DNA from: a virus
Lineage: Duplodnaviria; Caudoviricetes
IMG/VR virus record: IMGVR_UViG_3300040734_000024
Coordinates: 1-50,493 of that record
Direction: 5' to 3' (one strand)
DNA length: 50,493 bases
Numbering within the stretch: position 1 is the stretch's first letter; the number at the start of each line of letters is the position of its first letter. Below are positions 1 through 50,493 of the stretch, piece by piece. The notes below the pieces were generated by a model, which saw nothing but the letters and a program-made list of their open reading frames with translations, was not told the origin of the DNA and did not search any database. A program made the translations under genes and the position numbers.

Positions 1-56
1 ATGGTTGAGGGCCATGTGCCGCAAGGCGTGGGGGTTCAAGTCCCCCCCAGCGCACA
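1..56 (+). tRNA. 3' part of host tRNA-Leu(GAG) (5' part lies outside the window); left attachment site
   Basis: ATGG-TT-GAG-GG-CCAT anticodon arm, long variable arm TGCC-GCAA-GGCG, T arm GGGGG-TTCAAGT-CCCCC, 3' acceptor strand. Confidence 0.85.
4..55 (+). repeat. Left att core, 52-bp direct repeat
   Basis: Identical to 50439-50490. Confidence 0.97.
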
Positions 57-199
57 AAAAGAATACATGGATAAACGATTGAAATATCCATGTGCTGAAA
101 AAAGGCGATTTTTCGTTATCGCCGAAAAAATGCCCTTCAAAACGGGCACATGGTTTACCCCTGACATTATTCGGTTGGTAAAGTTCGGAGGCTTAATCC

Positions 200-493
200 A
201 TGACAGATAATTTACAAAGTTTCACCGCCTGGGGTATGGTGTCTGTCTCAGACGAGCAGATCACGGTCATTCTATCAGCCGTGACCAGAAGCGGGGAACC
301 TATCAACCGCACGGTTCGCCAAAAAAGCGAACATCTACTTGGCTTCACTGGATCAGCATTGGTAGCTTGCGATATTTCCGGCTGCCACATGCAAGGCATT
401 CACGAAATAGGCGAAACGCCTATTATGGGTCACCCGGATGTGGAGAAAGTTTTTCAAAGTGCGGTAAACTGGCTGAATATTTCAGCCAAATAA
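200..493 (+). CDS. Hypothetical protein
   Basis: 97-aa ORF with GGAGG RBS. Confidence 0.55.
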   Translation: MTDNLQSFTAWGMVSVSDEQITVILSAVTRSGEPINRTVRQKSEHLLGFTGSALVACDISGCHMQGIHEIGETPIMGHPDVEKVFQSAVNWLNISAK

Positions 494-581
494 GAAGGGT
501 ATTCGTCCAGGCGCTCAATGACTCTGATGTGGTCGCCTGAGACATACCACGACGGCGGGGTTGCAGCTCCGCCGTCACTTT

Positions 582-866
582 TTAACCCTTCGTGACCTGG
601 ACCCGTTCGCCTACCATTTGCAGGTAGACAACTTCATCCTTTTTCGCCGCATAGTAGAAAAGATACACGACCAATCCCACTACCAGCATACAGAACCAAA
701 ACAGCGCCCACCAAAAGCTGAAGCGCTTTGGTTTGACGAGCTGTGCGGAGTACGGGGTCTGTTCGACTACCCGGAACCCTTTACGAACATACTTTTGAAT
801 TTCTTTCACGAGTGCGGGATGTATTTGTTCCACCTTATTTATTGTCCTCCTGTTGGATACCCTCAA
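582..866 (-). CDS. Small single-pass membrane protein (lysogeny operon)
   Basis: Hydrophobic stretch FSFWWALFWFCMLVVGLVVYLFYY; same strand as and downstream of the repressor. Confidence 0.65.
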   Translation of the reverse strand: MRVSNRRTINKVEQIHPALVKEIQKYVRKGFRVVEQTPYSAQLVKPKRFSFWWALFWFCMLVVGLVVYLFYYAAKKDEVVYLQMVGERVQVTKG

Positions 867-1236
867 AATAAAACTTGCCTTCTGGAAACTTTAGATCAAA
901 ATCTCTCACAATGGTCATGCTGCGTCTTTTTATGTTTTCCAGCAAGGTTCTCCATTGTTCGACATTTCTATCTTTCTTAGAAAAATTACAATAATGGCAG
1001 GTGGGGACTAAGTTCTCCTCGTCGTTTTTCCCGCCGTAGGCTAACGGGTTTTTATGGTCAATATGAAAACTGGCGAAGTCAAGCGGTTCACCGCAATAAT
1101 AACAATGGCCGTTCAGCAGGTGAAATATCTTTGCCCTGAATTTTTTGTTTACGGCCATTGTTGAAAATTTTTGCTTAAGCGCCTGGTAATCGCTTGGTTT
1201 ATTTACGAATGTGTTCAACAATCTCTCCAGTATCAA
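835..1236 (-). CDS. HNH endonuclease
   Basis: CYYCG...HIDHKNPLAYGG..N.ENLVPTCHYCNFSK motif; true start may be the internal MAVNKK. Confidence 0.88.
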   Translation of the reverse strand: MILERLLNTFVNKPSDYQALKQKFSTMAVNKKFRAKIFHLLNGHCYYCGEPLDFASFHIDHKNPLAYGGKNDEENLVPTCHYCNFSKKDRNVEQWRTLLENIKRRSMTIVRDFDLKFPEGKFYFEGIQQEDNK

Positions 1237-1438
1237 TTAGATCGCCAGGCTTAATATGCAGTACCCGGCAAATGCCAGCCATAGCATCAAGCGAAATCCC
1301 ACGCGTCCGGTTGTGATAAACATTCATAGCCGTCTGATAATGAATTCCAGCATCAGCGGCTAATTGACTGACACTTATCCCTCGTTCTTTTAGGATTTCG
1401 TGTAATCGGAATTTGTACTCTTGCTTTTTTTCATCCAC
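1199..1438 (-). CDS. XRE/Cro-CI family HTH repressor
   Basis: LHEILKERGISVSQLAADAGI...ISLDAMAGICRVLHIKPGDLI; divergent from the early operon. Confidence 0.88.
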   Translation of the reverse strand: MDEKKQEYKFRLHEILKERGISVSQLAADAGIHYQTAMNVYHNRTRGISLDAMAGICRVLHIKPGDLIDTGEIVEHIRK

Positions 1439-1444
1439 AATCGA

Positions 1445-1453
1445 ATTATAGCA
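1445..1453 (-). promoter_or_regulatory. Extended -10 promoter (TGCTATAAT) for the repressor, probably leaderless
   Basis: TGnTATAAT on the minus strand ending 6 nt before the GTG start at 1438. Confidence 0.6.
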
Positions 1454-1458
1454 TGGTT

Positions 1459-1513
1459 TGATAATATCGTATCACTATTGACATTTGAAACGATATATGA
1501 TAATATATTGTCA
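1459..1513 (+). promoter_or_regulatory. Sigma70-type promoter (TTGACA 1478-1483, N17, TAATAT 1501-1506) with palindromic operators at 1459-1474 and 1498-1513
   Basis: TGATA-N6-TATCA and TGATA-N6-TGTCA inverted repeats flank or overlap the promoter of the sigma-factor gene. Confidence 0.6.
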
Positions 1514-1555
1514 ACTCGGGGCTGCAACCCCGAAAACCACATCAGGAGTCACAAA

Positions 1556-2113
1556 ATGGAAAGCAGTATCACTACACTCGAAAGCAAGATCGAAAACCTA
1601 ACCCCCACGTTGAAGAAAATTGCAAACCGGTACGCCAACGGGAAAGTCGAAGCAGATGACCTGTTTCAACACATGGTCGAAAAGATTTTCCGTTCCTGCA
1701 AGGCAGAGGATACAAAATCCTACATCTGCCAATTGGCGACCTGGACTGCTCGGAACATGGTCAACGCTGAAAAGATTTACCTGCGGTACGTGACCACCGG
1801 CCCGGAACAGGACGACAGCGAAACCAAGGCCACTGACTTTATCGAAATGTTCTCGGATGCAGAAGCGGTATCACCGGAACAGCGGTTGGTCGAACTCGAA
1901 AGTGAAGCTGAAATGCGTTTGGTTCTGGCAAAGATTTACCCCAGCCTGGATGACACGAACAAGCAGATCGTTGTCATGCTCTCTGAGAACAAGACCCACC
2001 AGACCATCGCTGAATTTCTCGGGATCACACGGCAAGCGGTCACCAACCGGGTTCGTGACCTGCGGGGAATTTTCCAGCTTGCAGGCTTGACACCTGCGTT
2101 CATGTCAGCGTAA
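1556..2113 (+). CDS. Phage-encoded ECF-like sigma-70 family factor
   Basis: Region-2-like LKKIANRY...EADDLFQ and region-4 HTH HQTIAEFLGITRQAVTNRV; AGGAG RBS before ATG 1556. Confidence 0.8.
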   Translation: MESSITTLESKIENLTPTLKKIANRYANGKVEADDLFQHMVEKIFRSCKAEDTKSYICQLATWTARNMVNAEKIYLRYVTTGPEQDDSETKATDFIEMFSDAEAVSPEQRLVELESEAEMRLVLAKIYPSLDDTNKQIVVMLSENKTHQTIAEFLGITRQAVTNRVRDLRGIFQLAGLTPAFMSA

Positions 2114-2126
2114 AATAAGAAAGTTG

Positions 2127-2155
2127 CTCCCCTGGTTTTCCAGGGGAGTTTTTTT
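2127..2155 (+). terminator. Rho-independent terminator after the sigma gene
   Basis: CTCCCCTGG-TTTT-CCAGGGGAG followed by T7. Confidence 0.85.
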
Positions 2156-2184
2156 GTTATATGGGGGTTAGTGAAATTATTCAG

Positions 2185-2215
2185 GTGTCCGATTGTAATT
2201 ATTGTTTGTTTAATA
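2185..2215 (+). promoter_or_regulatory. Phage promoter-like motif, copy 1
   Basis: GTGTCC-N16-TGTTTAATA. Confidence 0.8.
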
Positions 2216-2243
2216 CCCATAGACCTGAATTGCGGAGGTAACT

Positions 2244-2423
2244 ATGGTTATGGTATCTCGTCCTGCTGGGGGAATATGTTTGAACGCCAGTATACGTGAA
2301 TACTTACTTGATTATGACGGAAACCCGAAGCGTTTTGCGACTGTGGACGCCGCAAAGCGATTTTTACGAGACATGGGGTTTTCGGATGATGACATGGTCG
2401 GGCTTGAATTTGAGCAAGAATGA
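2244..2423 (+). CDS. Small hypothetical protein (59 aa, not in the ORF track)
   Basis: GGAGG RBS, MVMVSRPAGG..., stop overlaps the MTase start (ATGA). Confidence 0.6.
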   Translation: MVMVSRPAGGICLNASIREYLLDYDGNPKRFATVDAAKRFLRDMGFSDDDMVGLEFEQE

Positions 2424-3592
2424 ATAAAACTATTTGCGCCATTGACCTTTTTTGCGGTGCTGGTGGAACATCGACCGGCTTAATAAAAGCTGCCGAAGCA
2501 CTTGGGTATTCAGTGAATCTAATTGCTATAAACCACTGGCAGGTAGCCATTGCTACTCATTCCCAAAACCATCCGAACGTACAACACCGGTGCGAGAGTT
2601 TAGATAATGTGGATCCCAGGAAAGCCGTACCTGGCGGTCATGTTGACCTGTTGGTAGCTTCCCCTGAATGCACCCACCACAGCCGCGCACGGGGCGGTAA
2701 GCCAATGAGCGACCAATCCAGGGCGTCCGCCTTCCACGTCCTGCGCTGGTGTGAAGCGCTGGACGTGAGCGATGTACTGCTGGAAAACGTACCGGAATTC
2801 ATGGACTGGGGGCCGTTATACAATGACTGCAACTGTGGTGCCGGCACCGATAAGGAAATGAAGTTGCACGACAAAAAATGCCACTGGAATAAACCTATCC
2901 CAAAAATGAAAGGGCGGGTTTACCGGTCGTTCTTAAGCTCGATGCGCGCCCTCGGGTATAAGGTTGAGGCACGCGTGATCAACACGGCGGACTATGGGGA
3001 TCCACAGACCCGTAAACGCCTGTTCATAATGGCGCGCAAGAATAAGAGAATTATCTGGCCTGAACCTACCTACAGTGAGAAAGGAGGGGCAGACCTATTC
3101 GGCGACCACCAGAAGTGGAAAGCCTCCCGCAGTATTATTGACTTTGGAATACCCAGCAAGTCAATTTACGGAAGGAAAAAGCCGCTGGCAAAGAATACGC
3201 TAAAGCGGATCGAAGCCGGATTGCGTAAGTACAGCGGCCTGCCTTTTGTTCTCGGGCAACAATCTTGCGCCTCCCCTCGAAGCGTGGACAATCCTTTACC
3301 TACCGTATCGGCCGCCGGGGCTATTTCTCTCGTTGAACCATTCCTGATAACAACTAATTGGGGAGAGACCAACCGTAGCCAACCGCGCTCTGTAGAAGAT
3401 CCCATGCCGACAATAACGGGTCAGAATTTTGTCGGCCTCGTCCAGCCGTTCATAGTCCAGATGGATTTAGGCGGTAGTTCTCATTCGGTTGACGAACCCA
3501 TGAACACACTTACCAGTGCGGACGCCAGGGGATTATTTGTCAATTTTATTCGAGGGGGATTTTTCACAGGACTCAGGCTTCCTGGGTGTTGA
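2420..3592 (+). CDS. DNA (cytosine-5) methyltransferase, apparently lacking C-terminal motifs IX-X
   Basis: DLFCGAGG, SPEC, LENV, QTRKRLF motifs; repeated TRD-like segments; no GNAV-type motif X seen. Confidence 0.85.
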   Translation: MNKTICAIDLFCGAGGTSTGLIKAAEALGYSVNLIAINHWQVAIATHSQNHPNVQHRCESLDNVDPRKAVPGGHVDLLVASPECTHHSRARGGKPMSDQSRASAFHVLRWCEALDVSDVLLENVPEFMDWGPLYNDCNCGAGTDKEMKLHDKKCHWNKPIPKMKGRVYRSFLSSMRALGYKVEARVINTADYGDPQTRKRLFIMARKNKRIIWPEPTYSEKGGADLFGDHQKWKASRSIIDFGIPSKSIYGRKKPLAKNTLKRIEAGLRKYSGLPFVLGQQSCASPRSVDNPLPTVSAAGAISLVEPFLITTNWGETNRSQPRSVEDPMPTITGQNFVGLVQPFIVQMDLGGSSHSVDEPMNTLTSADARGLFVNFIRGGFFTGLRLPGC

Positions 3593-3622
3593 TGTCAATA
3601 ATCATTTTCGGTTTGTTTAATA
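3592..3622 (+). promoter_or_regulatory. Phage promoter-like motif, copy 2 (with anti-SD hairpin 3579-3630)
   Basis: ATGTCA-N16-TGTTTAATA. Confidence 0.7.
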
Positions 3623-3636
3623 CCCAGGAGACCTTT

Positions 3637-3792
3637 ATGGACGAAAAAACGATCCTTTCACTGGCGAACTGGACACAACCTAAAGAGATAGTCACGAAAT
3701 ACGGCCCGCGGTATCTGCGGACTGCAAACGTGACAGAAGCATTTTCTTCCGCCTGTCGAGTCGTCAATAATGCGCTGAAAAAGATGCGGTAA
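3637..3792 (+). CDS. Short hypothetical protein, possibly a gene remnant
   Basis: AGGAG RBS, 51 aa. Confidence 0.45.
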   Translation: MDEKTILSLANWTQPKEIVTKYGPRYLRTANVTEAFSSACRVVNNALKKMR

Positions 3793-3798
3793 TCCAGC

Positions 3799-4674
3799 AT
3801 GGGGATTATCCGGGTATTTCCACGCAAGACATCTTACACGCCATCCGATGAATATGTGTTTGTTGGTGAACCTCCTTTGTTTCGTCCAGAAGCAGAGGAG
3901 GTTCATGTTTCCGTAACGTTCACATGGGATATTGATTACGGGAAACACCTTCTTTCCGCATGGTCAAAATACTACCCAAAGGTATTAATCGGAGGGCCGG
4001 CACTCGGAAATATAACCACCAACTTTCAACCAGGTCGATATGTAAAAACTGGAGTTACCTTTACCACGCGTGGTTGTGACAACAATTGCCCGTGGTGCCT
4101 GGTGCATAGCAAGGAGGGAAAACTCGTTGAGATAGCGGATTTTGCAGAAGGAAATATCATTCAAGACAATAATTTGCTCATGGCAAGCCGGACCCACATC
4201 GAAAAAGTATTTTCGATGCTAAGAATGCAAAAACGAGCGGCTATTTTTGCTGGTGGTCTTCAGGCGAGCCTGATAGATGATTGGTTTGTAGATCTTCTTA
4301 AGACGATCAGGCTTGACAGCTTGTTTTTGGCTGCTGATACCTACGGTGCTTTAATACCTCTTGAAAAAGCACTCAATAAGCTAGCGGGCTTTGAAAGGCG
4401 TAAATTACGTGTCTACTGCATGATTGGTATGAATGAAACAATGGATCAAGCCGAACAACGCCTAGAAGCTGTTTGGAAATTGGGGGGGCTGCCATTTGCA
4501 CAACTCTACCAACCGCCCGAAAAATTCATTGATTATTCGAGCGATTGGAAAGCTTTGGTGCGTAAATGGTCTCGTCCAGCAGCTATGTTCACGAGCCATA
4601 AGAATACCGGAGAGGATATCCGAAATGGATCAGGGAAAGAAGTGTCTTATCTGCCGGTACTTTGGAATAAATAA
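3799..4674 (+). CDS. Radical SAM protein
   Basis: TRGCDNNCPWC (CxxxCxxC), GGP and DNN motifs. Confidence 0.85.
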   Translation: MGIIRVFPRKTSYTPSDEYVFVGEPPLFRPEAEEVHVSVTFTWDIDYGKHLLSAWSKYYPKVLIGGPALGNITTNFQPGRYVKTGVTFTTRGCDNNCPWCLVHSKEGKLVEIADFAEGNIIQDNNLLMASRTHIEKVFSMLRMQKRAAIFAGGLQASLIDDWFVDLLKTIRLDSLFLAADTYGALIPLEKALNKLAGFERRKLRVYCMIGMNETMDQAEQRLEAVWKLGGLPFAQLYQPPEKFIDYSSDWKALVRKWSRPAAMFTSHKNTGEDIRNGSGKEVSYLPVLWNK

Positions 4675-4706
4675 GTATTTAGCCATAATACCTAATAAAT
4701 CAATCG

Positions 4707-4749
4707 GTGTCATCACCTCCTGTTAGTTTTTTTAATAACAGGAGGTGAT
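4707..4749 (+). promoter_or_regulatory. Phage promoter-like motif, copy 3, within a 14-bp anti-SD hairpin
   Basis: GTGTCA-N16-TTTTTAATA; ATCACCTCCTGTTA / TAACAGGAGGTGAT. Confidence 0.8.
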
Positions 4750-4750
4750 T

Positions 4751-5272
4751 ATGAATATTACACGAATTGATGTCGAACAAACTCCGGGCGGTCTGCTGGT
4801 GCGCGAATGGTTTGAAGGTTGGAACCAAGATGCTACGCCGCCTTGCGACCTTTCCCGAACGGTAAATAAGAACATTGGCTTGTTCATGCTCGACCTGCAG
4901 GACGCCGGTTACACATGCGAAATGGCAGACGGTACGCACGGACGGGCGCTGCGGGGTGAAATCACCCGGATCGACTTTTATAAACAAGCTGACGGTTGGC
5001 GTGTGCAAAAGTACCCGTATGGCTGGACAGCAAAAACCCGTCCTATCCAGGAAGCGGTTTTAGCTGACACAGCCGATGCGCTCCGGTGGTGTAAAGATAA
5101 TGGCTGGGTTGTCCGGGAATGGCCTGGTGGTGCACGAGCGTTCAAAGGGAAACCGTACCCAGTCCGGGACACAGCGGGGATCATGTCGATGCGCCGGAAG
5201 GCAGAAGCTGAGTATTTAGGCGGCCAGACCGGAACGAATAAAATCTTCTTTGATTTTGCTTTCGATTGGTAA
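4751..5272 (+). CDS. Hypothetical protein
   Basis: Strong AGGAGGT RBS, 173 aa. Confidence 0.7.
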   Translation: MNITRIDVEQTPGGLLVREWFEGWNQDATPPCDLSRTVNKNIGLFMLDLQDAGYTCEMADGTHGRALRGEITRIDFYKQADGWRVQKYPYGWTAKTRPIQEAVLADTADALRWCKDNGWVVREWPGGARAFKGKPYPVRDTAGIMSMRRKAEAEYLGGQTGTNKIFFDFAFDW

Positions 5273-5281
5273 CTCAAATCG

Positions 5282-5322
5282 GTGTCATAACCTCCAGCTA
5301 ATTTGTTTAATAGCTGGAGGTT
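5282..5322 (+). promoter_or_regulatory. Phage promoter-like motif, copy 4, within a 12-bp anti-SD hairpin
   Basis: GTGTCA-N16-TGTTTAATA; AACCTCCAGCTA / TAGCTGGAGGTT. Confidence 0.8.
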
Positions 5323-5327
5323 TTACT

Positions 5328-5501
5328 ATGAAAAACCTGACAACCAACTTAGAGGAAGCATACAAGGAACTGGATAATGTGGTTTTGAACGCTATCCGTT
5401 CCGATGCGCCAGAGAAAGCAATCCGCAAGATCGAAGCGTTGCAGAAAAGGATGACTTCGATGACCGTGGAGAAAGCAGAGGAAACCAGCAAGCAAAACTA
5501 A
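5328..5501 (+). CDS. Small hypothetical protein
   Basis: GGAGG RBS, 57 aa. Confidence 0.6.
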   Translation: MKNLTTNLEEAYKELDNVVLNAIRSDAPEKAIRKIEALQKRMTSMTVEKAEETSKQN

Positions 5502-5547
5502 TGACCAGGTTACTTGACCAATCGTATTCAACCTTTTTTACTTTGCT

Positions 5548-6294
5548 TTGGAGATGCAAAAAATGACTGAACAGAATTACGCTCTTGTAAGTTTATACCA
5601 CCCCACGGGTGCAAAAGTATCAATCCCCCTTTCGTTAGCTGAAACAATCACAAAAGGACAGGCTTCTTTTTTGGTCGAATCGGTCGATCAACTGGTCGCC
5701 GCCGGCTTCACCGTGAACCTTCCCGGTCTCATGGACGGCGAGAACTTTGAACAGATCGGATTCGCTGTCCGCCGTGAAAAAGTCAACGATGACGGTACGG
5801 TCACCCCGGTAATGGATGTTTACCCTGTGAACGGAAACTTCCGGCTGATCGGTATGTACCTGAACTCCCTTGAGAACATCAAGGCGTTTGAGACCGCTAC
5901 CGGACTGTGCGTCGAAAAAATGCTCTTGTGGGATGGAAGCACTATCGAGCGCGGTAAGAAGCCGGCCACGGACAAGTACGTTACTGCCCTGAAAGCCCCG
6001 GCTAAACTCGTCTGGAAATTCAACCCGAAATGGGAAGGCGACACAGACGACAAGCACCCCAAGCGGTTATTCGTCCGCTGGGAAGGTTTACGCCCGTTGA
6101 ACGGGAACGAAAGCGCACCAGAACCGGTTTCGATGACGGTTGAAGAAGCCGGAGCGGTCAAGACCCCAGGTGGTGCGGAAATCGGCACCCTTAGCCTGGA
6201 TAAACTGAAGACCCTCTCCGCTTCGACCGCAAGCAACGTGACCGATCAAATGCGGGAAGCTGCGAAGATTATCCTGAGCACCAAGACCGCCTAA
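5548..6294 (+). CDS. Hypothetical protein (next to SSB, possibly recombination related)
   Basis: Long ORF in the early operon; function inferred from position only. Confidence 0.7.
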   Translation: MEMQKMTEQNYALVSLYHPTGAKVSIPLSLAETITKGQASFLVESVDQLVAAGFTVNLPGLMDGENFEQIGFAVRREKVNDDGTVTPVMDVYPVNGNFRLIGMYLNSLENIKAFETATGLCVEKMLLWDGSTIERGKKPATDKYVTALKAPAKLVWKFNPKWEGDTDDKHPKRLFVRWEGLRPLNGNESAPEPVSMTVEEAGAVKTPGGAEIGTLSLDKLKTLSASTASNVTDQMREAAKIILSTKTA

Positions 6295-6356
6295 GCGGTG
6301 AAACCAGCAGAGCCGGTTTGGAATACCGGCTCTGCATTATTGATTGTGAGGTTTTT

Positions 6357-6785
6357 ATGCCGTTTCCACGAATGGACATCGAATTAGTAGGTAATGTCGG
6401 GAAAGCGCCTGAAATGCGCTATACGCCGGATGCGAAGCAGGTTGTGAAGCTGTCCCTCGGCGTGTCCCGCAAATGGAAAGCAGACGGCGGTGAACAGAAG
6501 CAGGAAACATCCTGGTTTACCGTCACCTGCTGGGGACAACTGGCTGAACAGGTGAACCGCCTTGCTGTTGGTCAACAGGTGCTTGTGAAAGGATACCTGA
6601 AACCTGATCCGACGACCGGCTGCCCGCGTATTTGGACCCGTGCGGACGGTACACCTGGTGCATCGTACGAACTGACTGCGACCGAGGTCTGGGTATCCCT
6701 GTTCGGGAAAGCATCTGGTAGCACCGCTGTGCAACCTGAAAGCGCCGAGTACGGTGATGAACCGCCCCCGGAGATCCCATTTTAG
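6357..6785 (+). CDS. ssb: Single-stranded DNA-binding protein
   Basis: LVGNVGKAPEMRYTP...ETSWFTVTCWGQLAE...acidic tail ending EIPF. Confidence 0.93.
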   Translation: MPFPRMDIELVGNVGKAPEMRYTPDAKQVVKLSLGVSRKWKADGGEQKQETSWFTVTCWGQLAEQVNRLAVGQQVLVKGYLKPDPTTGCPRIWTRADGTPGASYELTATEVWVSLFGKASGSTAVQPESAEYGDEPPPEIPF

Positions 6786-6798
6786 GGAGAGGTGAACC

Positions 6799-7068
6799 AT
6801 GCCAACTTTACCATCAGATCCCCAAAACCAGGAAGCCGGACAGATTACTGGACAAGTAACCGCCGGTAATTGTCAGGGCGTGAACATTCCAACCAGAGAA
6901 ATTCTGAACGATATGCGAGACGCAGTCGATGATCTTGAGAATGCGGATATCGCGTTGAATATCGGAGCTCTCACCTACGGTAAGGACAAGCACCCAACCA
7001 TCGAACGGTGGACAGAAAATCTGAACCAGATCGAGGCTATGATTTCCATCCTGCGTAAGCGCCACTAA
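6799..7068 (+). CDS. Hypothetical protein
   Basis: GAGGT RBS, 89 aa. Confidence 0.6.
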   Translation: MPTLPSDPQNQEAGQITGQVTAGNCQGVNIPTREILNDMRDAVDDLENADIALNIGALTYGKDKHPTIERWTENLNQIEAMISILRKRH

Positions 7069-7077
7069 TTTTCATTC

Positions 7078-7109
7078 AGGAGCGGTGAAAAAGCCGCTCC
7101 TTTTTTTTT
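7078..7109 (+). terminator. Rho-independent terminator
   Basis: AGGAGCGG...CCGCTCCT followed by a T run. Confidence 0.8.
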
Positions 7110-7119
7110 CGATCAATCG

Positions 7120-7150
7120 GTGTCCATCCGGACATCTTGTTTTTTTAATC
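7120..7150 (+). promoter_or_regulatory. Phage promoter-like motif, copy 5 (replication operon)
   Basis: GTGTCC-N16-TTTTTAATC directly after a terminator. Confidence 0.75.
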
Positions 7151-7166
7151 TTTGAGGAGTTTCTAC

Positions 7167-7385
7167 ATGTTAAATTTTTTTACCCATAAAACCAAAACTC
7201 ATAAAAACGTGAAAGCAAGCAACAGCGTCTACATGGGCGCTAAGGCCGGCATGGTATCTATTTTCTACCGGGGCGCTATTATCCCGTTGACCCCCGACCT
7301 GGCCGACCAGATCGCCGCCCACTTGCCGCGGTATGCGAACATTGCCCGGAATTTGGCGGAGAGTAATAAACCTGCGGAGGCGTAA
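7167..7385 (+). CDS. Hypothetical protein
   Basis: GAGGAG RBS. Confidence 0.6.
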   Translation: MLNFFTHKTKTHKNVKASNSVYMGAKAGMVSIFYRGAIIPLTPDLADQIAAHLPRYANIARNLAESNKPAEA

Positions 7386-7784
7386 ATGGCGCCCGCCAAA
7401 TATACCTCACCTGCATACTATGACAATTTGATCAGAACCATGCCGGCCGGGTTGGAGCGTGCTGTTGTCCAAATCCTGAAGAACCACATCGGGAAGGAAA
7501 ATGCGCTCCACCTTGACCAGTTGGCTATTTTCCTAATTGATCTAGGTTTTCACGCAGAAAAGCGCCAGATCAGGATCGCAATCAGGAACTTGCGCCGGGA
7601 ACAATGGCTTATCGGTGCGCTTCCTTCTGAAGGCTACTACATCATTTCCTCAAAAGCCGAGTTCAACGAATTTGTGGACAAAGAGTTCAAGCCAAAGATT
7701 ACTGACATGGCTGAAACTTTGCGAATTATGCGGAACTCGGCTAACGAGCGATTCGGAGAAGCAATACAGGGAGCATTGTTATGA
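7386..7784 (+). CDS. Winged-HTH-like DNA-binding protein
   Basis: HIGKENA...RQIRIAIRNLRR...GYYI pattern. Confidence 0.6.
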   Translation: MAPAKYTSPAYYDNLIRTMPAGLERAVVQILKNHIGKENALHLDQLAIFLIDLGFHAEKRQIRIAIRNLRREQWLIGALPSEGYYIISSKAEFNEFVDKEFKPKITDMAETLRIMRNSANERFGEAIQGALL

Positions 7785-8648
7785 GCGTAAAGGTTACGAC
7801 ACTTGTCTTCGATGCGGAAATGCAAGACTTACCATACACGAAGGACGGGGAGCAGCGCAACGCCAAAGCATCGACTGTAAAGCTGATAATGTTGGCCTAT
7901 GCAGACCATGCAAACGATGACGGTGAATCTGCATACCCAGGGTATTCAAGGCTCGAAGTAAAAACAGCTTTAAGCCGTCAGGGTATTGCGGATACTTTGG
8001 AAGCCATTACCCAAAACGGGCTAATGTCTCTTACCGGGGTAAGTAAGAGGCATACGAATAGTTACCAAATCAATATGACAAAACTTAGAGAACTAGTCAA
8101 GCCACTTGACCACCAGGTAGTCAAGCCACTTGACCAGCACGAGTCAAGCCACTGGACTAGAATCATCCATTAACCATCCATTAATTAATACGGAACGAGT
8201 AAAGAAAGTACTGTCTGCAAACCCGGTATGGTCAATGGTTGGTGACGTGGATTATGTCCCGTCTGAAGACGAGATCAGCCTGCAACACATTCGGCGCACA
8301 TGGGACACCCTCATGCGTACAAACACCCCCTGGGATCACTGGGGTACGTTCGATAAGTGGTTGCTGGAACAGGAACGGTCTGGCAAACCGGTTGCCACTT
8401 TCTGTAAATGGTTTATGAGCGATACTTTTCGGCGGTCATCTATCGGAAACTGGACCCCCACGGGAAAGAAGGGTCAGTGGTCGTTCAAGTACATTTACCC
8501 CCAGGCATTCCCAATATCTGACGAACAAGCGCCGCAAACCGATGTCGAGACACCGCTTGCACAGCGCATGAAAACCTGGAAGCCGTTGACGATAAAGGAC
8601 AGAAAGGTTGTCAAACCGGAACCGGCTGCCAATTCAGGTGGAATGTGA
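7781..8648 (+). pseudogene. Phage replication initiator (N-terminal HTH), split by a frameshift in its iteron repeats (ORFs 7781-8173 and 8130-8648)
   Basis: KLIMLAYADHANDDG..AYPGYSRL..KT.LSR N-terminus, internal iterons, immediately upstream of DnaB. Confidence 0.7.
8095..8157 (+). repeat. Three iteron-like palindromic repeats AGTCAAG-CCA-CTTGAC (putative ori)
   Basis: Copies at 8095, 8119 and 8142; spacing 24 and 23 bp; the third has one substitution. Confidence 0.85.
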
Positions 8649-9964
8649 ACGATTTCATCACACAGCCGATTTCAGATACAGAAGCGGAGCAATCCGTTAT
8701 CGGCTCCGTGCTTATTTCCCAGGAAGCGTTTTACGACGCAGCGGAGTATATAAAGCCGGATGATTTTTATATCGTTCGGCACCGCTGGATTTGGGAAGCG
8801 TTTATCATGTTGCGTGGACGATCGGAACCTATCGACATCCTGACCGTAACCAAAGAACTTGAGAAATCTGATCAACTGGCTGAAATCGGCGGCTCCTCAT
8901 ACCTGATGGGTTGTGTAAGCAATACTCCGTCATCCATGCACGCTGGTACATATGCCAAGTACATCAAGGATGCGGCCACACGCAGGCGATTGATAGCCGC
9001 TGCGGATCAAATCGCTCGGATCGCATACAACCAATCAGACAGCATCGAGAAAACGGTCTCGGATAGCATAACCAGCGTCCTAGAAATCGCCGGCGATGCG
9101 GTCGCTGGTCAAACAAAATCCGCACATGACGTGTTCTCAGACCTGTACGATCACGTTGAAGACTTGGCTGCAAAACCTGACAACTACTTCCCCGGAGTGC
9201 CTACCGGTTTGGCTGACTTGGATACTCTCATGGGTGGCGGTCTTCAACCGTCCAGGCTGTACATTTGCGGAGGCCGGCCAGGGCAAGGAAAGACCTCTTT
9301 ACTACTTACCATCCTGCACCACGTTGCATATAAGAAGCGGCACAAGGTCGCCGTCTTTTCGCTTGAAATGGATAATCTTGAACTGGCTCAGCGGTTGGCC
9401 GCTATTGATGCTGAATTGAACGGTCAGACTATCCAAACCGGAAAGCTGACAGAGGAAGACTGGGGCAAGTTCACCGTTTCGATAGATTCGCTCGCCAATA
9501 TTCCGGTCATGTTCGATGACACCGCCTACCTCACACCTTCCCAGATGCGGGCAAAGTGCAAGCGGATACAAGCCCAGTTCGGTCTTGATTTAGTCATTCT
9601 GGACTACCTGGGGCTGCTTACCCCCGACCGGGAATATGGGAAGAGAGTTGACGAGGTTTCGGAGATCTCAAGGGCGATGAAACAGCTTGCCAAAGAGCTT
9701 AAGGTTCCGATCCTCGCAGCACACCAATTATCCCGTGCTGTAGAGCAGAGGACGGAAAAGCGCCCGCAGCTTTCAGACCTGAGAGATTCCGGGTCTATCG
9801 AACAGGACGCAGACTGCGTCTGGTTCATCTACCAGGACGAGTCGAGGGAAAAGGTTGCCCACCTGGAAACAGCGAAGCACCGTAACGGACCAACTGGAAT
9901 GGTAAACCTTGTGTTCCTGAAAGAGCAAACCAGGTTCGTTCCACTGGAAAGGGGAAATAGGTAA
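8645..9964 (+). CDS. dnaB: Replicative DNA helicase DnaB
   Basis: EAEQSVIGSVL, GRPGQGKT Walker A, FSLEM, ILDYLGL, QLSRAVEQR..KRPQLSDLRDSGSIEQDAD. Confidence 0.97.
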   Translation: MNDFITQPISDTEAEQSVIGSVLISQEAFYDAAEYIKPDDFYIVRHRWIWEAFIMLRGRSEPIDILTVTKELEKSDQLAEIGGSSYLMGCVSNTPSSMHAGTYAKYIKDAATRRRLIAAADQIARIAYNQSDSIEKTVSDSITSVLEIAGDAVAGQTKSAHDVFSDLYDHVEDLAAKPDNYFPGVPTGLADLDTLMGGGLQPSRLYICGGRPGQGKTSLLLTILHHVAYKKRHKVAVFSLEMDNLELAQRLAAIDAELNGQTIQTGKLTEEDWGKFTVSIDSLANIPVMFDDTAYLTPSQMRAKCKRIQAQFGLDLVILDYLGLLTPDREYGKRVDEVSEISRAMKQLAKELKVPILAAHQLSRAVEQRTEKRPQLSDLRDSGSIEQDADCVWFIYQDESREKVAHLETAKHRNGPTGMVNLVFLKEQTRFVPLERGNR

Positions 9965-10765
9965 ATGCTTCCAACCACCGATCACGAGATATTGCCAGAG
10001 GATGAAATTCAGGCGCTTGTTCAAATCTACCAAAATTGTGAAGATAAAAAATCGGTAGAAGCGAAGGACGCCGCAGATGAGGTCATTGCACACAATGAAC
10101 GTTTGATCCATCGTGTCGCAATGAGCTACATGGCAACCGGATCGTGTGGGGATCAAAGTCTTGATGACCTGAAGCAATGGGGACGCATGGGTATTATCCG
10201 GGCAATGCAGGACTACGACCCGGTCAAATACTCAAACAAGTTCGTCACCTATGCATACCAATGGATACGCATGTTTATTTCGAGATATGGGAAGATCGGG
10301 CAGTCCATTTACTTTTCCGAGCAATCCCACAACATGAAGGCAGTGGTCGGGAAAGCACAAGCCATGTTTATTCAGGAAAACCACAGACCGCCAACGATCA
10401 ACGAGTTGTCTGAAATCACCGGCATTCCTGCAGAAAAAATATCCAAGCTGCACGTAGTTGTATCATCTCTTGATCGTGTAGCCGGCTCTGAAAGTGGGTC
10501 GGAAACCCTTGCTGACCTCATACCGGATGATACAGACACCGAGATCACTTCGGAGAAATCCGTCTTGACCGCTGAGATCATGGGAAAGCTGAGCAAGTTG
10601 CCTGATCGGGAGCAAACAGTAATTACCCACCTGTTTGGATTGAACGGTGAAAAGCCGCTTAGCTTACGGAAAACCGCAAGCCGTATGGGGCTGTCTGCTG
10701 AAGGCGTACGGAAAATAAAGAACAGCGCCATTATCAGATTGCGGGAAAAACAGTTGTTCGAGTAG
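9965..10765 (+). CDS. Phage-encoded RpoD/FliA-like sigma-70 factor
   Basis: DLKQWGRMGIIRAMQDYDP..KFVTYAYQWIR (region 2), region 3 RPPTINELSE, region 4 SLRKTASRMGLSAEGVRKI. Confidence 0.9.
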   Translation: MLPTTDHEILPEDEIQALVQIYQNCEDKKSVEAKDAADEVIAHNERLIHRVAMSYMATGSCGDQSLDDLKQWGRMGIIRAMQDYDPVKYSNKFVTYAYQWIRMFISRYGKIGQSIYFSEQSHNMKAVVGKAQAMFIQENHRPPTINELSEITGIPAEKISKLHVVVSSLDRVAGSESGSETLADLIPDDTDTEITSEKSVLTAEIMGKLSKLPDREQTVITHLFGLNGEKPLSLRKTASRMGLSAEGVRKIKNSAIIRLREKQLFE

Positions 10766-10796
10766 GTGTCCAAAGTAAGCAGGTATTTGTTTAATA
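10766..10796 (+). promoter_or_regulatory. Phage promoter-like motif, copy 6 (heads the RNA operon)
   Basis: GTGTCC-N16-TGTTTAATA. Confidence 0.8.
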
Positions 10797-10800
10797 CTCA

Positions 10801-10812
10801 GAACCTTGAAAA
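10801..10812 (+). promoter_or_regulatory. boxA-like antitermination element
   Basis: GAACCTTGAAAA just after the promoter; resembles rRNA-operon boxA. Confidence 0.45.
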
Positions 10813-10819
10813 TGGAATA

Positions 10820-11105
10820 AGCAATAACTGGCAACCAGTAAGCCGAGTAGACGAGTGGAACGGTTCCTCCGATGGATGCTCGTAAAACGTAGAACCCTAT
10901 TCGCATGGTTCCCAGATGTTGTACCAGCTTGTAGTTGATCTCGGTCAAAGACAGCATGTCTAAACTACAAGCTGGTTGATAAGAAACACCGTGTACTGAA
11001 ACAAGATGCTTGAGCGCTGAGATGTTTGAGTGTTGAGGGGTGTTACCAGGGACGCATCCTGGGTGAGCCCATGATCCTACGGGAACCATAAGCACGGTGG
11101 AGCAT
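10820..11105 (+). ncRNA. Putative structured RNA with long-range pseudoknot
   Basis: Pairings 10905-10913/11081-11089, 10923-10936/10963-10976, 10987-10994/11092-11099. Confidence 0.5.
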
Positions 11106-11116
11106 GCGCAAAGATT

Positions 11117-11304
11117 TGGGCGGCGGTGTTAAAACGCGAGTTCCGGGTTCGCCGGGCTTATCGGGTGTGAACACACGCGGTAGGGACGCCCGCATGGGAC
11201 GGACAGCCGTCGTACCGAGGCATATATCTATGGACGCATAGACAAGCCCGCCAGACATTATTTCGGTGCATCCCATAAATCAGGTTCAAATCCTGACCGC
11301 CCAA
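11117..11304 (+). ncRNA. Enlarged tRNA-like RNA (188 nt)
   Basis: Acceptor TGGGCGG/CCGCCCA, T arm TCAGG-TTCAAAT-CCTGA, multi-hairpin interior. Confidence 0.6.
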
Positions 11305-11320
11305 CTTTTGTACGTTATTT

Positions 11321-11439
11321 GGGGAGATCGACTAATAGGCTAGGTCACTGGAACGAAATCTGGAAACTACTGTGAAGTACAAGCAGACTATCCAGAAAGT
11401 AAATTGCCAGAAAAGGACGTTCGAAGCGTTCACTCTCCA
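11321..11439 (+). ncRNA. tRNA-like RNA with extended anticodon arm and G3:U70 pair (119 nt)
   Basis: GGGGAGA/ACTCTCC acceptor, D arm GACT..GGTC, CTGG/CCAG stem with 55-nt insert, T arm GGACG-TTCGAAG-CGTTC. Confidence 0.6.
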
Positions 11440-11451
11440 CAAGACGTGGTT

Positions 11452-11523
11452 GACTTTGTCCGTTCAAACAAGTCTATAAAAATGGTAAGAACGGATAGCG
11501 TCACCTGCTTCAGTGGTGAGACC
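11452..11523 (+). ncRNA. Pseudoknot RNA with pistol-ribozyme-like topology
   Basis: P1 GACTT/AAGTC, loop TGTCCGTTC pairs with GAACGGATA, TATAAA linker, GCG then TCACC/GGTGA stem. Confidence 0.3.
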
Positions 11524-11588
11524 TCTGGCACATAGGCAGAGCGCGACCGCGCTGTAAAAGCGGCGAGCCGGTGGAATGCCGGCACCCC

Positions 11589-11660
11589 TGCGGGATAGAG
11601 AAGCGGTTATCTCGGCTGGCTCATAACCAGCGATCGGTAGTTCGAATCTACCTCCCGCAA
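11589..11660 (+). tRNA. tRNA-Met(CAT), initiator-like D arm and anticodon loop
   Basis: Full cloverleaf; TGCGGGA/TCCCGCA, GCTGG-CTCATAA-CCAGC, GGTAG-TTCGAAT-CTACC. Confidence 0.9.
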
Positions 11661-11667
11661 CAGAGAG

Positions 11668-11946
11668 CAGCAACTTGGGAAGGGTTGCTGAACACCAGGA
11701 TAAGAATTCCCAACCGAGCGGCGAGCCGCCTAGAAGTCGGTAAACAGTCAGGTCCCTGGACGTAGGAAAGACGCTAACTAAACCTAGCCTGATACGCTGC
11801 GGCGCAGGCAATCACCGGCTGTGCTCTTTGGGAAGGTGTAGAATGCACCACGTACCGGTACAGCCGGTGAACATGAAATCTAGCCCACGTTTACCGGTAT
11901 TGCTGTGGGCTTGATACCAGGGTGTCTCAATACCTCCCGCCCTGGC
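11668..11946 (+). ncRNA. Putative structured RNA between the two tRNAs
   Basis: Stems 11668-11675/11683-11690, 11812-11824/11858-11870, 11882-11888/11905-11911; pseudoknot 11675-11681/11707-11713. Confidence 0.5.
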
Positions 11947-11955
11947 ATGCAAGAA

Positions 11956-12027
11956 GCCGAAGTAGCTCAGTGGCAGAGCAATTGGTTTGTGATCAGTAGG
12001 TCGCTGGTTCGACCCCAGCCTTCGGCT
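11956..12027 (+). tRNA. tRNA-Thr(TGT)
   Basis: GCCGAAG/CTTCGGC acceptor, GCTC/GAGC D stem, loop TT-TGT-GA, T arm GCTGG-TTCGACC-CCAGC; weak anticodon stem. Confidence 0.85.
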
Positions 12028-12132
12028 TTAGACGGTGTAGTGACCGTCGAGTGACTTCTCCTACCCTTGAAGGGCGGTCTCTTGGCGAGGAGCGCCAGGA
12101 GACCGTAAGGGGGAGTTGTTTATCAGGAGACT

Positions 12133-12870
12133 ATGAAAAAAATACTCAGCATCAATGCCCTTTTATGGGTAATTTATATCGCATTACTGGCCGTCCTTTT
12201 TCCTCATACCGCATGGGCGTTCGGGCAATTTGAACCGTCCACCGGGCAGGTATGGGTATCATGGGCGGCCGCTTTGGCGTTTGAGGCCGCTATCGCCGCT
12301 CTTACCCACAAGCTGTCAAAGCACATTGAACAGACACCGAAACGGCTGTCTGCTGGAAAGAAATTCACCTATCGCTATCTAAACGCTTATTCGCTTGGGC
12401 TGGTAGCTGCATTAGGTCTATCTTCACTCGCTAACCTGGCGCATGCGGTCGAGTTCGGCCGCCAGATGGCGATATTCACCGAATGGAATATTCCGTTCGG
12501 TGTTTTTGCTATCTCGTTCGGAGCCATATTACCGCTCATTAGTTTGACCTTCGCTCGGGTTCTCTCGAATGTGGCAGAGACCGAATCGGATGACGACCCG
12601 GAGTTGATCCAGGCGAAGGAAACCATTGGCGACCTTCGCAAACAACTGAGGGAAGCGAACAAGGAAGTTGAGACAGCGAATAAGCGAGCCGATACAGCCG
12701 AAGGTAAGTTCGGTTCAATGGGGGACGTAGTAAATGGCTTGTTCGCTGAGGATAAGCAAAAGCGAATTGTTACCGTACATAACCAGTGGCCGGCACTCAC
12801 CGGATCGGCCATTGCGATCATCGCCGAAAGTTCGCCGGCGTACGTGTCAGAAATCCTGAGCAAGGAATAG
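12133..12870 (+). CDS. Multi-pass membrane protein with coiled coil and C-terminal HTH-like tail
   Basis: About four hydrophobic segments, then a heptad-rich region; AGGAG RBS. Confidence 0.75.
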   Translation: MKKILSINALLWVIYIALLAVLFPHTAWAFGQFEPSTGQVWVSWAAALAFEAAIAALTHKLSKHIEQTPKRLSAGKKFTYRYLNAYSLGLVAALGLSSLANLAHAVEFGRQMAIFTEWNIPFGVFAISFGAILPLISLTFARVLSNVAETESDDDPELIQAKETIGDLRKQLREANKEVETANKRADTAEGKFGSMGDVVNGLFAEDKQKRIVTVHNQWPALTGSAIAIIAESSPAYVSEILSKE

Positions 12871-12984
12871 AAATGTTCTTCGGAGAAACGAATTGTCTCA
12901 ACGCTACAAACCACGCACAATCCATTGCCAGGATTGCCGTAAGCAAACCATCGTTTACCACCCCTTGTCGGTCCGCTGTCCAGA

Positions 12985-13485
12985 GTGCCAGCAAAAGAGA
13001 AACAGGTCGGGTGGCTATGTATGGCGACATCTACAATTTGGAGGAATATTGTGAACCGCAAAGGGAAAACGGAAGATATACATCAAATCCCGGAAGGCCG
13101 CGGAATGGACGCCTTGATCGCAACGTCGGTGTTCGGATGGAGAATTGAAGGCCGGTTGACCGTACCTCCGCCCGGAGATCCGCGTATATCATGGTGCGCC
13201 ATGTGGGACGCAGAAGGCCGGCCTCACTGGATGCCGAATTATTCAACCGACCTGGTATCAGCTTTCGAGGTGGTGAAGCGCATTATGTACGGAACGCTTC
13301 GCAGTCAGCCGAAGTTTTCTTATAGCGAGAAGCAAGGCTGGTGCTGCGATTTTGAGCATGGAGCGAAGGCTTTCGCTCCCACTCTCGAATTAGCGATCTG
13401 CCGGGCAGCTTTGCTCGTTGTCAACGGGAATTTGGGAATGGTAATGGGGGTACTGGTTGTGGGCGGGAACGGAGGCGCTGAATGA
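12985..13485 (+). CDS. Phage ABA-sandwich (BC1872-like) domain protein
   Basis: GRGMDALIA..VFGW...PNYSTDLVSAFEVV...APTLELAICRAAL; start uncertain. Confidence 0.65.
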   Translation: MPAKEKQVGWLCMATSTIWRNIVNRKGKTEDIHQIPEGRGMDALIATSVFGWRIEGRLTVPPPGDPRISWCAMWDAEGRPHWMPNYSTDLVSAFEVVKRIMYGTLRSQPKFSYSEKQGWCCDFEHGAKAFAPTLELAICRAALLVVNGNLGMVMGVLVVGGNGGAE

Positions 13486-13727
13486 TACAGGTGCAAACAA
13501 CTATCGAGGCAAATGCGAATAACACCTCCGTTGCGGTGAACATTCTTTTGAGGGAAGATGCAAACCCCAGAGAGGCCAAACTGGCTAAGGCTATCTACAA
13601 TTTCACCACAAAGATATTGATCACCGCCGCTAAGAAAGCCGGGTTCGATAAAGTGATTGTTGTGGACGAGGATGTTGAAAAATTCGTGAAGGATCACCAC
13701 AACACACAGAATGAAGGCGCTGAATGA
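13482..13727 (+). CDS. Hypothetical protein
   Basis: GGAGG RBS, ATGA coupling. Confidence 0.6.
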   Translation: MIQVQTTIEANANNTSVAVNILLREDANPREAKLAKAIYNFTTKILITAAKKAGFDKVIVVDEDVEKFVKDHHNTQNEGAE

Positions 13728-14260
13728 GCGGACTGATTATTGATTACGTGGGCGATGACGGGAAAACCATCGGTAGTAAATGTTTAAGCTGTGGCGGTGA
13801 CATCGGACTGGATGAGACAATTCCCCACGTTTGCCCGAACCGCATTGAAAACCAGTACAACGCCCCCAGGTCACCGGAAGACGAACTCCGCTACCAGAAC
13901 CTGTTATCCCGTTCACACGATAACCTGGCTTCCTGGTGTTTGGCATGTGAGAAGAACAATAAAGAACTGGGGGAAATGGTTATTTCTGTAGAAAACCAGC
14001 TAAAGAAATCTCAAAAAGAAATTGCAGAGATTTCTATGCGAGTTGTGGAATTTGCCTGGCAGCTTCAAGTCTGGAAATTGGACTCAGCCGCCGACAATCT
14101 CATTCGAGAGATATTGGGTGATCGTGTGCATGCGCCTGATTATTTTGCGCTCGTTGCCAGCCTGCAAAGCAAAGAGGAAGAAATTCAGGAACTCAAGCAG
14201 GCTCTTGAAGAGAAAGCACAATCGGTTTTAAGGAAAGGAGAACATGGGACAAAATCTTGA
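13724..14260 (+). CDS. Hypothetical protein (Cys motif plus coiled coil)
   Basis: Translationally coupled ORF. Confidence 0.6.
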   Translation: MSGLIIDYVGDDGKTIGSKCLSCGGDIGLDETIPHVCPNRIENQYNAPRSPEDELRYQNLLSRSHDNLASWCLACEKNNKELGEMVISVENQLKKSQKEIAEISMRVVEFAWQLQVWKLDSAADNLIREILGDRVHAPDYFALVASLQSKEEEIQELKQALEEKAQSVLRKGEHGTKS

Positions 14261-14600
14261 TACGTGGGCTGTGCTCGAATTGTTCGGTCACCAGGAAATC
14301 GCAGGCATGGTAACCGAACATATTATCGGTGGTCAGGCGTTCGTCCGGGTTGATGTGCCCGCTGTGAACGGTAATCCCGAGTTTACCAAACTGTACAACG
14401 CCTCAGCTATTTATGGAATTACCCCGACCACCGAGGATATTGTCCGGGCGTTCTTATCCAGGAATGCGCCGGCACCGATCAAACTTTACCAACTGGACGT
14501 GAGCGCTTTATTGCCACCTGGTGCCGGTCCCGTAGGTGAGACGGAACAATTCAAGGACGATCCAGACTGCGAAGGACCGACCGAAGACCCTCCATTTTAG
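14244..14600 (+). CDS. Conserved phage hypothetical protein
   Basis: AAGGAG RBS; WAVLELFGH..IAG.VTE..IGG..FVRVDVP pattern. Confidence 0.7.
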   Translation: MGQNLDTWAVLELFGHQEIAGMVTEHIIGGQAFVRVDVPAVNGNPEFTKLYNASAIYGITPTTEDIVRAFLSRNAPAPIKLYQLDVSALLPPGAGPVGETEQFKDDPDCEGPTEDPPF

Positions 14601-14613
14601 CGAAAGGTATTCT

Positions 14614-14886
14614 ATGAGTGAAACTGTCAATAGTGCGGAATATTTTGCTGATACCGGATCAGAACTTGAAAGCCGTGACATCTCCGCTGAGTTATGGCGA
14701 GAGTACGATTTCGGCGGTCGTGTTTACCGGATCAATTCTCCATCATCCTTGTATACCCGCAAGGGTGGAACTACCCACAGGGTAGTTGATAAAGACGGGG
14801 TTGTCCATTGCGTACCGGCTCCAGGCGTAAACGGCTGTGTTTTACGTTGGAAAAACCTCGATCCAAAAAAACCAGTCACATTCTAA
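14614..14886 (+). CDS. Hypothetical protein
   Basis: AAGG RBS; WREYDF..RVYRI..P..L...GGTTHRVVD. Confidence 0.65.
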   Translation: MSETVNSAEYFADTGSELESRDISAELWREYDFGGRVYRINSPSSLYTRKGGTTHRVVDKDGVVHCVPAPGVNGCVLRWKNLDPKKPVTF

Positions 14887-14899
14887 CGAAAGGTAATCT

Positions 14900-15352
14900 A
14901 TGAACGATAAACCAGTTGAGAAGAAAGACCTTATCCAACAGCGGGAAGAACTTGAGAACCGGGTTGCAGCACTCGAAGGCGCCTTAAGCTCAATCCTCCT
15001 GCAAGCCACCACCTGCCGTATGCCGGTTTGCACACCTGCCGAGGTCGAGAACGCCCGCACCTTGCTCAAGGAAATGGCGATTGATCCGCAAGCATTCGCC
15101 TACACCCTCATGCGCGGAACCGTGTCTGCAATTGCGGATACCAGCCTCAAGGCTCAACGACCCGAAGTTCAGAAATGGATCCAAAACGCCAATGCGGTTC
15201 AGATTCCGATTAAAATTGTCTGCACTGCCTTGCGCTTAGCTGCCGGTGAACTTTCAACCCACGATCCATACACCAAAATGCACCCAGCCGAGGTTTACCA
15301 GAAATTGATCAATTCAGCATCAAACCCTGCTGTGTCAAAATCGGCAGACTGA
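14900..15352 (+). CDS. Hypothetical protein
   Basis: AAGGT RBS, 150 aa. Confidence 0.6.
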   Translation: MNDKPVEKKDLIQQREELENRVAALEGALSSILLQATTCRMPVCTPAEVENARTLLKEMAIDPQAFAYTLMRGTVSAIADTSLKAQRPEVQKWIQNANAVQIPIKIVCTALRLAAGELSTHDPYTKMHPAEVYQKLINSASNPAVSKSAD

Positions 15353-15368
15353 AAAGGAAGGTAAACAG

Positions 15369-16247
15369 GTTAGCGGTAATACCAAGATCGAATGGGCGAC
15401 CAAAGTCTGGAACCCGGTAACCGGATGCACGAAGGTCAGCGCAGGGTGCGCCAACTGCTACGCCGAACGGGTTGCGAAGCGCTTTTGGAAAGGGAGACCT
15501 TTCACCGATATTCGGTGCTTTGAAAACCGGTTGGATGACCCGCTTCATTGGAGCGACCCAGAACGTATTTTCGTAAACTCCATGAGCGACCTGTTCCACC
15601 CGGAGGTGCCGGACGGATTTATCTTCGCTATTTTCAAGCGAATGGAATATTGCAAACAGCATACCTTTCTGATCCTCACGAAGCGCCCCAGGCGGATGCA
15701 GGACTGGCTTTGGGAACACTGGTTCAAGGGCACATTCGGGGAAAGTCTACAAAAGCTTGTGCTTCCGAACGTGTGGTTAGGTGTAAGCGTTGAGAACCAG
15801 GAAGCCGCAAACGAGCGCATCCCGATCTTGATGAATACCCCGGCTGCCAAACACTTCATTTCCTGTGAACCGTTGCTTTCCGGGGTAGATCTCCTGAATG
15901 TGAAATACCATACCGATAGCGCATACAATTTGAATGTTCTCGGGATGCGGTACACAACAATTCCGATTGAAAATAACCAGGATGGAACGCCAATGGTTTT
16001 CGGTATGGCCGGCATGGCGAAAATCGACTGGGTTATCTGCGGAGGTGAATCCGGTCCGAACGCCCGCCCACTGAAACCGGAATGGGCTAAGCGCCTGCTG
16101 TACCAGTGCGAGAAAGCCGGAACCCCGTTCTTTTTCAAGCAGTGGGGCGAGTTCACCACTTCCGATGACGGGAAGGCGCTGCGTGTTGGTAAGCAGGTTG
16201 CTGGGCGCATGTTGAACGGGAAAGAGTATTCGCAATTCCCTGAATAA
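15369..16247 (+). CDS. Phage Gp37/Gp68 (DUF5131) radical-SAM-like protein; start codon non-canonical (GTT) or mutated
   Basis: In-frame upstream TKIEW..VWNPVTGCTKVSAGCANCYA; IFVNSMSDLFH, LTKRP, NVWLGVSVENQ, DWVICGGESG, FFFKQWG. Confidence 0.88.
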   Translation, partial: VSGNTKIEWATKVWNPVTGCTKVSAGCANCYAERVAKRFWKGRPFTDIRCFENRLDDPLHWSDPERIFVNSMSDLFHPEVPDGFIFAIFKRMEYCKQHTFLILTKRPRRMQDWLWEHWFKGTFGESLQKLVLPNVWLGVSVENQEAANERIPILMNTPAAKHFISCEPLLSGVDLLNVKYHTDSAYNLNVLGMRYTTIPIENNQDGTPMVFGMAGMAKIDWVICGGESGPNARPLKPEWAKRLLYQCEKAGTPFFFKQWGEFTTSDDGKALRVGKQVAGRMLNGKEYSQFPE

Positions 16248-16261
16248 CCTCCAATAATAAA

Positions 16262-16301
16262 GTGTCCAAACCTCCGGCTAGTTTGTTTAATAGCCGGAGG
16301 T
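16262..16301 (+). promoter_or_regulatory. Phage promoter-like motif, copy 7, within an 11-bp anti-SD hairpin
   Basis: GTGTCC-N16-TGTTTAATA; ACCTCCGGCTA / TAGCCGGAGGT. Confidence 0.8.
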
Positions 16302-16308
16302 ACTTATC

Positions 16309-16830
16309 ATGGTTCATGTTCGCACTCACGGATACCACCCGAAAATAGCGGCGATGAAAGAGGGAATGGAACTGCGCCGCAAAATCCAGGCTTACAAAGA
16401 GGAAATAAACCGCAAGCACATGCTGTATGTGCAATACTGGTTAGCTCGTGTCCAGTTATCCATCGGTTTGTTGCGAGACGTTGATCCTGATTTTCTTCTC
16501 TGGTATGACGACGACCGGAATATCCCAGATGACGCCACGAACAAAGAACTCACCCTGTTGATGGAAAACCGCCTATGTCAGTTCATACCGGATTACAAAC
16601 CGGCATGCGCAAAGCTGTATAAGGGAGTGTATATCTGGACAGATAGGTATCAGTATTCAAAATTCCCCGTGTGCATTTTCGACACGGAACGCAATATCCA
16701 TCCGTACTCAACCGTTCAGGAAGCTAAGCAGTTTATTGACCGCTTGACCGGTTGGGAAAACCTGAACGACTGGAAAATCGCTTACGGCGTTTTCATCTGC
16801 GATGACTCGCAAGATAAAAAATTAGGATAA
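16309..16830 (+). CDS. Hypothetical protein
   Basis: GGAGGT RBS, 173 aa. Confidence 0.65.
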   Translation: MVHVRTHGYHPKIAAMKEGMELRRKIQAYKEEINRKHMLYVQYWLARVQLSIGLLRDVDPDFLLWYDDDRNIPDDATNKELTLLMENRLCQFIPDYKPACAKLYKGVYIWTDRYQYSKFPVCIFDTERNIHPYSTVQEAKQFIDRLTGWENLNDWKIAYGVFICDDSQDKKLG

Positions 16831-16850
16831 AAAGGAGGTGATCCCACTCT

Positions 16851-16876
16851 AGCCCCTGGCAACCCAGGGGCTTTTT
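16851..16876 (+). terminator. Rho-independent terminator
   Basis: AGCCCCTGG-CAAC-CCAGGGGCT followed by TTTT. Confidence 0.75.
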
Positions 16877-16877
16877 G

Positions 16878-16908
16878 CTGTCCAAAGCAAGCGGGTATTT
16901 GTTTAATA
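16878..16908 (+). promoter_or_regulatory. Phage promoter-like motif, copy 8
   Basis: CTGTCC-N16-TGTTTAATA directly after a terminator. Confidence 0.75.
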
Positions 16909-16933
16909 CTCACACATTTTTACAGGAGTTTAT

Positions 16934-17749
16934 ATGACCCTCTCGAAGACTTTGAACTTTAGCACACCTGTATTGGAAGTTCTACGATCAATGTTATGGT
17001 CTGAGGACGGTACGCTCGGTTCCATCCCGGTTCAACTGGACAGAAACCTTTATACCGAAGTGAACAAAGCGCTGGCCGCAATGGGCGGACATTGGAACCG
17101 GTCTGCTGGGGCGCACGTGTTCACAGCCGATCCCCGCCCACTTGTTGACGGCCTTCTGGACACCGGTTCGCTGGTGGTGGAGCGTGATGGCTTCTATGAA
17201 ACCCCCAAAGTAGTTGTCGAAAAGATGTTGAGCGAATTACCTTTCCCTCGCACAGACGCATGTATCCTTGAACCCTCAGCCGGCAAGGGTGCAATCCTCG
17301 GGGTACTTTTAAGTCACCTATCTATTCACCCAGAGTTGAAACCCTACTCCTACAAATTCACCGCAATTGAGAAAAACGCTTCCCGACGGCAATACATTGC
17401 TGAAAACTTCAAACAGGTATCCGTCCTTGAAGTAGTCGATTTTCTCGAATACAACCTAGTCATCTATCCACCGTTTGATCGTATCTACATGAACCCTCCG
17501 TTCGAGGAAGGTCAGGACATAGACCATGTCCGCCACGCCTATGACCTGCTGAAGCCGTATACCGGAAAGCTGGCCGCCGTGATGTCTGAGGGCGTGTTCT
17601 TTCGCTCCGATAAGAAATCCGCATCTTTCAGGGAATGGCTGGCAGAGCATGACGGGTACAGCGTTTTCTTGCCTGGAAACTCGTTCAAAGAAAGCGGAAC
17701 CGGAGTGAACACCCGCCTTGTATTCGTGAACCGGTCCAACGTGGTTTAG
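16934..17749 (+). CDS. SAM-dependent amino-methyltransferase (probably DNA N6-adenine)
   Basis: FYETP, ILEPSAGKGA, MNPPF, FKESGTGVNT motifs. Confidence 0.88.
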   Translation: MTLSKTLNFSTPVLEVLRSMLWSEDGTLGSIPVQLDRNLYTEVNKALAAMGGHWNRSAGAHVFTADPRPLVDGLLDTGSLVVERDGFYETPKVVVEKMLSELPFPRTDACILEPSAGKGAILGVLLSHLSIHPELKPYSYKFTAIEKNASRRQYIAENFKQVSVLEVVDFLEYNLVIYPPFDRIYMNPPFEEGQDIDHVRHAYDLLKPYTGKLAAVMSEGVFFRSDKKSASFREWLAEHDGYSVFLPGNSFKESGTGVNTRLVFVNRSNVV

Positions 17750-17765
17750 GCGAACTGACCGCCCG

Positions 17766-17796
17766 GTGTCCAAAGCCGGGCGGTGTTTGTTTAATA
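17766..17796 (+). promoter_or_regulatory. Phage promoter-like motif, copy 9
   Basis: GTGTCC-N16-TGTTTAATA; the -35 sits in the loop of ACCGCCCGG/CCGGGCGGT. Confidence 0.8.
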
Positions 17797-17812
17797 CTGA
17801 GGAGAAATTAAC

Positions 17813-18217
17813 ATGCCAGAACCTACTAATCTTGAAAAACTCGAAGAGCTTTACTATCACCGCACGCTGATCGCTTCCTCTAAAAAGCAGGCGCAGGACG
17901 CCGTGATCCCGCTTGATGTCGCCCAGGAACTCGAAGCGATTGACTACGAGTTCGGCCAGAAGGAAGAAGCCCTGGCGAAGAAAATCCAAGAGCTCGAAGA
18001 AGCATGAAAACTGGAAGCTATCGCTGCCGGCCAGACCATCCAGTCGGAGCATTTCCAGGTAATCTACACCCGGCCTTCATACGCCGTGAGCAGCAAGGAT
18101 GTTATCGCTCTGGCGAACCGGTGGGAGAAGACCAACCCGGAAGTATCGAAAGAGATTATGAGCATCCTTACCCTTTCAAAACCAAAGACCAGCATCCAGC
18201 CCCGGAAGACAGCATGA
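17813..18217 (+). pseudogene. Hypothetical phage protein interrupted by an in-frame TGA (18005-18007)
   Basis: The frame stays open for 69 more codons (KLEAIAAGQT...QPRKTA) to a stop coupled (ATGA) to the next gene. Confidence 0.6.
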
Positions 18218-18333
18218 ACAATGCTGATTACGTGCTGTTGTTCATACTCTGTCTTGCAGCTTACGTTCTTTTACGTGTGATCGAAACCACCGTACGAAAG
18301 GAGAAAAGCGAGAATGGCAAACCAAAGCACTAA
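18214..18333 (+). CDS. Small membrane peptide
   Basis: MNNADYVLLFILCLAAYVLL; ATGA coupling. Confidence 0.45.
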   Translation: MNNADYVLLFILCLAAYVLLRVIETTVRKEKSENGKPKH

Positions 18334-18499
18334 GTGCGCCAGGTGCGGGAAACCTTCCCCGCACCTTACTCAACTCTTGTGGATGCGCGGGCCGAATGGC
18401 TTTCGTAAATACATGATCTGCGATACCTGCAAGCCGCTTGTGGAAAATGACAACAATTCAAAAAAGCCCCCTGCAGAACCGAAGGGGGTGGTGAAATGA
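18314..18499 (+). CDS. Small zinc-finger protein
   Basis: CARC...CDTC; AAGGAG RBS. Confidence 0.55.
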   Translation: MANQSTKCARCGKPSPHLTQLLWMRGPNGFRKYMICDTCKPLVENDNNSKKPPAEPKGVVK

Positions 18500-18708
18500 G
18501 CAAAAACCTGAGCGGCTATCGAATATACGTGGTCTGCCCGGTCTGTAAACGGGCATTGGTCGGGTATGTCCCCAAAGGCGGCGATGGAAGCCAGTACAAC
18601 GCTAGGAAGCACAAGTTTATTGCCAGGTCATGCCCCGGAAGTTTTCAGCCCGCCGAAATCGCTGAAACCAAAACCCAGCTACGCCTAAACGGAAGGGGGA
18701 GAGGATGA
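18496..18708 (+). CDS. Small Cys-rich protein
   Basis: CPVC...H...CPGS; coupled ORF. Confidence 0.55.
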   Translation: MSKNLSGYRIYVVCPVCKRALVGYVPKGGDGSQYNARKHKFIARSCPGSFQPAEIAETKTQLRLNGRGRG

Positions 18709-19238
18709 GTAATCCAAGTTGGAAGTTTGATATTGAGGACATGCGCCGGTATGCAGACAGGTACCGCGGTAAGGACGTGATGGGCGGTCCGTACTGGCCT
18801 ATGGTTTTCAGATTTCCGATCCTGTTCGATGAATATGAAAAGCAAGTCAAGCAAGTCAAGCTATCCAGGCAGATGGAGAAAACCGGCAATGCAGCGAATT
18901 GCATTATTCGAGAGCTACGTGACACCATTGTTTCATTTGATGACAAGGGGATTTTTAAGGATACTCTCGACGCTATTGACCAGTTCTTAAGCGGTGACGA
19001 TCCCTTCTCCGGCGTATACGACGAAAAGAAGGAACTTGAAAGACAGGTTTCTATCATGCGGGAAGCGCTGGAATGGTACGCGGATTTCCACAACTACAAC
19101 GAAGATTTTGCTCCTGTTGTTCCGCATAAAAACTCAAAATTCTTTGACGTTGATTTTGGTCACCACGCAAAAATGGCACTGAGACTATCCGGGAAAATAA
19201 AAGATATGTCAAAACAGGAAGGGGGGACGGATGATTAG
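18705..19238 (+). CDS. Hypothetical protein
   Basis: Coupled ORF, MREALEWYA motif. Confidence 0.6.
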   Translation: MSNPSWKFDIEDMRRYADRYRGKDVMGGPYWPMVFRFPILFDEYEKQVKQVKLSRQMEKTGNAANCIIRELRDTIVSFDDKGIFKDTLDAIDQFLSGDDPFSGVYDEKKELERQVSIMREALEWYADFHNYNEDFAPVVPHKNSKFFDVDFGHHAKMALRLSGKIKDMSKQEGGTDD

Positions 19239-19953
19239 CTTTTTCAATCTCTTATTATCCCCTTTCGATAAACTGGCTGGCCGGTGGTTATCCTGGCGTG
19301 CGGATCACGCCTTTAAGTCCGTGGATCCAAACACGGATGTGGAGATCCAGAGGGTTGAATTTAGCAAGGAAAAAGGGCTTAATATCGTTGGCACAGCACC
19401 AGGCATAGCTTATCTGGCTGACGAGTGCACAGAACTTTTGAAAAAATTCAAAGCTGACAACTACATCCAATTTGATATGATGCCCCGCTATGACAGGGGA
19501 CAAAAGCCGGTATGCGTAACGGTTGCATTTGCCAACGGGGAAATGCCGGCCATGAGAGCGGATAGGCTGAGCAGGATCATTGATGGGTTTGTTTCAGCCG
19601 TAAACAACCTGGAAAAATTACGGAACTCAAGGAACTTCGATGTAGATGTCGAAGACCTTGATGTTTGTATCCGGGAATTGAACGCATTGTGCAGCCTAGC
19701 GATAAAAAGAAATTCAACATCAGCGAAGATAGAGGCGCATAACTGGATAACTGTAGAAGAAAGGCTACCCGAAACAAAAGAGCGTGTCCTTGCGTTCGGG
19801 AAATCCGTTTACAGAGATAGCGAAAACGAATTTTATGCAGCCCGTTTTTATAACGGCGAATTTTCAATACCTGGGATCAGTGGTCTAAAGATAACCCACT
19901 GGCAACCCATGCCTGTACCACCAGAGGCAGAAGGGGAGGTAAGGCCGGCATGA
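19231..19953 (+). CDS. Protein with C-terminal DUF551-like domain
   Basis: WITVEERLPE...ITHWQPMPVPP. Confidence 0.7.
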   Translation: MISFFNLLLSPFDKLAGRWLSWRADHAFKSVDPNTDVEIQRVEFSKEKGLNIVGTAPGIAYLADECTELLKKFKADNYIQFDMMPRYDRGQKPVCVTVAFANGEMPAMRADRLSRIIDGFVSAVNNLEKLRNSRNFDVDVEDLDVCIRELNALCSLAIKRNSTSAKIEAHNWITVEERLPETKERVLAFGKSVYRDSENEFYAARFYNGEFSIPGISGLKITHWQPMPVPPEAEGEVRPA

Positions 19954-20684
19954 AGCGCTTACCGTTCAGCGATCAGATGTACATAGCTTTCGTGGAAAAC
20001 CGGAAGCGGCAAACCAGGAGAACGGGCGGGCTTCAAGATGTGAACTCGTATCCTGGAACCCTTGAAGGGAAGGGGGCTATGGGCGGACTTGGTTATAAGG
20101 GTCTGTGCCCGAGCGACTACTACATCAAGCCGTCACTGAAAGCAGACTACCGGAAAAACCCCGGTCTGTACCACTGGTTTGTAGGGGAACAGAACCGAGA
20201 GATAAACCCGATTATTGTGAAAGCTGCTTACCAGGTGGGGGATACCGTGGCTGTTGTCGCTTCAATCGAACGCTTCAACGTAGACGGTGTCCGTATTCAT
20301 GCTACCGGTGAAATTATTCATAAGCCGGAGTGGATACGCATAGGCAGTTACCGGGCATGGAAATGGAAGCCTGACATTTTACCAGCTAGATATTGTCCTG
20401 CCTCCTACGCTATCCGGGGCGCTAAAATCGTTGGCGTTCGAGCCGAACGGGTGCAGGATATTTCAGAAGACGATTGTGACGCAGAAGGAGCACCAGCAAT
20501 TGCGCCCAGTTATGAATGGATTATGTATTCATGGAATGAAGGGGAAAAAGTTGTAACTTCTCGCGATCCGGTAGATTGGTACAAATATGTGTGGGACTCC
20601 ATCAACGCAAAACGTGGTTTTGGTTTCGATACAAACCCATACGTGTTTGTTTATGAACTTGGTAAGGCATTTCTTTTACCATGA
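19950..20684 (+). CDS. ASCH/PUA-like phage protein
   Basis: RKRQTRR, WKP, VRAERVQDISEDDCDAEG, WDSIN...NPYVFVYE. Confidence 0.7.
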   Translation: MKRLPFSDQMYIAFVENRKRQTRRTGGLQDVNSYPGTLEGKGAMGGLGYKGLCPSDYYIKPSLKADYRKNPGLYHWFVGEQNREINPIIVKAAYQVGDTVAVVASIERFNVDGVRIHATGEIIHKPEWIRIGSYRAWKWKPDILPARYCPASYAIRGAKIVGVRAERVQDISEDDCDAEGAPAIAPSYEWIMYSWNEGEKVVTSRDPVDWYKYVWDSINAKRGFGFDTNPYVFVYELGKAFLLP

Positions 20685-20944
20685 CCACAATGCGTTGGAC
20701 AAAGAAAATGTCCCAGAAAGAGCATGCCAGGAACCGGGCAAGCCAACGCTACGGTATCCAGTTGACCAACCGTGACCTTTACCTGATCGGAAAGATGATT
20801 AGGGAAGGGAAAGCGACCGTCCATAAAAAACTAACCAACTCACGATCCGAGCATATATTGGAATACCAGGGTGTGCGAATGCGGGTGTGCTATGACAACA
20901 CCAGGAATAACGTATGCTCGTTTCTTCCTTTGGAGGAAAAATGA
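20681..20944 (+). CDS. Hypothetical protein
   Basis: HARNRASQRYGI; coupled ORF. Confidence 0.6.
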   Translation: MTTMRWTKKMSQKEHARNRASQRYGIQLTNRDLYLIGKMIREGKATVHKKLTNSRSEHILEYQGVRMRVCYDNTRNNVCSFLPLEEK

Positions 20945-21186
20945 CAACCGTTTTCTCACTTCCCCAGGATACCGATACCAGGATCGAGCAAGCGATTGCC
21001 GGCCGGGTCTGTACCGCCGCAGACGGATCACATATAAACCGTTCGTTTGGCCGGCGCAGGAGTGGACGGAAAGCACGGTATTTCGTTCACATGGCGAACG
21101 GTGACAGCTTCAGCGTATATGCCGATACGGACGAGCAAGCTGTTATAAAGGCAACGCTGAAGGCAGAAAAGAGGGAGAATGGGTAA
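20941..21186 (+). CDS. Hypothetical protein
   Basis: GGAGG RBS, ATGA coupling. Confidence 0.5.
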   Translation: MTTVFSLPQDTDTRIEQAIAGRVCTAADGSHINRSFGRRRSGRKARYFVHMANGDSFSVYADTDEQAVIKATLKAEKRENG

Positions 21187-21442
21187 CTCGTTTGACAGGA
21201 TGAAAAGGACTGATAAAGGCCGTTTTCTTGAACAGCAACCAGTAAACTGTCCCTGGTGTGGCGGACATGTTGAGATCGAAGACGGATGGAGCCGTGCACC
21301 ATTGGGTATATATGAGTGGAACGGATCGCATTTTGCCCAATGCCAAGAATGCGGAGCAAGAGGGCCTGATTTAGGGACACGATTAATGGCACGGCAAGAA
21401 TGGGATCGAATTGCAGAACAACACCAACTCATATTGAGTTGA
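21179..21442 (+). CDS. Lar-like (restriction alleviation) zinc-finger protein
   Basis: CPWCGG...CQECGARGP...A.QEWD. Confidence 0.6.
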   Translation: MGNSFDRMKRTDKGRFLEQQPVNCPWCGGHVEIEDGWSRAPLGIYEWNGSHFAQCQECGARGPDLGTRLMARQEWDRIAEQHQLILS

Positions 21443-21460
21443 TAGTAGAAAAGAGGATAA

Positions 21461-21847
21461 ATGACTAATTTTTCAGACCTCACAGACGAAAAGCTGAATG
21501 AGGCGTGTGCGAAGTACGCCGGGTGGGGACACCGGACAACAGCGACCAATGACGCTCCCTGCGGCTATGAAGATGTTTGGACACGAAAACATCAACTTGT
21601 TGAAGTGTGCCCGGATTACCTTACGGACAACCAGCTTTGCGGTGAATTGATCGACCAACTCATTCAGGATGGATATGACATTGGCCTGAGTGCGAACATA
21701 GCGTACTCATCCTTCGAGATCGGTGCAAACACCCAGGACGACCACTACATCGAAGCGGTCACGTCATCGGCTCATAACTGGCGGAGGTCTCTCGTATTGG
21801 CGTTCTGCAAGATCAAGGAGACTGAAGTCAGTGCCCGTTTACGTTGA
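21461..21847 (+). CDS. Hypothetical protein, ABA-sandwich-like
   Basis: LTDEKLNEACAKYAGW...PDYLTD. Confidence 0.55.
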   Translation: MTNFSDLTDEKLNEACAKYAGWGHRTTATNDAPCGYEDVWTRKHQLVEVCPDYLTDNQLCGELIDQLIQDGYDIGLSANIAYSSFEIGANTQDDHYIEAVTSSAHNWRRSLVLAFCKIKETEVSARLR

Positions 21848-22196
21848 CGACCTGGTTGATTGGGGAGCGTTCTGGGGCCACCATAAAGGTAAGTGGTGCC
21901 ACATGTTTGCAGATACCGTTGAGGAGTTGCACGATATGGCAGCAAAGATCGGCCTGAAGCGTTGTTGGTTCCAGAACAAACCTGGGCACCAGCACTACGA
22001 TTTACGAGAGACAAAGCGCACATTAGCGATTGCCAACGGCGCAACCCCTGTTACCAGGAGACAAATGTACGACCACTTTAAAGGGAAATCATCTAATGAA
22101 ACACAGAGCAGTAAATTTCAGCAAGGACCAACTTCAGGGTGCACGTCGGATCACCAACGACAACGGGAAGCGGGTTTGGATACTCCACGGGCGTGA
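21831..22196 (+). CDS. DUF4031 family protein
   Basis: VYVDD...WCHMFADTVEELHDMAAKIGLKRCWFQ...HYDL; GTG start after AAGGAG. Confidence 0.8.
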   Translation: MPVYVDDLVDWGAFWGHHKGKWCHMFADTVEELHDMAAKIGLKRCWFQNKPGHQHYDLRETKRTLAIANGATPVTRRQMYDHFKGKSSNETQSSKFQQGPTSGCTSDHQRQREAGLDTPRA

Positions 22197-22299
22197 GTTC
22201 ACCAGCAAACGCCAACTGTTTAGGTACCTTTATTTCCGCAACCGCAAACCGGTGGAGATCGAAGTCAGCGTACCGAAGGGGCAGGGTAATGGGAATTGA
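22096..22299 (+). CDS. Small basic hypothetical protein
   Basis: ORF with AAGGG RBS overlapping its neighbours. Confidence 0.4.
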   Translation: MKHRAVNFSKDQLQGARRITNDNGKRVWILHGREFTSKRQLFRYLYFRNRKPVEIEVSVPKGQGNGN

Positions 22300-23032
22300 A
22301 ACCGAGAAAGACCTTGCAAAACATATTATTGACTACCTAATTGACCAACACTGGGACGTCTATCAGGAAGTAAATTTTATGAGTGGCGGAAGCATCGCAG
22401 ATATTGTTGCTGTGCGCAGTGGGTATTTGTGGATCATCGAAACCAAAATGAGCCTTAGCTTATCGGTGATGGAACAGGCGTTCAGTTGGCATTCGCATTT
22501 TCGATCCGTAGCCGTACCTTACCAGAGAAAGGGTTTAAACGAACTGGCGTGTAGTATAGCGAAAGATTATTTGAAAATCGGTATCCTTTGCGTTGGAAAT
22601 GGGTATTCCTTTGAAGTAAAAGAAATAATTTCCCCAGCCCTTATGAGGGAAAATCGCAACTTTTGCAAAAGGTATTATTTTCCAAGATTGCAGAATTTTC
22701 CTAAAAACTATCTCGAAGCTGGTTCTAAAGGAGGCGGGTACTACACGCCTTATAAAGAGACAATGCACCATGTTCACACATTCATTTGTGATAATCCGGG
22801 CTGTTCCTTAAAGCAAATTATTGAAGGGGTAAAAGGTTGGCATTATGGCAGTACCGCTTCAGCAATTACCTGCATCCGGCGTGCACTCGAAAATTGGGAG
22901 AAAGACTGGTGCGAGGTAAAGAAGGAAGGGAATAGAACGACATACTTTGTCAGGTCTGGGTTAGAAAGAAAGCCGTATTCCACAATAGACCATGATAGAT
23001 TTCACAGGTCGGAGGTATATCTCAATGATTGA
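22289..23032 (+). CDS. PD-(D/E)XK nuclease-like protein
   Basis: VYQEV...IADIVAV...WIIETKMSLS. Confidence 0.65.
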   Translation: MGIETEKDLAKHIIDYLIDQHWDVYQEVNFMSGGSIADIVAVRSGYLWIIETKMSLSLSVMEQAFSWHSHFRSVAVPYQRKGLNELACSIAKDYLKIGILCVGNGYSFEVKEIISPALMRENRNFCKRYYFPRLQNFPKNYLEAGSKGGGYYTPYKETMHHVHTFICDNPGCSLKQIIEGVKGWHYGSTASAITCIRRALENWEKDWCEVKKEGNRTTYFVRSGLERKPYSTIDHDRFHRSEVYLND

Positions 23033-23273
23033 CCCTGGTGCCGGCAAGCAGGAAGACCTTTTCCTGAAAACTGAATTTGAATACCTCGTGTTCGTCCAGA
23101 TGGAAAGCACCGGACGCCCTCGCTACTTTTGCAAAACCAGGAGAAATCTGATCACTCTCGGGACGGTCGAATGGTTCGGTAAATGGAGAGCGTATGTTTA
23201 CACCCCAATCGAGCAGGCGGTTTATTCCTCCGGGTGCTTGAAAGACATCACCTGCTTCATGGATCAACTTTAG
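23025..23273 (+). CDS. Hypothetical protein
   Basis: GGAGG RBS; LGTVEWFGKWRAYVY. Confidence 0.6.
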   Translation: MIDPGAGKQEDLFLKTEFEYLVFVQMESTGRPRYFCKTRRNLITLGTVEWFGKWRAYVYTPIEQAVYSSGCLKDITCFMDQL

Positions 23274-23332
23274 CGTTAATAACGCTGGTTCTTATTCACA
23301 GATAGGGTCACAAATGAGGAGAGAGGTAATTG

Positions 23333-24538
23333 ATGAAGCGACAACAGACCCTTTTTGAAAATGTACGTATGACTTTGGATGAGTCTATCGAATTGACGGC
23401 GCAATCTTTATCGGCATACTCAGGTCAATACAATCATTGGGCTATCGCTTATAGCGGGGGGAAGGACTCCTCTGCGTTACTTACGATCACGCTAACTCTT
23501 ATCGAGCAGGGTCGTATTCCAAAACCAAAATCACTCACCGTTCTATATTCCGATACAAGGCAAGAACTTCCCCCGCTTCAGATAGGTGCAGTTGAAACAC
23601 TCAAAACCGTAAAAAATATGGGATACAACGCAAGTATTGTTTTGCCTGAGATTGATAAAAGGTTTTTCGTTTACATGCTTGGACGTGGTGTCCCACCGCC
23701 AAATAACAATACCCTCCGATGGTGTACTTCGCAAATCAAAGTAATTCCAATGATAAATGCGCTAAATGATCTGCGGATCAAGCATGGGGAAAAATTTCTG
23801 ATGCTTACTGGCGTAAGGATTGGTGAAAGCGCAGCACGTGACAGCCGGATCGCTCTTAGTTGTAGTAAAAATGGAGCCGAATGTGGTCAAGGATGGTTTC
23901 AGCAATCCACACCAGATAGCGTTGCTGATACACTGGCTCCAATTCTACACTGGCGGGTGTGCCATGTATGGGACTGGCTTTCATTCAACGCACACAAATC
24001 ATTTCCATCTGTTTCTTTCGTTGCTCAAGTATATGGTGGAGAGGAAGCTGAAGAAATAAACGCTCGCACCGGCTGCGTAGGTTGTCCATTGGCGACTAAA
24101 GATACAGCACTGGATCATATTTTGAAAATTCCAGAATGGGAATATTTACGCCCTTTAAAACGTTTGAGGCCGCTTTACGAGGAATTGAGAAAATTTAGTA
24201 ATAGAAAGCAAAAGAATGCTGAATGTAATAGCGATGGGAATTTATCTGCAAACCCATGTAGAAAAGGCCCGCTTACATTAGAGGCAAGAGAAAACGCCTT
24301 AGAACAAATACTTGATATTCAGAGTAATATTAACTCTCAGGCAATAATTCAACACAGGCCGGAAGTGTGGTTGATAGATGGTGTTGAAGAGTCTCGGATC
24401 AGGGAATTGATTTCCAAAAGAACATACCCTAACAAATGGTCTGATGCAGACCCTGATGCAACACAACCTATACCTCAGACATTTAATAATGGGGATAGGC
24501 AAGATTTGCTAACAGGTTTCTTACATTCTTTTTTCTAA
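23333..24538 (+). CDS. PAPS-reductase family protein, DndC-like
   Basis: AYSGGKDS PP-loop, SDT, LGRGVPPP..RWCT..IK, GVRIGES..R, PILHW...VWDWL, RTGCVGC. Confidence 0.85.
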   Translation: MKRQQTLFENVRMTLDESIELTAQSLSAYSGQYNHWAIAYSGGKDSSALLTITLTLIEQGRIPKPKSLTVLYSDTRQELPPLQIGAVETLKTVKNMGYNASIVLPEIDKRFFVYMLGRGVPPPNNNTLRWCTSQIKVIPMINALNDLRIKHGEKFLMLTGVRIGESAARDSRIALSCSKNGAECGQGWFQQSTPDSVADTLAPILHWRVCHVWDWLSFNAHKSFPSVSFVAQVYGGEEAEEINARTGCVGCPLATKDTALDHILKIPEWEYLRPLKRLRPLYEELRKFSNRKQKNAECNSDGNLSANPCRKGPLTLEARENALEQILDIQSNINSQAIIQHRPEVWLIDGVEESRIRELISKRTYPNKWSDADPDATQPIPQTFNNGDRQDLLTGFLHSFF

Positions 24539-24643
24539 TCTTCCTGGAATATCAGTTTTCAGTAACTAAGCTATAATCCTGCTGACGGAGTCCGCTTACT
24601 GATCCAGGCTTACCACCCCTACAACGGGGTGGTTCGCTTTAAA

Positions 24644-24671
24644 CCAAATACCCCACCGGTGGGGTATTTGG
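24644..24671. repeat. Perfect 28-bp palindrome at the junction of the convergent arms (probable terminator)
   Basis: CCAAATACCCCACCGGTGGGGTATTTGG. Confidence 0.7.
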
Positions 24672-24722
24672 CCGAACAAAATTATTTGTTAAAAATATTC
24701 CATTTGCATTATAGCGTAAATA

Positions 24723-24751
24723 AAGCCCCTTGCATTGTACACAAGGGGCTT
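24723..24751 (-). terminator. Terminator ending the late operon
   Basis: AAGCCCCTTG...CAAGGGGCTT hairpin with a U-rich tail on the minus strand. Confidence 0.65.
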
Positions 24752-24785
24752 GGCAAACCTGGACGCAGGAGACGCCCAGGCGTGC

Positions 24786-26153
24786 TTACTTATCCGGGAC
24801 TGCTGTAAATTGAGCGATCAGTTTCTTCTCAGGGTGCCACAGAAAACCTTCTGCGGCGTGCAGAGCGCCTACCAGACCTTGATCGAACGTCCAGGCGTCA
24901 ATAGGTGCCAATGACCTGAGTATCCTGACCACAATGCCGAAGTTCTCGTCCACTCGTTGCACCGTGTCGGTCTTGTGGTGCTTGTGTCCGGTATGCCATT
25001 CCCGATAGGTTGTTTTCGCCCACAGGTCAGGTACTTCGACCGGCATAATGGCGGTCAGCGAACCCCTTACTTCTTCCGAGCCGTGGGTGAACCCGATCAG
25101 GTTATTGCCGTAAACATAGTATTTACGCTTCATAGCTTTATTGTTCACGGTGACACGTTTGTTCCCGTGATACCAGCAATCCAGCGCATCCCCCAGAGCG
25201 AATATGCGTTCCTCGTCATGGTTGCCGGGAACGATCAGCACATCGACGGGCGCAACGGAAGCGCATGTGTCAATCATTTCGATAGCCAACTCCCTGCCTG
25301 CCCGGTACGTTTTCTGCCACCTGGTATCTTCCTGCTGGCGTGTCCCGTGTGAGGTAGTCCCCTCTTTGTTGTTCACGTTGAAAAAGTCGTTACCGATCGG
25401 TAGTAATATTTTCCCCACGTTGAACAGTTTTGAATATGACAGCAACTCAACAAGCACCTGTAAAACCATTTTCCTGGCGATCTTGATGTCATAATTCTCT
25501 CCGGTCTCTTCCTCCCATGTCAGGCGTCCGAAATGCAAATCCGGTATTCCGATCTCATATAGCAGCTCACCGGCAGTCTGCTTATGGGTAATTTTCGGGT
25601 ATTTTGGGGCGGCAGCTTTCGCAGCCTGGATAAGGTCTTCAACGCACTGCCGGCCGCGGATCTCCTGAACTTTACGGATGAATTTCACCCGGATATGATA
25701 CATTGGGACAATGAGCATTTTCCCGCTGTCCTCAACATCACCGGTAAGCACCTGGCCGTCTCGTACGTGCCAGTCAACTTTCCTATCTTTCCTGTATCCC
25801 TCTGAGGTATGGACTTCAAACCTATCTACAGCCCACTCGTCCGTGTTAATCTTGAATGAAGTGATCACATCCTCTTTTGACATCATACGCCTGCTTGCGC
25901 AGACTATGTTAATGAAGTCATCGCCCTCTTGATAGGTAGCGCCTTCCTCGCCCGGAGTAGCGCCTTCAGAGTATGTTTCCCTATGTAGGTTCAAGGAAGT
26001 TAACCTGCTGCGAACAGCATTATTGGATATTCCGATCTCTTTTGCGTATTCAATCGAAAACTGGGTAGCTGATAACAGCGATTGATTCCACGCTTCAGTA
26101 AGAGCCTTATCTTTTTCTTGCGTCCAGAAGTGACCATTATTCATTTTCCTCAC
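24786..26153 (-). CDS. Calcineurin-like metallophosphoesterase with N-terminal HTH-like region
   Basis: DLHFG, GND, GNHD, FTHG, GHKH motifs. Confidence 0.85.
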   Translation of the reverse strand: MRKMNNGHFWTQEKDKALTEAWNQSLLSATQFSIEYAKEIGISNNAVRSRLTSLNLHRETYSEGATPGEEGATYQEGDDFINIVCASRRMMSKEDVITSFKINTDEWAVDRFEVHTSEGYRKDRKVDWHVRDGQVLTGDVEDSGKMLIVPMYHIRVKFIRKVQEIRGRQCVEDLIQAAKAAAPKYPKITHKQTAGELLYEIGIPDLHFGRLTWEEETGENYDIKIARKMVLQVLVELLSYSKLFNVGKILLPIGNDFFNVNNKEGTTSHGTRQQEDTRWQKTYRAGRELAIEMIDTCASVAPVDVLIVPGNHDEERIFALGDALDCWYHGNKRVTVNNKAMKRKYYVYGNNLIGFTHGSEEVRGSLTAIMPVEVPDLWAKTTYREWHTGHKHHKTDTVQRVDENFGIVVRILRSLAPIDAWTFDQGLVGALHAAEGFLWHPEKKLIAQFTAVPDK

Positions 26154-26216
26154 CTTTCTACAAGTCCTGGAAACTCAGCTTCCAGGACTTGTAGCTTTTG
26201 TATGGGGCGTTCTGGA

Positions 26217-26441
26217 TTATTCAGCTTTCTCGCTGAACTCGGGGCATTCGAGTACAGGGGTAACCAGACCGTGCGCAAGGCATGCGGCGAAAACCAGGTT
26301 GGCAATCGGGCAATTCTCCTCCGGCAATCCGGGCTTGAAGTTTGCGCACTTAAGGCATAAGCAAACCTGCCTGTGCAAGCCGATCCTATCTTCGTCCACC
26401 CATACGGTGCGGCCATGATGCTCGTATTGAATAATAGGCAT
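26217..26441 (-). CDS. Small Cys-rich hypothetical protein
   Basis: CLCLKC...CP...ECP; AAGGA RBS. Confidence 0.55.
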   Translation of the reverse strand: MPIIQYEHHGRTVWVDEDRIGLHRQVCLCLKCANFKPGLPEENCPIANLVFAACLAHGLVTPVLECPEFSEKAE

Positions 26442-26452
26442 GTTGATCCTTT

Positions 26453-27418
26453 CTACTGGTGCAGCTCTGGGTGAGCGCCCCAAAGCCGTGACAACTTTTC
26501 AGCATCGGTAAACGTAACCGGCACATTTGGTTGTGGAATGGCCGGTGACCCGCTGCCGGTCCAATCTGAAGACAAAGACATCAACGCTTTCCACCAGCCT
26601 TGTTTGCCCTTTTCGGTTGGCAGCGTGCAATCTTTGTCCACGATGGTGTCCCACGCCCACCAGGTGACACCTGTACAACCCAGCAGCTTTGCTGAAGCTG
26701 AAAAGTTCGACATCTGTTCAGGGGTAGGGTTCCAATACTGAAGCGAACCCATTTTCCCGTAGGCTGATCCAGCCGGAACGAATGGTAAGTCTTTCAACTT
26801 TCTGAGTTCGTTCATGCTTTTTTCAAGTTGGATTTTCGGGGCAGTTGACCGGAAGTCATCTTCCCAGTACACCTGGGGCATGTGTACATCACCCTTTGAC
26901 GCATCCATGTTTTCTAAGAATGCAGCCCAGGGGATTTCCTGGTGGAATGAAGGGTAGCGGTAACTGCAAAGAGCGATGCTGACATTGGGGCACAGGTCAC
27001 GCAGCTTGCGCATATACGTTCGGGCAGCTACCGAGCGTCCAGACGCTTTGTACTCCGCCTCCGGGTCAAGGATGAGACCTTGCAGCTCGTACTTGCTGAT
27101 CTGCTCCGCTGCGATCTCGGCTTCCTTCTGAGGCAGCGCACCGTAAATGTACTGCCAACCGATAAGAGGCCGGCCAGCGGCTTTCTGCGCTTTGAAAAAC
27201 TCTGGGAGGATGTTGTCTGTGCCGTAGTATGTGTTCCCGTTCCGGTTGAACGGCAAGTATCCGTCCGTCACCTTCGGAGCCGCCCACCGCATCCCCACGG
27301 TGTCCATCACCGCCTTGATACTGTTGCGAGCCTCGGCAGTTTCCGGTTTAAAGGTGCCGGCGCATTTGTTCACATACCAGATAAAGATACCCAAACCATC
27401 AAAAATACTCATTGCCAC
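26453..27418 (-). CDS. Putative endolysin (GH25-like glycoside hydrolase)
   Basis: K..DG, GWQYIYG, ILDPEAEY, MPQVYW; follows the tail genes. Confidence 0.65.
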   Translation of the reverse strand: MAMSIFDGLGIFIWYVNKCAGTFKPETAEARNSIKAVMDTVGMRWAAPKVTDGYLPFNRNGNTYYGTDNILPEFFKAQKAAGRPLIGWQYIYGALPQKEAEIAAEQISKYELQGLILDPEAEYKASGRSVAARTYMRKLRDLCPNVSIALCSYRYPSFHQEIPWAAFLENMDASKGDVHMPQVYWEDDFRSTAPKIQLEKSMNELRKLKDLPFVPAGSAYGKMGSLQYWNPTPEQMSNFSASAKLLGCTGVTWWAWDTIVDKDCTLPTEKGKQGWWKALMSLSSDWTGSGSPAIPQPNVPVTFTDAEKLSRLWGAHPELHQ

Positions 27419-27422
27419 TCCT

Positions 27423-28808
27423 TTACGCAGGTTTTACAGGAATTGAAATTTCACAATGCAACTGACTTGACGCCAGGGTGAGGGTGATACTTTCCGAGTT
27501 TGAGGTCGCAGTCTTTTTCTCAGCAACCGCACGAGCTGAACCACTCGTAGTGTCATTGATATTGGTTTGACCCGCACCACGAGCTGTAACAGCGGGTGAG
27601 TTGTACGCATACGCAAAGCCAATAATCATGTCGCCCGGATTGCAGGTCACGGTTGATGACACATTTACAGAAGTAGCGCCCCCTATCCCTTGCGTACCCA
27701 GCGGGGTTGTCGGGTTCACGTCATAGAACGGGATAGCAACGATCTGTACACTTGTTCCTAAAATATTCGCTACTGCAACGGTTTGATTGCCGGATGGAAC
27801 AGCAGCACCTGGCTTAAATAAAGTAATATAAACACGTGGAGAACCGCTTGTGGGATATTCGAGGTGGTAAACCTCGATCATCGAAGTTCCAGCAAGAGTC
27901 GCAGTGGGGTGACTCCCAATACTTGTCGAAGAATACTGGAAAATTGCAACCAACGCATACCTATTCGAGTTGGACCCGCACGCCAATGTGCCGGACGCTC
28001 CAGTGAACTGCAACACAGTGCCAACGCCTACTTCGGCGTTGCACATATAGTTGTCAGGCTCTAGGTAGCAGTCGATCAAGTCATTGGCAGTCCAGCTATC
28101 GAGCGAAACACCAACATAACCATCCTGCAGCCGGACACTACCGTTCTGTTCGGCACGGCCGGCTGTGGCTGAAGCACGCAGCGCTTTGTTGGCGCTGCCT
28201 GTTCCGGTTACCTTTACTTTGTGCTTTCCAGAGAAGTAATACAGACCTTGAGAGCCAGCCGCAATGGTTTGAGCCGCTACTCCCATGACACGTCGGTCAC
28301 CGGCAACGGTGCATTTCTTCACATATTCGGCTGTGGTTGGATCCCAGCACACTACATCACCTTCCTCGTGCTGAGCAACATCGCCATTCGTGAGCAAGAC
28401 ACCACCGGTAGACATGGAGCCGAGGCAGTACCATGTAGTGCCTATGTAAATAAGGGTGATGATGTAATCGTATGGGAGGGTCAGGTCAGCAGCGTTCGGC
28501 AGTGCCATGTTCCCGCTTCCATTTTTGAGCGTGACCATCCTGGCGGAGTTCTCAGCTTTCAAAGCGATCACGTCGCCTTCAGAGCCGCCGCTGATCGTAA
28601 CCAGGTCGTCAGCCGCAGCGTCCGATTCGGTGTCGATGCGGTAATACCCTTCGCCTGATCCTGGGGATACAGTGACCGCACCGCTTGAAATGGTTTTCTC
28701 ACCACCGGACACAGACAGCATCCGGTGAGCATCTTTTACAAGGTTGTTATAAAGAGTGGGGGTGGCTTGCGTACGCCCCACAGTTGGGATGACAGCAGAC
28801 TCAGGCAT
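27423..28808 (-). CDS. Tail fibre / receptor-binding protein
   Basis: Gly/Thr/Ser-rich beta protein at the end of the tail module. Confidence 0.7.
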   Translation of the reverse strand: MPESAVIPTVGRTQATPTLYNNLVKDAHRMLSVSGGEKTISSGAVTVSPGSGEGYYRIDTESDAAADDLVTISGGSEGDVIALKAENSARMVTLKNGSGNMALPNAADLTLPYDYIITLIYIGTTWYCLGSMSTGGVLLTNGDVAQHEEGDVVCWDPTTAEYVKKCTVAGDRRVMGVAAQTIAAGSQGLYYFSGKHKVKVTGTGSANKALRASATAGRAEQNGSVRLQDGYVGVSLDSWTANDLIDCYLEPDNYMCNAEVGVGTVLQFTGASGTLACGSNSNRYALVAIFQYSSTSIGSHPTATLAGTSMIEVYHLEYPTSGSPRVYITLFKPGAAVPSGNQTVAVANILGTSVQIVAIPFYDVNPTTPLGTQGIGGATSVNVSSTVTCNPGDMIIGFAYAYNSPAVTARGAGQTNINDTTSGSARAVAEKKTATSNSESITLTLASSQLHCEISIPVKPA

Positions 28809-29355
28809 ATTTCACCTCAAGTTCATATTCAAAGGTCAGGTCTACGAGACCTGCGGAGTTGTCATACGTTTGCAGGTAGTGAGCGAACAGGACACCGCTT
28901 CCCAGTGTGGCTGTTGCTGTAGCACCTCCCCATACGCCGCATTCCTTGATGTTGTAAGTACATTCGGAAGCTAAGTAAAACTCGGAATAAGTCATCACCG
29001 CTGCGGCTCGTGTTTTTGAAGTCCAGGTCTTCCGGGCAACCTCGGTCGTAAGGGCCGAATCACCGCTCGCCGGTGTGGCAGCGCCTGTACCGATAGCGTG
29101 ATAGGTAAGCCCGGTAGCTTCGATATCAAGCGCCCAATCGCAAACGATCTCAAGCCCGTCCTGAACGACCAGGTTGTGAACCGTGTTCTCGTATACACAG
29201 GCTCCCATTGCTTCGGCTTTCCGCATCGCATCGTTCAGATCTCCGCCGTTCTCAGCGAGCAGGGAAGGGATGACGCCTTTCTTCCATGCCTTCAGGTGCG
29301 ATATGCCGCCAATGGCGATATTGTCAAAATGGTTAAGGTTTGGTTTTTCTCTCAT
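28801..29355 (-). CDS. Minor tail / baseplate protein
   Basis: HNLVV.DG...YHAIGTG..TP..GDSALTTE...IKECG pattern. Confidence 0.7.
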   Translation of the reverse strand: MREKPNLNHFDNIAIGGISHLKAWKKGVIPSLLAENGGDLNDAMRKAEAMGACVYENTVHNLVVQDGLEIVCDWALDIEATGLTYHAIGTGAATPASGDSALTTEVARKTWTSKTRAAAVMTYSEFYLASECTYNIKECGVWGGATATATLGSGVLFAHYLQTYDNSAGLVDLTFEYELEVKYA

Positions 29356-30842
29356 GGATCAAATGTCCCAAAACCCCAGATAAACGCATCGGCCAGGGTT
29401 TCTGAAAAATAGTAAGGATTGGTTGACGTTGCTACGGAAACGGACTCTGTAAGGGATATGCTTTCTGCAACCTGAAGAACCTCGTCCAGAACTTCCTCGT
29501 CACTCCAGGCGACTTCGCCTTTTGTGCTTTTAGCAATGGACAGCAGCATGTCGATCAAGCCGGTATTGTAGGTACCTAGCGATACTTTATAAAAAGCACG
29601 CCCGTTCACGCCCACCTTGCACGTCACTCTCTGAACGATGTAATCAGCATCTTTGGAATGCAGCGCACTGACGAAGTGAACGATCTGACCAGCCCGTATG
29701 CCCGGTTGGTCTACCTCAAGAGAGATGGAAGTCTTTGCAAGGGATTTCTCCGCCAGCTCAGCCAACCCAGCCAGGCGGGCGACGGCCTTGTCAATGATGC
29801 TCGTATTCACAATCACGTCATCAAAGTACATACCGTAATGGTTGTAGCTTGCCTGATCCTGTACCCTGGTGCGCAGCGGTACTTCGTACTTCGCAGTAAC
29901 CTTGACTGCGTTCGCCAGGTTCGGCCAATTAGCAGTCTGTTCCAACACTTTCTCGTTGAAGTAGTAAAGGACATCAGTTGCACTCACCAGGTCGTCCACA
30001 TACCCGACCTTGACCGTGAGGGCTGTCCACACCGGGGAGGCCAGCGTTCCATCGTTTCTCCACACTTGGATAGATGTTTGTCCCGTTGGTGCGTGTAGTT
30101 TAAATGGCACGGAAATGCGGTTATCCTGCCCGGTGCCAGCAAGGTAAAAAGTGGTGTCATCCGACCGATAATTCCCGCCCACGATCTCTACCCGGTTGAC
30201 CACACCAGAGCCGTCTTCGTCTATGACAAGATCGTGGTAAGGGTAGGTGGTTGAGAAGTTCGGGGTATCTGAAAGCCCGAAAGGTGCGGCGCTTCCCGCT
30301 GTCCCGCTCGGGAAGAAATGTAGTTTTTTGTCGTAATCGACGTACCAGTCGGCTTTTGCGAGCTTTGCCAACCGCTTGATGACATCGAGGACGGTGACAC
30401 GGTTGAACCGCATACTTGGGTGAGTATAGAGTTCGGTGACGTATGTGCTTACGTCATACCCTTCACCGGACAGGTACGTTGTGAAAATGTCGGAAATAAT
30501 ATCTGCGTCCGACGTGTTCACATACTCTTCCTTGATGTATACCTTGTTCAGGCGGACGCTGTAGTCAGATGCGGCGATATTGAAATCGGTGTCCAGGTTC
30601 GCGCCTTCGGCTTTCTTGTTGTTCAACAGGAAGCCGCCGAATATCCGTGTAGTACCATCAAGCACGATCACTTCCTGCCAGTCCGAAAGGTTCAACAACT
30701 TTGCGCCGTCAATGGTCGCTGAAAGCGTGTCGATCTGCTGGGTGAGGACATTGGATATGTTGAGTGTGCCCGGACGTATTTTGGCAGTCACGTCAACGCC
30801 TCCAATGGTCACGGTCACGGACAACCTGGTGGGGAATGTCAT
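29352..30842 (-). CDS. Tail tip / baseplate hub protein
   Basis: Directly after the tape measure; IFGG, WYVDYDKKLHF, NRVEIVG. Confidence 0.75.
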   Translation of the reverse strand: MTFPTRLSVTVTIGGVDVTAKIRPGTLNISNVLTQQIDTLSATIDGAKLLNLSDWQEVIVLDGTTRIFGGFLLNNKKAEGANLDTDFNIAASDYSVRLNKVYIKEEYVNTSDADIISDIFTTYLSGEGYDVSTYVTELYTHPSMRFNRVTVLDVIKRLAKLAKADWYVDYDKKLHFFPSGTAGSAAPFGLSDTPNFSTTYPYHDLVIDEDGSGVVNRVEIVGGNYRSDDTTFYLAGTGQDNRISVPFKLHAPTGQTSIQVWRNDGTLASPVWTALTVKVGYVDDLVSATDVLYYFNEKVLEQTANWPNLANAVKVTAKYEVPLRTRVQDQASYNHYGMYFDDVIVNTSIIDKAVARLAGLAELAEKSLAKTSISLEVDQPGIRAGQIVHFVSALHSKDADYIVQRVTCKVGVNGRAFYKVSLGTYNTGLIDMLLSIAKSTKGEVAWSDEEVLDEVLQVAESISLTESVSVATSTNPYYFSETLADAFIWGFGTFDP

Positions 30843-33517
30843 TAGAACACCCCTTGCAGCTTCAGTAAGTTGTAAATGGCGTTGGCTGTGTCTTCTGGGT
30901 TATTTGCGCCGTCTACACTGATATGGATGTCGTTTGTGGTATATGATTGCGATGACGGTGATGTACCCATCATGGCGCTTGTGACCTGAGATATGCTTAC
31001 GCTTGGATCTGTAATCATCGTGTCAATGGCTTGGCTCATTGCTTTCGACATTAGATCAGCGCCTTCTTTAATTCCTTCAGCCGCACCCGCTGGAACATTG
31101 TAGAAAAGGTCGGCCATAACCCTTGAAGGTGACTGCATGTGAAGAGCACTTTCGATAGAGGAAAGCAGGTTTTCAATACCGGTAAGAACCCAGTCGATGA
31201 TCGCCTGCCAGCCATCACGAATACCCTGAAGAATGCCGTTCACGATATTTCGCCCTGCATCCACGAACCGGGACACGGCGGTTGTAAAAGCTGTCCATAT
31301 ATCTGTGATTTTCTCTGAAACTGTCGATACAATTTCATTCATCTTGGCTTGAACAGCGGCCTTCATCTCGTTCCATTTGGTCGTGATGAACCCGACAATG
31401 CTTGCCAAAATCGGTCCAATCACGCCTACAACTGAACCGATAATATTCCGCACAGTTTCTACCAAATTATTCCAAATGGTTGATGCGGTCGTAACGATCC
31501 CGTTCCATATACTGGTCAAAGTCGTTGATATAACTGTCCAAACCAAAGTGAAGGCATCGCTAAGCGCCTGCCATACGGGAGCGAACCATGCAATCAGCGC
31601 ATCAACCCCGGCTCCAATAGCTTGTGTTATTCGAGACCATACTTCGGCTGCTATCGCTACGATCCTGTCCCAAATTTCAGCCCACCGAGCACGAACCTCG
31701 TCTGTAATTCCCATGAAGTTGAGAAAGTTATCAAAGCCCGTTGCGATAGCTGAGACGATGTTCTGCCATACGGTTGATATGGTGGTTAGCATCCCGTTGA
31801 AAGTGTCGCTTGCACCTTGCCCCAGTCTGGAAAACCAGCCGGTTATTGAGTTCCAGGCATTTGAAATCCCTGTCGAAATCGAGCTCGTTATGTTCCCCCA
31901 GATCGTTGAAACAATATTTACAAACGCCTGCCAGTTGTTTCTCCAGGTGCTACCAATTTCTGCGAGAGATGTACCAAAAATCCCGGCTATCCAGTCGAAC
32001 AAGTTAACAACCGCTGTCCATAGTGAACCGGCTACGCTGACAACAGTATCAACGAGAGTCTGCCATGCACCCTCCCAGTCGCCGGTTACGACCTGCATAA
32101 TCAATTGGATAGCGCCAATAAATAGGTCAACAACCCCCTGCAGAACGGGTTGTGCCACAGCCCAAAAACTGATAACTGCACCCAGCACTTGATTAAAAAC
32201 TATGCGCCAGGCGTCAACAAAGCCTGTTATCAGTGGCCCGTTTTGGACGAACCATTGACTGATCTGGTTGATTGCACCGGACAAGAACGGTAAAACACTC
32301 GTTGAGATAAATTCGATTGTTCTACGGAAGGTATTCCCGAATACATCATTGACCGTTTGCCCGATAGCAGCACCGGTTGTTTGAAAGAAGGTTGTGAAAT
32401 TAGCGATAGCAGATTGAATATTTGCGATTGCTGTTGTTATTCCAGCAACGGCTTCTGCGCCAATCAAATTCGTGAAAAACGAAGTCAGGTTAGAAGGTAC
32501 GCCCAGGTTCAAGAAATCGGCAATAGCGACCCTCAGTACATCCCAGGCGTTGGCACCGGCCAAGATCGGTAGAATAATCTGAGAAAGGGGAGTAAGCCAA
32601 CTATCTACCCAATTTCCAATTCTCTCTCCCAATTGCTCTAAAGTTCCAGAGTTAGTAAATTGGATAAAGTAATCGAGGATGCTCCCGAGAAAGTCTGATA
32701 TTCTCTCCAAAGCGGGTCCGAGCAACTGTGGCATGGAAAGGGCAAAGACATCTTGAAAAGTGCTCCACAGTCCTTGAAGGGTGCGGCTCATGCGCTGCGC
32801 AGCGCCGCCGAATTCCTCGTCGGCATATGCTGCGAACCCGGTTGCAAACTGCTCCCATGAGATCTGACCGTTTGCGATAGCTGTGTTGAAATCGTTGTAG
32901 TCGTTTATTGTTAGCCCGAACTGCTCTCCAATACCCCGGAGAGCTGAGTTCAAGTCAAAGCCGGCCATTGCGAGCTGGCGGACATCAAGGGCTGTGACCC
33001 GTCCCTGCATCCTGATCTGTGCCAGGTTGTAGGACATGCGCCCCATCATTTCATCTGAAGCGCCAATACCGGCGGCCATTGTCAAAATGCCACGGGTGAA
33101 ATCTGACGCTTCAGATGTGGTAAACCCGAAAGCCATACCTAAACGGAACGTGTCTTGAATAGTGCCGAGGCGGTATGGGGATTGGATCGCCAAGTTGCGC
33201 AGTTCGGAGGTCAACTGTGAAACAATCGGTGAGGATTGTGCAAGTGCATCATTGAGTGAAAGCGTCTCGTCATTGGCTCGCAGTTCACGGGCGACAAGGC
33301 TTGATAAGCCGATCTCGAAAGCCTGAAGGCTGGCGGTTGACGAAATGGCATTCTCGCCAATGTTCAATATTCCACGGCCAATATTCATTAGCAGGCCGGC
33401 AGAGAGAATGCCGCCTGCTATCTCGCCAATACGTCCGAGAACACCCCCAATACCACCAAGAGGGCCAGAGGCTCGGTCTTGTCCTTCAACAACTATTTGC
33501 AGGGTGTACGTAGTCAT
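30842..33517 (-). CDS. Tape measure protein
   Basis: 891 aa, Ala/Gly-rich, Trp/Phe periodic repeats, MQSPSRVM motif. Confidence 0.92.
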   Translation of the reverse strand: MTTYTLQIVVEGQDRASGPLGGIGGVLGRIGEIAGGILSAGLLMNIGRGILNIGENAISSTASLQAFEIGLSSLVARELRANDETLSLNDALAQSSPIVSQLTSELRNLAIQSPYRLGTIQDTFRLGMAFGFTTSEASDFTRGILTMAAGIGASDEMMGRMSYNLAQIRMQGRVTALDVRQLAMAGFDLNSALRGIGEQFGLTINDYNDFNTAIANGQISWEQFATGFAAYADEEFGGAAQRMSRTLQGLWSTFQDVFALSMPQLLGPALERISDFLGSILDYFIQFTNSGTLEQLGERIGNWVDSWLTPLSQIILPILAGANAWDVLRVAIADFLNLGVPSNLTSFFTNLIGAEAVAGITTAIANIQSAIANFTTFFQTTGAAIGQTVNDVFGNTFRRTIEFISTSVLPFLSGAINQISQWFVQNGPLITGFVDAWRIVFNQVLGAVISFWAVAQPVLQGVVDLFIGAIQLIMQVVTGDWEGAWQTLVDTVVSVAGSLWTAVVNLFDWIAGIFGTSLAEIGSTWRNNWQAFVNIVSTIWGNITSSISTGISNAWNSITGWFSRLGQGASDTFNGMLTTISTVWQNIVSAIATGFDNFLNFMGITDEVRARWAEIWDRIVAIAAEVWSRITQAIGAGVDALIAWFAPVWQALSDAFTLVWTVISTTLTSIWNGIVTTASTIWNNLVETVRNIIGSVVGVIGPILASIVGFITTKWNEMKAAVQAKMNEIVSTVSEKITDIWTAFTTAVSRFVDAGRNIVNGILQGIRDGWQAIIDWVLTGIENLLSSIESALHMQSPSRVMADLFYNVPAGAAEGIKEGADLMSKAMSQAIDTMITDPSVSISQVTSAMMGTSPSSQSYTTNDIHISVDGANNPEDTANAIYNLLKLQGVF

Positions 33518-33729
33518 TTCTTCTGCTTTCCAGGTTTTTTATCTGGCTGTTCTTCCACCCAGGCTCTCCATCGCCAAAGCCATTCGAGCGTCAGTCCCTT
33601 TTCGATCTCCCAGGGCGGAGTATGAGTGGCAATCGCCATGTCCATGATCTCCGCCCACCAGGGAACCGGATCAGATGAGGCGCCGGACTTACCGGTGAAC
33701 TTCCTTAGTCCGCGCCTTTCGCCGGGGGG
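33514..33729 (-). CDS. Tail assembly chaperone -1 frameshift extension (gpGT-like)
   Basis: Open -1 frame (..VPWWAEIMDMAIATHTPPWEIEK..) from the C6 run to a TGA overlapping the tape-measure ATG. Confidence 0.7.
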   Translation of the reverse strand, partial: PPGERRGLRKFTGKSGASSDPVPWWAEIMDMAIATHTPPWEIEKGLTLEWLWRWRAWVEEQPDKKPGKQKK

Positions 33730-34022
33730 ACAGTTTTTGATCCCATGATTACGGCGAAAATATCCATGATCTCTTCTGAATTTAAAGAGTCGAGCAGGCG
33801 GAATTTTTCATCTTTGGTCGCAGGTTCAACAATATGCTCTGCGAGAAGGTCATACCCTTTGTCGATGTCTTCCGGGGCAGCTTTTGCGGGTGTAGTGAAT
33901 GCACGTTGAACTGCGAGTAACGCCCGGTATCGAGGCATAAATCCGGGTGCGGTCGGGTCAATAGGCCGCACCTTGATTTTTACTTTTTGGACATCAATCT
34001 CATTGATCGTTTGTTCAGACAT
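33705..34022 (-). CDS. Tail assembly chaperone (gpG-like)
   Basis: Between tail tube and tape measure; AGGAG RBS. Confidence 0.75.
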   Translation of the reverse strand: MSEQTINEIDVQKVKIKVRPIDPTAPGFMPRYRALLAVQRAFTTPAKAAPEDIDKGYDLLAEHIVEPATKDEKFRLLDSLNSEEIMDIFAVIMGSKTVPPAKGAD

Positions 34023-34052
34023 TGTTTTTCTCCTGTTATGTCTTTAGTTGAT

Positions 34053-35042
34053 TTAGACCAGTGCGCTTACCGCATTGGTCAACGATGACTTGAACCAGTT
34101 CGCAAAAGTAGCGTGGTACATGGGATTGAAGACAAAGTCGAGTGTTGCCACACCGTCAGAGTCACCCACGAACTTAGGCGCTTCGGGAGCGTAACCGGCA
34201 TACTGGATGACCCAGATCAGGGATCCACTGGTGAACGTGATCTGGAATTGACCACGGAACGGGGTTTGCCCGGTCGGTGCAATGATGCTGTTGAAGTACC
34301 CTGCGCTGGTTGCATCCAATTCCATGCTGACCTTCAACTGGTTCGAACCTGCATCTGCCTTGTTGATCTTGTGGCCGATAGGATTAGCACTTCCAATTCC
34401 GGATTGCAGCGCCCAGTTCAAGTTCAGCCCGAGTTCGATTGAGTAGGCGGCTGGGGTTAATGCGGTCGTACCCATTGTGCCCGCCCAGGTGTCGAATTTA
34501 AGCGCAGCTTGGTTCGCATGGATATAATTCACTACCGAGTCACTCAATGCGGCGAGCGAATCATCTTCCACAGAGTGCCCGATCAGCTTTGCTTCGTATG
34601 AAACCCGCTTGTTTTTCTCGATCTTGATTGCGAGTTCGTTTACGATCCCGCCCTTCAAGCACTTGGCAGCTAGTGCACTACCACGGACTGCGGTAAGCAT
34701 TCGTGGTGAGGCTGGAACCGATATCAGGGGTGCGGCATAAGTACGCGCATAACCAGGGCCGGCACCTGGCGTGGCTTCCCCGAGCATGCTGTCCAGGAAA
34801 TAAGCAATTTGCTCAAAATTGGCTTGTCCGGGGATGGAAGCTGCACCGTCTATCTTGTCTACAGTTGCATCGAATACCGGAACGAGCGAACCACGGCTTT
34901 CTTCGACGACTGAGGTTTCCACATTCGGGGTAAGCTCCCCGTCCTCAGCACCCATCAGTTTCACAGTCGGAGCTACCGCAGTCCCGATCACTGACTGCTT
35001 TCCTAACTGCCATTGGAACAGATCAATTTCGTTATCAGCCAT
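34053..35042 (-). CDS. Major tail (tube) protein
   Basis: Position and size; Q.GKQSVIGTAVAPT N-terminus. Confidence 0.75.
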   Translation of the reverse strand: MADNEIDLFQWQLGKQSVIGTAVAPTVKLMGAEDGELTPNVETSVVEESRGSLVPVFDATVDKIDGAASIPGQANFEQIAYFLDSMLGEATPGAGPGYARTYAAPLISVPASPRMLTAVRGSALAAKCLKGGIVNELAIKIEKNKRVSYEAKLIGHSVEDDSLAALSDSVVNYIHANQAALKFDTWAGTMGTTALTPAAYSIELGLNLNWALQSGIGSANPIGHKINKADAGSNQLKVSMELDATSAGYFNSIIAPTGQTPFRGQFQITFTSGSLIWVIQYAGYAPEAPKFVGDSDGVATLDFVFNPMYHATFANWFKSSLTNAVSALV

Positions 35043-35211
35043 TCACGGCCTCCTTCTTAGGTTTTTCATCCTCTGCATACAAGCCGGATGAAATGGCTTG
35101 AGCGATCAAGTCCTGGGGAAGCGCTTTCATTTCTTCCTCTGTCAGGTCACGGGTAGGAATTCCGGTAATGTATTGACCGCTTCCTTTGCCTTTGAAAATT
35201 AGCTTGCTCAT
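35035..35211 (-). CDS. Small hypothetical protein (58 aa, not in the ORF track)
   Basis: MSKLIFKGKG..GIPTRDLTEEE; GGAGG RBS, coupled on both sides. Confidence 0.6.
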   Translation of the reverse strand: MSKLIFKGKGSGQYITGIPTRDLTEEEMKALPQDLIAQAISSGLYAEDEKPKKEAVNG

Positions 35212-35666
35212 GTGTCTTTTGCCTCCAACTTCAATTGGGCTACTTCAAGCCTGTACGGGTTCCCGTCCAGGTAAGTGACCTCGGTTATTTGAGTGGGTTC
35301 CGGTGTGTACGCAAGCGCCAGGTACGATGTGCCGGATTGGTGGTCTTTGAAATAATTTGCCAGCGCTGCCTCGCAAGCATCTATCTTGTCTTCTCGCTCC
35401 TGTTCGGTAAGCGGCTGATTTTCGTCGCCGTCGTAGACAAGGATTTGCAGTTCCAGAGTGATGAAGTTGTAGTAACGCTTTGTACCTACGCCGTCTATCT
35501 GTCTCTGGATCGACCCAGATAACACGAGAAGTACCGGGCTTTCACCGCCCAAGTCGCCTTTCTGATACCCGTACACTGAAGAGAACGGCTTGCCTGTTCC
35601 AGCTACGGCGGCGGCCACGGCGGTTACGATCTCGTCCCGAACGGTCTCTCTGGAAAGTGTTGTCAT
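35208..35666 (-). CDS. Tail terminator-like protein
   Basis: Synteny: directly before the tail tube. Confidence 0.6.
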   Translation of the reverse strand: MTTLSRETVRDEIVTAVAAAVAGTGKPFSSVYGYQKGDLGGESPVLLVLSGSIQRQIDGVGTKRYYNFITLELQILVYDGDENQPLTEQEREDKIDACEAALANYFKDHQSGTSYLALAYTPEPTQITEVTYLDGNPYRLEVAQLKLEAKDT

Positions 35667-36043
35667 GGCAATTCACCTATCAGGTAGCGGGCTGCACGGC
35701 CGGCAATCTGCATCCCTTGTTCATCAACGGTTCGCTGATAAAAAGCGTGCTGTCCGCCCCTGGCATGTTCAACAAGACCGTAGATAGAAGTCCTGTTGCC
35801 AGAGCGGGGGTTGCGTGCGCCCGGATCAATGTAGATCTGATAACGTGCGTTGCTCTCCGCCTTCATCCGGTGAGAACTGCGCAGCGCTCCGGTAACCACA
35901 TGGGTAATTGCAGTCGCATACCTGTTCGCTTCTGTCGTGGCATATTGAACAGCCCGGCCAAGACCACCCTGCGGTTTGACAGCAGCGATCACTTTTGCAT
36001 TCGCCTGCTGTGCTTCCTGAAGACCACGAATGGTTAAGTTCAT
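35663..36043 (-). CDS. HK97 gp10-like tail completion protein
   Basis: IRGLQE...HVVTGALRSS...YGLVEH. Confidence 0.7.
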   Translation of the reverse strand: MNLTIRGLQEAQQANAKVIAAVKPQGGLGRAVQYATTEANRYATAITHVVTGALRSSHRMKAESNARYQIYIDPGARNPRSGNRTSIYGLVEHARGGQHAFYQRTVDEQGMQIAGRAARYLIGELP

Positions 36044-36378
36044 CGCTTCTTATCCTCAAGGATCAGGTTGATAAAACCGGTGGTGTCAGCAACAAAGGTT
36101 TGCAGCAACTCGTGCGGTGTGCTTTCAGGGAACATAGATGTGGCGAGTTCGGCACTGACGGGGTCTAAAGGGGTTGCCTTTAGACCCGTCAGATACGTCG
36201 ATACAGGGAGGCGTTTACCATCACTTGCTGATAAGGAACGTTTGGTAGATACGGAAACTGTTGCCGTACGCTGAAAAGAGGCCGAGTTCATTCGTGAACC
36301 CGTCCATTCTGAGCAGGCCTTGATCGAATATTCTTTCGTTCCTACGACAAGTACATCGCCTTCCCGAATATCCATCAT
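36040..36378 (-). CDS. Head closure / neck protein (putative)
   Basis: Synteny; DIREGDVLVVGTKEY. Confidence 0.5.
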   Translation of the reverse strand: MMDIREGDVLVVGTKEYSIKACSEWTGSRMNSASFQRTATVSVSTKRSLSASDGKRLPVSTYLTGLKATPLDPVSAELATSMFPESTPHELLQTFVADTTGFINLILEDKKR

Positions 36379-36812
36379 TCGTCGTCCTCATCTTCCTGGA
36401 ACGACAGTCCAATGTTTCCCATTTCAACAGTTGACCCGTCACCGTAAACCGCTTTGATGTGTGTTTCCATGCGTTCGATAGCTTTTTCGAGTTCAGCGGT
36501 CAGGTTGCTCATACTCTCTGAGCGGGGGCCGATCCGTTGGTCTGCAAAGTCCGAGTTTCCCAAAATGTTTTGCAACAGCCTGAGTTCTGCCCGGTCGTAA
36601 AGCTCGTCGATCTGGTCATCGGTGACGGAAGATAGGTTCGCATCGGTAACAGTTGTCGATGCGGTAAGCCCGAGCTTTCGCAGAGCATAAGCAAGCGGAC
36701 TGTTCAAGTCGGCATTGGTGCCGGCAAAAGTCACAGCCATGCTCACCAGTGCCATGCGCTTACCAGCACGGGCGATAAGTTCGGTCTCTGCGTTGGCTCG
36801 GGTTATGGTCAT
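36375..36812 (-). CDS. Head-tail adaptor (putative)
   Basis: Synteny and size. Confidence 0.55.
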   Translation of the reverse strand: MTITRANAETELIARAGKRMALVSMAVTFAGTNADLNSPLAYALRKLGLTASTTVTDANLSSVTDDQIDELYDRAELRLLQNILGNSDFADQRIGPRSESMSNLTAELEKAIERMETHIKAVYGDGSTVEMGNIGLSFQEDEDDE

Positions 36813-36815
36813 GGA

Positions 36816-37406
36816 TTACACCCCGATTGCGATCCAGTTCACGTCTTTGGCAGCGGTAGCAGCAACAAGGGTTGCATCACCATCGCCGTTCGATTTCCAG
36901 CACTTCAGGATGATCGAACCGGCTGCTGGGGAGCCTGCCTGGTCGCCAATGGTTGCGGAAATGCCGGCTAAGGCGTCGCCGTCAAGATCGCTTTGGGGAG
37001 TGGCAATGACAGCCACAACGGTTGTCAGACCGGTAACCACAGTCTCGGTTCCGGTAACAGCGGCCACACCACGGGCAACCTTGTACCCACCGGCCACACC
37101 ACCAACCAGGGCGTTGATCTCAGTGGCTGTCTTGGTAATAGCGGTTCCACCCAGCTTCAGCCCGTTATCTGCAACGACCAAAGTGTCCAGGTTCTTTGTC
37201 GCTCCTAAGACAACGGCTTTGGAAGCGGAAGCCACACCAGCGGTCACGCCGTCCAGTGTGTTTATCTCGTTTTTGTCAGCGGTGACGCCGTCCATGATGT
37301 TGAGTTCGGCAGCAGAAGCCGTAACCTCAGTGCCGCCGATAAATAACTGTTTGAGCAGTTTCAAAATGCCAACAGTGAGTAAATCTTCGTGAGCGTTGGT
37401 TCTCAT
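36816..37406 (-). CDS. Virion structural protein (head fibre/decoration-like)
   Basis: Repeated VTASAAELN / TATEIN motifs. Confidence 0.6.
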   Translation of the reverse strand: MRTNAHEDLLTVGILKLLKQLFIGGTEVTASAAELNIMDGVTADKNEINTLDGVTAGVASASKAVVLGATKNLDTLVVADNGLKLGGTAITKTATEINALVGGVAGGYKVARGVAAVTGTETVVTGLTTVVAVIATPQSDLDGDALAGISATIGDQAGSPAAGSIILKCWKSNGDGDATLVAATAAKDVNWIAIGV

Positions 37407-37467
37407 AGTTCTCCTTACAAAATGGCTGGCGAGTTGCCCCGCCAGCCATAAGTCCTTTTTTCGGCGG

Positions 37468-37638
37468 CTACGCTTCGTCCGGCTTGGCTTCCGTTTTTTC
37501 GTCCGGTTTGCCTTTGCCGAGCGCCTTATCGAGTTTCTTCTCGATCCGGTTAAGCTGTTCGGTCATTGCCGTCACCATCCGGTCAAGTTTCTCGACCGCC
37601 TCGGCTTTCCGAGCCTCAATACGTTTTGGGGAGGCCAT
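37468..37638 (-). CDS. Small charged protein after the capsid gene (56 aa, not in the ORF track)
   Basis: AGGAGG RBS; MASPKRIEARK... Confidence 0.55.
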   Translation of the reverse strand: MASPKRIEARKAEAVEKLDRMVTAMTEQLNRIEKKLDKALGKGKPDEKTEAKPDEA

Positions 37639-37649
37639 TATCTACCTCC

Positions 37650-38738
37650 TTACACCCGGCCGAAGCCGGTAGGCACGGTGTACGATCCGCCCGTACCGAA
37701 TTCCAAGACCACACCGTTCAAGCGGTTGCCTACGCCAAAGCCGAAGCGGTGGCTGTAGTACGAGCTGTTGAACGGGTAATCTTCGTTTTCGGCGACTAAG
37801 GTCAGCCCAGAGGGCAGACCGGTATCGGCGGGGTCTTCACGCATGGTCAGCGGTTTTGGTGCTTCGACGTGAATGGCGACAGCGTAGTTGGCGGGCAGAG
37901 CGCGCCATTCTACGATCCAACAGGAATTGCAGACACCGCGAACGCGGCCCGGAGTGCCTTTAGGAAGGTCAATGGGAACATCGGCGTTCAATCCGGGGGC
38001 AACGAACCGGTTGATCACAGGATCAAAGTCGGTCAACCCTTCGATGTAGGCAGCAATAGCCGGGGTGGTCAAAAGAACGATGTTGGATCCACCGTTGGGG
38101 GTGCCGAAATGCTCTTCCAACTCATCCTTGACCGTAGCGGTCGGATCGTTGGTGTCGCTGATCGCTGAAGCGGCATAGCCGGTTTCGATGTAGTGGTTAT
38201 CGGTCGCTTCGTCCGTAGCGCCGAGAACAGGCGGGTACACCACAGAATCGCCGTTAGCCAGCGGCATAACGTTCAGGCTTCCGTGGATCTCGTCGGTGAA
38301 AGCCCAGGTGGACGCATACAGCAGGGCTTTCATAATTTCCAGGCGGACAGTGTTCTTGTCCTGGATGAAGATGGTGTCCAGGTGTTTGTTCAACTGGGCG
38401 GCGGTCATGTAAGCCCGGCTCACACGATCAACGGTCAAACCACGACCGAAGTCTTCAAGCGGGAAGGCCACGTCCCAGTAGCCGGTCGCTTTCACGTTGT
38501 CCGGCTTACCTTTGGTAGACATCTTTTGCAGATACCCGCCGCCGGGCAGCTCATACCGCTGTTTGAAAGCGGATGTGCGCCGTTCAACGAAAAGACCGAG
38601 GACAGCGTTCAGTTCGTCGTTGTACTTAGCAAGTTCTGCCTGAACAGCTTCGTAGACGAGTTCCTGTCCGAGGGTGCTGATGAAAGTCCGCTCAGCAGCG
38701 GCTTCGGCAATACCGAGGGCTCCTAAAATTCCAGACAT
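37650..38738 (-). CDS. Major capsid protein
   Basis: 362 aa after scaffold and decoration genes; GGAGG RBS; ends RFGFGVGNRLNGVV. Confidence 0.8.
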   Translation of the reverse strand: MSGILGALGIAEAAAERTFISTLGQELVYEAVQAELAKYNDELNAVLGLFVERRTSAFKQRYELPGGGYLQKMSTKGKPDNVKATGYWDVAFPLEDFGRGLTVDRVSRAYMTAAQLNKHLDTIFIQDKNTVRLEIMKALLYASTWAFTDEIHGSLNVMPLANGDSVVYPPVLGATDEATDNHYIETGYAASAISDTNDPTATVKDELEEHFGTPNGGSNIVLLTTPAIAAYIEGLTDFDPVINRFVAPGLNADVPIDLPKGTPGRVRGVCNSCWIVEWRALPANYAVAIHVEAPKPLTMREDPADTGLPSGLTLVAENEDYPFNSSYYSHRFGFGVGNRLNGVVLEFGTGGSYTVPTGFGRV

Positions 38739-38748
38739 TTCATCCTCC

Positions 38749-39156
38749 TTACCCGACCTGACCGGTCACTTGCAAGACCTTACGAACAGCACCGCTTGAC
38801 CAGCACGGGACAACCCGGCCTACCTGCAAGGAGGTGCCACCAGCGGAATCGGCAAGTTCGCCGACCGTGTTCGATACGTAGACAGCGGAGCGATAAGCGC
38901 CGGCCAGAGTGAAGCCTTCGGCTTCGCCTTCAACCAGCAAGGTCACAGCTCCACCAATTCCGGCATCGTTCAGAGCGATACCGTCGAATTTGTCGGTGCC
39001 GGACCCGTTCGCATCGGCAAGCTGCAATTTGCCGTTGCTGTCAAAATAGACAGGCTGACCGGCTTCGATAGCCGCACCTGCAATACCTTCTTTCAAGGCA
39101 TTGCCGGCGGATTTCACGAGACCGACCTGAGCCTTTGTGCGAGTAATATCTGACAT
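38749..39156 (-). CDS. Capsid decoration/cement protein
   Basis: AGAAIEAGQPVY...GIAL...G.VTL. Confidence 0.7.
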   Translation of the reverse strand: MSDITRTKAQVGLVKSAGNALKEGIAGAAIEAGQPVYFDSNGKLQLADANGSGTDKFDGIALNDAGIGGAVTLLVEGEAEGFTLAGAYRSAVYVSNTVGELADSAGGTSLQVGRVVPCWSSGAVRKVLQVTGQVG

Positions 39157-39166
39157 CGCAGTACTC

Positions 39167-39907
39167 CTAGAGTGAGGTTACATATTGCGGAGTCTTGGTC
39201 TCATTCCCGGTTTGGGTTTGAGTCGTCTTGGCTCCTTGAAGTGGTGTACCCTTTGCTAGCTTCTGGGTCTGCTGACCATCAGAGAGCCAGTGCGGTTTGG
39301 CTTTCGCCAGGGAAGCGAGCGCTTCCTCAATGCCCGTGTACTTGCCGTCTTTTTCCGCAATCCCTTCACGAGCGATCAGGAGCGGGATATCGTCAATGGC
39401 TTCCGTCCGGAAGGCTTGGCGTGTGACCTTGCCGTCCTTATCGGTTGCCGGACGACCGGCAAGCTGCTTGATCTCAGTGTCCAGAAGGCGTTTATTGAGC
39501 GCTTCCACTTCTTGCTTGTGGGTAGCTTCCTTCGCTTCAGCGGCTTTCTTTGCGCCGGCTAAGTCATCCTGCGCCTTCTGAAGTTCGGTCTTGTTCGCAT
39601 CTTCGGCTGCTTTCTTGGTCTTCAGGTACGCCTGGAACTCGGTGTCATCTTTCACGCCCAGGGACTCGTACAGAGCCTTTTTGGCAGCTTCCTCACCGCG
39701 GCGAGCGCGGTCTGCGAACATTTGATCAAGCTGTTCCTGCGTATAGGAGGTTCCGCCATTAGCCCCGGCGTTGGGTGGTTGTGATGCCGGAGAAGTGGTT
39801 GGCGGGGTTGTTGCAGGCGGGTTACCGCTTCCGCCGCTATCATCCGGGGCATCAAAAAAAATCGCAGGACGACCGAAAGAAAATCTGTTGAACATTGAAA
39901 ACTCCAT
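39167..39907 (-). CDS. Capsid scaffolding protein
   Basis: Low-complexity N-terminus, YTQEQLD, KTELQKAQ coiled coil, KPHWL. Confidence 0.8.
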   Translation of the reverse strand: MEFSMFNRFSFGRPAIFFDAPDDSGGSGNPPATTPPTTSPASQPPNAGANGGTSYTQEQLDQMFADRARRGEEAAKKALYESLGVKDDTEFQAYLKTKKAAEDANKTELQKAQDDLAGAKKAAEAKEATHKQEVEALNKRLLDTEIKQLAGRPATDKDGKVTRQAFRTEAIDDIPLLIAREGIAEKDGKYTGIEEALASLAKAKPHWLSDGQQTQKLAKGTPLQGAKTTQTQTGNETKTPQYVTSL

Positions 39908-39962
39908 CCGCCTTTGACCGCAGGCGTAGCGTAAGGGGGAGTATGATTTCCGCTAGAAAAAC

Positions 39963-40054
39963 AAAAAATCCCGAAGAGCACATATTGTGCGCTTCGGGAT
40001 CAATGCCTCGTAAGCGGGACCGACATATTTAATTGTCGGCGAGATTATAGCGTG
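39963..40054 (-). promoter_or_regulatory. Late leader: CACGCTATAAT, then CGAGGCATTGAT, then terminator
   Basis: Motifs at 40044-40054 and 39999-40010; hairpin 39968-40000 with U run. Confidence 0.6.
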
Positions 40055-40389
40055 GTTTTTATGGATTGATTTACCGGTACACCGGTGTTCGGGACAACCT
40101 GTACACAGCGGTCGTCCCACAATTCGATCATGGAGAAATCCTTTGAGCAGGTAACTTCGAGTTCCTGACCTATGTGTTCTGCGCACCAGTCCTTGATCTT
40201 TTGGATCTCCTGGGCGTCATTGAAGCATGCACGAGCGGTGAAAATCTTTACGGTAATACCTTCAGCTAACCATGCCTTTACCCTGTCCACCATCGCAGGC
40301 ACAGGCGCACCGATATTACCACCTAACCATCCGTGGTACACAGCGAGTGTTCCATCCAGGTCAACGCCTATCCAACCGGAAGGGGTCAT
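40045..40389 (-). CDS. HAD-family phosphatase-like protein (PNK phosphatase-type)
   Basis: WIGVDLDGTLA, IFTAR, K, WDD motifs. Confidence 0.8.
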   Translation of the reverse strand: MTPSGWIGVDLDGTLAVYHGWLGGNIGAPVPAMVDRVKAWLAEGITVKIFTARACFNDAQEIQKIKDWCAEHIGQELEVTCSKDFSMIELWDDRCVQVVPNTGVPVNQSIKTTL

Positions 40390-40835
40390 TTTTCCTCTTT
40401 CCTGAAATTGTCATAAAAACCGTTCCAGAATGCGGCGGTCAGATCACCGGCCAGCGATGCGATATCTTCATCGTTCGTCTCACGATCCCAGTCCATAAAC
40501 TTGACATAATAGTTTATGGCATGCTGTATCTCGTGAGCGACGTACCCTCCGCCAATGTGATCAAGTGCGACATGGATTTCAGCGAACCGGGGAGGGGCAA
40601 GCCGGACATTGTCCGATGTGCGTAATACCTGGGTTTGGCACATGCAGAACCCGGCAAAATCGTGATGCAGGTTGTAGGGATGGGTTTTCTCGAACGCCTC
40701 CTGCATTACCTCGACATCGTTCCACATGAAAGTAAGCACGTGGTGAGCGTCATCAAGCGGAAGTTTCCAAGTGGTTAGTATGCCTGGATGTTTGGTGTGC
40801 ATTAGGGTATCCCGGCTTTCTGTAGGGCAGTGCAT
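40386..40835 (-). CDS. Hypothetical protein with HExxH motif
   Basis: VAHEIQHA...DEDIA. Confidence 0.55.
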   Translation of the reverse strand: MHCPTESRDTLMHTKHPGILTTWKLPLDDAHHVLTFMWNDVEVMQEAFEKTHPYNLHHDFAGFCMCQTQVLRTSDNVRLAPPRFAEIHVALDHIGGGYVAHEIQHAINYYVKFMDWDRETNDEDIASLAGDLTAAFWNGFYDNFRKEEK

Positions 40836-41002
40836 ATAGCTTCCGGCAACACAAGAGTTGTGCCACTATTATTTATCGTGACGGTTATCTTTTTAGCGAT
40901 TGTGTCCCGGACAAAATAAGATTTCAGTTCGTAGTATTCTTTTTCAGTGAGACAGATTTGTCTTCCCGTACTCAGGGTGATTACAACCATTACAGTATCC
41001 AT
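40802..41002 (-). CDS. Hypothetical protein
   Basis: AGGAG RBS, 66 aa. Confidence 0.45.
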   Translation of the reverse strand: MDTVMVVITLSTGRQICLTEKEYYELKSYFVRDTIAKKITVTINNSGTTLVLPEAICTALQKAGIP

Positions 41003-41015
41003 TTCTTTCTCCTGT

Positions 41016-41870
41016 TCAACCTAATGCGTCCGCTGGGTTCCTGTCCGGTCTTCCACCCTGCTCTCTTTCAACAAGGAACCTGTCTGCGCCGGTGCGCATG
41101 TCAGCGGTCAATCCGTCATCGTAAGCGTCCAGGTACAGGACACCTGCGGTACGACACCAATTGTGAAAACCAGGCCATTCCATGTAGTCGGAAAACCTGG
41201 GTGTTCCGGTGAGATGGAACGGTTTATTGAGCGGCTGGATTTGAGCATGCACCCGCAAACAACAATCCGTTGTCCGTGCATCCAATACCGCAACCGCCTG
41301 CTTTTTAAACTGGAAACCCTGGGAATTGTTGTTCGTCCAGGTGGAAAACGCAGACCACAACAGGGACGCCGCCCATGCTGCCAATCCAGGGGCGATGTCA
41401 GAAGACCGCAGAGTACCTGCCCGGTCTTCACTCCCTACGATCTGGGTCAACTCCGCCTCTGTCATCACCATTGCCCGGATAACCGCTTCCTGCGCATCCA
41501 AACGGGCAGATATGGCAGAGAGCACTTGTTCTCTCGCTTGCCTGTCCACGGACAGCAGTGTAGGAACGGTCTTGATACCATAAAAGGACAACTGCCTGGC
41601 AGCTTCCTCGAACCCGAGAAACTGTGCGTCCTGCAGAACCAGATTGGCTTCTGTGCGGATCGTACGCTTAAGCTCTGCCATAACATCGGAAACAGCCATA
41701 AGCGGGATTTGCTCCCCCAGCGCTGTCCTGAGTGCACGGTTTGCATTCCGGTAAGCGGATAGCACGAACCCGCGTGGATGGTCAGAGGTACCAATGCGGG
41801 AAAACAATGCGGAAACCGTATCGTTTGCCTTTAGCCCTGACTTGACCGCCTGGTGGAGTGGGTTAGCCAT
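41016..41870 (-). CDS. Head morphogenesis / minor capsid protein (MuF/gp7-like)
   Basis: LDARTTDCC..H.Q...P.FHNWCR; follows the portal. Confidence 0.8.
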   Translation of the reverse strand: MANPLHQAVKSGLKANDTVSALFSRIGTSDHPRGFVLSAYRNANRALRTALGEQIPLMAVSDVMAELKRTIRTEANLVLQDAQFLGFEEAARQLSFYGIKTVPTLLSVDRQAREQVLSAISARLDAQEAVIRAMVMTEAELTQIVGSEDRAGTLRSSDIAPGLAAWAASLLWSAFSTWTNNNSQGFQFKKQAVAVLDARTTDCCLRVHAQIQPLNKPFHLTGTPRFSDYMEWPGFHNWCRTAGVLYLDAYDDGLTADMRTGADRFLVEREQGGRPDRNPADALG

Positions 41871-43498
41871 TACTTCGTTTTCTTATCGTTTGATTTATCG
41901 CCAGGTTTATCACCCGGAGTAGGTATTTCAGCATTCGCCAATGCTTTCTGTGCATCAAGAGAAGCCTGCTGCTGTTCCATGCGCATCATGTAATCAGGGT
42001 CGGCCTGCAACTCTTTGATCTGTTCATTAGTCCACCCGTTCCTGCGCAGGAACACCATAAGCGGTATGCCTGCTGTCTTCGCTTTATCAGCAGCTTCCCA
42101 GAATGCGCTCTCGACCTCGATATCGTCCAGCGGGTCTTTGTCATAAACAGGGCGGGGGCCAATGACGTGATCCAGTTTTCCAGCGGCATAGCTTTCAAGG
42201 TCATAACCTGCGAACCCTTCGTATTTCCGGTGGCCACCGATTGCGATTGCCATTTGCTGCGCCCGGACAAGGGCGAAGTCGTAGTTTGGCCGGCGTTCGT
42301 TCACCTTCGTAATGACCGGCTGCCGGTTGATCCGCAGCGCCCGTCCTGAAACATCACCCGAAGCGTTGTCCAAGTCTTCCGAAAGCTCCGGGTAATCACG
42401 TTCGATCTTGGCGATTATCCGTTCGATGTTTTTCCCTACCTGTTCGATTTCAAGAGGTGCGACCATAGGCTTCACGTCTGATCCAACAGGGCCGTAAAGG
42501 GCGGGTGATTTCTGGCGGTCGATCTCGGGTTCGCCGGCGTTCGCCGCATCGGTATCAGTTGTGCGGGATTGGAGCGGATCAGTTTTCGGTTTATCGGCAC
42601 CTGAGAAGTACCAGATAGCGTTTACCACTTTCCGAATCTGGTCATTGAGTAAGGATGCTTGGTCGTCAACTTCACGGAAATCTGGCAACCCGGAGTGCAT
42701 TTCAGACCACCCCCAGGGCAACCCTACGTTCCGGTGTTGGATAACGACCATAGGGACAAACCCATAGGGTTCAGACCATTCAGGCTCATTTTCCCCCGAC
42801 CAGTCATAAAGTGCACCGTCCTTGAAAGTCTGGTAATAAACATTCACATCACCAGTATTCCTGGTAGCGACCTCACGATAGGTAACCTGCTTGCCAGTAA
42901 TGGGATCCACCCGCAGTTCTTCTATGACGTAGCCTTTCACATTCCCCCAGAAATCGACATCTACGCTGTACAGCGTTCCAGGGTGAATAGGCAGCATGTA
43001 TACCCGTTTGCGGGCTGGGTCGTCCACGATCTTTATGACCGCATCACCTAAAACGGGTCCGTGCAGGGACACAATGCCTTTCTGTGTCTGCCAGTTTGAC
43101 CATTTCCATAACTGACCAATAGCAGCTCGCAATGAGTCGTCATTGCAGAGAATGGGAATTGAGGACGGTTCGCTTCTACCATCGCCGGCCTTCGGGTCAA
43201 GCAAGCCGCCCCAAATGTGGGACTGCCAGAAGTCGCCCAGGCGGAACGCCGGACTATAAATGTTCCTGGTGAACCTGTACAGACCGTAGGCGGAAAGGTA
43301 GGACTTCGCCCACAGGTGCGCCTTCCGGTATGCGGTGCTTTCGTACATCGCCCAGTTCACACGGTAACGCATCAAGCGCCCGGTGACCGAGGAGAAGTCA
43401 TCAAAGGAAGCGGACAAAGGATCAGAATTCGTATACGATTCTCTGAACGCATTGATAGCTGTCATAGCTGCTCTCCATATTCTCTGCGGGATGTTCAT
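41870..43498 (-). CDS. Portal protein
   Basis: 542 aa; PYGFVPMVVIQH...WGWSE, SGRAL motifs. Confidence 0.85.
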   Translation of the reverse strand: MNIPQRIWRAAMTAINAFRESYTNSDPLSASFDDFSSVTGRLMRYRVNWAMYESTAYRKAHLWAKSYLSAYGLYRFTRNIYSPAFRLGDFWQSHIWGGLLDPKAGDGRSEPSSIPILCNDDSLRAAIGQLWKWSNWQTQKGIVSLHGPVLGDAVIKIVDDPARKRVYMLPIHPGTLYSVDVDFWGNVKGYVIEELRVDPITGKQVTYREVATRNTGDVNVYYQTFKDGALYDWSGENEPEWSEPYGFVPMVVIQHRNVGLPWGWSEMHSGLPDFREVDDQASLLNDQIRKVVNAIWYFSGADKPKTDPLQSRTTDTDAANAGEPEIDRQKSPALYGPVGSDVKPMVAPLEIEQVGKNIERIIAKIERDYPELSEDLDNASGDVSGRALRINRQPVITKVNERRPNYDFALVRAQQMAIAIGGHRKYEGFAGYDLESYAAGKLDHVIGPRPVYDKDPLDDIEVESAFWEAADKAKTAGIPLMVFLRRNGWTNEQIKELQADPDYMMRMEQQQASLDAQKALANAEIPTPGDKPGDKSNDKKTK

Positions 43499-43501
43499 AA
43501 G

Positions 43502-43969
43502 TTATTCTCCCGAACAGCCCTTTTTCCGTTTTCCTCGCAGGGCTTCTAATTCGACACGCAACGCTTCGAGTTCGTCTTCCTGGCGCTTTGCACGAGCTTC
43601 CAGGTCTGGAATGCGCAGTATCTGGGTTTCAAGTTCGCTGATCCGGGCGTCCTTGCTGGCGATGGTCTTTTCCAGTTCGCTGATCTGTTTATCCCTGGAT
43701 TCGATCTCGTCATCACGGGCGTCGATCTCTGCCTGTAAGCTGTCGATTCGCTTCTCCATCAGTTCGAGTTTTTCCCGCCACTTGGTATCAAGTTCTTCGA
43801 TCTTCTTATAGGTGTCAGCAAAGTTAAGCACCGCCTCAGCATCCGCTTTCTGCGCTTCGGAAGTTGTTTTCTTGGCTTCTGGCCGCAGTCTCTTTGCTCC
43901 AACGATGGCGGTTATCAAAGCGGCAAGCGCAACGATCATCGAAATAATGTCAGTGAGTTGCATATTCAT
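43502..43969 (-). CDS. Membrane-anchored coiled-coil protein (lysis accessory candidate)
   Basis: N-terminal TM helix followed by a long coiled coil. Confidence 0.6.
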   Translation of the reverse strand: MNMQLTDIISMIVALAALITAIVGAKRLRPEAKKTTSEAQKADAEAVLNFADTYKKIEELDTKWREKLELMEKRIDSLQAEIDARDDEIESRDKQISELEKTIASKDARISELETQILRIPDLEARAKRQEDELEALRVELEALRGKRKKGCSGE

Positions 43970-44219
43970 AGATCAGCTCACCCAATGTGTAAGCGAACAG
44001 GACTGTAAGGCCAGGGCGTACGTACCCGATACCTGGTTGTCCCCCTCCGCAAAGCTCGTACACATAAACACAGATAAAAAATACACAGGCGATAAAACCT
44101 ATCAGCCTGAGTACCGTTCTCAGCGTTTTGAGCTTTCGGGTACGGTATAGCATGGCGGCCTGCATAAAAGCTGCCGCCATGCAAATTACCAAGTTGACCA
44201 CGATCAACAGATCGAACAT
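43950..44219 (-). CDS. Small membrane protein (3 TM)
   Basis: Hydrophobic segments. Confidence 0.55.
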   Translation of the reverse strand: MFDLLIVVNLVICMAAAFMQAAMLYRTRKLKTLRTVLRLIGFIACVFFICVYVYELCGGGQPGIGYVRPGLTVLFAYTLGELIYEYATH

Positions 44220-44223
44220 TCAC

Positions 44224-44757
44224 CTACTCAACGGTCGGGGTAGTCGTGGTTTCCGATAAAATCTCATAGTGAGACTCGCCGGCGACCCGGTTACTGTTCG
44301 ATGTGCCTACACCTGGTAAACCGGCAAGCACCTGAACATGAGTTGTGCGGGACAAGAATATCTGCCATACCAGACCGCCGATAGCTGTCAGCACGTTTGC
44401 AATAACTCCGGCCTGACTGTCCAGGGCAGGAACCACATCTATCTTACCGAGGATCTGAAGCACGATAACGGTGATCAATGCGGCGAGGTTCAATCCAGCA
44501 GACCAGGATGCGGCAGTATCGTCTTTGACCGCCCCGAACATTTTCAGCAGGTTGACTACAGCGGCAATAAAGACGGCTGTACCGGATAGGCTGGCAAAGG
44601 TGACCAAAACGGTTGTCAGGTCAAAGGGCGGGAGCGTTTCAGCCGCTTGAACACTGGCTCCATCGCCTGCGAATACTGCGGTGTGGGGAACTGCGAAGGC
44701 AAGCACAAGCAAGGTGAGAACCACTAACAATACGAGAAAACGACCAATCTTTTTCAC
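44224..44757 (-). CDS. Holin-like membrane protein
   Basis: Signal-like N-terminus plus about three TM helices; AAGGAG RBS with GTG start. Confidence 0.55.
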   Translation of the reverse strand: MKKIGRFLVLLVVLTLLVLAFAVPHTAVFAGDGASVQAAETLPPFDLTTVLVTFASLSGTAVFIAAVVNLLKMFGAVKDDTAASWSAGLNLAALITVIVLQILGKIDVVPALDSQAGVIANVLTAIGGLVWQIFLSRTTHVQVLAGLPGVGTSNSNRVAGESHYEILSETTTTPTVE

Positions 44758-44769
44758 AGGAAACTCCTT

Positions 44770-44856
44770 AAAAAAATAGGGCAGCCGTGTTTAGAAAACG
44801 GCTGCCCTGGGAATCAATGCCTCGATCAGGCAGACAACTACCGCTATTATAGCGTG
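44770..44856 (-). promoter_or_regulatory. Late leader: CACGCTATAAT, then CGAGGCATTGAT, then terminator
   Basis: Motifs at 44846-44856 and 44813-44824; 11-bp hairpin 44778-44808 with U7. Confidence 0.6.
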
Positions 44857-44860
44857 GTCA

Positions 44861-45079
44861 CTAAGTAATATTCAGGAATTTTGGTTTTATGTCATGGTTT
44901 GCCTTCATGTCAACAATTTGTCCATTACGGAGAACGATCTCTACGGAACCAAATCCCGTAGCCTGGCGAACCAGGTTGATAGCATACAAGATAGCGGAAA
45001 GGTCTTTCTGCGTTTGCTCGTCAAGGTTCTGCAATGTGGGTAGCTTTTGATTTGTGTCCGGTACCATTATCCTCTCCAT
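44861..45079 (-). CDS. DUF2292/YezD-like small protein
   Basis: GFGSVEIVLRNGQIVDM pattern. Confidence 0.6.
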   Translation of the reverse strand: MERIMVPDTNQKLPTLQNLDEQTQKDLSAILYAINLVRQATGFGSVEIVLRNGQIVDMKANHDIKPKFLNIT

Positions 45080-46722
45080 TCATCCAACGGGTTCACCCCT
45101 ACCTCAACGTAACCGGATACAGCACCTTCAGCGAACGTAAGGCATAAACTGTCTGCTTTATCCGGTGAGCGGCCGAGAAATTCTCGCATAGTATCTTTAT
45201 CTGTTACGCGTATCTTTCCTCCTTTTATCGAATACATAGGTGCTGCCAGTTCTTCAATAAGTTCGTCATCCGGGGGAAGCATAGCTCCCGGATCAGTGCG
45301 CAACCACTCTCGCACCGACCACCAGAGTTGGTCACGAAGTATTAGGAACTCTCCGAGTTCGGTTTTTATGGTCGGTGAGCTGGCAACTTTCACAGACACA
45401 GAAGGTATTCCCAGTCGTGACATCTTGGGTGCAACGCCGGCACCAACACCTGTACCGTCAACCATTACCCGTAAACTGTAACCGGTCTGGTTGCATATCC
45501 CAAAGGCTTTTGACGCTGTCATGTCTGGATCAATGCCTTGCCACCTGGTTTGAGGCGGCACATACCCGCCAATGCGAAACGTAAGCACGTTCCAATCTTT
45601 GCCGTATTCAGAAATATCCAATCCAACGATCCCGCTGTCTGTTGGTGATTTTTCCCCATAGGTGGCAATGTATGTGTGATAACGGGATACCGCCGCCTCG
45701 ATCCAGGCACGGGCGATAAGCTGGGTCTCACCCTGAGGCGGATATTCTCCCAGCACCATGTAAAAGAACGCTGCGCCGTCCGGTAATACTTTCCGGTGGC
45801 CGGCCGGCAGCGGAGAATACAGCATACCCGCTTTCGAGACAGCGGTCGCACCCACCAGGTAATCCGGCACTTGAAAGGTCTCATTGTCCGGGTGTTCGTC
45901 AGGGAGCAGTGGCCTTGTCCACTCGTTGATCCTGCGGACAGTGACCTCTCGGGTAACAGCACCTGGAATAATGTCTTTCCCAGTAACCACATTCGGGTGA
46001 TTGAGTGCGGACAGGTTTACCACATGCCCTTGCTTGTTCTTTTCCATCTGTGCAACGGGACCGTACTCAGCACGAGGGTTGAACATTATCAGCAGGCGGG
46101 CATGCCCGCCCGACATACAACTTTCGATACCTTTGTACACTTCAACGGGGACTGCATCGCCTTCGTCCACTATGAACAGCAGATAGGGAGCGTGTTTACC
46201 GGAAAACTTCGCCTGGCGCTGTTCAGGCGTACCAGAAGACGGGATCGCAACACCGGTAAGGAAAGAAAGCGGGGAACACTGAATATTCAGGTCAAGGGTG
46301 ATCCGGTCTGTGGAGAATACATCCGGCTTTTTTCCAACCAGGCTGTTTATCTCTCCCCACAGGATTTTGTAAAGGTTCTTTTCTGGAGGCGCTGCGGTTG
46401 TGTATACTTGCGCACCTGGAAAACTTTTATAGAACCAAACAGCGATCCGAGCAGCTCCGTGTGATTTGCCAACGGCGTTCCCGGATTTTGCAATGGTCAC
46501 CGGGTTATCCCGTACACTTTCCATAACCTTAATCACGTCTTCGGTGTAATGCTCTCCGAAGACTTCTTCACCGAACAGGTGCGGGTTGTCCTGGTAACGG
46601 CTAAAGTTCGTCAGTACCAGTTCCGGGTTCTCCATTTCCAGGAGCCTCATTCGCACTCTTGCCCGGAGTTGCGCATACGTAAGCTGGGTCTTCTCCCTGG
46701 TTGATCCTCTTGAGCTGTTCAT
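45067..46722 (-). CDS. terL: Terminase large subunit
   Basis: SGNAVGKS Walker A, FIVDEG Walker B, FNP, GLDIS, VDGTGVG, SPDKADSL. Confidence 0.93.
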   Translation of the reverse strand: MNSSRGSTREKTQLTYAQLRARVRMRLLEMENPELVLTNFSRYQDNPHLFGEEVFGEHYTEDVIKVMESVRDNPVTIAKSGNAVGKSHGAARIAVWFYKSFPGAQVYTTAAPPEKNLYKILWGEINSLVGKKPDVFSTDRITLDLNIQCSPLSFLTGVAIPSSGTPEQRQAKFSGKHAPYLLFIVDEGDAVPVEVYKGIESCMSGGHARLLIMFNPRAEYGPVAQMEKNKQGHVVNLSALNHPNVVTGKDIIPGAVTREVTVRRINEWTRPLLPDEHPDNETFQVPDYLVGATAVSKAGMLYSPLPAGHRKVLPDGAAFFYMVLGEYPPQGETQLIARAWIEAAVSRYHTYIATYGEKSPTDSGIVGLDISEYGKDWNVLTFRIGGYVPPQTRWQGIDPDMTASKAFGICNQTGYSLRVMVDGTGVGAGVAPKMSRLGIPSVSVKVASSPTIKTELGEFLILRDQLWWSVREWLRTDPGAMLPPDDELIEELAAPMYSIKGGKIRVTDKDTMREFLGRSPDKADSLCLTFAEGAVSGYVEVGVNPLDEWRG

Positions 46723-47287
46723 AATTCAATTTGTCAATGTCGATATTCAAGACCGCCTGGGGTTTATTATCGAACAGTTTGTAGTACCTGCCGAGTTTGT
46801 CGAGTGCGGACTGAGCGTCGTGCAACTCAACCTCCACCCACTCGTCTTCCCATTCCTCAGCATTTTCACCCCGGCCTTCTGTTCTCCTGGTGCGTTTGGT
46901 CTTGATCTTTTTGATTAGGTAAAAATATTGCCTTGCGTCCGGGTGCGAGAAATCAAAGAACACTGACCCGTTATCTGAAAACCGGATAAATGGCAGGTGA
47001 TCTGCCCGAGCCATCTGCGTTAGCCGGAACAGCACTTCGTTCGCCCGCATGGTGGTTTCCTGTAAACGGCGTTCGACCGCTGCCCGGACGTCAGGTTTTG
47101 TCATTGTTTCACTGGCTAACCGTCTACAAATGCTGGTATCCCGAGCAGAGTACTTCCCTTTCTCGTCCGGTTTCCTGTAGACGCGCAAATATGCCTGCGT
47201 CTGGTTCATGTTGTTCAAAAACAATTCGTCTACAAACGCAGCATGCTTGGCAGAGAGTTTGGGAAGCTTATTTTCATTTTCTGTCAT
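46601..47287 (-). CDS. terS: Terminase small subunit
   Basis: LSAKHAAFVDE...NQTQAYLRVY...VELHDAQSALDKLGRY. Confidence 0.88.
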   Translation of the reverse strand: MTENENKLPKLSAKHAAFVDELFLNNMNQTQAYLRVYRKPDEKGKYSARDTSICRRLASETMTKPDVRAAVERRLQETTMRANEVLFRLTQMARADHLPFIRFSDNGSVFFDFSHPDARQYFYLIKKIKTKRTRRTEGRGENAEEWEDEWVEVELHDAQSALDKLGRYYKLFDNKPQAVLNIDIDKLNYEQLKRINQGEDPAYVCATPGKSANEAPGNGEPGTGTDEL

Positions 47288-47296
47288 CTGTCCGGG

Positions 47297-47307
47297 ATTA
47301 TAGCGTG
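47297..47307 (-). promoter_or_regulatory. Late promoter-like motif CACGCTATAAT before terS
   Basis: Same 11-mer as at 40044 and 44846; 9 nt upstream of the ATG. Confidence 0.6.
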
Positions 47308-47364
47308 ATAAAAACCATGTGCTGTACGAAAAATAAAAATCCCCGGATAAACCGGGGAACTTGT

Positions 47365-47631
47365 TCAACTCAGGATCAGCTTTATGAAATTGACCACCTT
47401 TCGATAGCGCAGCATCCATGTTACCCAAACATGGCACCGGAAGCAGAGAACGGTCAGATCTTCGGGGAGTTCGTACCCAAAATTGCGGTAGGTAACGTGG
47501 TGCACCTGAAGCCGGTCATATTCACCGCATATCTGGCAATGATAACCCGCACGCTGAAGAGCCAATTTGCGCTTTTGCTTCCAAGTGCTTGACGCCAGGT
47601 ACGCAAGATATTGAGGGGAAAGTTTGTTCAC
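47365..47631 (-). CDS. HNH endonuclease (terminase-associated)
   Basis: YLASSTWKQKR...CQICG...LQVHH..Y...DLTVLCFRCH. Confidence 0.85.
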   Translation of the reverse strand: MNKLSPQYLAYLASSTWKQKRKLALQRAGYHCQICGEYDRLQVHHVTYRNFGYELPEDLTVLCFRCHVWVTWMLRYRKVVNFIKLILS

Positions 47632-47632
47632 T

Positions 47633-47992
47633 TTAAATCTTTCGAGACCATACTTCGAGGTTTTCTCGTTGGCTGTAATTGCAGTACGGAAATTCATCAT
47701 GCAGAGCGATGCAGGCAGCGTCCAGAGCATCGAAACCCCTTGCTTCACAATAGCCAATGACTATTATGGTTTCATCCCAGGAGCCGTACACATGGTAAAA
47801 GTTCAGGATTTCTTCCGGGGAAAACGAACAGCGGAGAGATAGGGCTCTGGCAATGGACTTTGAAACGCTTTCGGTCTGCAAGTTAGAAACAACCGATTTA
47901 ATCAGTTTGGATACGGCTGACTTTTTTTTCTTGACCGCTTTCCTGAAAGCGTTCAATCCTATGATCCTGATCTGAATGTCACCGCTGCTCAT
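47633..47992 (-). CDS. Hypothetical protein
   Basis: Coupled ORF. Confidence 0.5.
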   Translation of the reverse strand: MSSGDIQIRIIGLNAFRKAVKKKKSAVSKLIKSVVSNLQTESVSKSIARALSLRCSFSPEEILNFYHVYGSWDETIIVIGYCEARGFDALDAACIALHDEFPYCNYSQRENLEVWSRKI

Positions 47993-48315
47993 TTCTTCCC
48001 CTTTCCATGCCTGGCATACCTGCGGTAATACATCACCGTCCGGCGAATGTGGCCGGGATCAAGGTTTTTACTCACAAAATTTACAAACCTGGTCATTGCG
48101 AAATTCATCCCGGTAACAACTGCCTGGCTGAACACAAGTAAATTTTGGGACATTTCTTCAAGAGAACTGACCGCTTGAGATACCCAGTCGTAGGTATACA
48201 CCTGCGGATTTTCGCTATCGGCTCCACGTACTGGACGTGCGTCTTCCGTGTTGAGAGAATTGAAAAACGTTTGAGCCACTTCTTCGTACTCATTTGTTGG
48301 GGTTATGCTTCCCAT
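47989..48315 (-). CDS. Hypothetical protein
   Basis: GGAGG RBS, coupled ORF. Confidence 0.55.
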   Translation of the reverse strand: MGSITPTNEYEEVAQTFFNSLNTEDARPVRGADSENPQVYTYDWVSQAVSSLEEMSQNLLVFSQAVVTGMNFAMTRFVNFVSKNLDPGHIRRTVMYYRRYARHGKGKK

Positions 48316-48695
48316 GCTTCGACCTCCACTCGTGGACAGTTTTTGTCATCGTGCCTGTATGCGTGGATTTCCACTACAGCAGAATCGTTCTCAAATATCA
48401 CTCCCTGAAGCGCATCCAGTAGGCACTTAAGGTAGTTATCCAAGTCGCCTTTCTTCCTCGCCCGGAAAACGTGAGCAGAAACAGCTACGTCACCTGGAAT
48501 TTTGGAAACCGTATTGCACATAAACCGGACTTGCTGTTTATATGCAACGGCTTCATCCGAGGTGACTGTGATCCCGCGGTAGTTGCGCCAATAACGGTTT
48601 GCTGACGGGGGGATTGGCAGCGTCAATAAAGTGCTATTTCTGTCACGTATACCGGGCTTCGGGATAGCTAACATGCCGTTAGTTACAGGTTCCAT
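48303..48695 (-). CDS. rusA: RusA family Holliday junction resolvase
   Basis: LPIPPSANRYWR...GDLDNYLKCLLDAL..V.FENDSAV. Confidence 0.9.
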   Translation of the reverse strand: MEPVTNGMLAIPKPGIRDRNSTLLTLPIPPSANRYWRNYRGITVTSDEAVAYKQQVRFMCNTVSKIPGDVAVSAHVFRARKKGDLDNYLKCLLDALQGVIFENDSAVVEIHAYRHDDKNCPRVEVEAWEA

Positions 48696-49044
48696 CGGTG
48701 CTGTCTTTCACATAATCAGGGGGAACATTCTCGATGAGGGAACGGATAGAGAAATAGACCGGAACACCGAGAGACCTTGCAAGAGCGACTTCTGCATCGG
48801 CGCCCTTGCTTTCCCCAGGCAGTCGCAGCATCACATCGCAGCGCTTTACCCACTCGTTGTCCAGGTTTACCCAAAACTCATATTCGTGAGGGAACATGAG
48901 GTGCCAGAAATGGGAGAATAGCGGAGGGAACGGGGCGTATCCGTAGTGTGCCAACGCATCAGCGGCTACAAATGACAGGTGGACGTTTGCGCCTACGTCA
49001 CCGATTGTGTATGGGCTTGCGATATAAACCGTGATCAATTTCAC
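48679..49044 (-). CDS. DUF1937/DUF4406-like nucleoside deoxyribosyltransferase-fold protein
   Basis: VYIASPYT...CD...LPGESKGADAEVALA. Confidence 0.75.
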   Translation of the reverse strand: MKLITVYIASPYTIGDVGANVHLSFVAADALAHYGYAPFPPLFSHFWHLMFPHEYEFWVNLDNEWVKRCDVMLRLPGESKGADAEVALARSLGVPVYFSIRSLIENVPPDYVKDSTDGTCN

Positions 49045-49286
49045 CTCTTTTTGACAATGATCCTTGACCCAGCCGGTCTATCAAGGTTATATGCGTGCGG
49101 TCCGGCACGGGTTTCTCGAAGTATCGACATCAATGCTTGCGAACGCAGCATCACTACCTGCTGAGACAGCTCTACTTCCCGAATGATGTCAAGGGCAACC
49201 GACATCGCATCTTCTAACGCCGCTGCGGTGCGGTGAGTGTGGCGGATTTGTGATTTGGAATTCTTATATTTCCTGTGGATTTTCAC
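49041..49286 (-). CDS. Hypothetical protein
   Basis: First ORF of the leftward arm, coupled to the next gene. Confidence 0.45.
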   Translation of the reverse strand: MKIHRKYKNSKSQIRHTHRTAAALEDAMSVALDIIREVELSQQVVMLRSQALMSILRETRAGPHAYNLDRPAGSRIIVKKR

Positions 49287-49407
49287 TTTCTAAAATATTT
49301 CATCCTTTCAAAACGTGAAATTATGAATAGGCACTGTTTATGCACTATGCGAATTGGTGGGATCAATTTACAGGGAGAATTTATAAAAAACTTACAAGGA
49401 GCAATCA

Positions 49408-50325
49408 ATGAGGTACTATGCTAAAGGGAGGGAGCGCTTATTTGTTTTTGCTCCTCCCAGACGGAGAACTACACTGACCAATACCGGATCGTTACCATTA
49501 TCTAAAGCTATTGAGGGATTTATGTTAGCTTGCCGCGCACGCCGTTTATCGGTACATACGATTGCGGACTACGAGCGGACTTTACGCAAATTCCTGACCC
49601 ATGTGGGCGATTCGCCCATACGGGTCATTACCAGGACACAGATTGAGGCTTTCTTGGCCGCCCAGCCTTTCTCATCAAAAACCGTGCTCAATTACCATAT
49701 TGGCCTAGCAGCACCATGGACTTGGGCGTTCCGGGAAGGGTATGTCGATGTTCATATCGTGCGCCAGGTCGTAAAGCCTAAACCACAGCGGGTAGTGATC
49801 GACCCGTTTACGGACGTTGAGGTACGAGCTATGCTCGCATCCGTCAAACGGAATACCGACCGTGACCGGGCGATCATATTCCTGCTGCTGGATACCGGTG
49901 TGCGTGCGTCGGAATTGTGCGGTTTGGACATAAAGGATATTGACCTTGCGTCCAGGAAAATCAAGGTGCTGGGGAAAGGAAACAAAGAGCGTTTCCTTCC
50001 GATCAGCTCACGGACAGCTTCGATTGTTTTCAAATATACATCAATGGCTGAATTGATAAAACCATTCCCGTTCACCAGAACAAGCCTGGCGCATTTAATC
50101 CAGCAGATCGGAAAGAGGGCAGGTATTCAAGATGCACACCCGCACCGTTTTCGTCATACCTTTGCGATCAATTATTTACGTAACGGGGGAGACCCTTATA
50201 CACTTCAGGAGATCCTCGGGCATAGCACGCTTGAGATGGTCAAGCGGTACCTCGCATTGGCGCAGGTCGATGTTGACAGCGCCCATAAACGAGCAAGCCC
50301 GGTTGAGAACTGGAAACTTGGATAA
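49408..50325 (+). CDS. int: Tyrosine recombinase / integrase
   Basis: DTGVRASE, GKGNKER, HPHRFRHTFA, LGH, VKRY catalytic motifs; adjacent to att. Confidence 0.95.
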   Translation: MRYYAKGRERLFVFAPPRRRTTLTNTGSLPLSKAIEGFMLACRARRLSVHTIADYERTLRKFLTHVGDSPIRVITRTQIEAFLAAQPFSSKTVLNYHIGLAAPWTWAFREGYVDVHIVRQVVKPKPQRVVIDPFTDVEVRAMLASVKRNTDRDRAIIFLLLDTGVRASELCGLDIKDIDLASRKIKVLGKGNKERFLPISSRTASIVFKYTSMAELIKPFPFTRTSLAHLIQQIGKRAGIQDAHPHRFRHTFAINYLRNGGDPYTLQEILGHSTLEMVKRYLALAQVDVDSAHKRASPVENWKLG

Positions 50326-50438
50326 TCGCACATGGATTTATCCATGTTGATGCACACATTTCCACTTTTTGAAAAAAGCACACGGCTTGCCAATTCTCCC
50401 TGTCCGTGTGCTTGAAAATGCGATTTATGCAACACATA

Positions 50439-50490
50439 GTTGAGGGCCATGTGCCGCAAGGCGTGGGGGTTCAAGTCCCCCCCAGCGCAC
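50439..50490 (+). repeat. Right att core, duplicate of the tRNA-Leu 3' part
   Basis: Identical to 4-55; upstream CATAG breaks the anticodon stem, so this is not an intact tRNA. Confidence 0.97.
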
Positions 50491-50493
50491 TAG

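Follow-up and report, generated by a model that had tools for sequence, protein, structure and literature searches.

Repressor-gated sigma factors on temperate elements and two-sigma cascades, as in phage SPO1, are already known. SigN (ZpdN) of Bacillus subtilis pBS32, a prophage-bearing element, is described as a weakly ECF-like factor whose primary-sigma promoter is blocked by a repressor, and its regulon, in that account, covers replication and nucleotide genes while leaving virion genes mostly out (PMC6751061). According to the same description, SigN is self-activating and under host LexA, whereas the candidate repressor of the locus analyzed here is the phage's own (PMC6751061). This locus lies in a 50,493-nt stretch of DNA (the window), all of which is prophage; it encodes two sigma factors, sigma1 and sigma2, and carries nine copies of a two-box motif (motif A). 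Sigma1 stands under a primary-sigma-type promoter with overlapping palindromes that are candidate operators, a layout that may correspond to that of SigN-type systems; in contrast to SigN, sigma1 has no motif copy in front of it, and the putative regulon includes a second sigma factor. Xpf (Pcf) of the defective prophage PBSX is encoded at the end of an Xre-repressed early operon and fires a late promoter. Like sigma1, it is a prophage factor with domains σ2 and σ4 only; it is described as needed for induction of its prophage (PMC10141391, PMC9836290) and listed as a group IV positive control factor (PMC10141391). Unlike that of Xpf, the gene for sigma1 comes first, and its putative sites stand ahead of middle genes, nine times. 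The promoters read by SPO1 gp28 have a TTTnTTT −10 box, as does motif A. SPO1 is also described as using one sigma factor for middle and another for late genes (gp28/gp34; 10.1101/2021.11.12.468384, PMC3594737), a likeness to the window. It differs in being a large lytic phage without a repressor gate, and the integrase and att repeats of the window are unlike the lytic life style of SPO1-type phages. The temperate Streptomyces phage phiC31 has phage-specific early promoters that share a recurring motif of their own and are set between terminators. A literature search returned nothing on the phiC31 promoters or the SPO1 consensus; older papers are poorly covered, and an earlier description may exist. 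The phiEco32 factor gp36 is likewise described as a distant phage sigma factor that reads a consensus of its own at both middle and late genes, but this phage is lytic, the consensus has a single box and gp36 needs gp79 (PMC12276001).

The window is bounded by an att repeat formed by the 3′ part of a tRNA gene (1–55, + strand; second copy at 50436–50490, 98%) and encodes a tyrosine integrase (49408–50325, +; Pfam Phage_integrase, E 1.5e-32). The att site matches an Anaerolineales tRNA, its core has an exact match in 56 of 122 loci, and the 80 att-match records listed are from Anaerolineae or other Chloroflexota. The host of this temperate virus is likely a filamentous Anaerolineales bacterium; a literature search for phage gene control in the host's phylum returned none.

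In phage lambda, cI and cro have divergent promoters with operators between them, and the repressor mRNA is leaderless. The window resembles this switch, as judged by sequence, in having a divergent repressor and candidate operators between two promoters. It differs in that cro is missing and a sigma gene takes its place, and in that the Cro/C1-type repressor (1199–1438, −; 79 aa; Pfam HTH_26, E 1e-16) consists of the HTH only, without a self-cleaving peptidase domain. The repressor is 55% identical to its orthologue in the related phage G001 and 39% to that in prophage G420. Its host-type extended −10 (TGn-TATAAT, 1445–1454, −) lies 6 nt before the start codon, in G001 the TATAAT and the ATG of the repressor gene are 7 nt apart, and the repressor mRNA is predicted to be leaderless. 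The word ATGCTATAAT occurs 82 times in five host genomes versus 24 for the control. The sequence-only reading had described a sigma gene in the position of Cro, with its own promoter, operator-like palindromes and a closing terminator, and each of these features is present. The promoter, TTGACA-N17-TAATAT with TG, occupies 1478–1506 (+), and TTGACA with a −10-like box is also found ahead of sigma1 in G001 and in prophages G420 and G406. The palindromes are two related 16-bp elements: candidate operator O2 (TGAYAATATNNTRTCA, 1459–1474) has a counterpart at G001 1147, and candidate operator O1 (1498–1513), palindromic at 14 of 16 positions in the window and 16 of 16 in G001, covers the −10 and the start of the sigma1 promoter. 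The terminator consists of a stem and U-tract at 2126–2157 (+, −19.9 kcal/mol). A sigma gene takes the Cro position in the window, G001, G420 and G431, and sigma1 of G406 likewise directly faces repressor-like genes.

Both phage sigma genes match σ70-family models, as had been claimed. Sigma1 (1556–2113, +) is a 185-aa group-4 (ECF-like) factor with regions 2 and 4 only: it scores 51.6 bits against TIGR02937 (cut-off 42.9), the Pfam matches to region 2 (residues 13–55) and region 4 (130–166) each fall below their cut-offs, and no region 3 is found. The predicted structure (pLDDT 88.6) has two helical domains, and its best fold matches are ECF sigma factors, at low TM-scores of 0.3–0.4. Domain models and predicted structure thus agree with the definition of ECFs as having only domains σ2 and σ4. 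A co-transcribed anti-sigma, an older ECF hallmark described as since dropped from the definition (PMC8103513), is lacking; in the window as in G420, a terminator comes after the sigma1 stop codon. Autoregulation, another older hallmark, is not indicated: in the window, G001, G420 and G431 alike, the region ahead of sigma1 carries no copy of the motif. Sigma2 (9965–10765, +) is a 266-aa RpoD/RpoS-like factor with regions 2, 3 and 4 (Pfam region 2, region 4 and a weak region 3) that retains the RpoD-like aromatics of region 2.3; its best solved relatives are SigB, RpoS and SigA. By tblastn, sigma1 had no match in 50,697 phage records, and no kinship to SPO1 gp28 or gp34 was seen there, nor had it any in 72,556 plasmid records, a set that may not include pBS32. 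A protein-seeded search of viral contigs with sigma1 returned nothing; an alignment search returned only G001 there and nothing among genome and metagenome contigs. Sigma1 profile searches gave 7 of 401, 5 of 401, 2 of 301 (both repeats) and 0 of 401 genomes, and misses are likely because only 8–11 candidates per genome were scored. Sigma2 matched phage records at 26–30% identity, and its protein-seeded search gave a single weak match (37%).

Nine copies of GTGTCM-N16-TKTTTAATA had been reported, and all nine starts are correct, on the + strand, with one spacer length and at gene boundaries. The pattern is exact in six copies, but those at 3592, 7120 and 16878 each carry one mismatch. It had no match in 100 shuffles. 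The downstream box proved longer than first reported, comprising the 12 nt RTTTKTTTAATA, and the refined motif is GTGTCM-N13-RTTTKTTTAATA. Searched on both strands of the window with up to three mismatches and spacers of 12–14, it returned the nine copies and nothing else; none lies in the late half. In an unbiased count of word pairs over 1500–24700, motif A ranked first with seven copies, against top counts of 3, 3 and 4 in three shuffles. Copy 1 (2185–2215), copy 5 (7120–7150) and copy 8 (16878–16908) follow terminators, as had been noted, the stems ending 36, 19 and 6 nt upstream; those before copies 5 and 8 lie at 7078–7109 and 16851–16877 (both +). Copy 2 (3592–3622; counterpart at G001 2398) overlaps a stop codon. 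In a contig of a related strain (one contig, depth 2.2), the gene found between 3791 and 4701 is missing, and the sequence resumes immediately ahead of copy 3 (4707–4737). Copy 4 lies at 5282–5312. Copy 5 heads a unit of replication genes, DnaB and sigma2, and copy 6 (10766–10796; counterpart at G001 12328), which begins 1 nt past the sigma2 stop, leads into 1.3 kb of non-coding sequence that holds two tRNA genes. Copy 7 (16262–16292) has its counterpart at G001 15603. Copy 9 (17766–17796) sits within a terminator-like hairpin (17758–17796) whose loop is the upstream box and whose tail is the T-rich box, and G001 18220 has the same form. The copies span 2185–17800; the + strand genes at 17813–24538 have no further copy.

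The transcription start is predicted 4 nt after the RTTTKTTTAATA box, at motif start + 34 (2219 for copy 1, 3626 for copy 2). The start proposed earlier, 5–8 nt after the box, is disfavored because it would sit inside the Shine-Dalgarno (SD) sequence in six of nine copies. A purine lies 11 nt past the G of GTT in all 14 motif A copies; it is the first SD base in ten, and the other four all have CA. In G420, 5 of 5 copies have a pyrimidine–purine step at the equivalent position; in G431, 11 of 12 have it one base further on. In computed folds, the spacers of copies 3 (−22.3 kcal/mol, z −6.1), 4 (−20.9, z −5.1) and 7 (−21.0, z −4.4) base-pair with the SD that lies downstream of each. A similar design is described for T4 e, soc, 49 and I-TevI, in which the SD of a long transcript is held in a hairpin and a promoter in the hairpin region gives a short translatable RNA (PMC3014915). 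In the window, by comparison, the hairpins lie at three middle genes and are not kept in G001 (0 of 5 copies).

G001 has both sigma genes and five motif copies, with a weak one as a sixth, at the corresponding genes; the boxes are conserved and the spacers differ. The repressor/sigma1/sigma2 layout is also kept in three prophages that are more distant, G420, G431 and G406, which have their own repeated motif variants (five, twelve and two copies), mostly right after terminators. Copies with a terminator end in the 60 nt before them number 3 of 9 in the window, 3 of 5 in G001, 4 of 5 in G420 and 8 of 12 in G431. In all five phages, a strong terminator separates sigma1 from sigma2 and the sigma2 unit begins with a motif copy, so that by sequence the second sigma factor lies under the putative promoters of the first, as in SPO1-type cascades. 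ECF factors are described as reading AAC/CGT-type boxes, and primary sigma factors as needing A-11 and T-7 (PMC8103513). The G406 and G431 variants have the form AAC...GTT; in motif A, AAC is absent from the upstream box (GGTGTCM), the CGT of the ECF −10 type occurs in 5 of 5 G001 copies and 1 of 9 window copies, and the TANNNT −10 (A-11 + T-7 pair) is not kept. Two G174 elements with a sigma1-like gene, GC-rich and one partly masked so that its word count was discarded, yielded no motif. Two distant relatives are ambiguous: in G086 a sigma2-like gene lies upstream under its own host-type promoter and two motif-like repeats do not exceed shuffles, and in G019 one of eight repeats, with TTGACA as upstream box, precedes both ECF genes. 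Six of 13 matched places (G042, G130, G305, G426, G463 and G633) were dropped for lack of likeness to window proteins.

The motif A copies are probably promoters read by host RNA polymerase carrying sigma1, which would be gated by the repressor; sigma1 would restart transcription behind terminators and turn the middle genes on. That they are phage-specific promoters, as had been proposed, is supported by their absence from hosts, by the kept boxes and changed spacers of G001 and by the post-terminator placement in four phages. Sigma1 is the likely reader, judging from genome logic in five phages, promoter form and position, because, of the two sigma genes, only that of sigma1 has a host promoter, while terminators precede sigma2, which in all five belongs to a unit led by a motif copy. 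Against sigma1-read promoters stand the G174 elements, the deviations of G086 and G019, the upstream box without AAC, the low TM-scores and the lack of SD hairpins in G001, as well as the sigma1 proteins of G406 and G431, which are only 27% identical and differ in the recognition helix although these two prophages share a motif. As long as the phage is a lysogen, the host-type sigma1 promoter would be kept off by repressor bound to both palindromes. On induction, this promoter would make sigma1 alone, because a terminator closes its unit. Transcription by sigma1 would then begin 4 nt past every box, restarting behind each terminator, which, unlike in lambda, would be bypassed by restart and not by N antitermination; methylase, recombination, replication, tRNA and sigma2 genes would be turned on. 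At the three copies whose spacers pair with the SD, read-through RNA would therefore stay untranslated and RNA from the local promoter would be free.

It is unlikely that sigma2 reads the promoters, with a terminator leak giving a little sigma2 that amplifies itself and sigma1 serving another role. Sigma2 accompanies every clear motif, a copy directly follows its stop codon in the window, G001, G420 and G431, and the motif-sharing G406 and G431 both have RVQxIE in the sigma2 helix. However, one or two strong terminators precede sigma2 in all five phages, its region 2.3 aromatics better suit the TATAAT-type motif B described below, TAATA as a −10 would place +1 within the SD in six of nine copies, and sigma1, the sole product of the switch, would be left without a target. 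Co-variation cannot pick the reader because every phage with a clear motif carries both sigma genes and the trees of sigma1 and of sigma2 both group the window, G001 and G420; assignment from helix residues or trees was tried and gave no discrimination.

A host sigma factor as reader is quite improbable, whether a host ECF that would tie the phage to a stress signal or the primary sigma assisted by an activator from the phage. MotA of T4 is such an activator. The G431/G406 variant does resemble the general ECF form and the G019 repeats have TTGACA, but the A-11/T-7 pair is not kept in motif A, the motif varies between phages of related hosts, and motif A stays at chance level in 401 host-family genomes (22 matches, at most two per genome, control 14; nine in the 50-kb window). 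Moreover, 16 stretches around host-genome matches show no likeness to phage proteins and no clustering. The motif is also absent from 122 att-flank loci.

Very improbably, the copies are non-promoters (repressor stop sites, RNA processing or antitermination sites, or cassette recombination points): all share one orientation, strong hairpins overlap four and the related-strain contig rejoins just before copy 3, but motif A is two boxes with a fixed-length spacer of free sequence, a common RNA fold was rejected (z fell below −4 in only 3 of 14 copies), Rfam gave no match at gathering score, many copies lie just behind terminators, where RNA exists only if started there, and the repressor is flanked by separate palindromes.

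Sigma2 is a candidate late factor, perhaps reading a second word, ACGCTATAAT (motif B), a candidate sigma2 promoter that occurs four times on the late strand and is rare in hosts. The copy at 47297–47306 (−) is 9 nt upstream of 47287, where the small-terminase gene (Terminase_2) likely starts. Those at 44846–44855 (−) and 40044–40053 (−) precede a membrane-protein gene and scaffold/capsid genes, each followed by a terminator, and the latter arrangement is the same in G001. The fourth, at 24708–24717 (−), lies past the last late gene and points into the end of the + strand block. The matching site in G431 is host-type, and two motif B copies precede terminators. Near motif B, Rfam gave only sub-threshold matches, and GAGGCA as a sigma2 upstream box was rejected, with no second box in common.

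The pair had been put forward as an undescribed orthogonal sigma–promoter pair. It matched nothing in the collections searched, but the design is a variant and not new, because the repressor-gated sigma factors SigN and Xpf are in print. A broader reading is possible yet doubtful: an Anaerolineales temperate-phage family may have replaced Cro, N and Q by a sigma relay, from a repressor-gated ECF-like factor through terminator-bounded middle cassettes to an RpoD-like factor on ACGC-TATAAT late promoters, each lineage with its own sigma1 code (GGTGTCM, GTTWCCC, GCTTAAC) in mutually orthogonal pairs. If true, the lineage codes would be a natural set of such pairs, usable as orthogonal expression parts. 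At least three diverged codes on one scaffold would bear on specificity change in group-4 sigma factors, and the model gives base-level predictions for a Cro-less lysis–lysogeny switch; sigma1 with a 40-bp promoter is testable without the uncultured host. In a motif scan of viral contigs (36 loci on 34 contigs), only G001 combined multiple exact copies with a relative of sigma2. Seven metagenome motif loci were all single and were taken as chance. One metagenome motif locus precedes an RpoD-like gene in a bacterial context.

The bipartite promoter-like motif (motif A) starts at 2185, 3592, 4707, 5282, 7120, 10766, 16262, 16878 and 17766, as placed by the sequence-only reading. The pattern proposed there, GTGTCM-N16-TKTTTAATA, is exact in six of the nine copies, with one mismatch in each of the other three, and a pattern scan of 100 shuffles of the window gives no exact match. 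Because the final three spacer bases are also invariant, the motif is better described as GTGTCM-N13-RTTTKTTTAATA; its first box is usually preceded by G and followed by AAA. An unbiased word-pair count ranks motif A as the top pair in positions 1500-24700 (7 versus 3-4 in shuffles), and no additional site (up to three mismatches, spacers of 12-14) is present on either window strand. In agreement with the earlier description, all nine copies lie at gene boundaries and a terminator precedes three; one copy sits within a terminator-like hairpin. The motif is not common at host promoters: one-mismatch matches in five host genomes equal the control (2 versus 2), and a relaxed pattern has chance-level counts in 401 host-family genomes (22 exact matches in 20 genomes, at most two per genome, versus 14 for the reversed control). 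The 16 stretches examined around host-genome matches show no likeness to phage proteins.

Motif A is conserved in related phages. A motif scan of viral contigs yielded 36 loci on 34 contigs, one of which, G001, holds several exact copies. This contig shares the window layout, with 52% identity for the ECF-like sigma factor (sigma1) and 47% for the RpoD/RpoS-like sigma factor (sigma2). Its five copies, all on the + strand (2398, 6533, 12328, 15603 and 18220), occupy genes and places that match those of the window, and a weak sixth copy behind a terminator (8461) is the counterpart of window 7120. Between the two, the boxes are conserved and the spacers changed. Wider relatives were sought in Anaerolineales-group genomes with a profile of the broader sigma1 family, which returned 13 places, six of them discarded as non-phage. 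Three (G420, G431 and G406) are clearly prophage regions that encode both sigma factors alongside repressor-like genes, and each carries its own repeated variant: five copies of GTTWCCCAAAA-N9-RTTTKTTAAAT in G420, the first immediately after the sigma1 terminator; twelve of GCTTAACTTT-N10-AAAGTTT in G431; and two of G431-like form within 5 kb in G406. Word-pair counts rank the motif or its variant top in G431 (8 versus 3-4 in shuffles) and, by small margins, in G001 (5 versus 3-4) and G420 (4 versus 3). G086 and two G174 places yield no repeat above shuffle level. The more distant G019 (C1, ~2280900-2295100; L188-L189) carries three sigma genes, of which two are ECF-like and one is RpoD-like, together with eight TTGACAA-N14-GGCTTTT repeats, a candidate further private promoter. 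In G431 (C4, ~125500-127800; L206), the G431 motif occurs in another three promoter-gene-terminator cassettes, which lie next to the integrase and opposite the late genes.

Motif A is very probably a private phage promoter. Terminators end within 60 nt upstream of motif copies in the window (3/9), G001 (3/5), G420 (4/5) and G431 (8/12). All 14 window and G001 copies have a purine at base 11, counted from the G of the final GTT, and in 12 of them a pyrimidine precedes it; ten of the 14 purines are Shine-Dalgarno (SD) bases and the remaining four are all CA. A pyrimidine-purine step occupies the same place in 5/5 G420 copies and lies one base further on in 11/12 G431 copies, with no SD bases among the latter. 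The predicted transcription start (+1) is at motif start +34, which leaves the SD whole in all coding leaders. Counted from the first GTT, a +30 register is a possible alternative. The start 5-8 nt after the box that had been expected would cut the SD in 6/9 copies. Copies 4707, 5282 and 16262 have spacers that are reverse-complementary to the SD region (folds of -21 to -22 kcal/mol with z-scores of -4.4 to -6.1), and transcripts beginning at the predicted +1 are no more stably folded than shuffles; this pairing is absent in G001. It resembles that of the T4 e, soc, 49 and I-TevI leader hairpins (PMC3014915).

Sigma1 (1556-2113) exceeds the sigma70-ECF model cut-off and contains only regions 2 and 4; its predicted structure (pLDDT 88.6) best matches ECF sigma folds, with low TM-scores. 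Tblastn finds no sigma1 match among 50,697 phage records and none among 72,556 plasmid records, and close relatives number four among 5.8 billion proteins. Sigma2 (9965-10765) carries regions 2, 3 and 4, the nearest solved structures being SigB, RpoS and SigA. Sigma1 is the probable reader of motif A. In the window, G001, G420, G431 and G406, a strong terminator separates the two genes, the sigma2 unit begins with a motif copy, and the host-type promoter belongs to sigma1, an arrangement that favours sigma1. In addition, primary-type sigmas require an A-11/T-7 pair, which is not conserved in motif A, and ECFs read AAC/CGT-type boxes (PMC8103513), a form present in the G431 and G406 variants; this also argues for sigma1. 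Co-variation does not pick the reader, since every clear motif case has both sigma genes and both sigma trees group the window, G001 and G420; the helix residues are likewise ambiguous. Three observations count against sigma1: G406 and G431 have a common motif, yet their sigma1 is only 27% identical; the sigma2-like gene of G086 lies upstream; and one G019 repeat sits before both ECF genes.

The window is a prophage: 55-nt att repeats bound it at both ends, and it carries genes for a tyrosine integrase, a terminase and head proteins. The att pattern matches 122 loci, with an exact core in 56, and among the matches listed (80 of 122) the titles are Anaerolineae or other Chloroflexota, which points to an Anaerolineales bacterium as the likely host. 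Sigma1, on the + strand, is divergent from the gene of a 79-aa HTH repressor (1199-1438, -). The repressor lacks a cleavage domain, and the switch has no Cro. The interval between the two genes contains the reported TTGACA-N17-TAATAT promoter of sigma1 and operator-like palindromes (two of 16 bp), as well as a TGn-TATAAT box 6 nt upstream of the repressor start, all with G001 counterparts. The repressor would presumably shut off sigma1. The nearest system in logic is SigN of pBS32 (PMC6751061). Other known kin are PBSX Xpf, a group IV prophage sigma (PMC10141391), the SPO1 two-sigma cascade (10.1101/2021.11.12.468384) and phiEco32 gp36, which reads its own promoters (PMC12276001); the present system was not found in the available parts of the literature on Anaerolineae prophage sigmas, temperate-phage middle promoters and phage-encoded sigmas. 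A GC-rich hairpin in the sigma1 leader (1516-1533) is nearly identical in G001, with hairpins at the matching place in G420 and G406. Beside att, a 97-aa gene (200-493, +) without Pfam or PHROG match is kept in G001 (68%), G420 (54%) and G431 (28%), and is a candidate antirepressor or excision factor.

On the late (-) strand, ACGC precedes four of the seven TATAAT words in the window (motif B, found after the fact): 9 nt upstream of the probable start of the small terminase gene (47297), before a membrane gene (44846), before the scaffold gene (40044) and after the last late gene (24708). This is the top late-strand 10-mer (4 versus 3 in five shuffles). The terminase end is missing from G001, but the scaffold-gene copy is there. 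Five host genomes together hold 14 occurrences of ACGCTATAAT (28 in the control) and 82 of ATGCTATAAT (24 in the control). Sigma2, which retains RpoD-like aromatics suited to such a box, is tentatively proposed as the reader, at slightly less than an even chance. However, the matching G431 site is host-type, and downstream of two copies lie a conserved GAGGCA element and a terminator; a host-read promoter with antitermination would also fit. The layout of TATAAT box, 25-40 nt leader, GAGGCA element, strong terminator and next gene recurs in the window (40053-39895 and 44855-44757, both -), G001 and G431 (L040, 19545-19713; L205, 17560-17690) and resembles a lambda pR'/tR'-type attenuator for which no antiterminator is known. 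Immediately upstream of the scaffold gene, a small hairpin (39905-39935, -; loop TGCGGNNAAA), whose stem shows compensatory changes in G431, is a possible translational control site. At the middle/late junction (24570-24717), two convergent TATAAT boxes each run antisense into the opposite block.

After motif copy 6, a 1.3-kb non-coding stretch (10800-12130) contains tRNA-Met and tRNA-Thr genes and, near 11270-11305, what looks like the remnant of another tRNA, with no further Rfam family at gathering score; G420 has a comparable stretch after sigma2. The middle block encodes a cytosine methylase (2420-3592), an adenine-methylase-like protein (16934-17749) and a PAPS-reductase-like protein (23330-24538), possibly a DNA-modification set. 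Finally, the replication gene contains likely origin iterons, a set of three direct repeats of 22 nt (8094-8162) to which a related contig adds a fourth.

Follow-up and report, generated by a model that had tools for sequence, protein, structure and literature searches.

The stretch of DNA analyzed here, called the window below, is the IMG/VR virus record IMGVR_UViG_3300040734_000024 at its full length of 50,493 bases. Because it carries a 55-nt direct repeat at both ends and an integrase gene, the window is most likely a whole prophage, running from attachment site to attachment site; CheckV estimated its completeness at 67%. An array of tRNAs, tRNA-shaped units and spacer modules occupies 10766-12132, between a phage sigma-70-family gene and a gene for a predicted membrane protein. 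Homologues of the latter gene were mostly found in genomes of Anaerolineae and other Chloroflexota, which suggests Anaerolineae bacteria as the likely hosts of the phage. The features are as follows (z, fold score relative to shuffled sequences).

9965..10765, + strand: phage sigma-70-family gene (regions 2, 3 and 4, Pfam), directly 5' of the array
10767..10796, + strand: promoter-like repeat, copy 5 of 8 in a repeat scan of the window
10801..10813, + strand: boxA, fitting the rRNA-operon boxA of Anaerolineae-class genomes
10815..10903, + strand: module A, weakly folded (z -0.19)
10923..10976, + strand: module B, a 14-bp stem topped by a three-way junction (z -4.0)
10987..11099, + strand: module C, a closed multi-hairpin (z -2.1)
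11117..11304, + strand: scaffold TLS1, an acceptor stem and a perfect T-arm that enclose a 156-nt body
11321..11439, + strand: scaffold TLS2, a full tRNA body with D-arm, anticodon stem and T-arm
11445..11510, + strand: spacer hairpin module, read from the long fold
11512..11590, + strand: tRNA-Tyr-like unit, possibly decayed and unsupported, seen by eye only; non-canonical T-loop (z -0.65)
11589..11661, + strand: tRNA-Met(CAT) (ARAGORN; Rfam, 60.8 bits)
11668..11825, + strand: module G, a multi-helix RNA with a predicted pseudoknot
11830..11950, + strand: module H, a predicted H-type pseudoknot and a hairpin with a CCUCC loop (z -2.2)
11955..12028, + strand: tRNA-Thr(TGT) (ARAGORN; Rfam, 64.5 bits)
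12031..12120, + strand: 3' hairpins (z -6.6), no U-tail terminator
12133..12870, + strand: gene for a predicted membrane protein from a large, unnamed family, directly 3' of the array
49408-50325: integrase (domain scan of window proteins)

No ORF of at least 70 aa was found on the + strand between 10765 and 12133. Each + frame of the array contains 20-23 stops, with a longest stop-free run of 81 codons, and three short minus-strand ORFs (77-143 aa) overlap the array. Thus the original prediction was right that no convincing + strand ORF lies here, and 10766-12132 is, judged from its reading frames, non-coding. The two halves of the array form long folds with z of -2.9 and -6.6. Over 120-nt windows, the mean z was -1.39 in the array and -0.63 in 116 background windows, a difference that was not significant (Mann-Whitney p = 0.13, 11 non-overlapping windows), so that the continuous base-pairing potential described earlier was overstated. 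At least five structured RNAs other than the tRNAs had also been predicted; modules B, C and H and the 3' hairpins do fold and module G has a homologue, while module A folds poorly, as does the Tyr-like remnant. The two tRNA-like modules of the prediction agree with the distribution of perfect T-arms, which number 4 in the 1,367-nt array compared with 1 on the + strand and 3 on the - strand in the other 49,126 nt. The Tyr-like unit was missed by the T-arm scan.

Rfam searches of the window, the array and its relatives gave only tRNA above threshold. Matches to FMN, RT-2, SNORD11B and Plastid-ycf2 were far under the gathering score, and likenesses by eye to the pistol, hatchet and HDV/theta ribozymes, RNase P and the TPP riboswitch had no Rfam support. 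ARAGORN and Rfam report the two canonical tRNAs, as predicted, out of approximately nine units, and no other part of the array matched an Rfam family above threshold. When GenBank phages were searched using blastn, the 30 matches listed, out of 685 records, were all of tRNA length. The searches made found no diverged homologue of modules A, B and C, the spacer at 11445 or the cargo of TLS1 and TLS2; the search with module A returned 4 chance matches and that with the cassettes of the related locus L004 returned 5.

The array begins with a promoter-like repeat, TGTC-N-TTGTTTAATA, of which the window contains eight copies on the + strand. The repeat had been predicted at this position as the sixth copy; it is present but is the fifth in our scan. 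Seven of the eight copies are followed within approximately 35 nt by a GGAG-type site and an ATG, and the array copy alone lacks both. The predicted boxA-like site starts 4 nt 3' of this repeat, at 10801, where the pattern G(A/C)ACCTT(A/G)A(A/C)AAY has its single copy in the window on either strand. In five Anaerolineae-class genomes the same pattern gave 13 matches, compared with 0 for the reversed control. Six of the 13 adjoin a 16S start or end motif, a further two lie approximately 1.95 kb 5' of such sites, and the remaining five were unplaced; Rfam detected rRNA at both boxA loci tested (n = 2). The phage copies fit the pattern of the rRNA boxA of the host group and, on this match, the array boxA is the rRNA-operon boxA of that group.

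BoxA recruits NusB/S10 antitermination. Among the eight loci of the sigma clade, boxA lies 33-50 nt after the sigma stop in five (L004, L050, L082, L083 and L084); of the others, the L085 contig stops after 16 nt and L086 and L051 have no boxA. The earlier reading of the array as a polycistronic, boxA-protected and tRNA-punctuated RNA is partly supported by this recurrence and by the identity of the boxA. A search of viral contigs with the combined promoter-boxA pattern gave one real match among three, and the L032 match sits in a coding region. Because no U-tail terminator was found on the + strand inside the array, the transcript would likely continue into the membrane-protein gene. A cis-regulatory leader for that gene is unlikely, since boxA lies upstream in just 1 of 25 loci of the gene (L023, with just 77 nt upstream, was omitted from this count); the family is mostly found without an array.

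Both decoding tRNAs exceed the RF00005 gathering score, and TLS1 and TLS2 were not reported by Rfam. The tRNA-Met, which occupies the same slot in L004, has A11-U24, an initiator feature by which it is read as initiator-derived; in the window and in L004 it departs from initiators in U1-A72 and in having only two of the three anticodon-stem G-C pairs. In the anticodon loop of tRNA-Thr, position 37 is G in the window and A in L050 and L084. Changes in the anticodon loop have been proposed to make phage tRNAs resistant to host tRNases (PMC10264068). The oddities of the Met and Thr tRNAs fit, without proving, evasion of host anticodon nucleases.

Two of the spacer modules recur in other phages. 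Module G has a homologue in the phage locus L176 (blastn, 75% over 121 nt, E 9e-13), and comparison of the two sequences over hand-set helices gave 2 two-sided, 2 one-sided and 3 broken pair changes; two-sided changes that RNAalifold placed at columns 46-47 reflect an alignment shift and were excluded. The module H homologue in L004 was found by pattern and hand alignment, with 1 two-sided, 1 one-sided and 1 broken change, again in two sequences with hand-set helices. As search patterns, both modules returned mostly false matches: one of three was real for G and, in viral contigs, one of 16 for H.

The two tRNA-like units appear from their predicted structures to be tRNA bodies that carry cargo, often with alanine identity, a feature missed in the first reading of this DNA. 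The acceptor stem of TLS1 has Watson-Crick pairs at 7/7 positions, including U1-A72 and G3-C70, and is followed by A73, with no alanine mark. Its body contains a predicted 7-bp pseudoknot (11153/11250) and lacks a clear D-arm; the fold z is -2.57, and the chance of the acceptor closure is 0.049. In TLS2, approximately 50 nt of stacked helices with A-rich internal loops replace the anticodon loop, and the acceptor reads G1-C72, G2-C71, G3·U70 and G4-C69, with A73. The TLS2 cloverleaf is the MFE fold (z -1.7), although closure of its acceptor by itself is common (chance 0.61). None of the four tRNA-shaped units in the window encodes CCA.

Eight scaffold types, with an acceptor stem and a T-arm and no normal anticodon arm, were found in the arrays: two in the window, four in L004, one in L050/L082/L083/L084 and one in L086. 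L050, L083 and L084, with 98% identity across their first 380 nt, were counted as one type. The count omits a unit of L180, which has an ambiguous register and belongs to a different phage, and the Tyr-like remnant of the window. A T-arm in L026 proved to be a duplicated tRNA end. All scaffold T-stems are fully paired, and all units were read with a 7/5 acceptor branch, the register used throughout. The strongest evidence for scaffolds comes from units of the relatives and not from those of the window.

In L086, positions 2456-2539 form a tRNA body (Rfam tRNA, 54.6 bits) whose anticodon arm is a C-rich hairpin. The same hairpin occurs on its own in L004 and in other phage loci, including L171, L180 and L181, and is absent from the window itself. 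Its pattern matched 12 viral loci; three of these (L174, L175 and L178) fall within long reading frames and could be chance matches. Between the L050_a and L082_a units, four of seven acceptor pairs are changed on both sides and none is broken. The T-stem has one two-sided and one one-sided change and none broken, and G3·U70, A73 and nearly all cargo letters are unchanged. Because the L086 hairpin also occurs free and the L050_a/L082_a acceptor changes while its cargo is kept, chassis and cargo vary independently as far as these comparisons reach. Further, L176 has module G and the C-rich hairpin and zero T-arms; thus scaffolds are not required for such modules.

AlaRS ignores the anticodon, and C73 or C1-G72 weakens alanylation. 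The pair G3·U70 is present in 5 of the 8 scaffold types and in 2 of 46 ARAGORN tRNAs of the studied loci (rough register), an enrichment with a binomial p of 1.5e-5 to 3e-3 for baselines of 0.05-0.15. The scaffolds may share descent from one tRNA-Ala body, which would explain part of this enrichment, and to that extent the test overstates it. The pair is absent from TLS1, L004_a and L004_c in the 7/5 register. The full set of G1-C72, G2-C71, G3·U70 and A73 is found in just four of the eight types, TLS2 among them, because L004_d has C73 and L082_a has C1-G72. G3·U70 is the main alanine determinant and governs alanylation (PMC9976931).

The alanine mark bears on an alternative in which the anticodon-less marked units are TLD-only, tmRNA-like titrators of SmpB that inhibit ribosome rescue, the rest of the array being passenger RNA. 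TLS2 combines G3·U70 with A73, as do three relatives. The mycobacteriophage DS6A offers a precedent in its TLD-only RNA, and a similar molecule inhibits tmRNA (PMC4131195). TLS2 resembles this RNA and the tmRNA TLD in its probable alanine identity without an anticodon; TLS1 does not. However, the TLD has no anticodon stem-loop (PMC4131195), whereas TLS2 has a D-stem, an extended anticodon stem and no tag frame. L050_a, L082_a and L086_a likewise retain the D-stem and a cargo-extended anticodon stem, where SmpB sits in tmRNA. Neither ARAGORN nor Rfam called a tmRNA, TLS1 has no alanine mark and the conserved cargo sequences are left unexplained. We consider SmpB titration unlikely.

The related loci were found using a sigma profile search of viral and metagenome contigs, in which the sigma gene flags the slot of the array. 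Non-coding arrays occupy this slot in L004 (approximately 1.27 kb) and L050/L084 (approximately 1.4-1.45 kb). By blastn, the window has only the promoter-boxA segment and tRNA-Met in common with L004, and only tRNA-Thr in common with L050/L084, and boxA and array length are kept although the sigma proteins are only 41-49% identical. In one contig from a close relative, TLS1 retains its two ends and lacks its middle; this contig also jumps from 11306 to 11579, a weak observation (one contig, depth 3.2, 30-nt side). L086 has an array without boxA and L051 has no array. Among 78 remoter viral sigma loci (27-32% identity), blastn found no similarity to the arrays.

In 401 Anaerolineae-class genomes, the best matches of the sigma profile were long host-type sigma factors. 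Modules G and H gave two weak matches in coding-like sequence, the 5' modules gave one weak match and the C-rich hairpin gave one match compared with two for the control. The array was thus not found in the genomes searched. These tallies include G351 and G394, which are flagged as unpublished, and no positive claim rests on these two genomes.

The original prediction suggested a new large non-coding RNA, and the strongest form of this idea is a single ornate RNA like GOLLD or ROOL with tRNAs in its linkers and one tertiary or cage structure. The likeness is real in that GOLLD/ROOL-type RNAs are phage or prophage non-coding RNAs near tRNA islands and the GOLLD linker can hold tRNAs (10.1101/2024.12.08.627333). 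The two long folds of the array and a conserved multi-junction block of approximately 220 nt common to L050 and L082 also agree with it. GOLLD and ROOL are, however, single cage-forming RNAs with a conserved core, many GOLLD RNAs exceeding 800 nt (10.1101/2024.12.08.627333). The array has no match to GOLLD, ROOL or OLE in Rfam at E <= 10, its content is modular and no long conserved core runs across the homologues. Different relatives have different small subsets of modules in common, which suggests that each part behaves as a small cassette of its own. Conservation of the slot together with exchange of its contents is evidence against one large RNA, as is, weakly, the jump in the contig of the close relative. 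Accordingly, we regard the single large RNA as quite improbable, and the best reading of these comparisons is that the array consists of swappable cassettes.

Another possibility is that this is a decaying tRNA array, in which insertions have turned the odd units into pseudogenes and the spacers are junk with chance folding only. The remnant resembling tRNA-Tyr (11512) does look decayed, most window modules have no homologue and the window-wise folding excess was not significant. Decay is hard to reconcile with the fully paired T-stems, the 7/7 Watson-Crick acceptor of TLS1 and the compensatory change between L050_a and L082_a with conserved cargo. Further, boxA and array length are kept across diverged sigma loci, and modules G and H recur in other phages. 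The probability that decay accounts for the array is, in our view, small. That the inserts are introns, spliced out to leave ordinary tRNAs, is highly improbable: ARAGORN at a lowered threshold does call TLS2 a tRNA with a 46-nt intron in the anticodon loop, but the call leaves an A·G stem-closing pair, a non-canonical loop and the anticodon AAA on an alanine-marked body, Rfam shows no group I or II match, the same cargo also stands free and self-splicing introns are far longer than the scaffold inserts.

Among known systems, the closest kind is that of T4 RNAC (species 1) and RNAD (species 2), small stable RNAs from a phage tRNA region (PMC3014915, PMC9697503). RNAC and TLS1 are alike in architecture only, each having a terminal stem and a T-arm around an enlarged body or arms within a phage tRNA cluster. 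In T4 there are two fixed extra RNAs among eight tRNAs, whereas the array consists mostly of swappable non-tRNA cassettes behind an rRNA boxA and, unlike the T4 cluster, includes full tRNA bodies with cargo. A covariance model built from six RNAC homologues found no match in eight array loci with filters off (best E 0.7). Module A shares a 13-mer with T4 RNAC, and homology was rejected because 7 of 500 shuffles reached this length in one of 12 comparisons.

Engineered tRNA scaffolds resemble the array units in keeping the acceptor stem and the T- and D-arms with cargo at the anticodon stem-loop, and such constructs are processed and protected in vivo (PMC3753655). These are laboratory constructs, whereas the array scaffolds are natural and their cargo appears to have been exchanged in evolution. 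Polycistrons of irregular tRNAs and allo-tRNAs are likewise tandem tRNA-like RNAs, some of them charged and unused in translation; they have 8/4 or 9/3 branches, retain their anticodons and are found in Acidobacteria beside toxin-antitoxin genes (PMC5389517). The array units, in contrast, have 7/5 branches as read and a replaced anticodon arm. In YrlA, a tRNA-like domain is fused to another module, phages included (PMC4201824), but its acceptor stem is an internal stem-loop, whereas that of the scaffolds is formed by both ends of the RNA. The C-rich mRNA-binding loops of 6C RNA (PMC6486639) resemble the cargo of L004 and L086. Rfam gave no YrlA or 6C match in the arrays (6C was searched in L030, L086, L171, L180 and L181); a sub-threshold YrlA match in L180 lies outside the L180 array, and no Ro60 was found among the 57 window proteins scanned.

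Phages are not mentioned in a review of non-canonical tRNAs (PMC7609411). Among the open-access titles and abstract openings searched, none described tRNA scaffolds that occur naturally in phages and carry exchangeable cargo in the anticodon arm. Published lists of candidate phage RNAs may contain single modules of the array. The array is a real feature, for which the irregular-tRNA polycistrons and the TLD-only RNA of DS6A are partial precedents.

We therefore favor, with a probability of roughly 0.6, a reading in which the array yields one antiterminated transcript that host tRNA-processing enzymes cut into tRNAs, scaffold RNAs and spacer RNAs. From this anatomy we infer how transcription, antitermination, processing, charging and purpose may be linked. 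The phage promoter would start a single untranslated RNA, and boxA with the host rRNA antitermination proteins would carry polymerase past early termination. RNase P, RNase Z and the CCA-adding enzyme would cut and finish the four tRNA-shaped units, of which two would be decoding tRNAs and two would be scaffolds with cargo, and several separate spacer RNAs would be released. The acceptor stem and T-arm of the scaffolds may provide exact ends, CCA addition and nuclease resistance, and the cargo would be stabilized in the manner of the engineered scaffold (PMC3753655). In TLS2, G3·U70 could lead to anticodon-independent alanylation and to binding by EF-Tu. The specific job would fall to the cargo that replaces the anticodon arm.

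As to purpose, the likeliest candidate, itself of less than even probability, is that the array keeps translation running for the phage during infection against host defence that targets tRNAs. Altered tRNAs and anticodon-less mimics might counter host tRNA-cutting defences, and cargo and spacer RNAs might act on host mRNAs or proteins. Present evidence ties the array to no specific defence system. It is conceivable, though short of probable, that the array is a natural tRNA-scaffold platform, in which an rRNA-style antiterminated operon makes alanine-chargeable tRNA bodies that bear interchangeable cargo in the anticodon arm and that EF-Tu delivers to or near the ribosome. The kinds of cargo in such a platform might be C-rich mRNA-binding loops, pseudoknots and protein decoys.

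These findings suggest that antitermination of the rRNA type and tRNA processing are borrowed by phages to produce many small RNAs from a single promoter, and that most such RNAs escape standard annotation. With a case in which chassis and cargo vary independently, they offer a testable approach to the long-standing problem of tRNA-shaped RNAs in phage tRNA clusters, such as T4 RNAC and RNAD. The array would amount to a natural counterpart of the laboratory tRNA scaffold. Each such array would supply new RNA families, and tools for RNA expression could benefit from natural scaffolds. If the platform reading is true, these arrays would parallel phage accessory-gene hotspots with RNA alone, each genome carrying several undescribed RNA families.

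Two sigma-like genes are present in the window, and the first copy of the promoter-like repeat lies directly 3' of the first of them (1421-2113); either sigma-like gene could therefore read the repeat. Further, three copies of the repeat are located in the loops of hairpins whose pairing engages the downstream ribosome-binding site, and these hairpins possibly couple the promoter with translation control. The gene 3' of the non-coding array encodes a protein whose family (459 matches) is often found in genomes of Anaerolineae and of the phages of these bacteria and has no Pfam match above the cut-off.

Window 1421-2113, first sigma-like gene
Window 4702-4746, promoter-repeat copy in hairpin loop
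Window 5277-5321, promoter-repeat copy in hairpin loop
Window 9965-10765, second sigma-like gene
Window 12133-12870, predicted membrane protein of a large unnamed family
Window 16257-16301, promoter-repeat copy in hairpin loop

In the hairpin loop of module H of the array, CCUCC is present in the window (11920-11940) and in the related phage locus L004 (5790-5800), and the remaining loop letters differ between the phages. The CCUCC sequence is anti-Shine-Dalgarno-like, and each loop could also pair with an upstream segment, a different one in each case. A 35-nt stretch of a genome from an Anaerolineae-class sample (L194, G327:C8:640936-640970) matched the 5' end of the tRNA-like scaffold TLS1 at 89%; a T-arm was absent downstream, and the likeness may be due to chance.

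In the related phage loci L050 and L082, a multi-junction RNA lies in a block that was 81% identical between the two, and the RNA had no match in Rfam. The post-array genes of L050 and L086 looked by eye like those of a PolX/nucleotidyltransferase-fold protein; Pfam gave nothing for either product, and no such protein was seen among the window proteins examined.

L050 3210-3425 and L082 1265-1480, conserved multi-junction RNA of ~220 nt, immediately 3' of the scaffold
L050 4507-5082 and L086 2689-3270, PolX/nucleotidyltransferase-fold-like gene 3' of the array

In T4 RNAC homologues (L183 609-747 and L184-L188), the loops of both long hairpins look complementary by eye, which suggests a putative kissing-loop pseudoknot.

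A pattern search detected a C-rich hairpin (stem GGUUG/CAACC, loop CCCCC(C/U)U) in 12 viral loci, among which the occurrences within long reading frames (L174, L175 and L178) may be chance.

L004 4796-5330, C-rich hairpin, four variants
L086 2456-2539, tRNA body containing the C-rich hairpin
L171 and L181, C-rich hairpin, free-standing, 3' of promoter-like sequence
L180, C-rich hairpin adjoining tRNA-like genes
L172, L176, L177, L179 and L182, C-rich hairpin

In L180, from a different phage, the anticodon loop of a tRNA-like unit (1918-1990) immediately 5' of the hairpin is replaced by a loop of 4 nt. The C-rich hairpin also occurs within tRNA bodies. Its loops are similar to those of 6C RNA, and no Rfam family matched it. 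The C-rich hairpin is likely an undescribed phage small RNA.

Follow-up and report, generated by a model that had tools for sequence, protein, structure and literature searches.

The window analysed here is the whole phage record of 50.5 kb, whose genes include those for an integrase, a terminase, a capsid protein and a tape measure protein (PHROGs, 30 proteins scanned). At each end of the record lies a tRNA 3' half, identified by eye as that of tRNA-Leu. The 41-base core of this attachment-site tRNA matched 117 genome stretches; among the 80 matches listed, almost all belong to Chloroflexota, and those listed with names below the phylum level are mostly Anaerolineae. Because the attachment-site core falls mostly in these groups, the window is likely to represent a temperate phage of Anaerolineae, and by the same site Leptolinea-type genomes are its likely host lineage.

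The element under study, a tRNA-shaped RNA gene (Table 1), sits in a block of 1.36 kb that contains no likely gene and is flanked by the genes of a phage sigma factor and of a 245-aa protein. The block also contains a tRNA-Met, a tRNA-Thr, a second RNA built on the top half of a tRNA (11117–11304) and more hairpins. The cluster is headed by a promoter-like motif, the AT-rich 11-mer of which occurs in seven copies in the window, all on the plus strand and all intergenic on the ORF map (motif copies at 2205, 3612, 5302, 10786, 16282, 16898 and 17786). The motif is found at the same place in the syntenic viral relative L432, which has three copies, and it is a putative phage promoter; a sigma-70 consensus scan returned no site. 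It may be a target of one of the two phage sigma factors (1421–2113 and 9965–10765).

Table 1. Positions of the element, its parts and its neighbours in the window.
Feature	Position	Strand	Remarks
Promoter-like motif	10766..10796	+	TGTC core, ~17 nt, then AT-rich 11-mer; heads the non-coding cluster
Neighbouring tRNA-top-half RNA	11117..11304	+	7/7 acceptor pairs, U1:A72, T arm; encloses ~150 nt of hairpins
tRNA-shaped RNA gene (the element)	11321..11439	+	119 nt; T at -1 (11320), CAA after A73
Acceptor, 5' strand	11321..11327	+	G3 = 11323
D arm and 5' anticodon stem of T5-type tRNA-Glu	11327..11354	+	26/28 nt; U13·G22, unusual A32/C33
D stem	11330-33/11343-46	+	4 bp; sequence and fold
Outer stem	11348-51/11407-10	+	Sequence and fold
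Insert in place of the anticodon loop	11352..11406	+	55 nt
Inner helix within the insert	11359-64/11391-96	+	6 bp
Outer stem 3' strand and 4-nt variable loop	11407..11414	+	No position 47; A48
T arm	11415..11431	+	5/5 pairs; non-canonical C52:G62 and G60
Acceptor, 3' strand	11432..11439	+	U70 = 11436; discriminator A73 = 11439
tRNA-Met(CAT)	11589..11661	+	tRNA call; same cluster as the element
tRNA-Thr(TGT)	11955..12028	+	tRNA call; same cluster as the element

The stretch 10820–11090 is non-coding and strongly folded, with nested inverted repeats (10905–13/11081–89 and 10923–36/10963–76), has no Rfam match and is partly covered by contigs of runs X1 and X3; positions 10820–10841 combine a short AT-rich word with a three-codon frame, which we take to be like the resume context of a tmRNA, chance being the likely explanation. 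The 188-nt RNA at 11117–11304 has several hairpins enclosed by a T arm and a perfectly paired tRNA acceptor (U1:A72, A73), and includes a long-range pairing, 11153–62/11241–50. A 304-nt element in phage locus L435 (~2772–3075) is built like this RNA and has a near-identical T arm; the alignment of the two as wholes is not significant (28 of 200 shuffles), and a contig of run X1 keeps both ends of the RNA with a different middle. Immediately 5' of the tRNA-Met, a degenerate tRNA-like element occupies positions 11511–11591; one loop of it contains GTA, and it includes a hairpin resembling a T arm. The downstream 245-aa protein (12133–12870) is hydrophobic in its N-terminal half, belongs to no Pfam or PHROGs family and has 459 homologues, one of them named as coming from an Anaerolineaceae genome.

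The element is a tRNA cloverleaf beyond chance: a cloverleaf descriptor run on the window returned exactly three sites, namely the element and the two real tRNAs, and 300 dinucleotide-shuffled windows gave no match. The preliminary description had drawn an acceptor with a 7:66 mismatch, a D arm, a CTGG/CCAG stem and a T arm, and had placed a 55-nt insert with an inner helix TCTGGA/TCCAGA where the anticodon loop would be; both the arms and the insert with its helix are recovered in sequence and in fold. Six of the seven acceptor pairs are formed, A7 facing A66, and the stems have pair probabilities of 0.69–1.0 except at 7:66. The folding z-score of the whole RNA is only -2.07, with 8 of 200 shuffles equally good, and the inner helix alone is not significant, at least 6 bp being formed in 94 of 1000 shuffled inserts. 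The tRNA core invariants U8, A14, G18, G19, A21, G53, U54, U55, C56, A58 and C61 are present, and the element departs from a canonical tRNA at 7:66, R15:Y48, R52 and Y60; it also lacks a 5-bp anticodon stem topped by a 7-nt loop that includes U33. The element goes unrecognised by ARAGORN, even when introns are permitted and the threshold is brought down to 70%, and Rfam gave no match at E ≤ 10, including tRNA (RF00005) and RF00023, unlike many other insert-bearing phage tRNA genes, which score 36–56 bits in Rfam tRNA. CCA is not encoded.

The numbering of the acceptor depends on the 5' end. T11320 could pair with A73, which would give an 8-bp acceptor with the G·U moved to 4:69. By the usual 7+5 geometry, position 1 is more likely G11321, which gives G3·U70, and all four of the related tRNA-Glu/Gln loci likewise have a U at -1; the 5' end is not certain, because of this possible pairing and because U1:A72 acceptors are frequent in the phage family. 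In an excerpt of PMC9976931, the bacterial alanine identity set includes A73, G2:C71, G3·U70, G4:C69 and G20, with no anticodon element listed. All four acceptor elements (G2:C71, G3·U70, G4:C69 and A73) are present here, while G20 is missing, its place being taken by C20. Moreover, in Leptolinea-type genomes both tRNA-Ala(UGC) and tmRNA have the same top five acceptor pairs and the same A73. The earlier view of a non-decoding tRNA-like RNA with the acceptor set of alanyl-tRNA synthetase (AlaRS) is supported, and the RNA would probably be loaded with alanine by the host AlaRS after CCA addition. Alanine insertion has been tested for natural irregular tRNAs that carry G3:U70, and certain irregular tRNAs are reported to be charged without being used in translation (PMC5389517).

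The lower half of the body points elsewhere. When viral sequences were scanned for this D arm and stem base, 17 matched; four of the 17 are genuine tRNAs, with tRNA-Glu(UUC) and tRNA-Gln represented twice each. Independently, blastn matched the tRNA-Glu annotated in T5-like phages, at an E of 0.5 that would be weak by itself. The tRNA-Glu(UUC) of Salmonella phage rokbiter (MT074457.1, 85846–85919) shares 26 of 28 nt with the element in its 5' lower half, in an alignment that spans positions 7 to 33 and takes in the odd A32/C33; the inner 3' anticodon stem of T5-type tRNA-Glu agrees at 8 of 8 nt. The D arm, A26, the anticodon stem, A32/C33 and the short variable loop are likewise shared with the phage tRNA-Glu/Gln genes L250, L261, L249 and L254. 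Against the class I tRNAs of a Leptolinea genome, taken from 40 regions of a genome with 48 Rfam matches, the D arm of the element most resembles those of Gln and Glu and is distant from that of Ala. The tRNA-Glu identity set, as given in the same excerpt of PMC9976931, comprises U13·G22:A46, the absence of residue 47, U34 U35 C36, U11:A24 and U2:A71; the element has the first two, and lacks the anticodon UUC, U11:A24 (here A11:U24) and U2:A71 (here G2:C71). In contrast to T5-type tRNA-Glu, 55 nt replace the anticodon, the alanine set is present and no CCA is encoded, and the acceptor and T stems are almost wholly unlike those of the tRNA-Glu/Gln relatives in sequence, although still paired. 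The element therefore reads as the lower half of a glutamate tRNA under an alanine-type acceptor; because acceptors vary widely among these relatives too, a wholesale acceptor swap is not proven. An origin from tRNA-His was rejected: the insert does contain a His-like loop word, but tRNA-Glu accounts for the stem.

Both stem words recur within the insert, the 5' one at 11360 and the 3' one at 11392, a combination found in 21 of 200,000 shuffles, and the two copies form the inner helix. Because it repeats both strands of the anticodon stem, the insert likely arose by local duplication of these strands. A decayed 3' half of tRNA-Glu was rejected as its source, 103–198 of 2000 shuffles being equally good, and no UUC triplet occurs in the 55 nt. 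An intron of the kind reported in phage tRNAs, unexplained in the excerpted text of PMC6784885, would be another way to account for the insert: with 46 nt removed after 37/38, a Lak-type tRNA with a GAA loop and an alanine acceptor would insert alanine at phenylalanine codons. A32, C33 and A37, as found in the loop of T5-type tRNA-Glu, do persist in the first seven insert bases, and one cut restores a canonical arm in 32 of the 62 clusters of an unbiased control. However, no cut in the element passes this canonical test. The best single cut, the 46-nt one, leaves a 4/5 stem with A31xG39 and a GAA loop without U33, and no single excision yields a 5-bp stem with Y32, U33 and R37. A bulge-helix-bulge is not visible by eye at the insert junctions, nor was an insert-free allele found, the tRNA-Glu/Gln genes sharing the lower half only. 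An intron-bearing tRNA is accordingly regarded as very unlikely, with a small probability left to it by the A32/C33 of the ancestor.

No diverged homologue of the element was found in any search run. Its D-arm pattern had no match in viral contigs; a Glu-type body with a long middle had 12 matches in metagenomes, none with acceptor and T pairing; and blastn against phages and plasmids returned no record covering 80% of the element. Among 401 Anaerolineales genomes, DNA comparison gave six short matches, none on the element, and the element pattern was present in none. With the neighbouring genes as queries, the sigma factor led to one distant viral locus and the 245-aa protein to six viral loci and one of the 401 Anaerolineales genomes, only L432 being syntenic over the cluster. 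This relative keeps the helicase, the sigma factor, the motif, the non-coding block, tRNA-Met and the downstream gene, and a counterpart of the element is missing from it (108 of 200 shuffles align equally well), the block being filled with other tRNA-shaped RNAs. In run X1, a 230-nt contig of depth 2 spans 11341–11523 with nine differences and no gaps (95% identical), and another contig joins 11306 to 11579, possibly skipping the element, with weak support (side 30). The refuting conditions set previously thus have a mixed outcome: the near-identical X1 contig keeps the insert length, and L432 is without the element.

The cluster of L432 (4729–6000) carries four hairpins with a common C-rich loop, one of them inside a D-armless tRNA shape (~4796–4865), together with another tRNA shape with an enlarged middle (~5811–5911). 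G-rich ribosome-binding sites are potential pairing partners of the C-rich loops. These hairpins, one of which lies in a tRNA-shaped RNA, are what favours a C4-like, tRNA-scaffolded antisense RNA, in which the body would serve for processing and the insert would pair with an mRNA. RNAs of the C4 type have a complementary target in the phage's own genome; however, the longest match of the element in the rest of the phage genome, on either strand, is 11 nt, which equals the median of 500 shuffles, and an antisense role is very improbable.

The element shares with tmRNA the G3·U70 acceptor, A73 and the T arm, and the preliminary description had suggested a mini-tmRNA-like RNA that might compete for SmpB or EF-Tu or act as a decoy. 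In the tRNA-like domain (TLD) of tmRNA, the D loop is stemless and SmpB binds there (PMC3968760), at the place of the D and anticodon stems (PMC3968760, PMC8012679), according to excerpts of these sources. The D stem of the element has 4 bp with pair probabilities of 0.69–0.84, so that the stemless loop is unmatched. A tmRNA mRNA-like domain (resume codon, tag and stop) and a ring of pseudoknots are also lacking, the element measuring 119 nt against 230–400 nt; none of the three insert frames contains a tag like that of the host lineage, and the only short stop-ended frame, starting at the first insert base, is unlike it. A permuted tmRNA across the cluster was rejected, being seen only at an ARAGORN threshold of 70% and among junk calls. 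The mini-tmRNA reading fails on the intact D stem, the missing tag frame and the lack of an RF00023 match, and competition for SmpB is not supported, since the D and anticodon stems fill the space that SmpB occupies in tmRNA. A variant of this idea, in which the RNA would titrate SmpB and dampen ribosome rescue in the manner of the TLD-only gene of phage DS6A, can draw on an acceptor equal to that of the host-lineage tmRNA over five pairs and A73, and on the existence of such a phage gene, a similar molecule having been reported to inhibit tmRNA (PMC4131195, in part). Yet the full D and anticodon stems stand in the space of SmpB (PMC3968760), the DS6A gene has, by eye, a stemless D loop where the element has a stem, and the D arm is of the tRNA-Glu/Gln type; hence we give this variant very little credence.

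Alanine-marked, anticodon-less tRNA shapes are real and recurrent in phages. When the alanine set was imposed, 107 viral loci in IMG/VR matched, and at least 92 of the 108 matches including the window pair in the acceptor and T stems. A stricter filter left 73 distinct bodies, 66 of them without a nested T loop, in 49 insert clusters; one cut restores a canonical arm strictly in five of these clusters (1.5 expected from shuffles) and loosely in 16 (8.6 expected). Nevertheless, insert-bearing tRNA shapes show no enrichment of G3·U70, and the alanine forms are not special in number. With the acceptor left free, one D-arm type is represented by ~3,800 viral stretches, a tool estimate from 3 of 64 parts; among its 129 matches, 91 paired well and 86 were distinct, with G3·U70 in 2 of the 86, and 31 alanine loci fit the same D-arm pattern, against the ~3,800 stretches estimated. 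The Glu/Gln-type D arm gave 120 matches (75 paired, 70 non-nested) in 27 clusters, none with G3·U70 and four strictly restorable. An alanine-specific lack of introns was therefore rejected: 5 of 49 differs from 32 of 62 (Fisher p 5e-6), but the Glu/Gln bodies stand at 4 of 27. No telling partner protein recurs beside the alanine-type genes in 40 of the 107 loci, where 21 of 78 flanking proteins have a Pfam match. Within the literature searched, which left most subscription journals outside, no alanine-marked, anticodon-less phage tRNA bodies with an intact D arm were found described.

Twelve loci (L005, L015, L025, L032, L033, L050, L055, L065, L070, L080, L092 and L104) combine a near-constant alanine-type tRNA body with unrelated middles; this family often has no other tRNA nearby, and its members are better candidates than the element for a functional alanine-charged mimic. 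A shared hairpin-plus-motif module is found in many viral tRNA genes, namely those of L116, L121, L136, L150, L153, L162, L178, L183, L189, L190, L200, L205, L212 and others, where it interrupts the anticodon stem on its 5' side and is followed by an intact anticodon stem-loop; Rfam gave it only weak YrlA scores. At L021, L023, L035, L041, L047, L091, L094, L098 and L101, G3·U70 acceptors occur together with the stem module and non-alanine anticodon loops, and these genes are possible mistranslating tRNAs if the module is removed.

Our preferred reading, held tentatively and at slightly less than even confidence, is that the element specifies a processed, stable, probably alanylated, non-decoding decoy RNA under relaxed selection. 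The cluster layout and the promoter-like motif, both kept in L432, argue for it, as do the cloverleaf, the alanine acceptor set, the recurrence of alanine-marked shapes in other phages and the gapless X1 contig. Against it stand the lack of a diverged homologue, of G3·U70 enrichment, of G20 and encoded CCA and of a recurrent partner protein, together with the four broken core positions. The cluster would be transcribed from the repeated promoter-like motif as one long RNA, from which host RNase P and 3' nucleases would cut out the element, followed by CCA addition, by analogy with engineered scaffolds: in E. coli, a tRNA body that carries cargo in its anticodon stem undergoes processing and is stable (PMC3753655). 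The host AlaRS, whose bacterial identity set includes no anticodon element, would then charge the RNA, which might occupy host proteins that bind or cut tRNA and would never enter decoding. Cutting of tRNAs by the host, countered by phage tRNAs, is reported (PMC10802454, PMC13096335).

A close rival, quite possible if on balance somewhat doubtful, is a decaying tRNA-Glu pseudogene, in which duplications broke the anticodon loop and G3·U70 would be an incidental wobble in a transcribed passenger of a fast-turnover cluster. The element breaks 7:66, Y48, R52 and Y60 together, unlike the 73 other alanine-type bodies, of which 62 keep all four positions and none breaks all; selection on the fine tRNA core looks relaxed. 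Decay would also fit the failure to match Rfam tRNA at E ≤ 10 where other insert-bearing phage tRNA genes reach 36–56 bits, an insert that resembles a duplication of both stem strands, and the lack of the element in L432 and possibly, across a weak joint, in one X1 contig. On the other hand, every stem still forms, although the acceptor and T stems no longer have the ancestral sequence; the whole alanine set, rather than a single wobble, equals that of the host-lineage tRNA-Ala and tmRNA; and the insert length is kept in the 95%-identical contig. The element is the most degenerate alanine-marked body seen, and, for this reason and since it has no diverged homologue, it is a poor first choice for a functional test.

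A wider proposal, which we consider unlikely, extends the decoy reading to the class: phages would have repeatedly and independently built anticodon-less, alanine-chargeable mimics (at least 49 unrelated inserts in IMG/VR), the element being an alanine acceptor on a glutamate body and acting as a charged decoy against tRNA-targeting defence or tRNA-sensing proteins. Standard tools miss such genes, yet phage contigs would contain insert-bearing tRNA-shaped genes by the thousand, as estimated from one pattern scan. If the alanine-marked, anticodon-less forms were charged decoys, they would constitute a phage counter, at the level of RNA, to tRNA-directed host systems. To this picture the element adds a traceable origin, namely a T5-type tRNA-Glu, a stem duplication and a different acceptor.

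Besides the tRNA-Glu of T5-like phages, four known systems resemble the element in part. The engineered tRNA scaffold (PMC3753655) likewise keeps the acceptor, D and T arms and carries a cargo hairpin in the anticodon stem; it is synthetic, whereas the element is natural and its cargo has no known function. The Lak megaphage tRNAs with 'enigmatic introns' (Devoto et al., PMC6784885) are similarly oversized, with an insert in the anticodon arm, and are missed by bacterial tRNA finders; however, their type and anticodon can be restored and insert-free alleles exist, neither of which was found for the element. Allo-tRNAs and irregular tRNA polycistrons (Mukai et al., PMC5389517) offer clustered irregular tRNAs, some with G3:U70 and some charged yet not translating; allo-tRNAs have 8/4 or 9/3 geometry and an anticodon loop, whereas the element has 7/5 geometry, a 5-bp T stem, a short variable loop and no anticodon loop. 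The TLD-only tmRNA of mycobacteriophage DS6A (PMC4131195, JN698994.1) is, like the element, a phage-encoded RNA with G3·U70, A73, a T arm and no anticodon, and the element is set apart from it, as from the TLD of tmRNA in general, by intact D and anticodon stems, the lack of a tag frame and an ancestry in tRNA-Glu.
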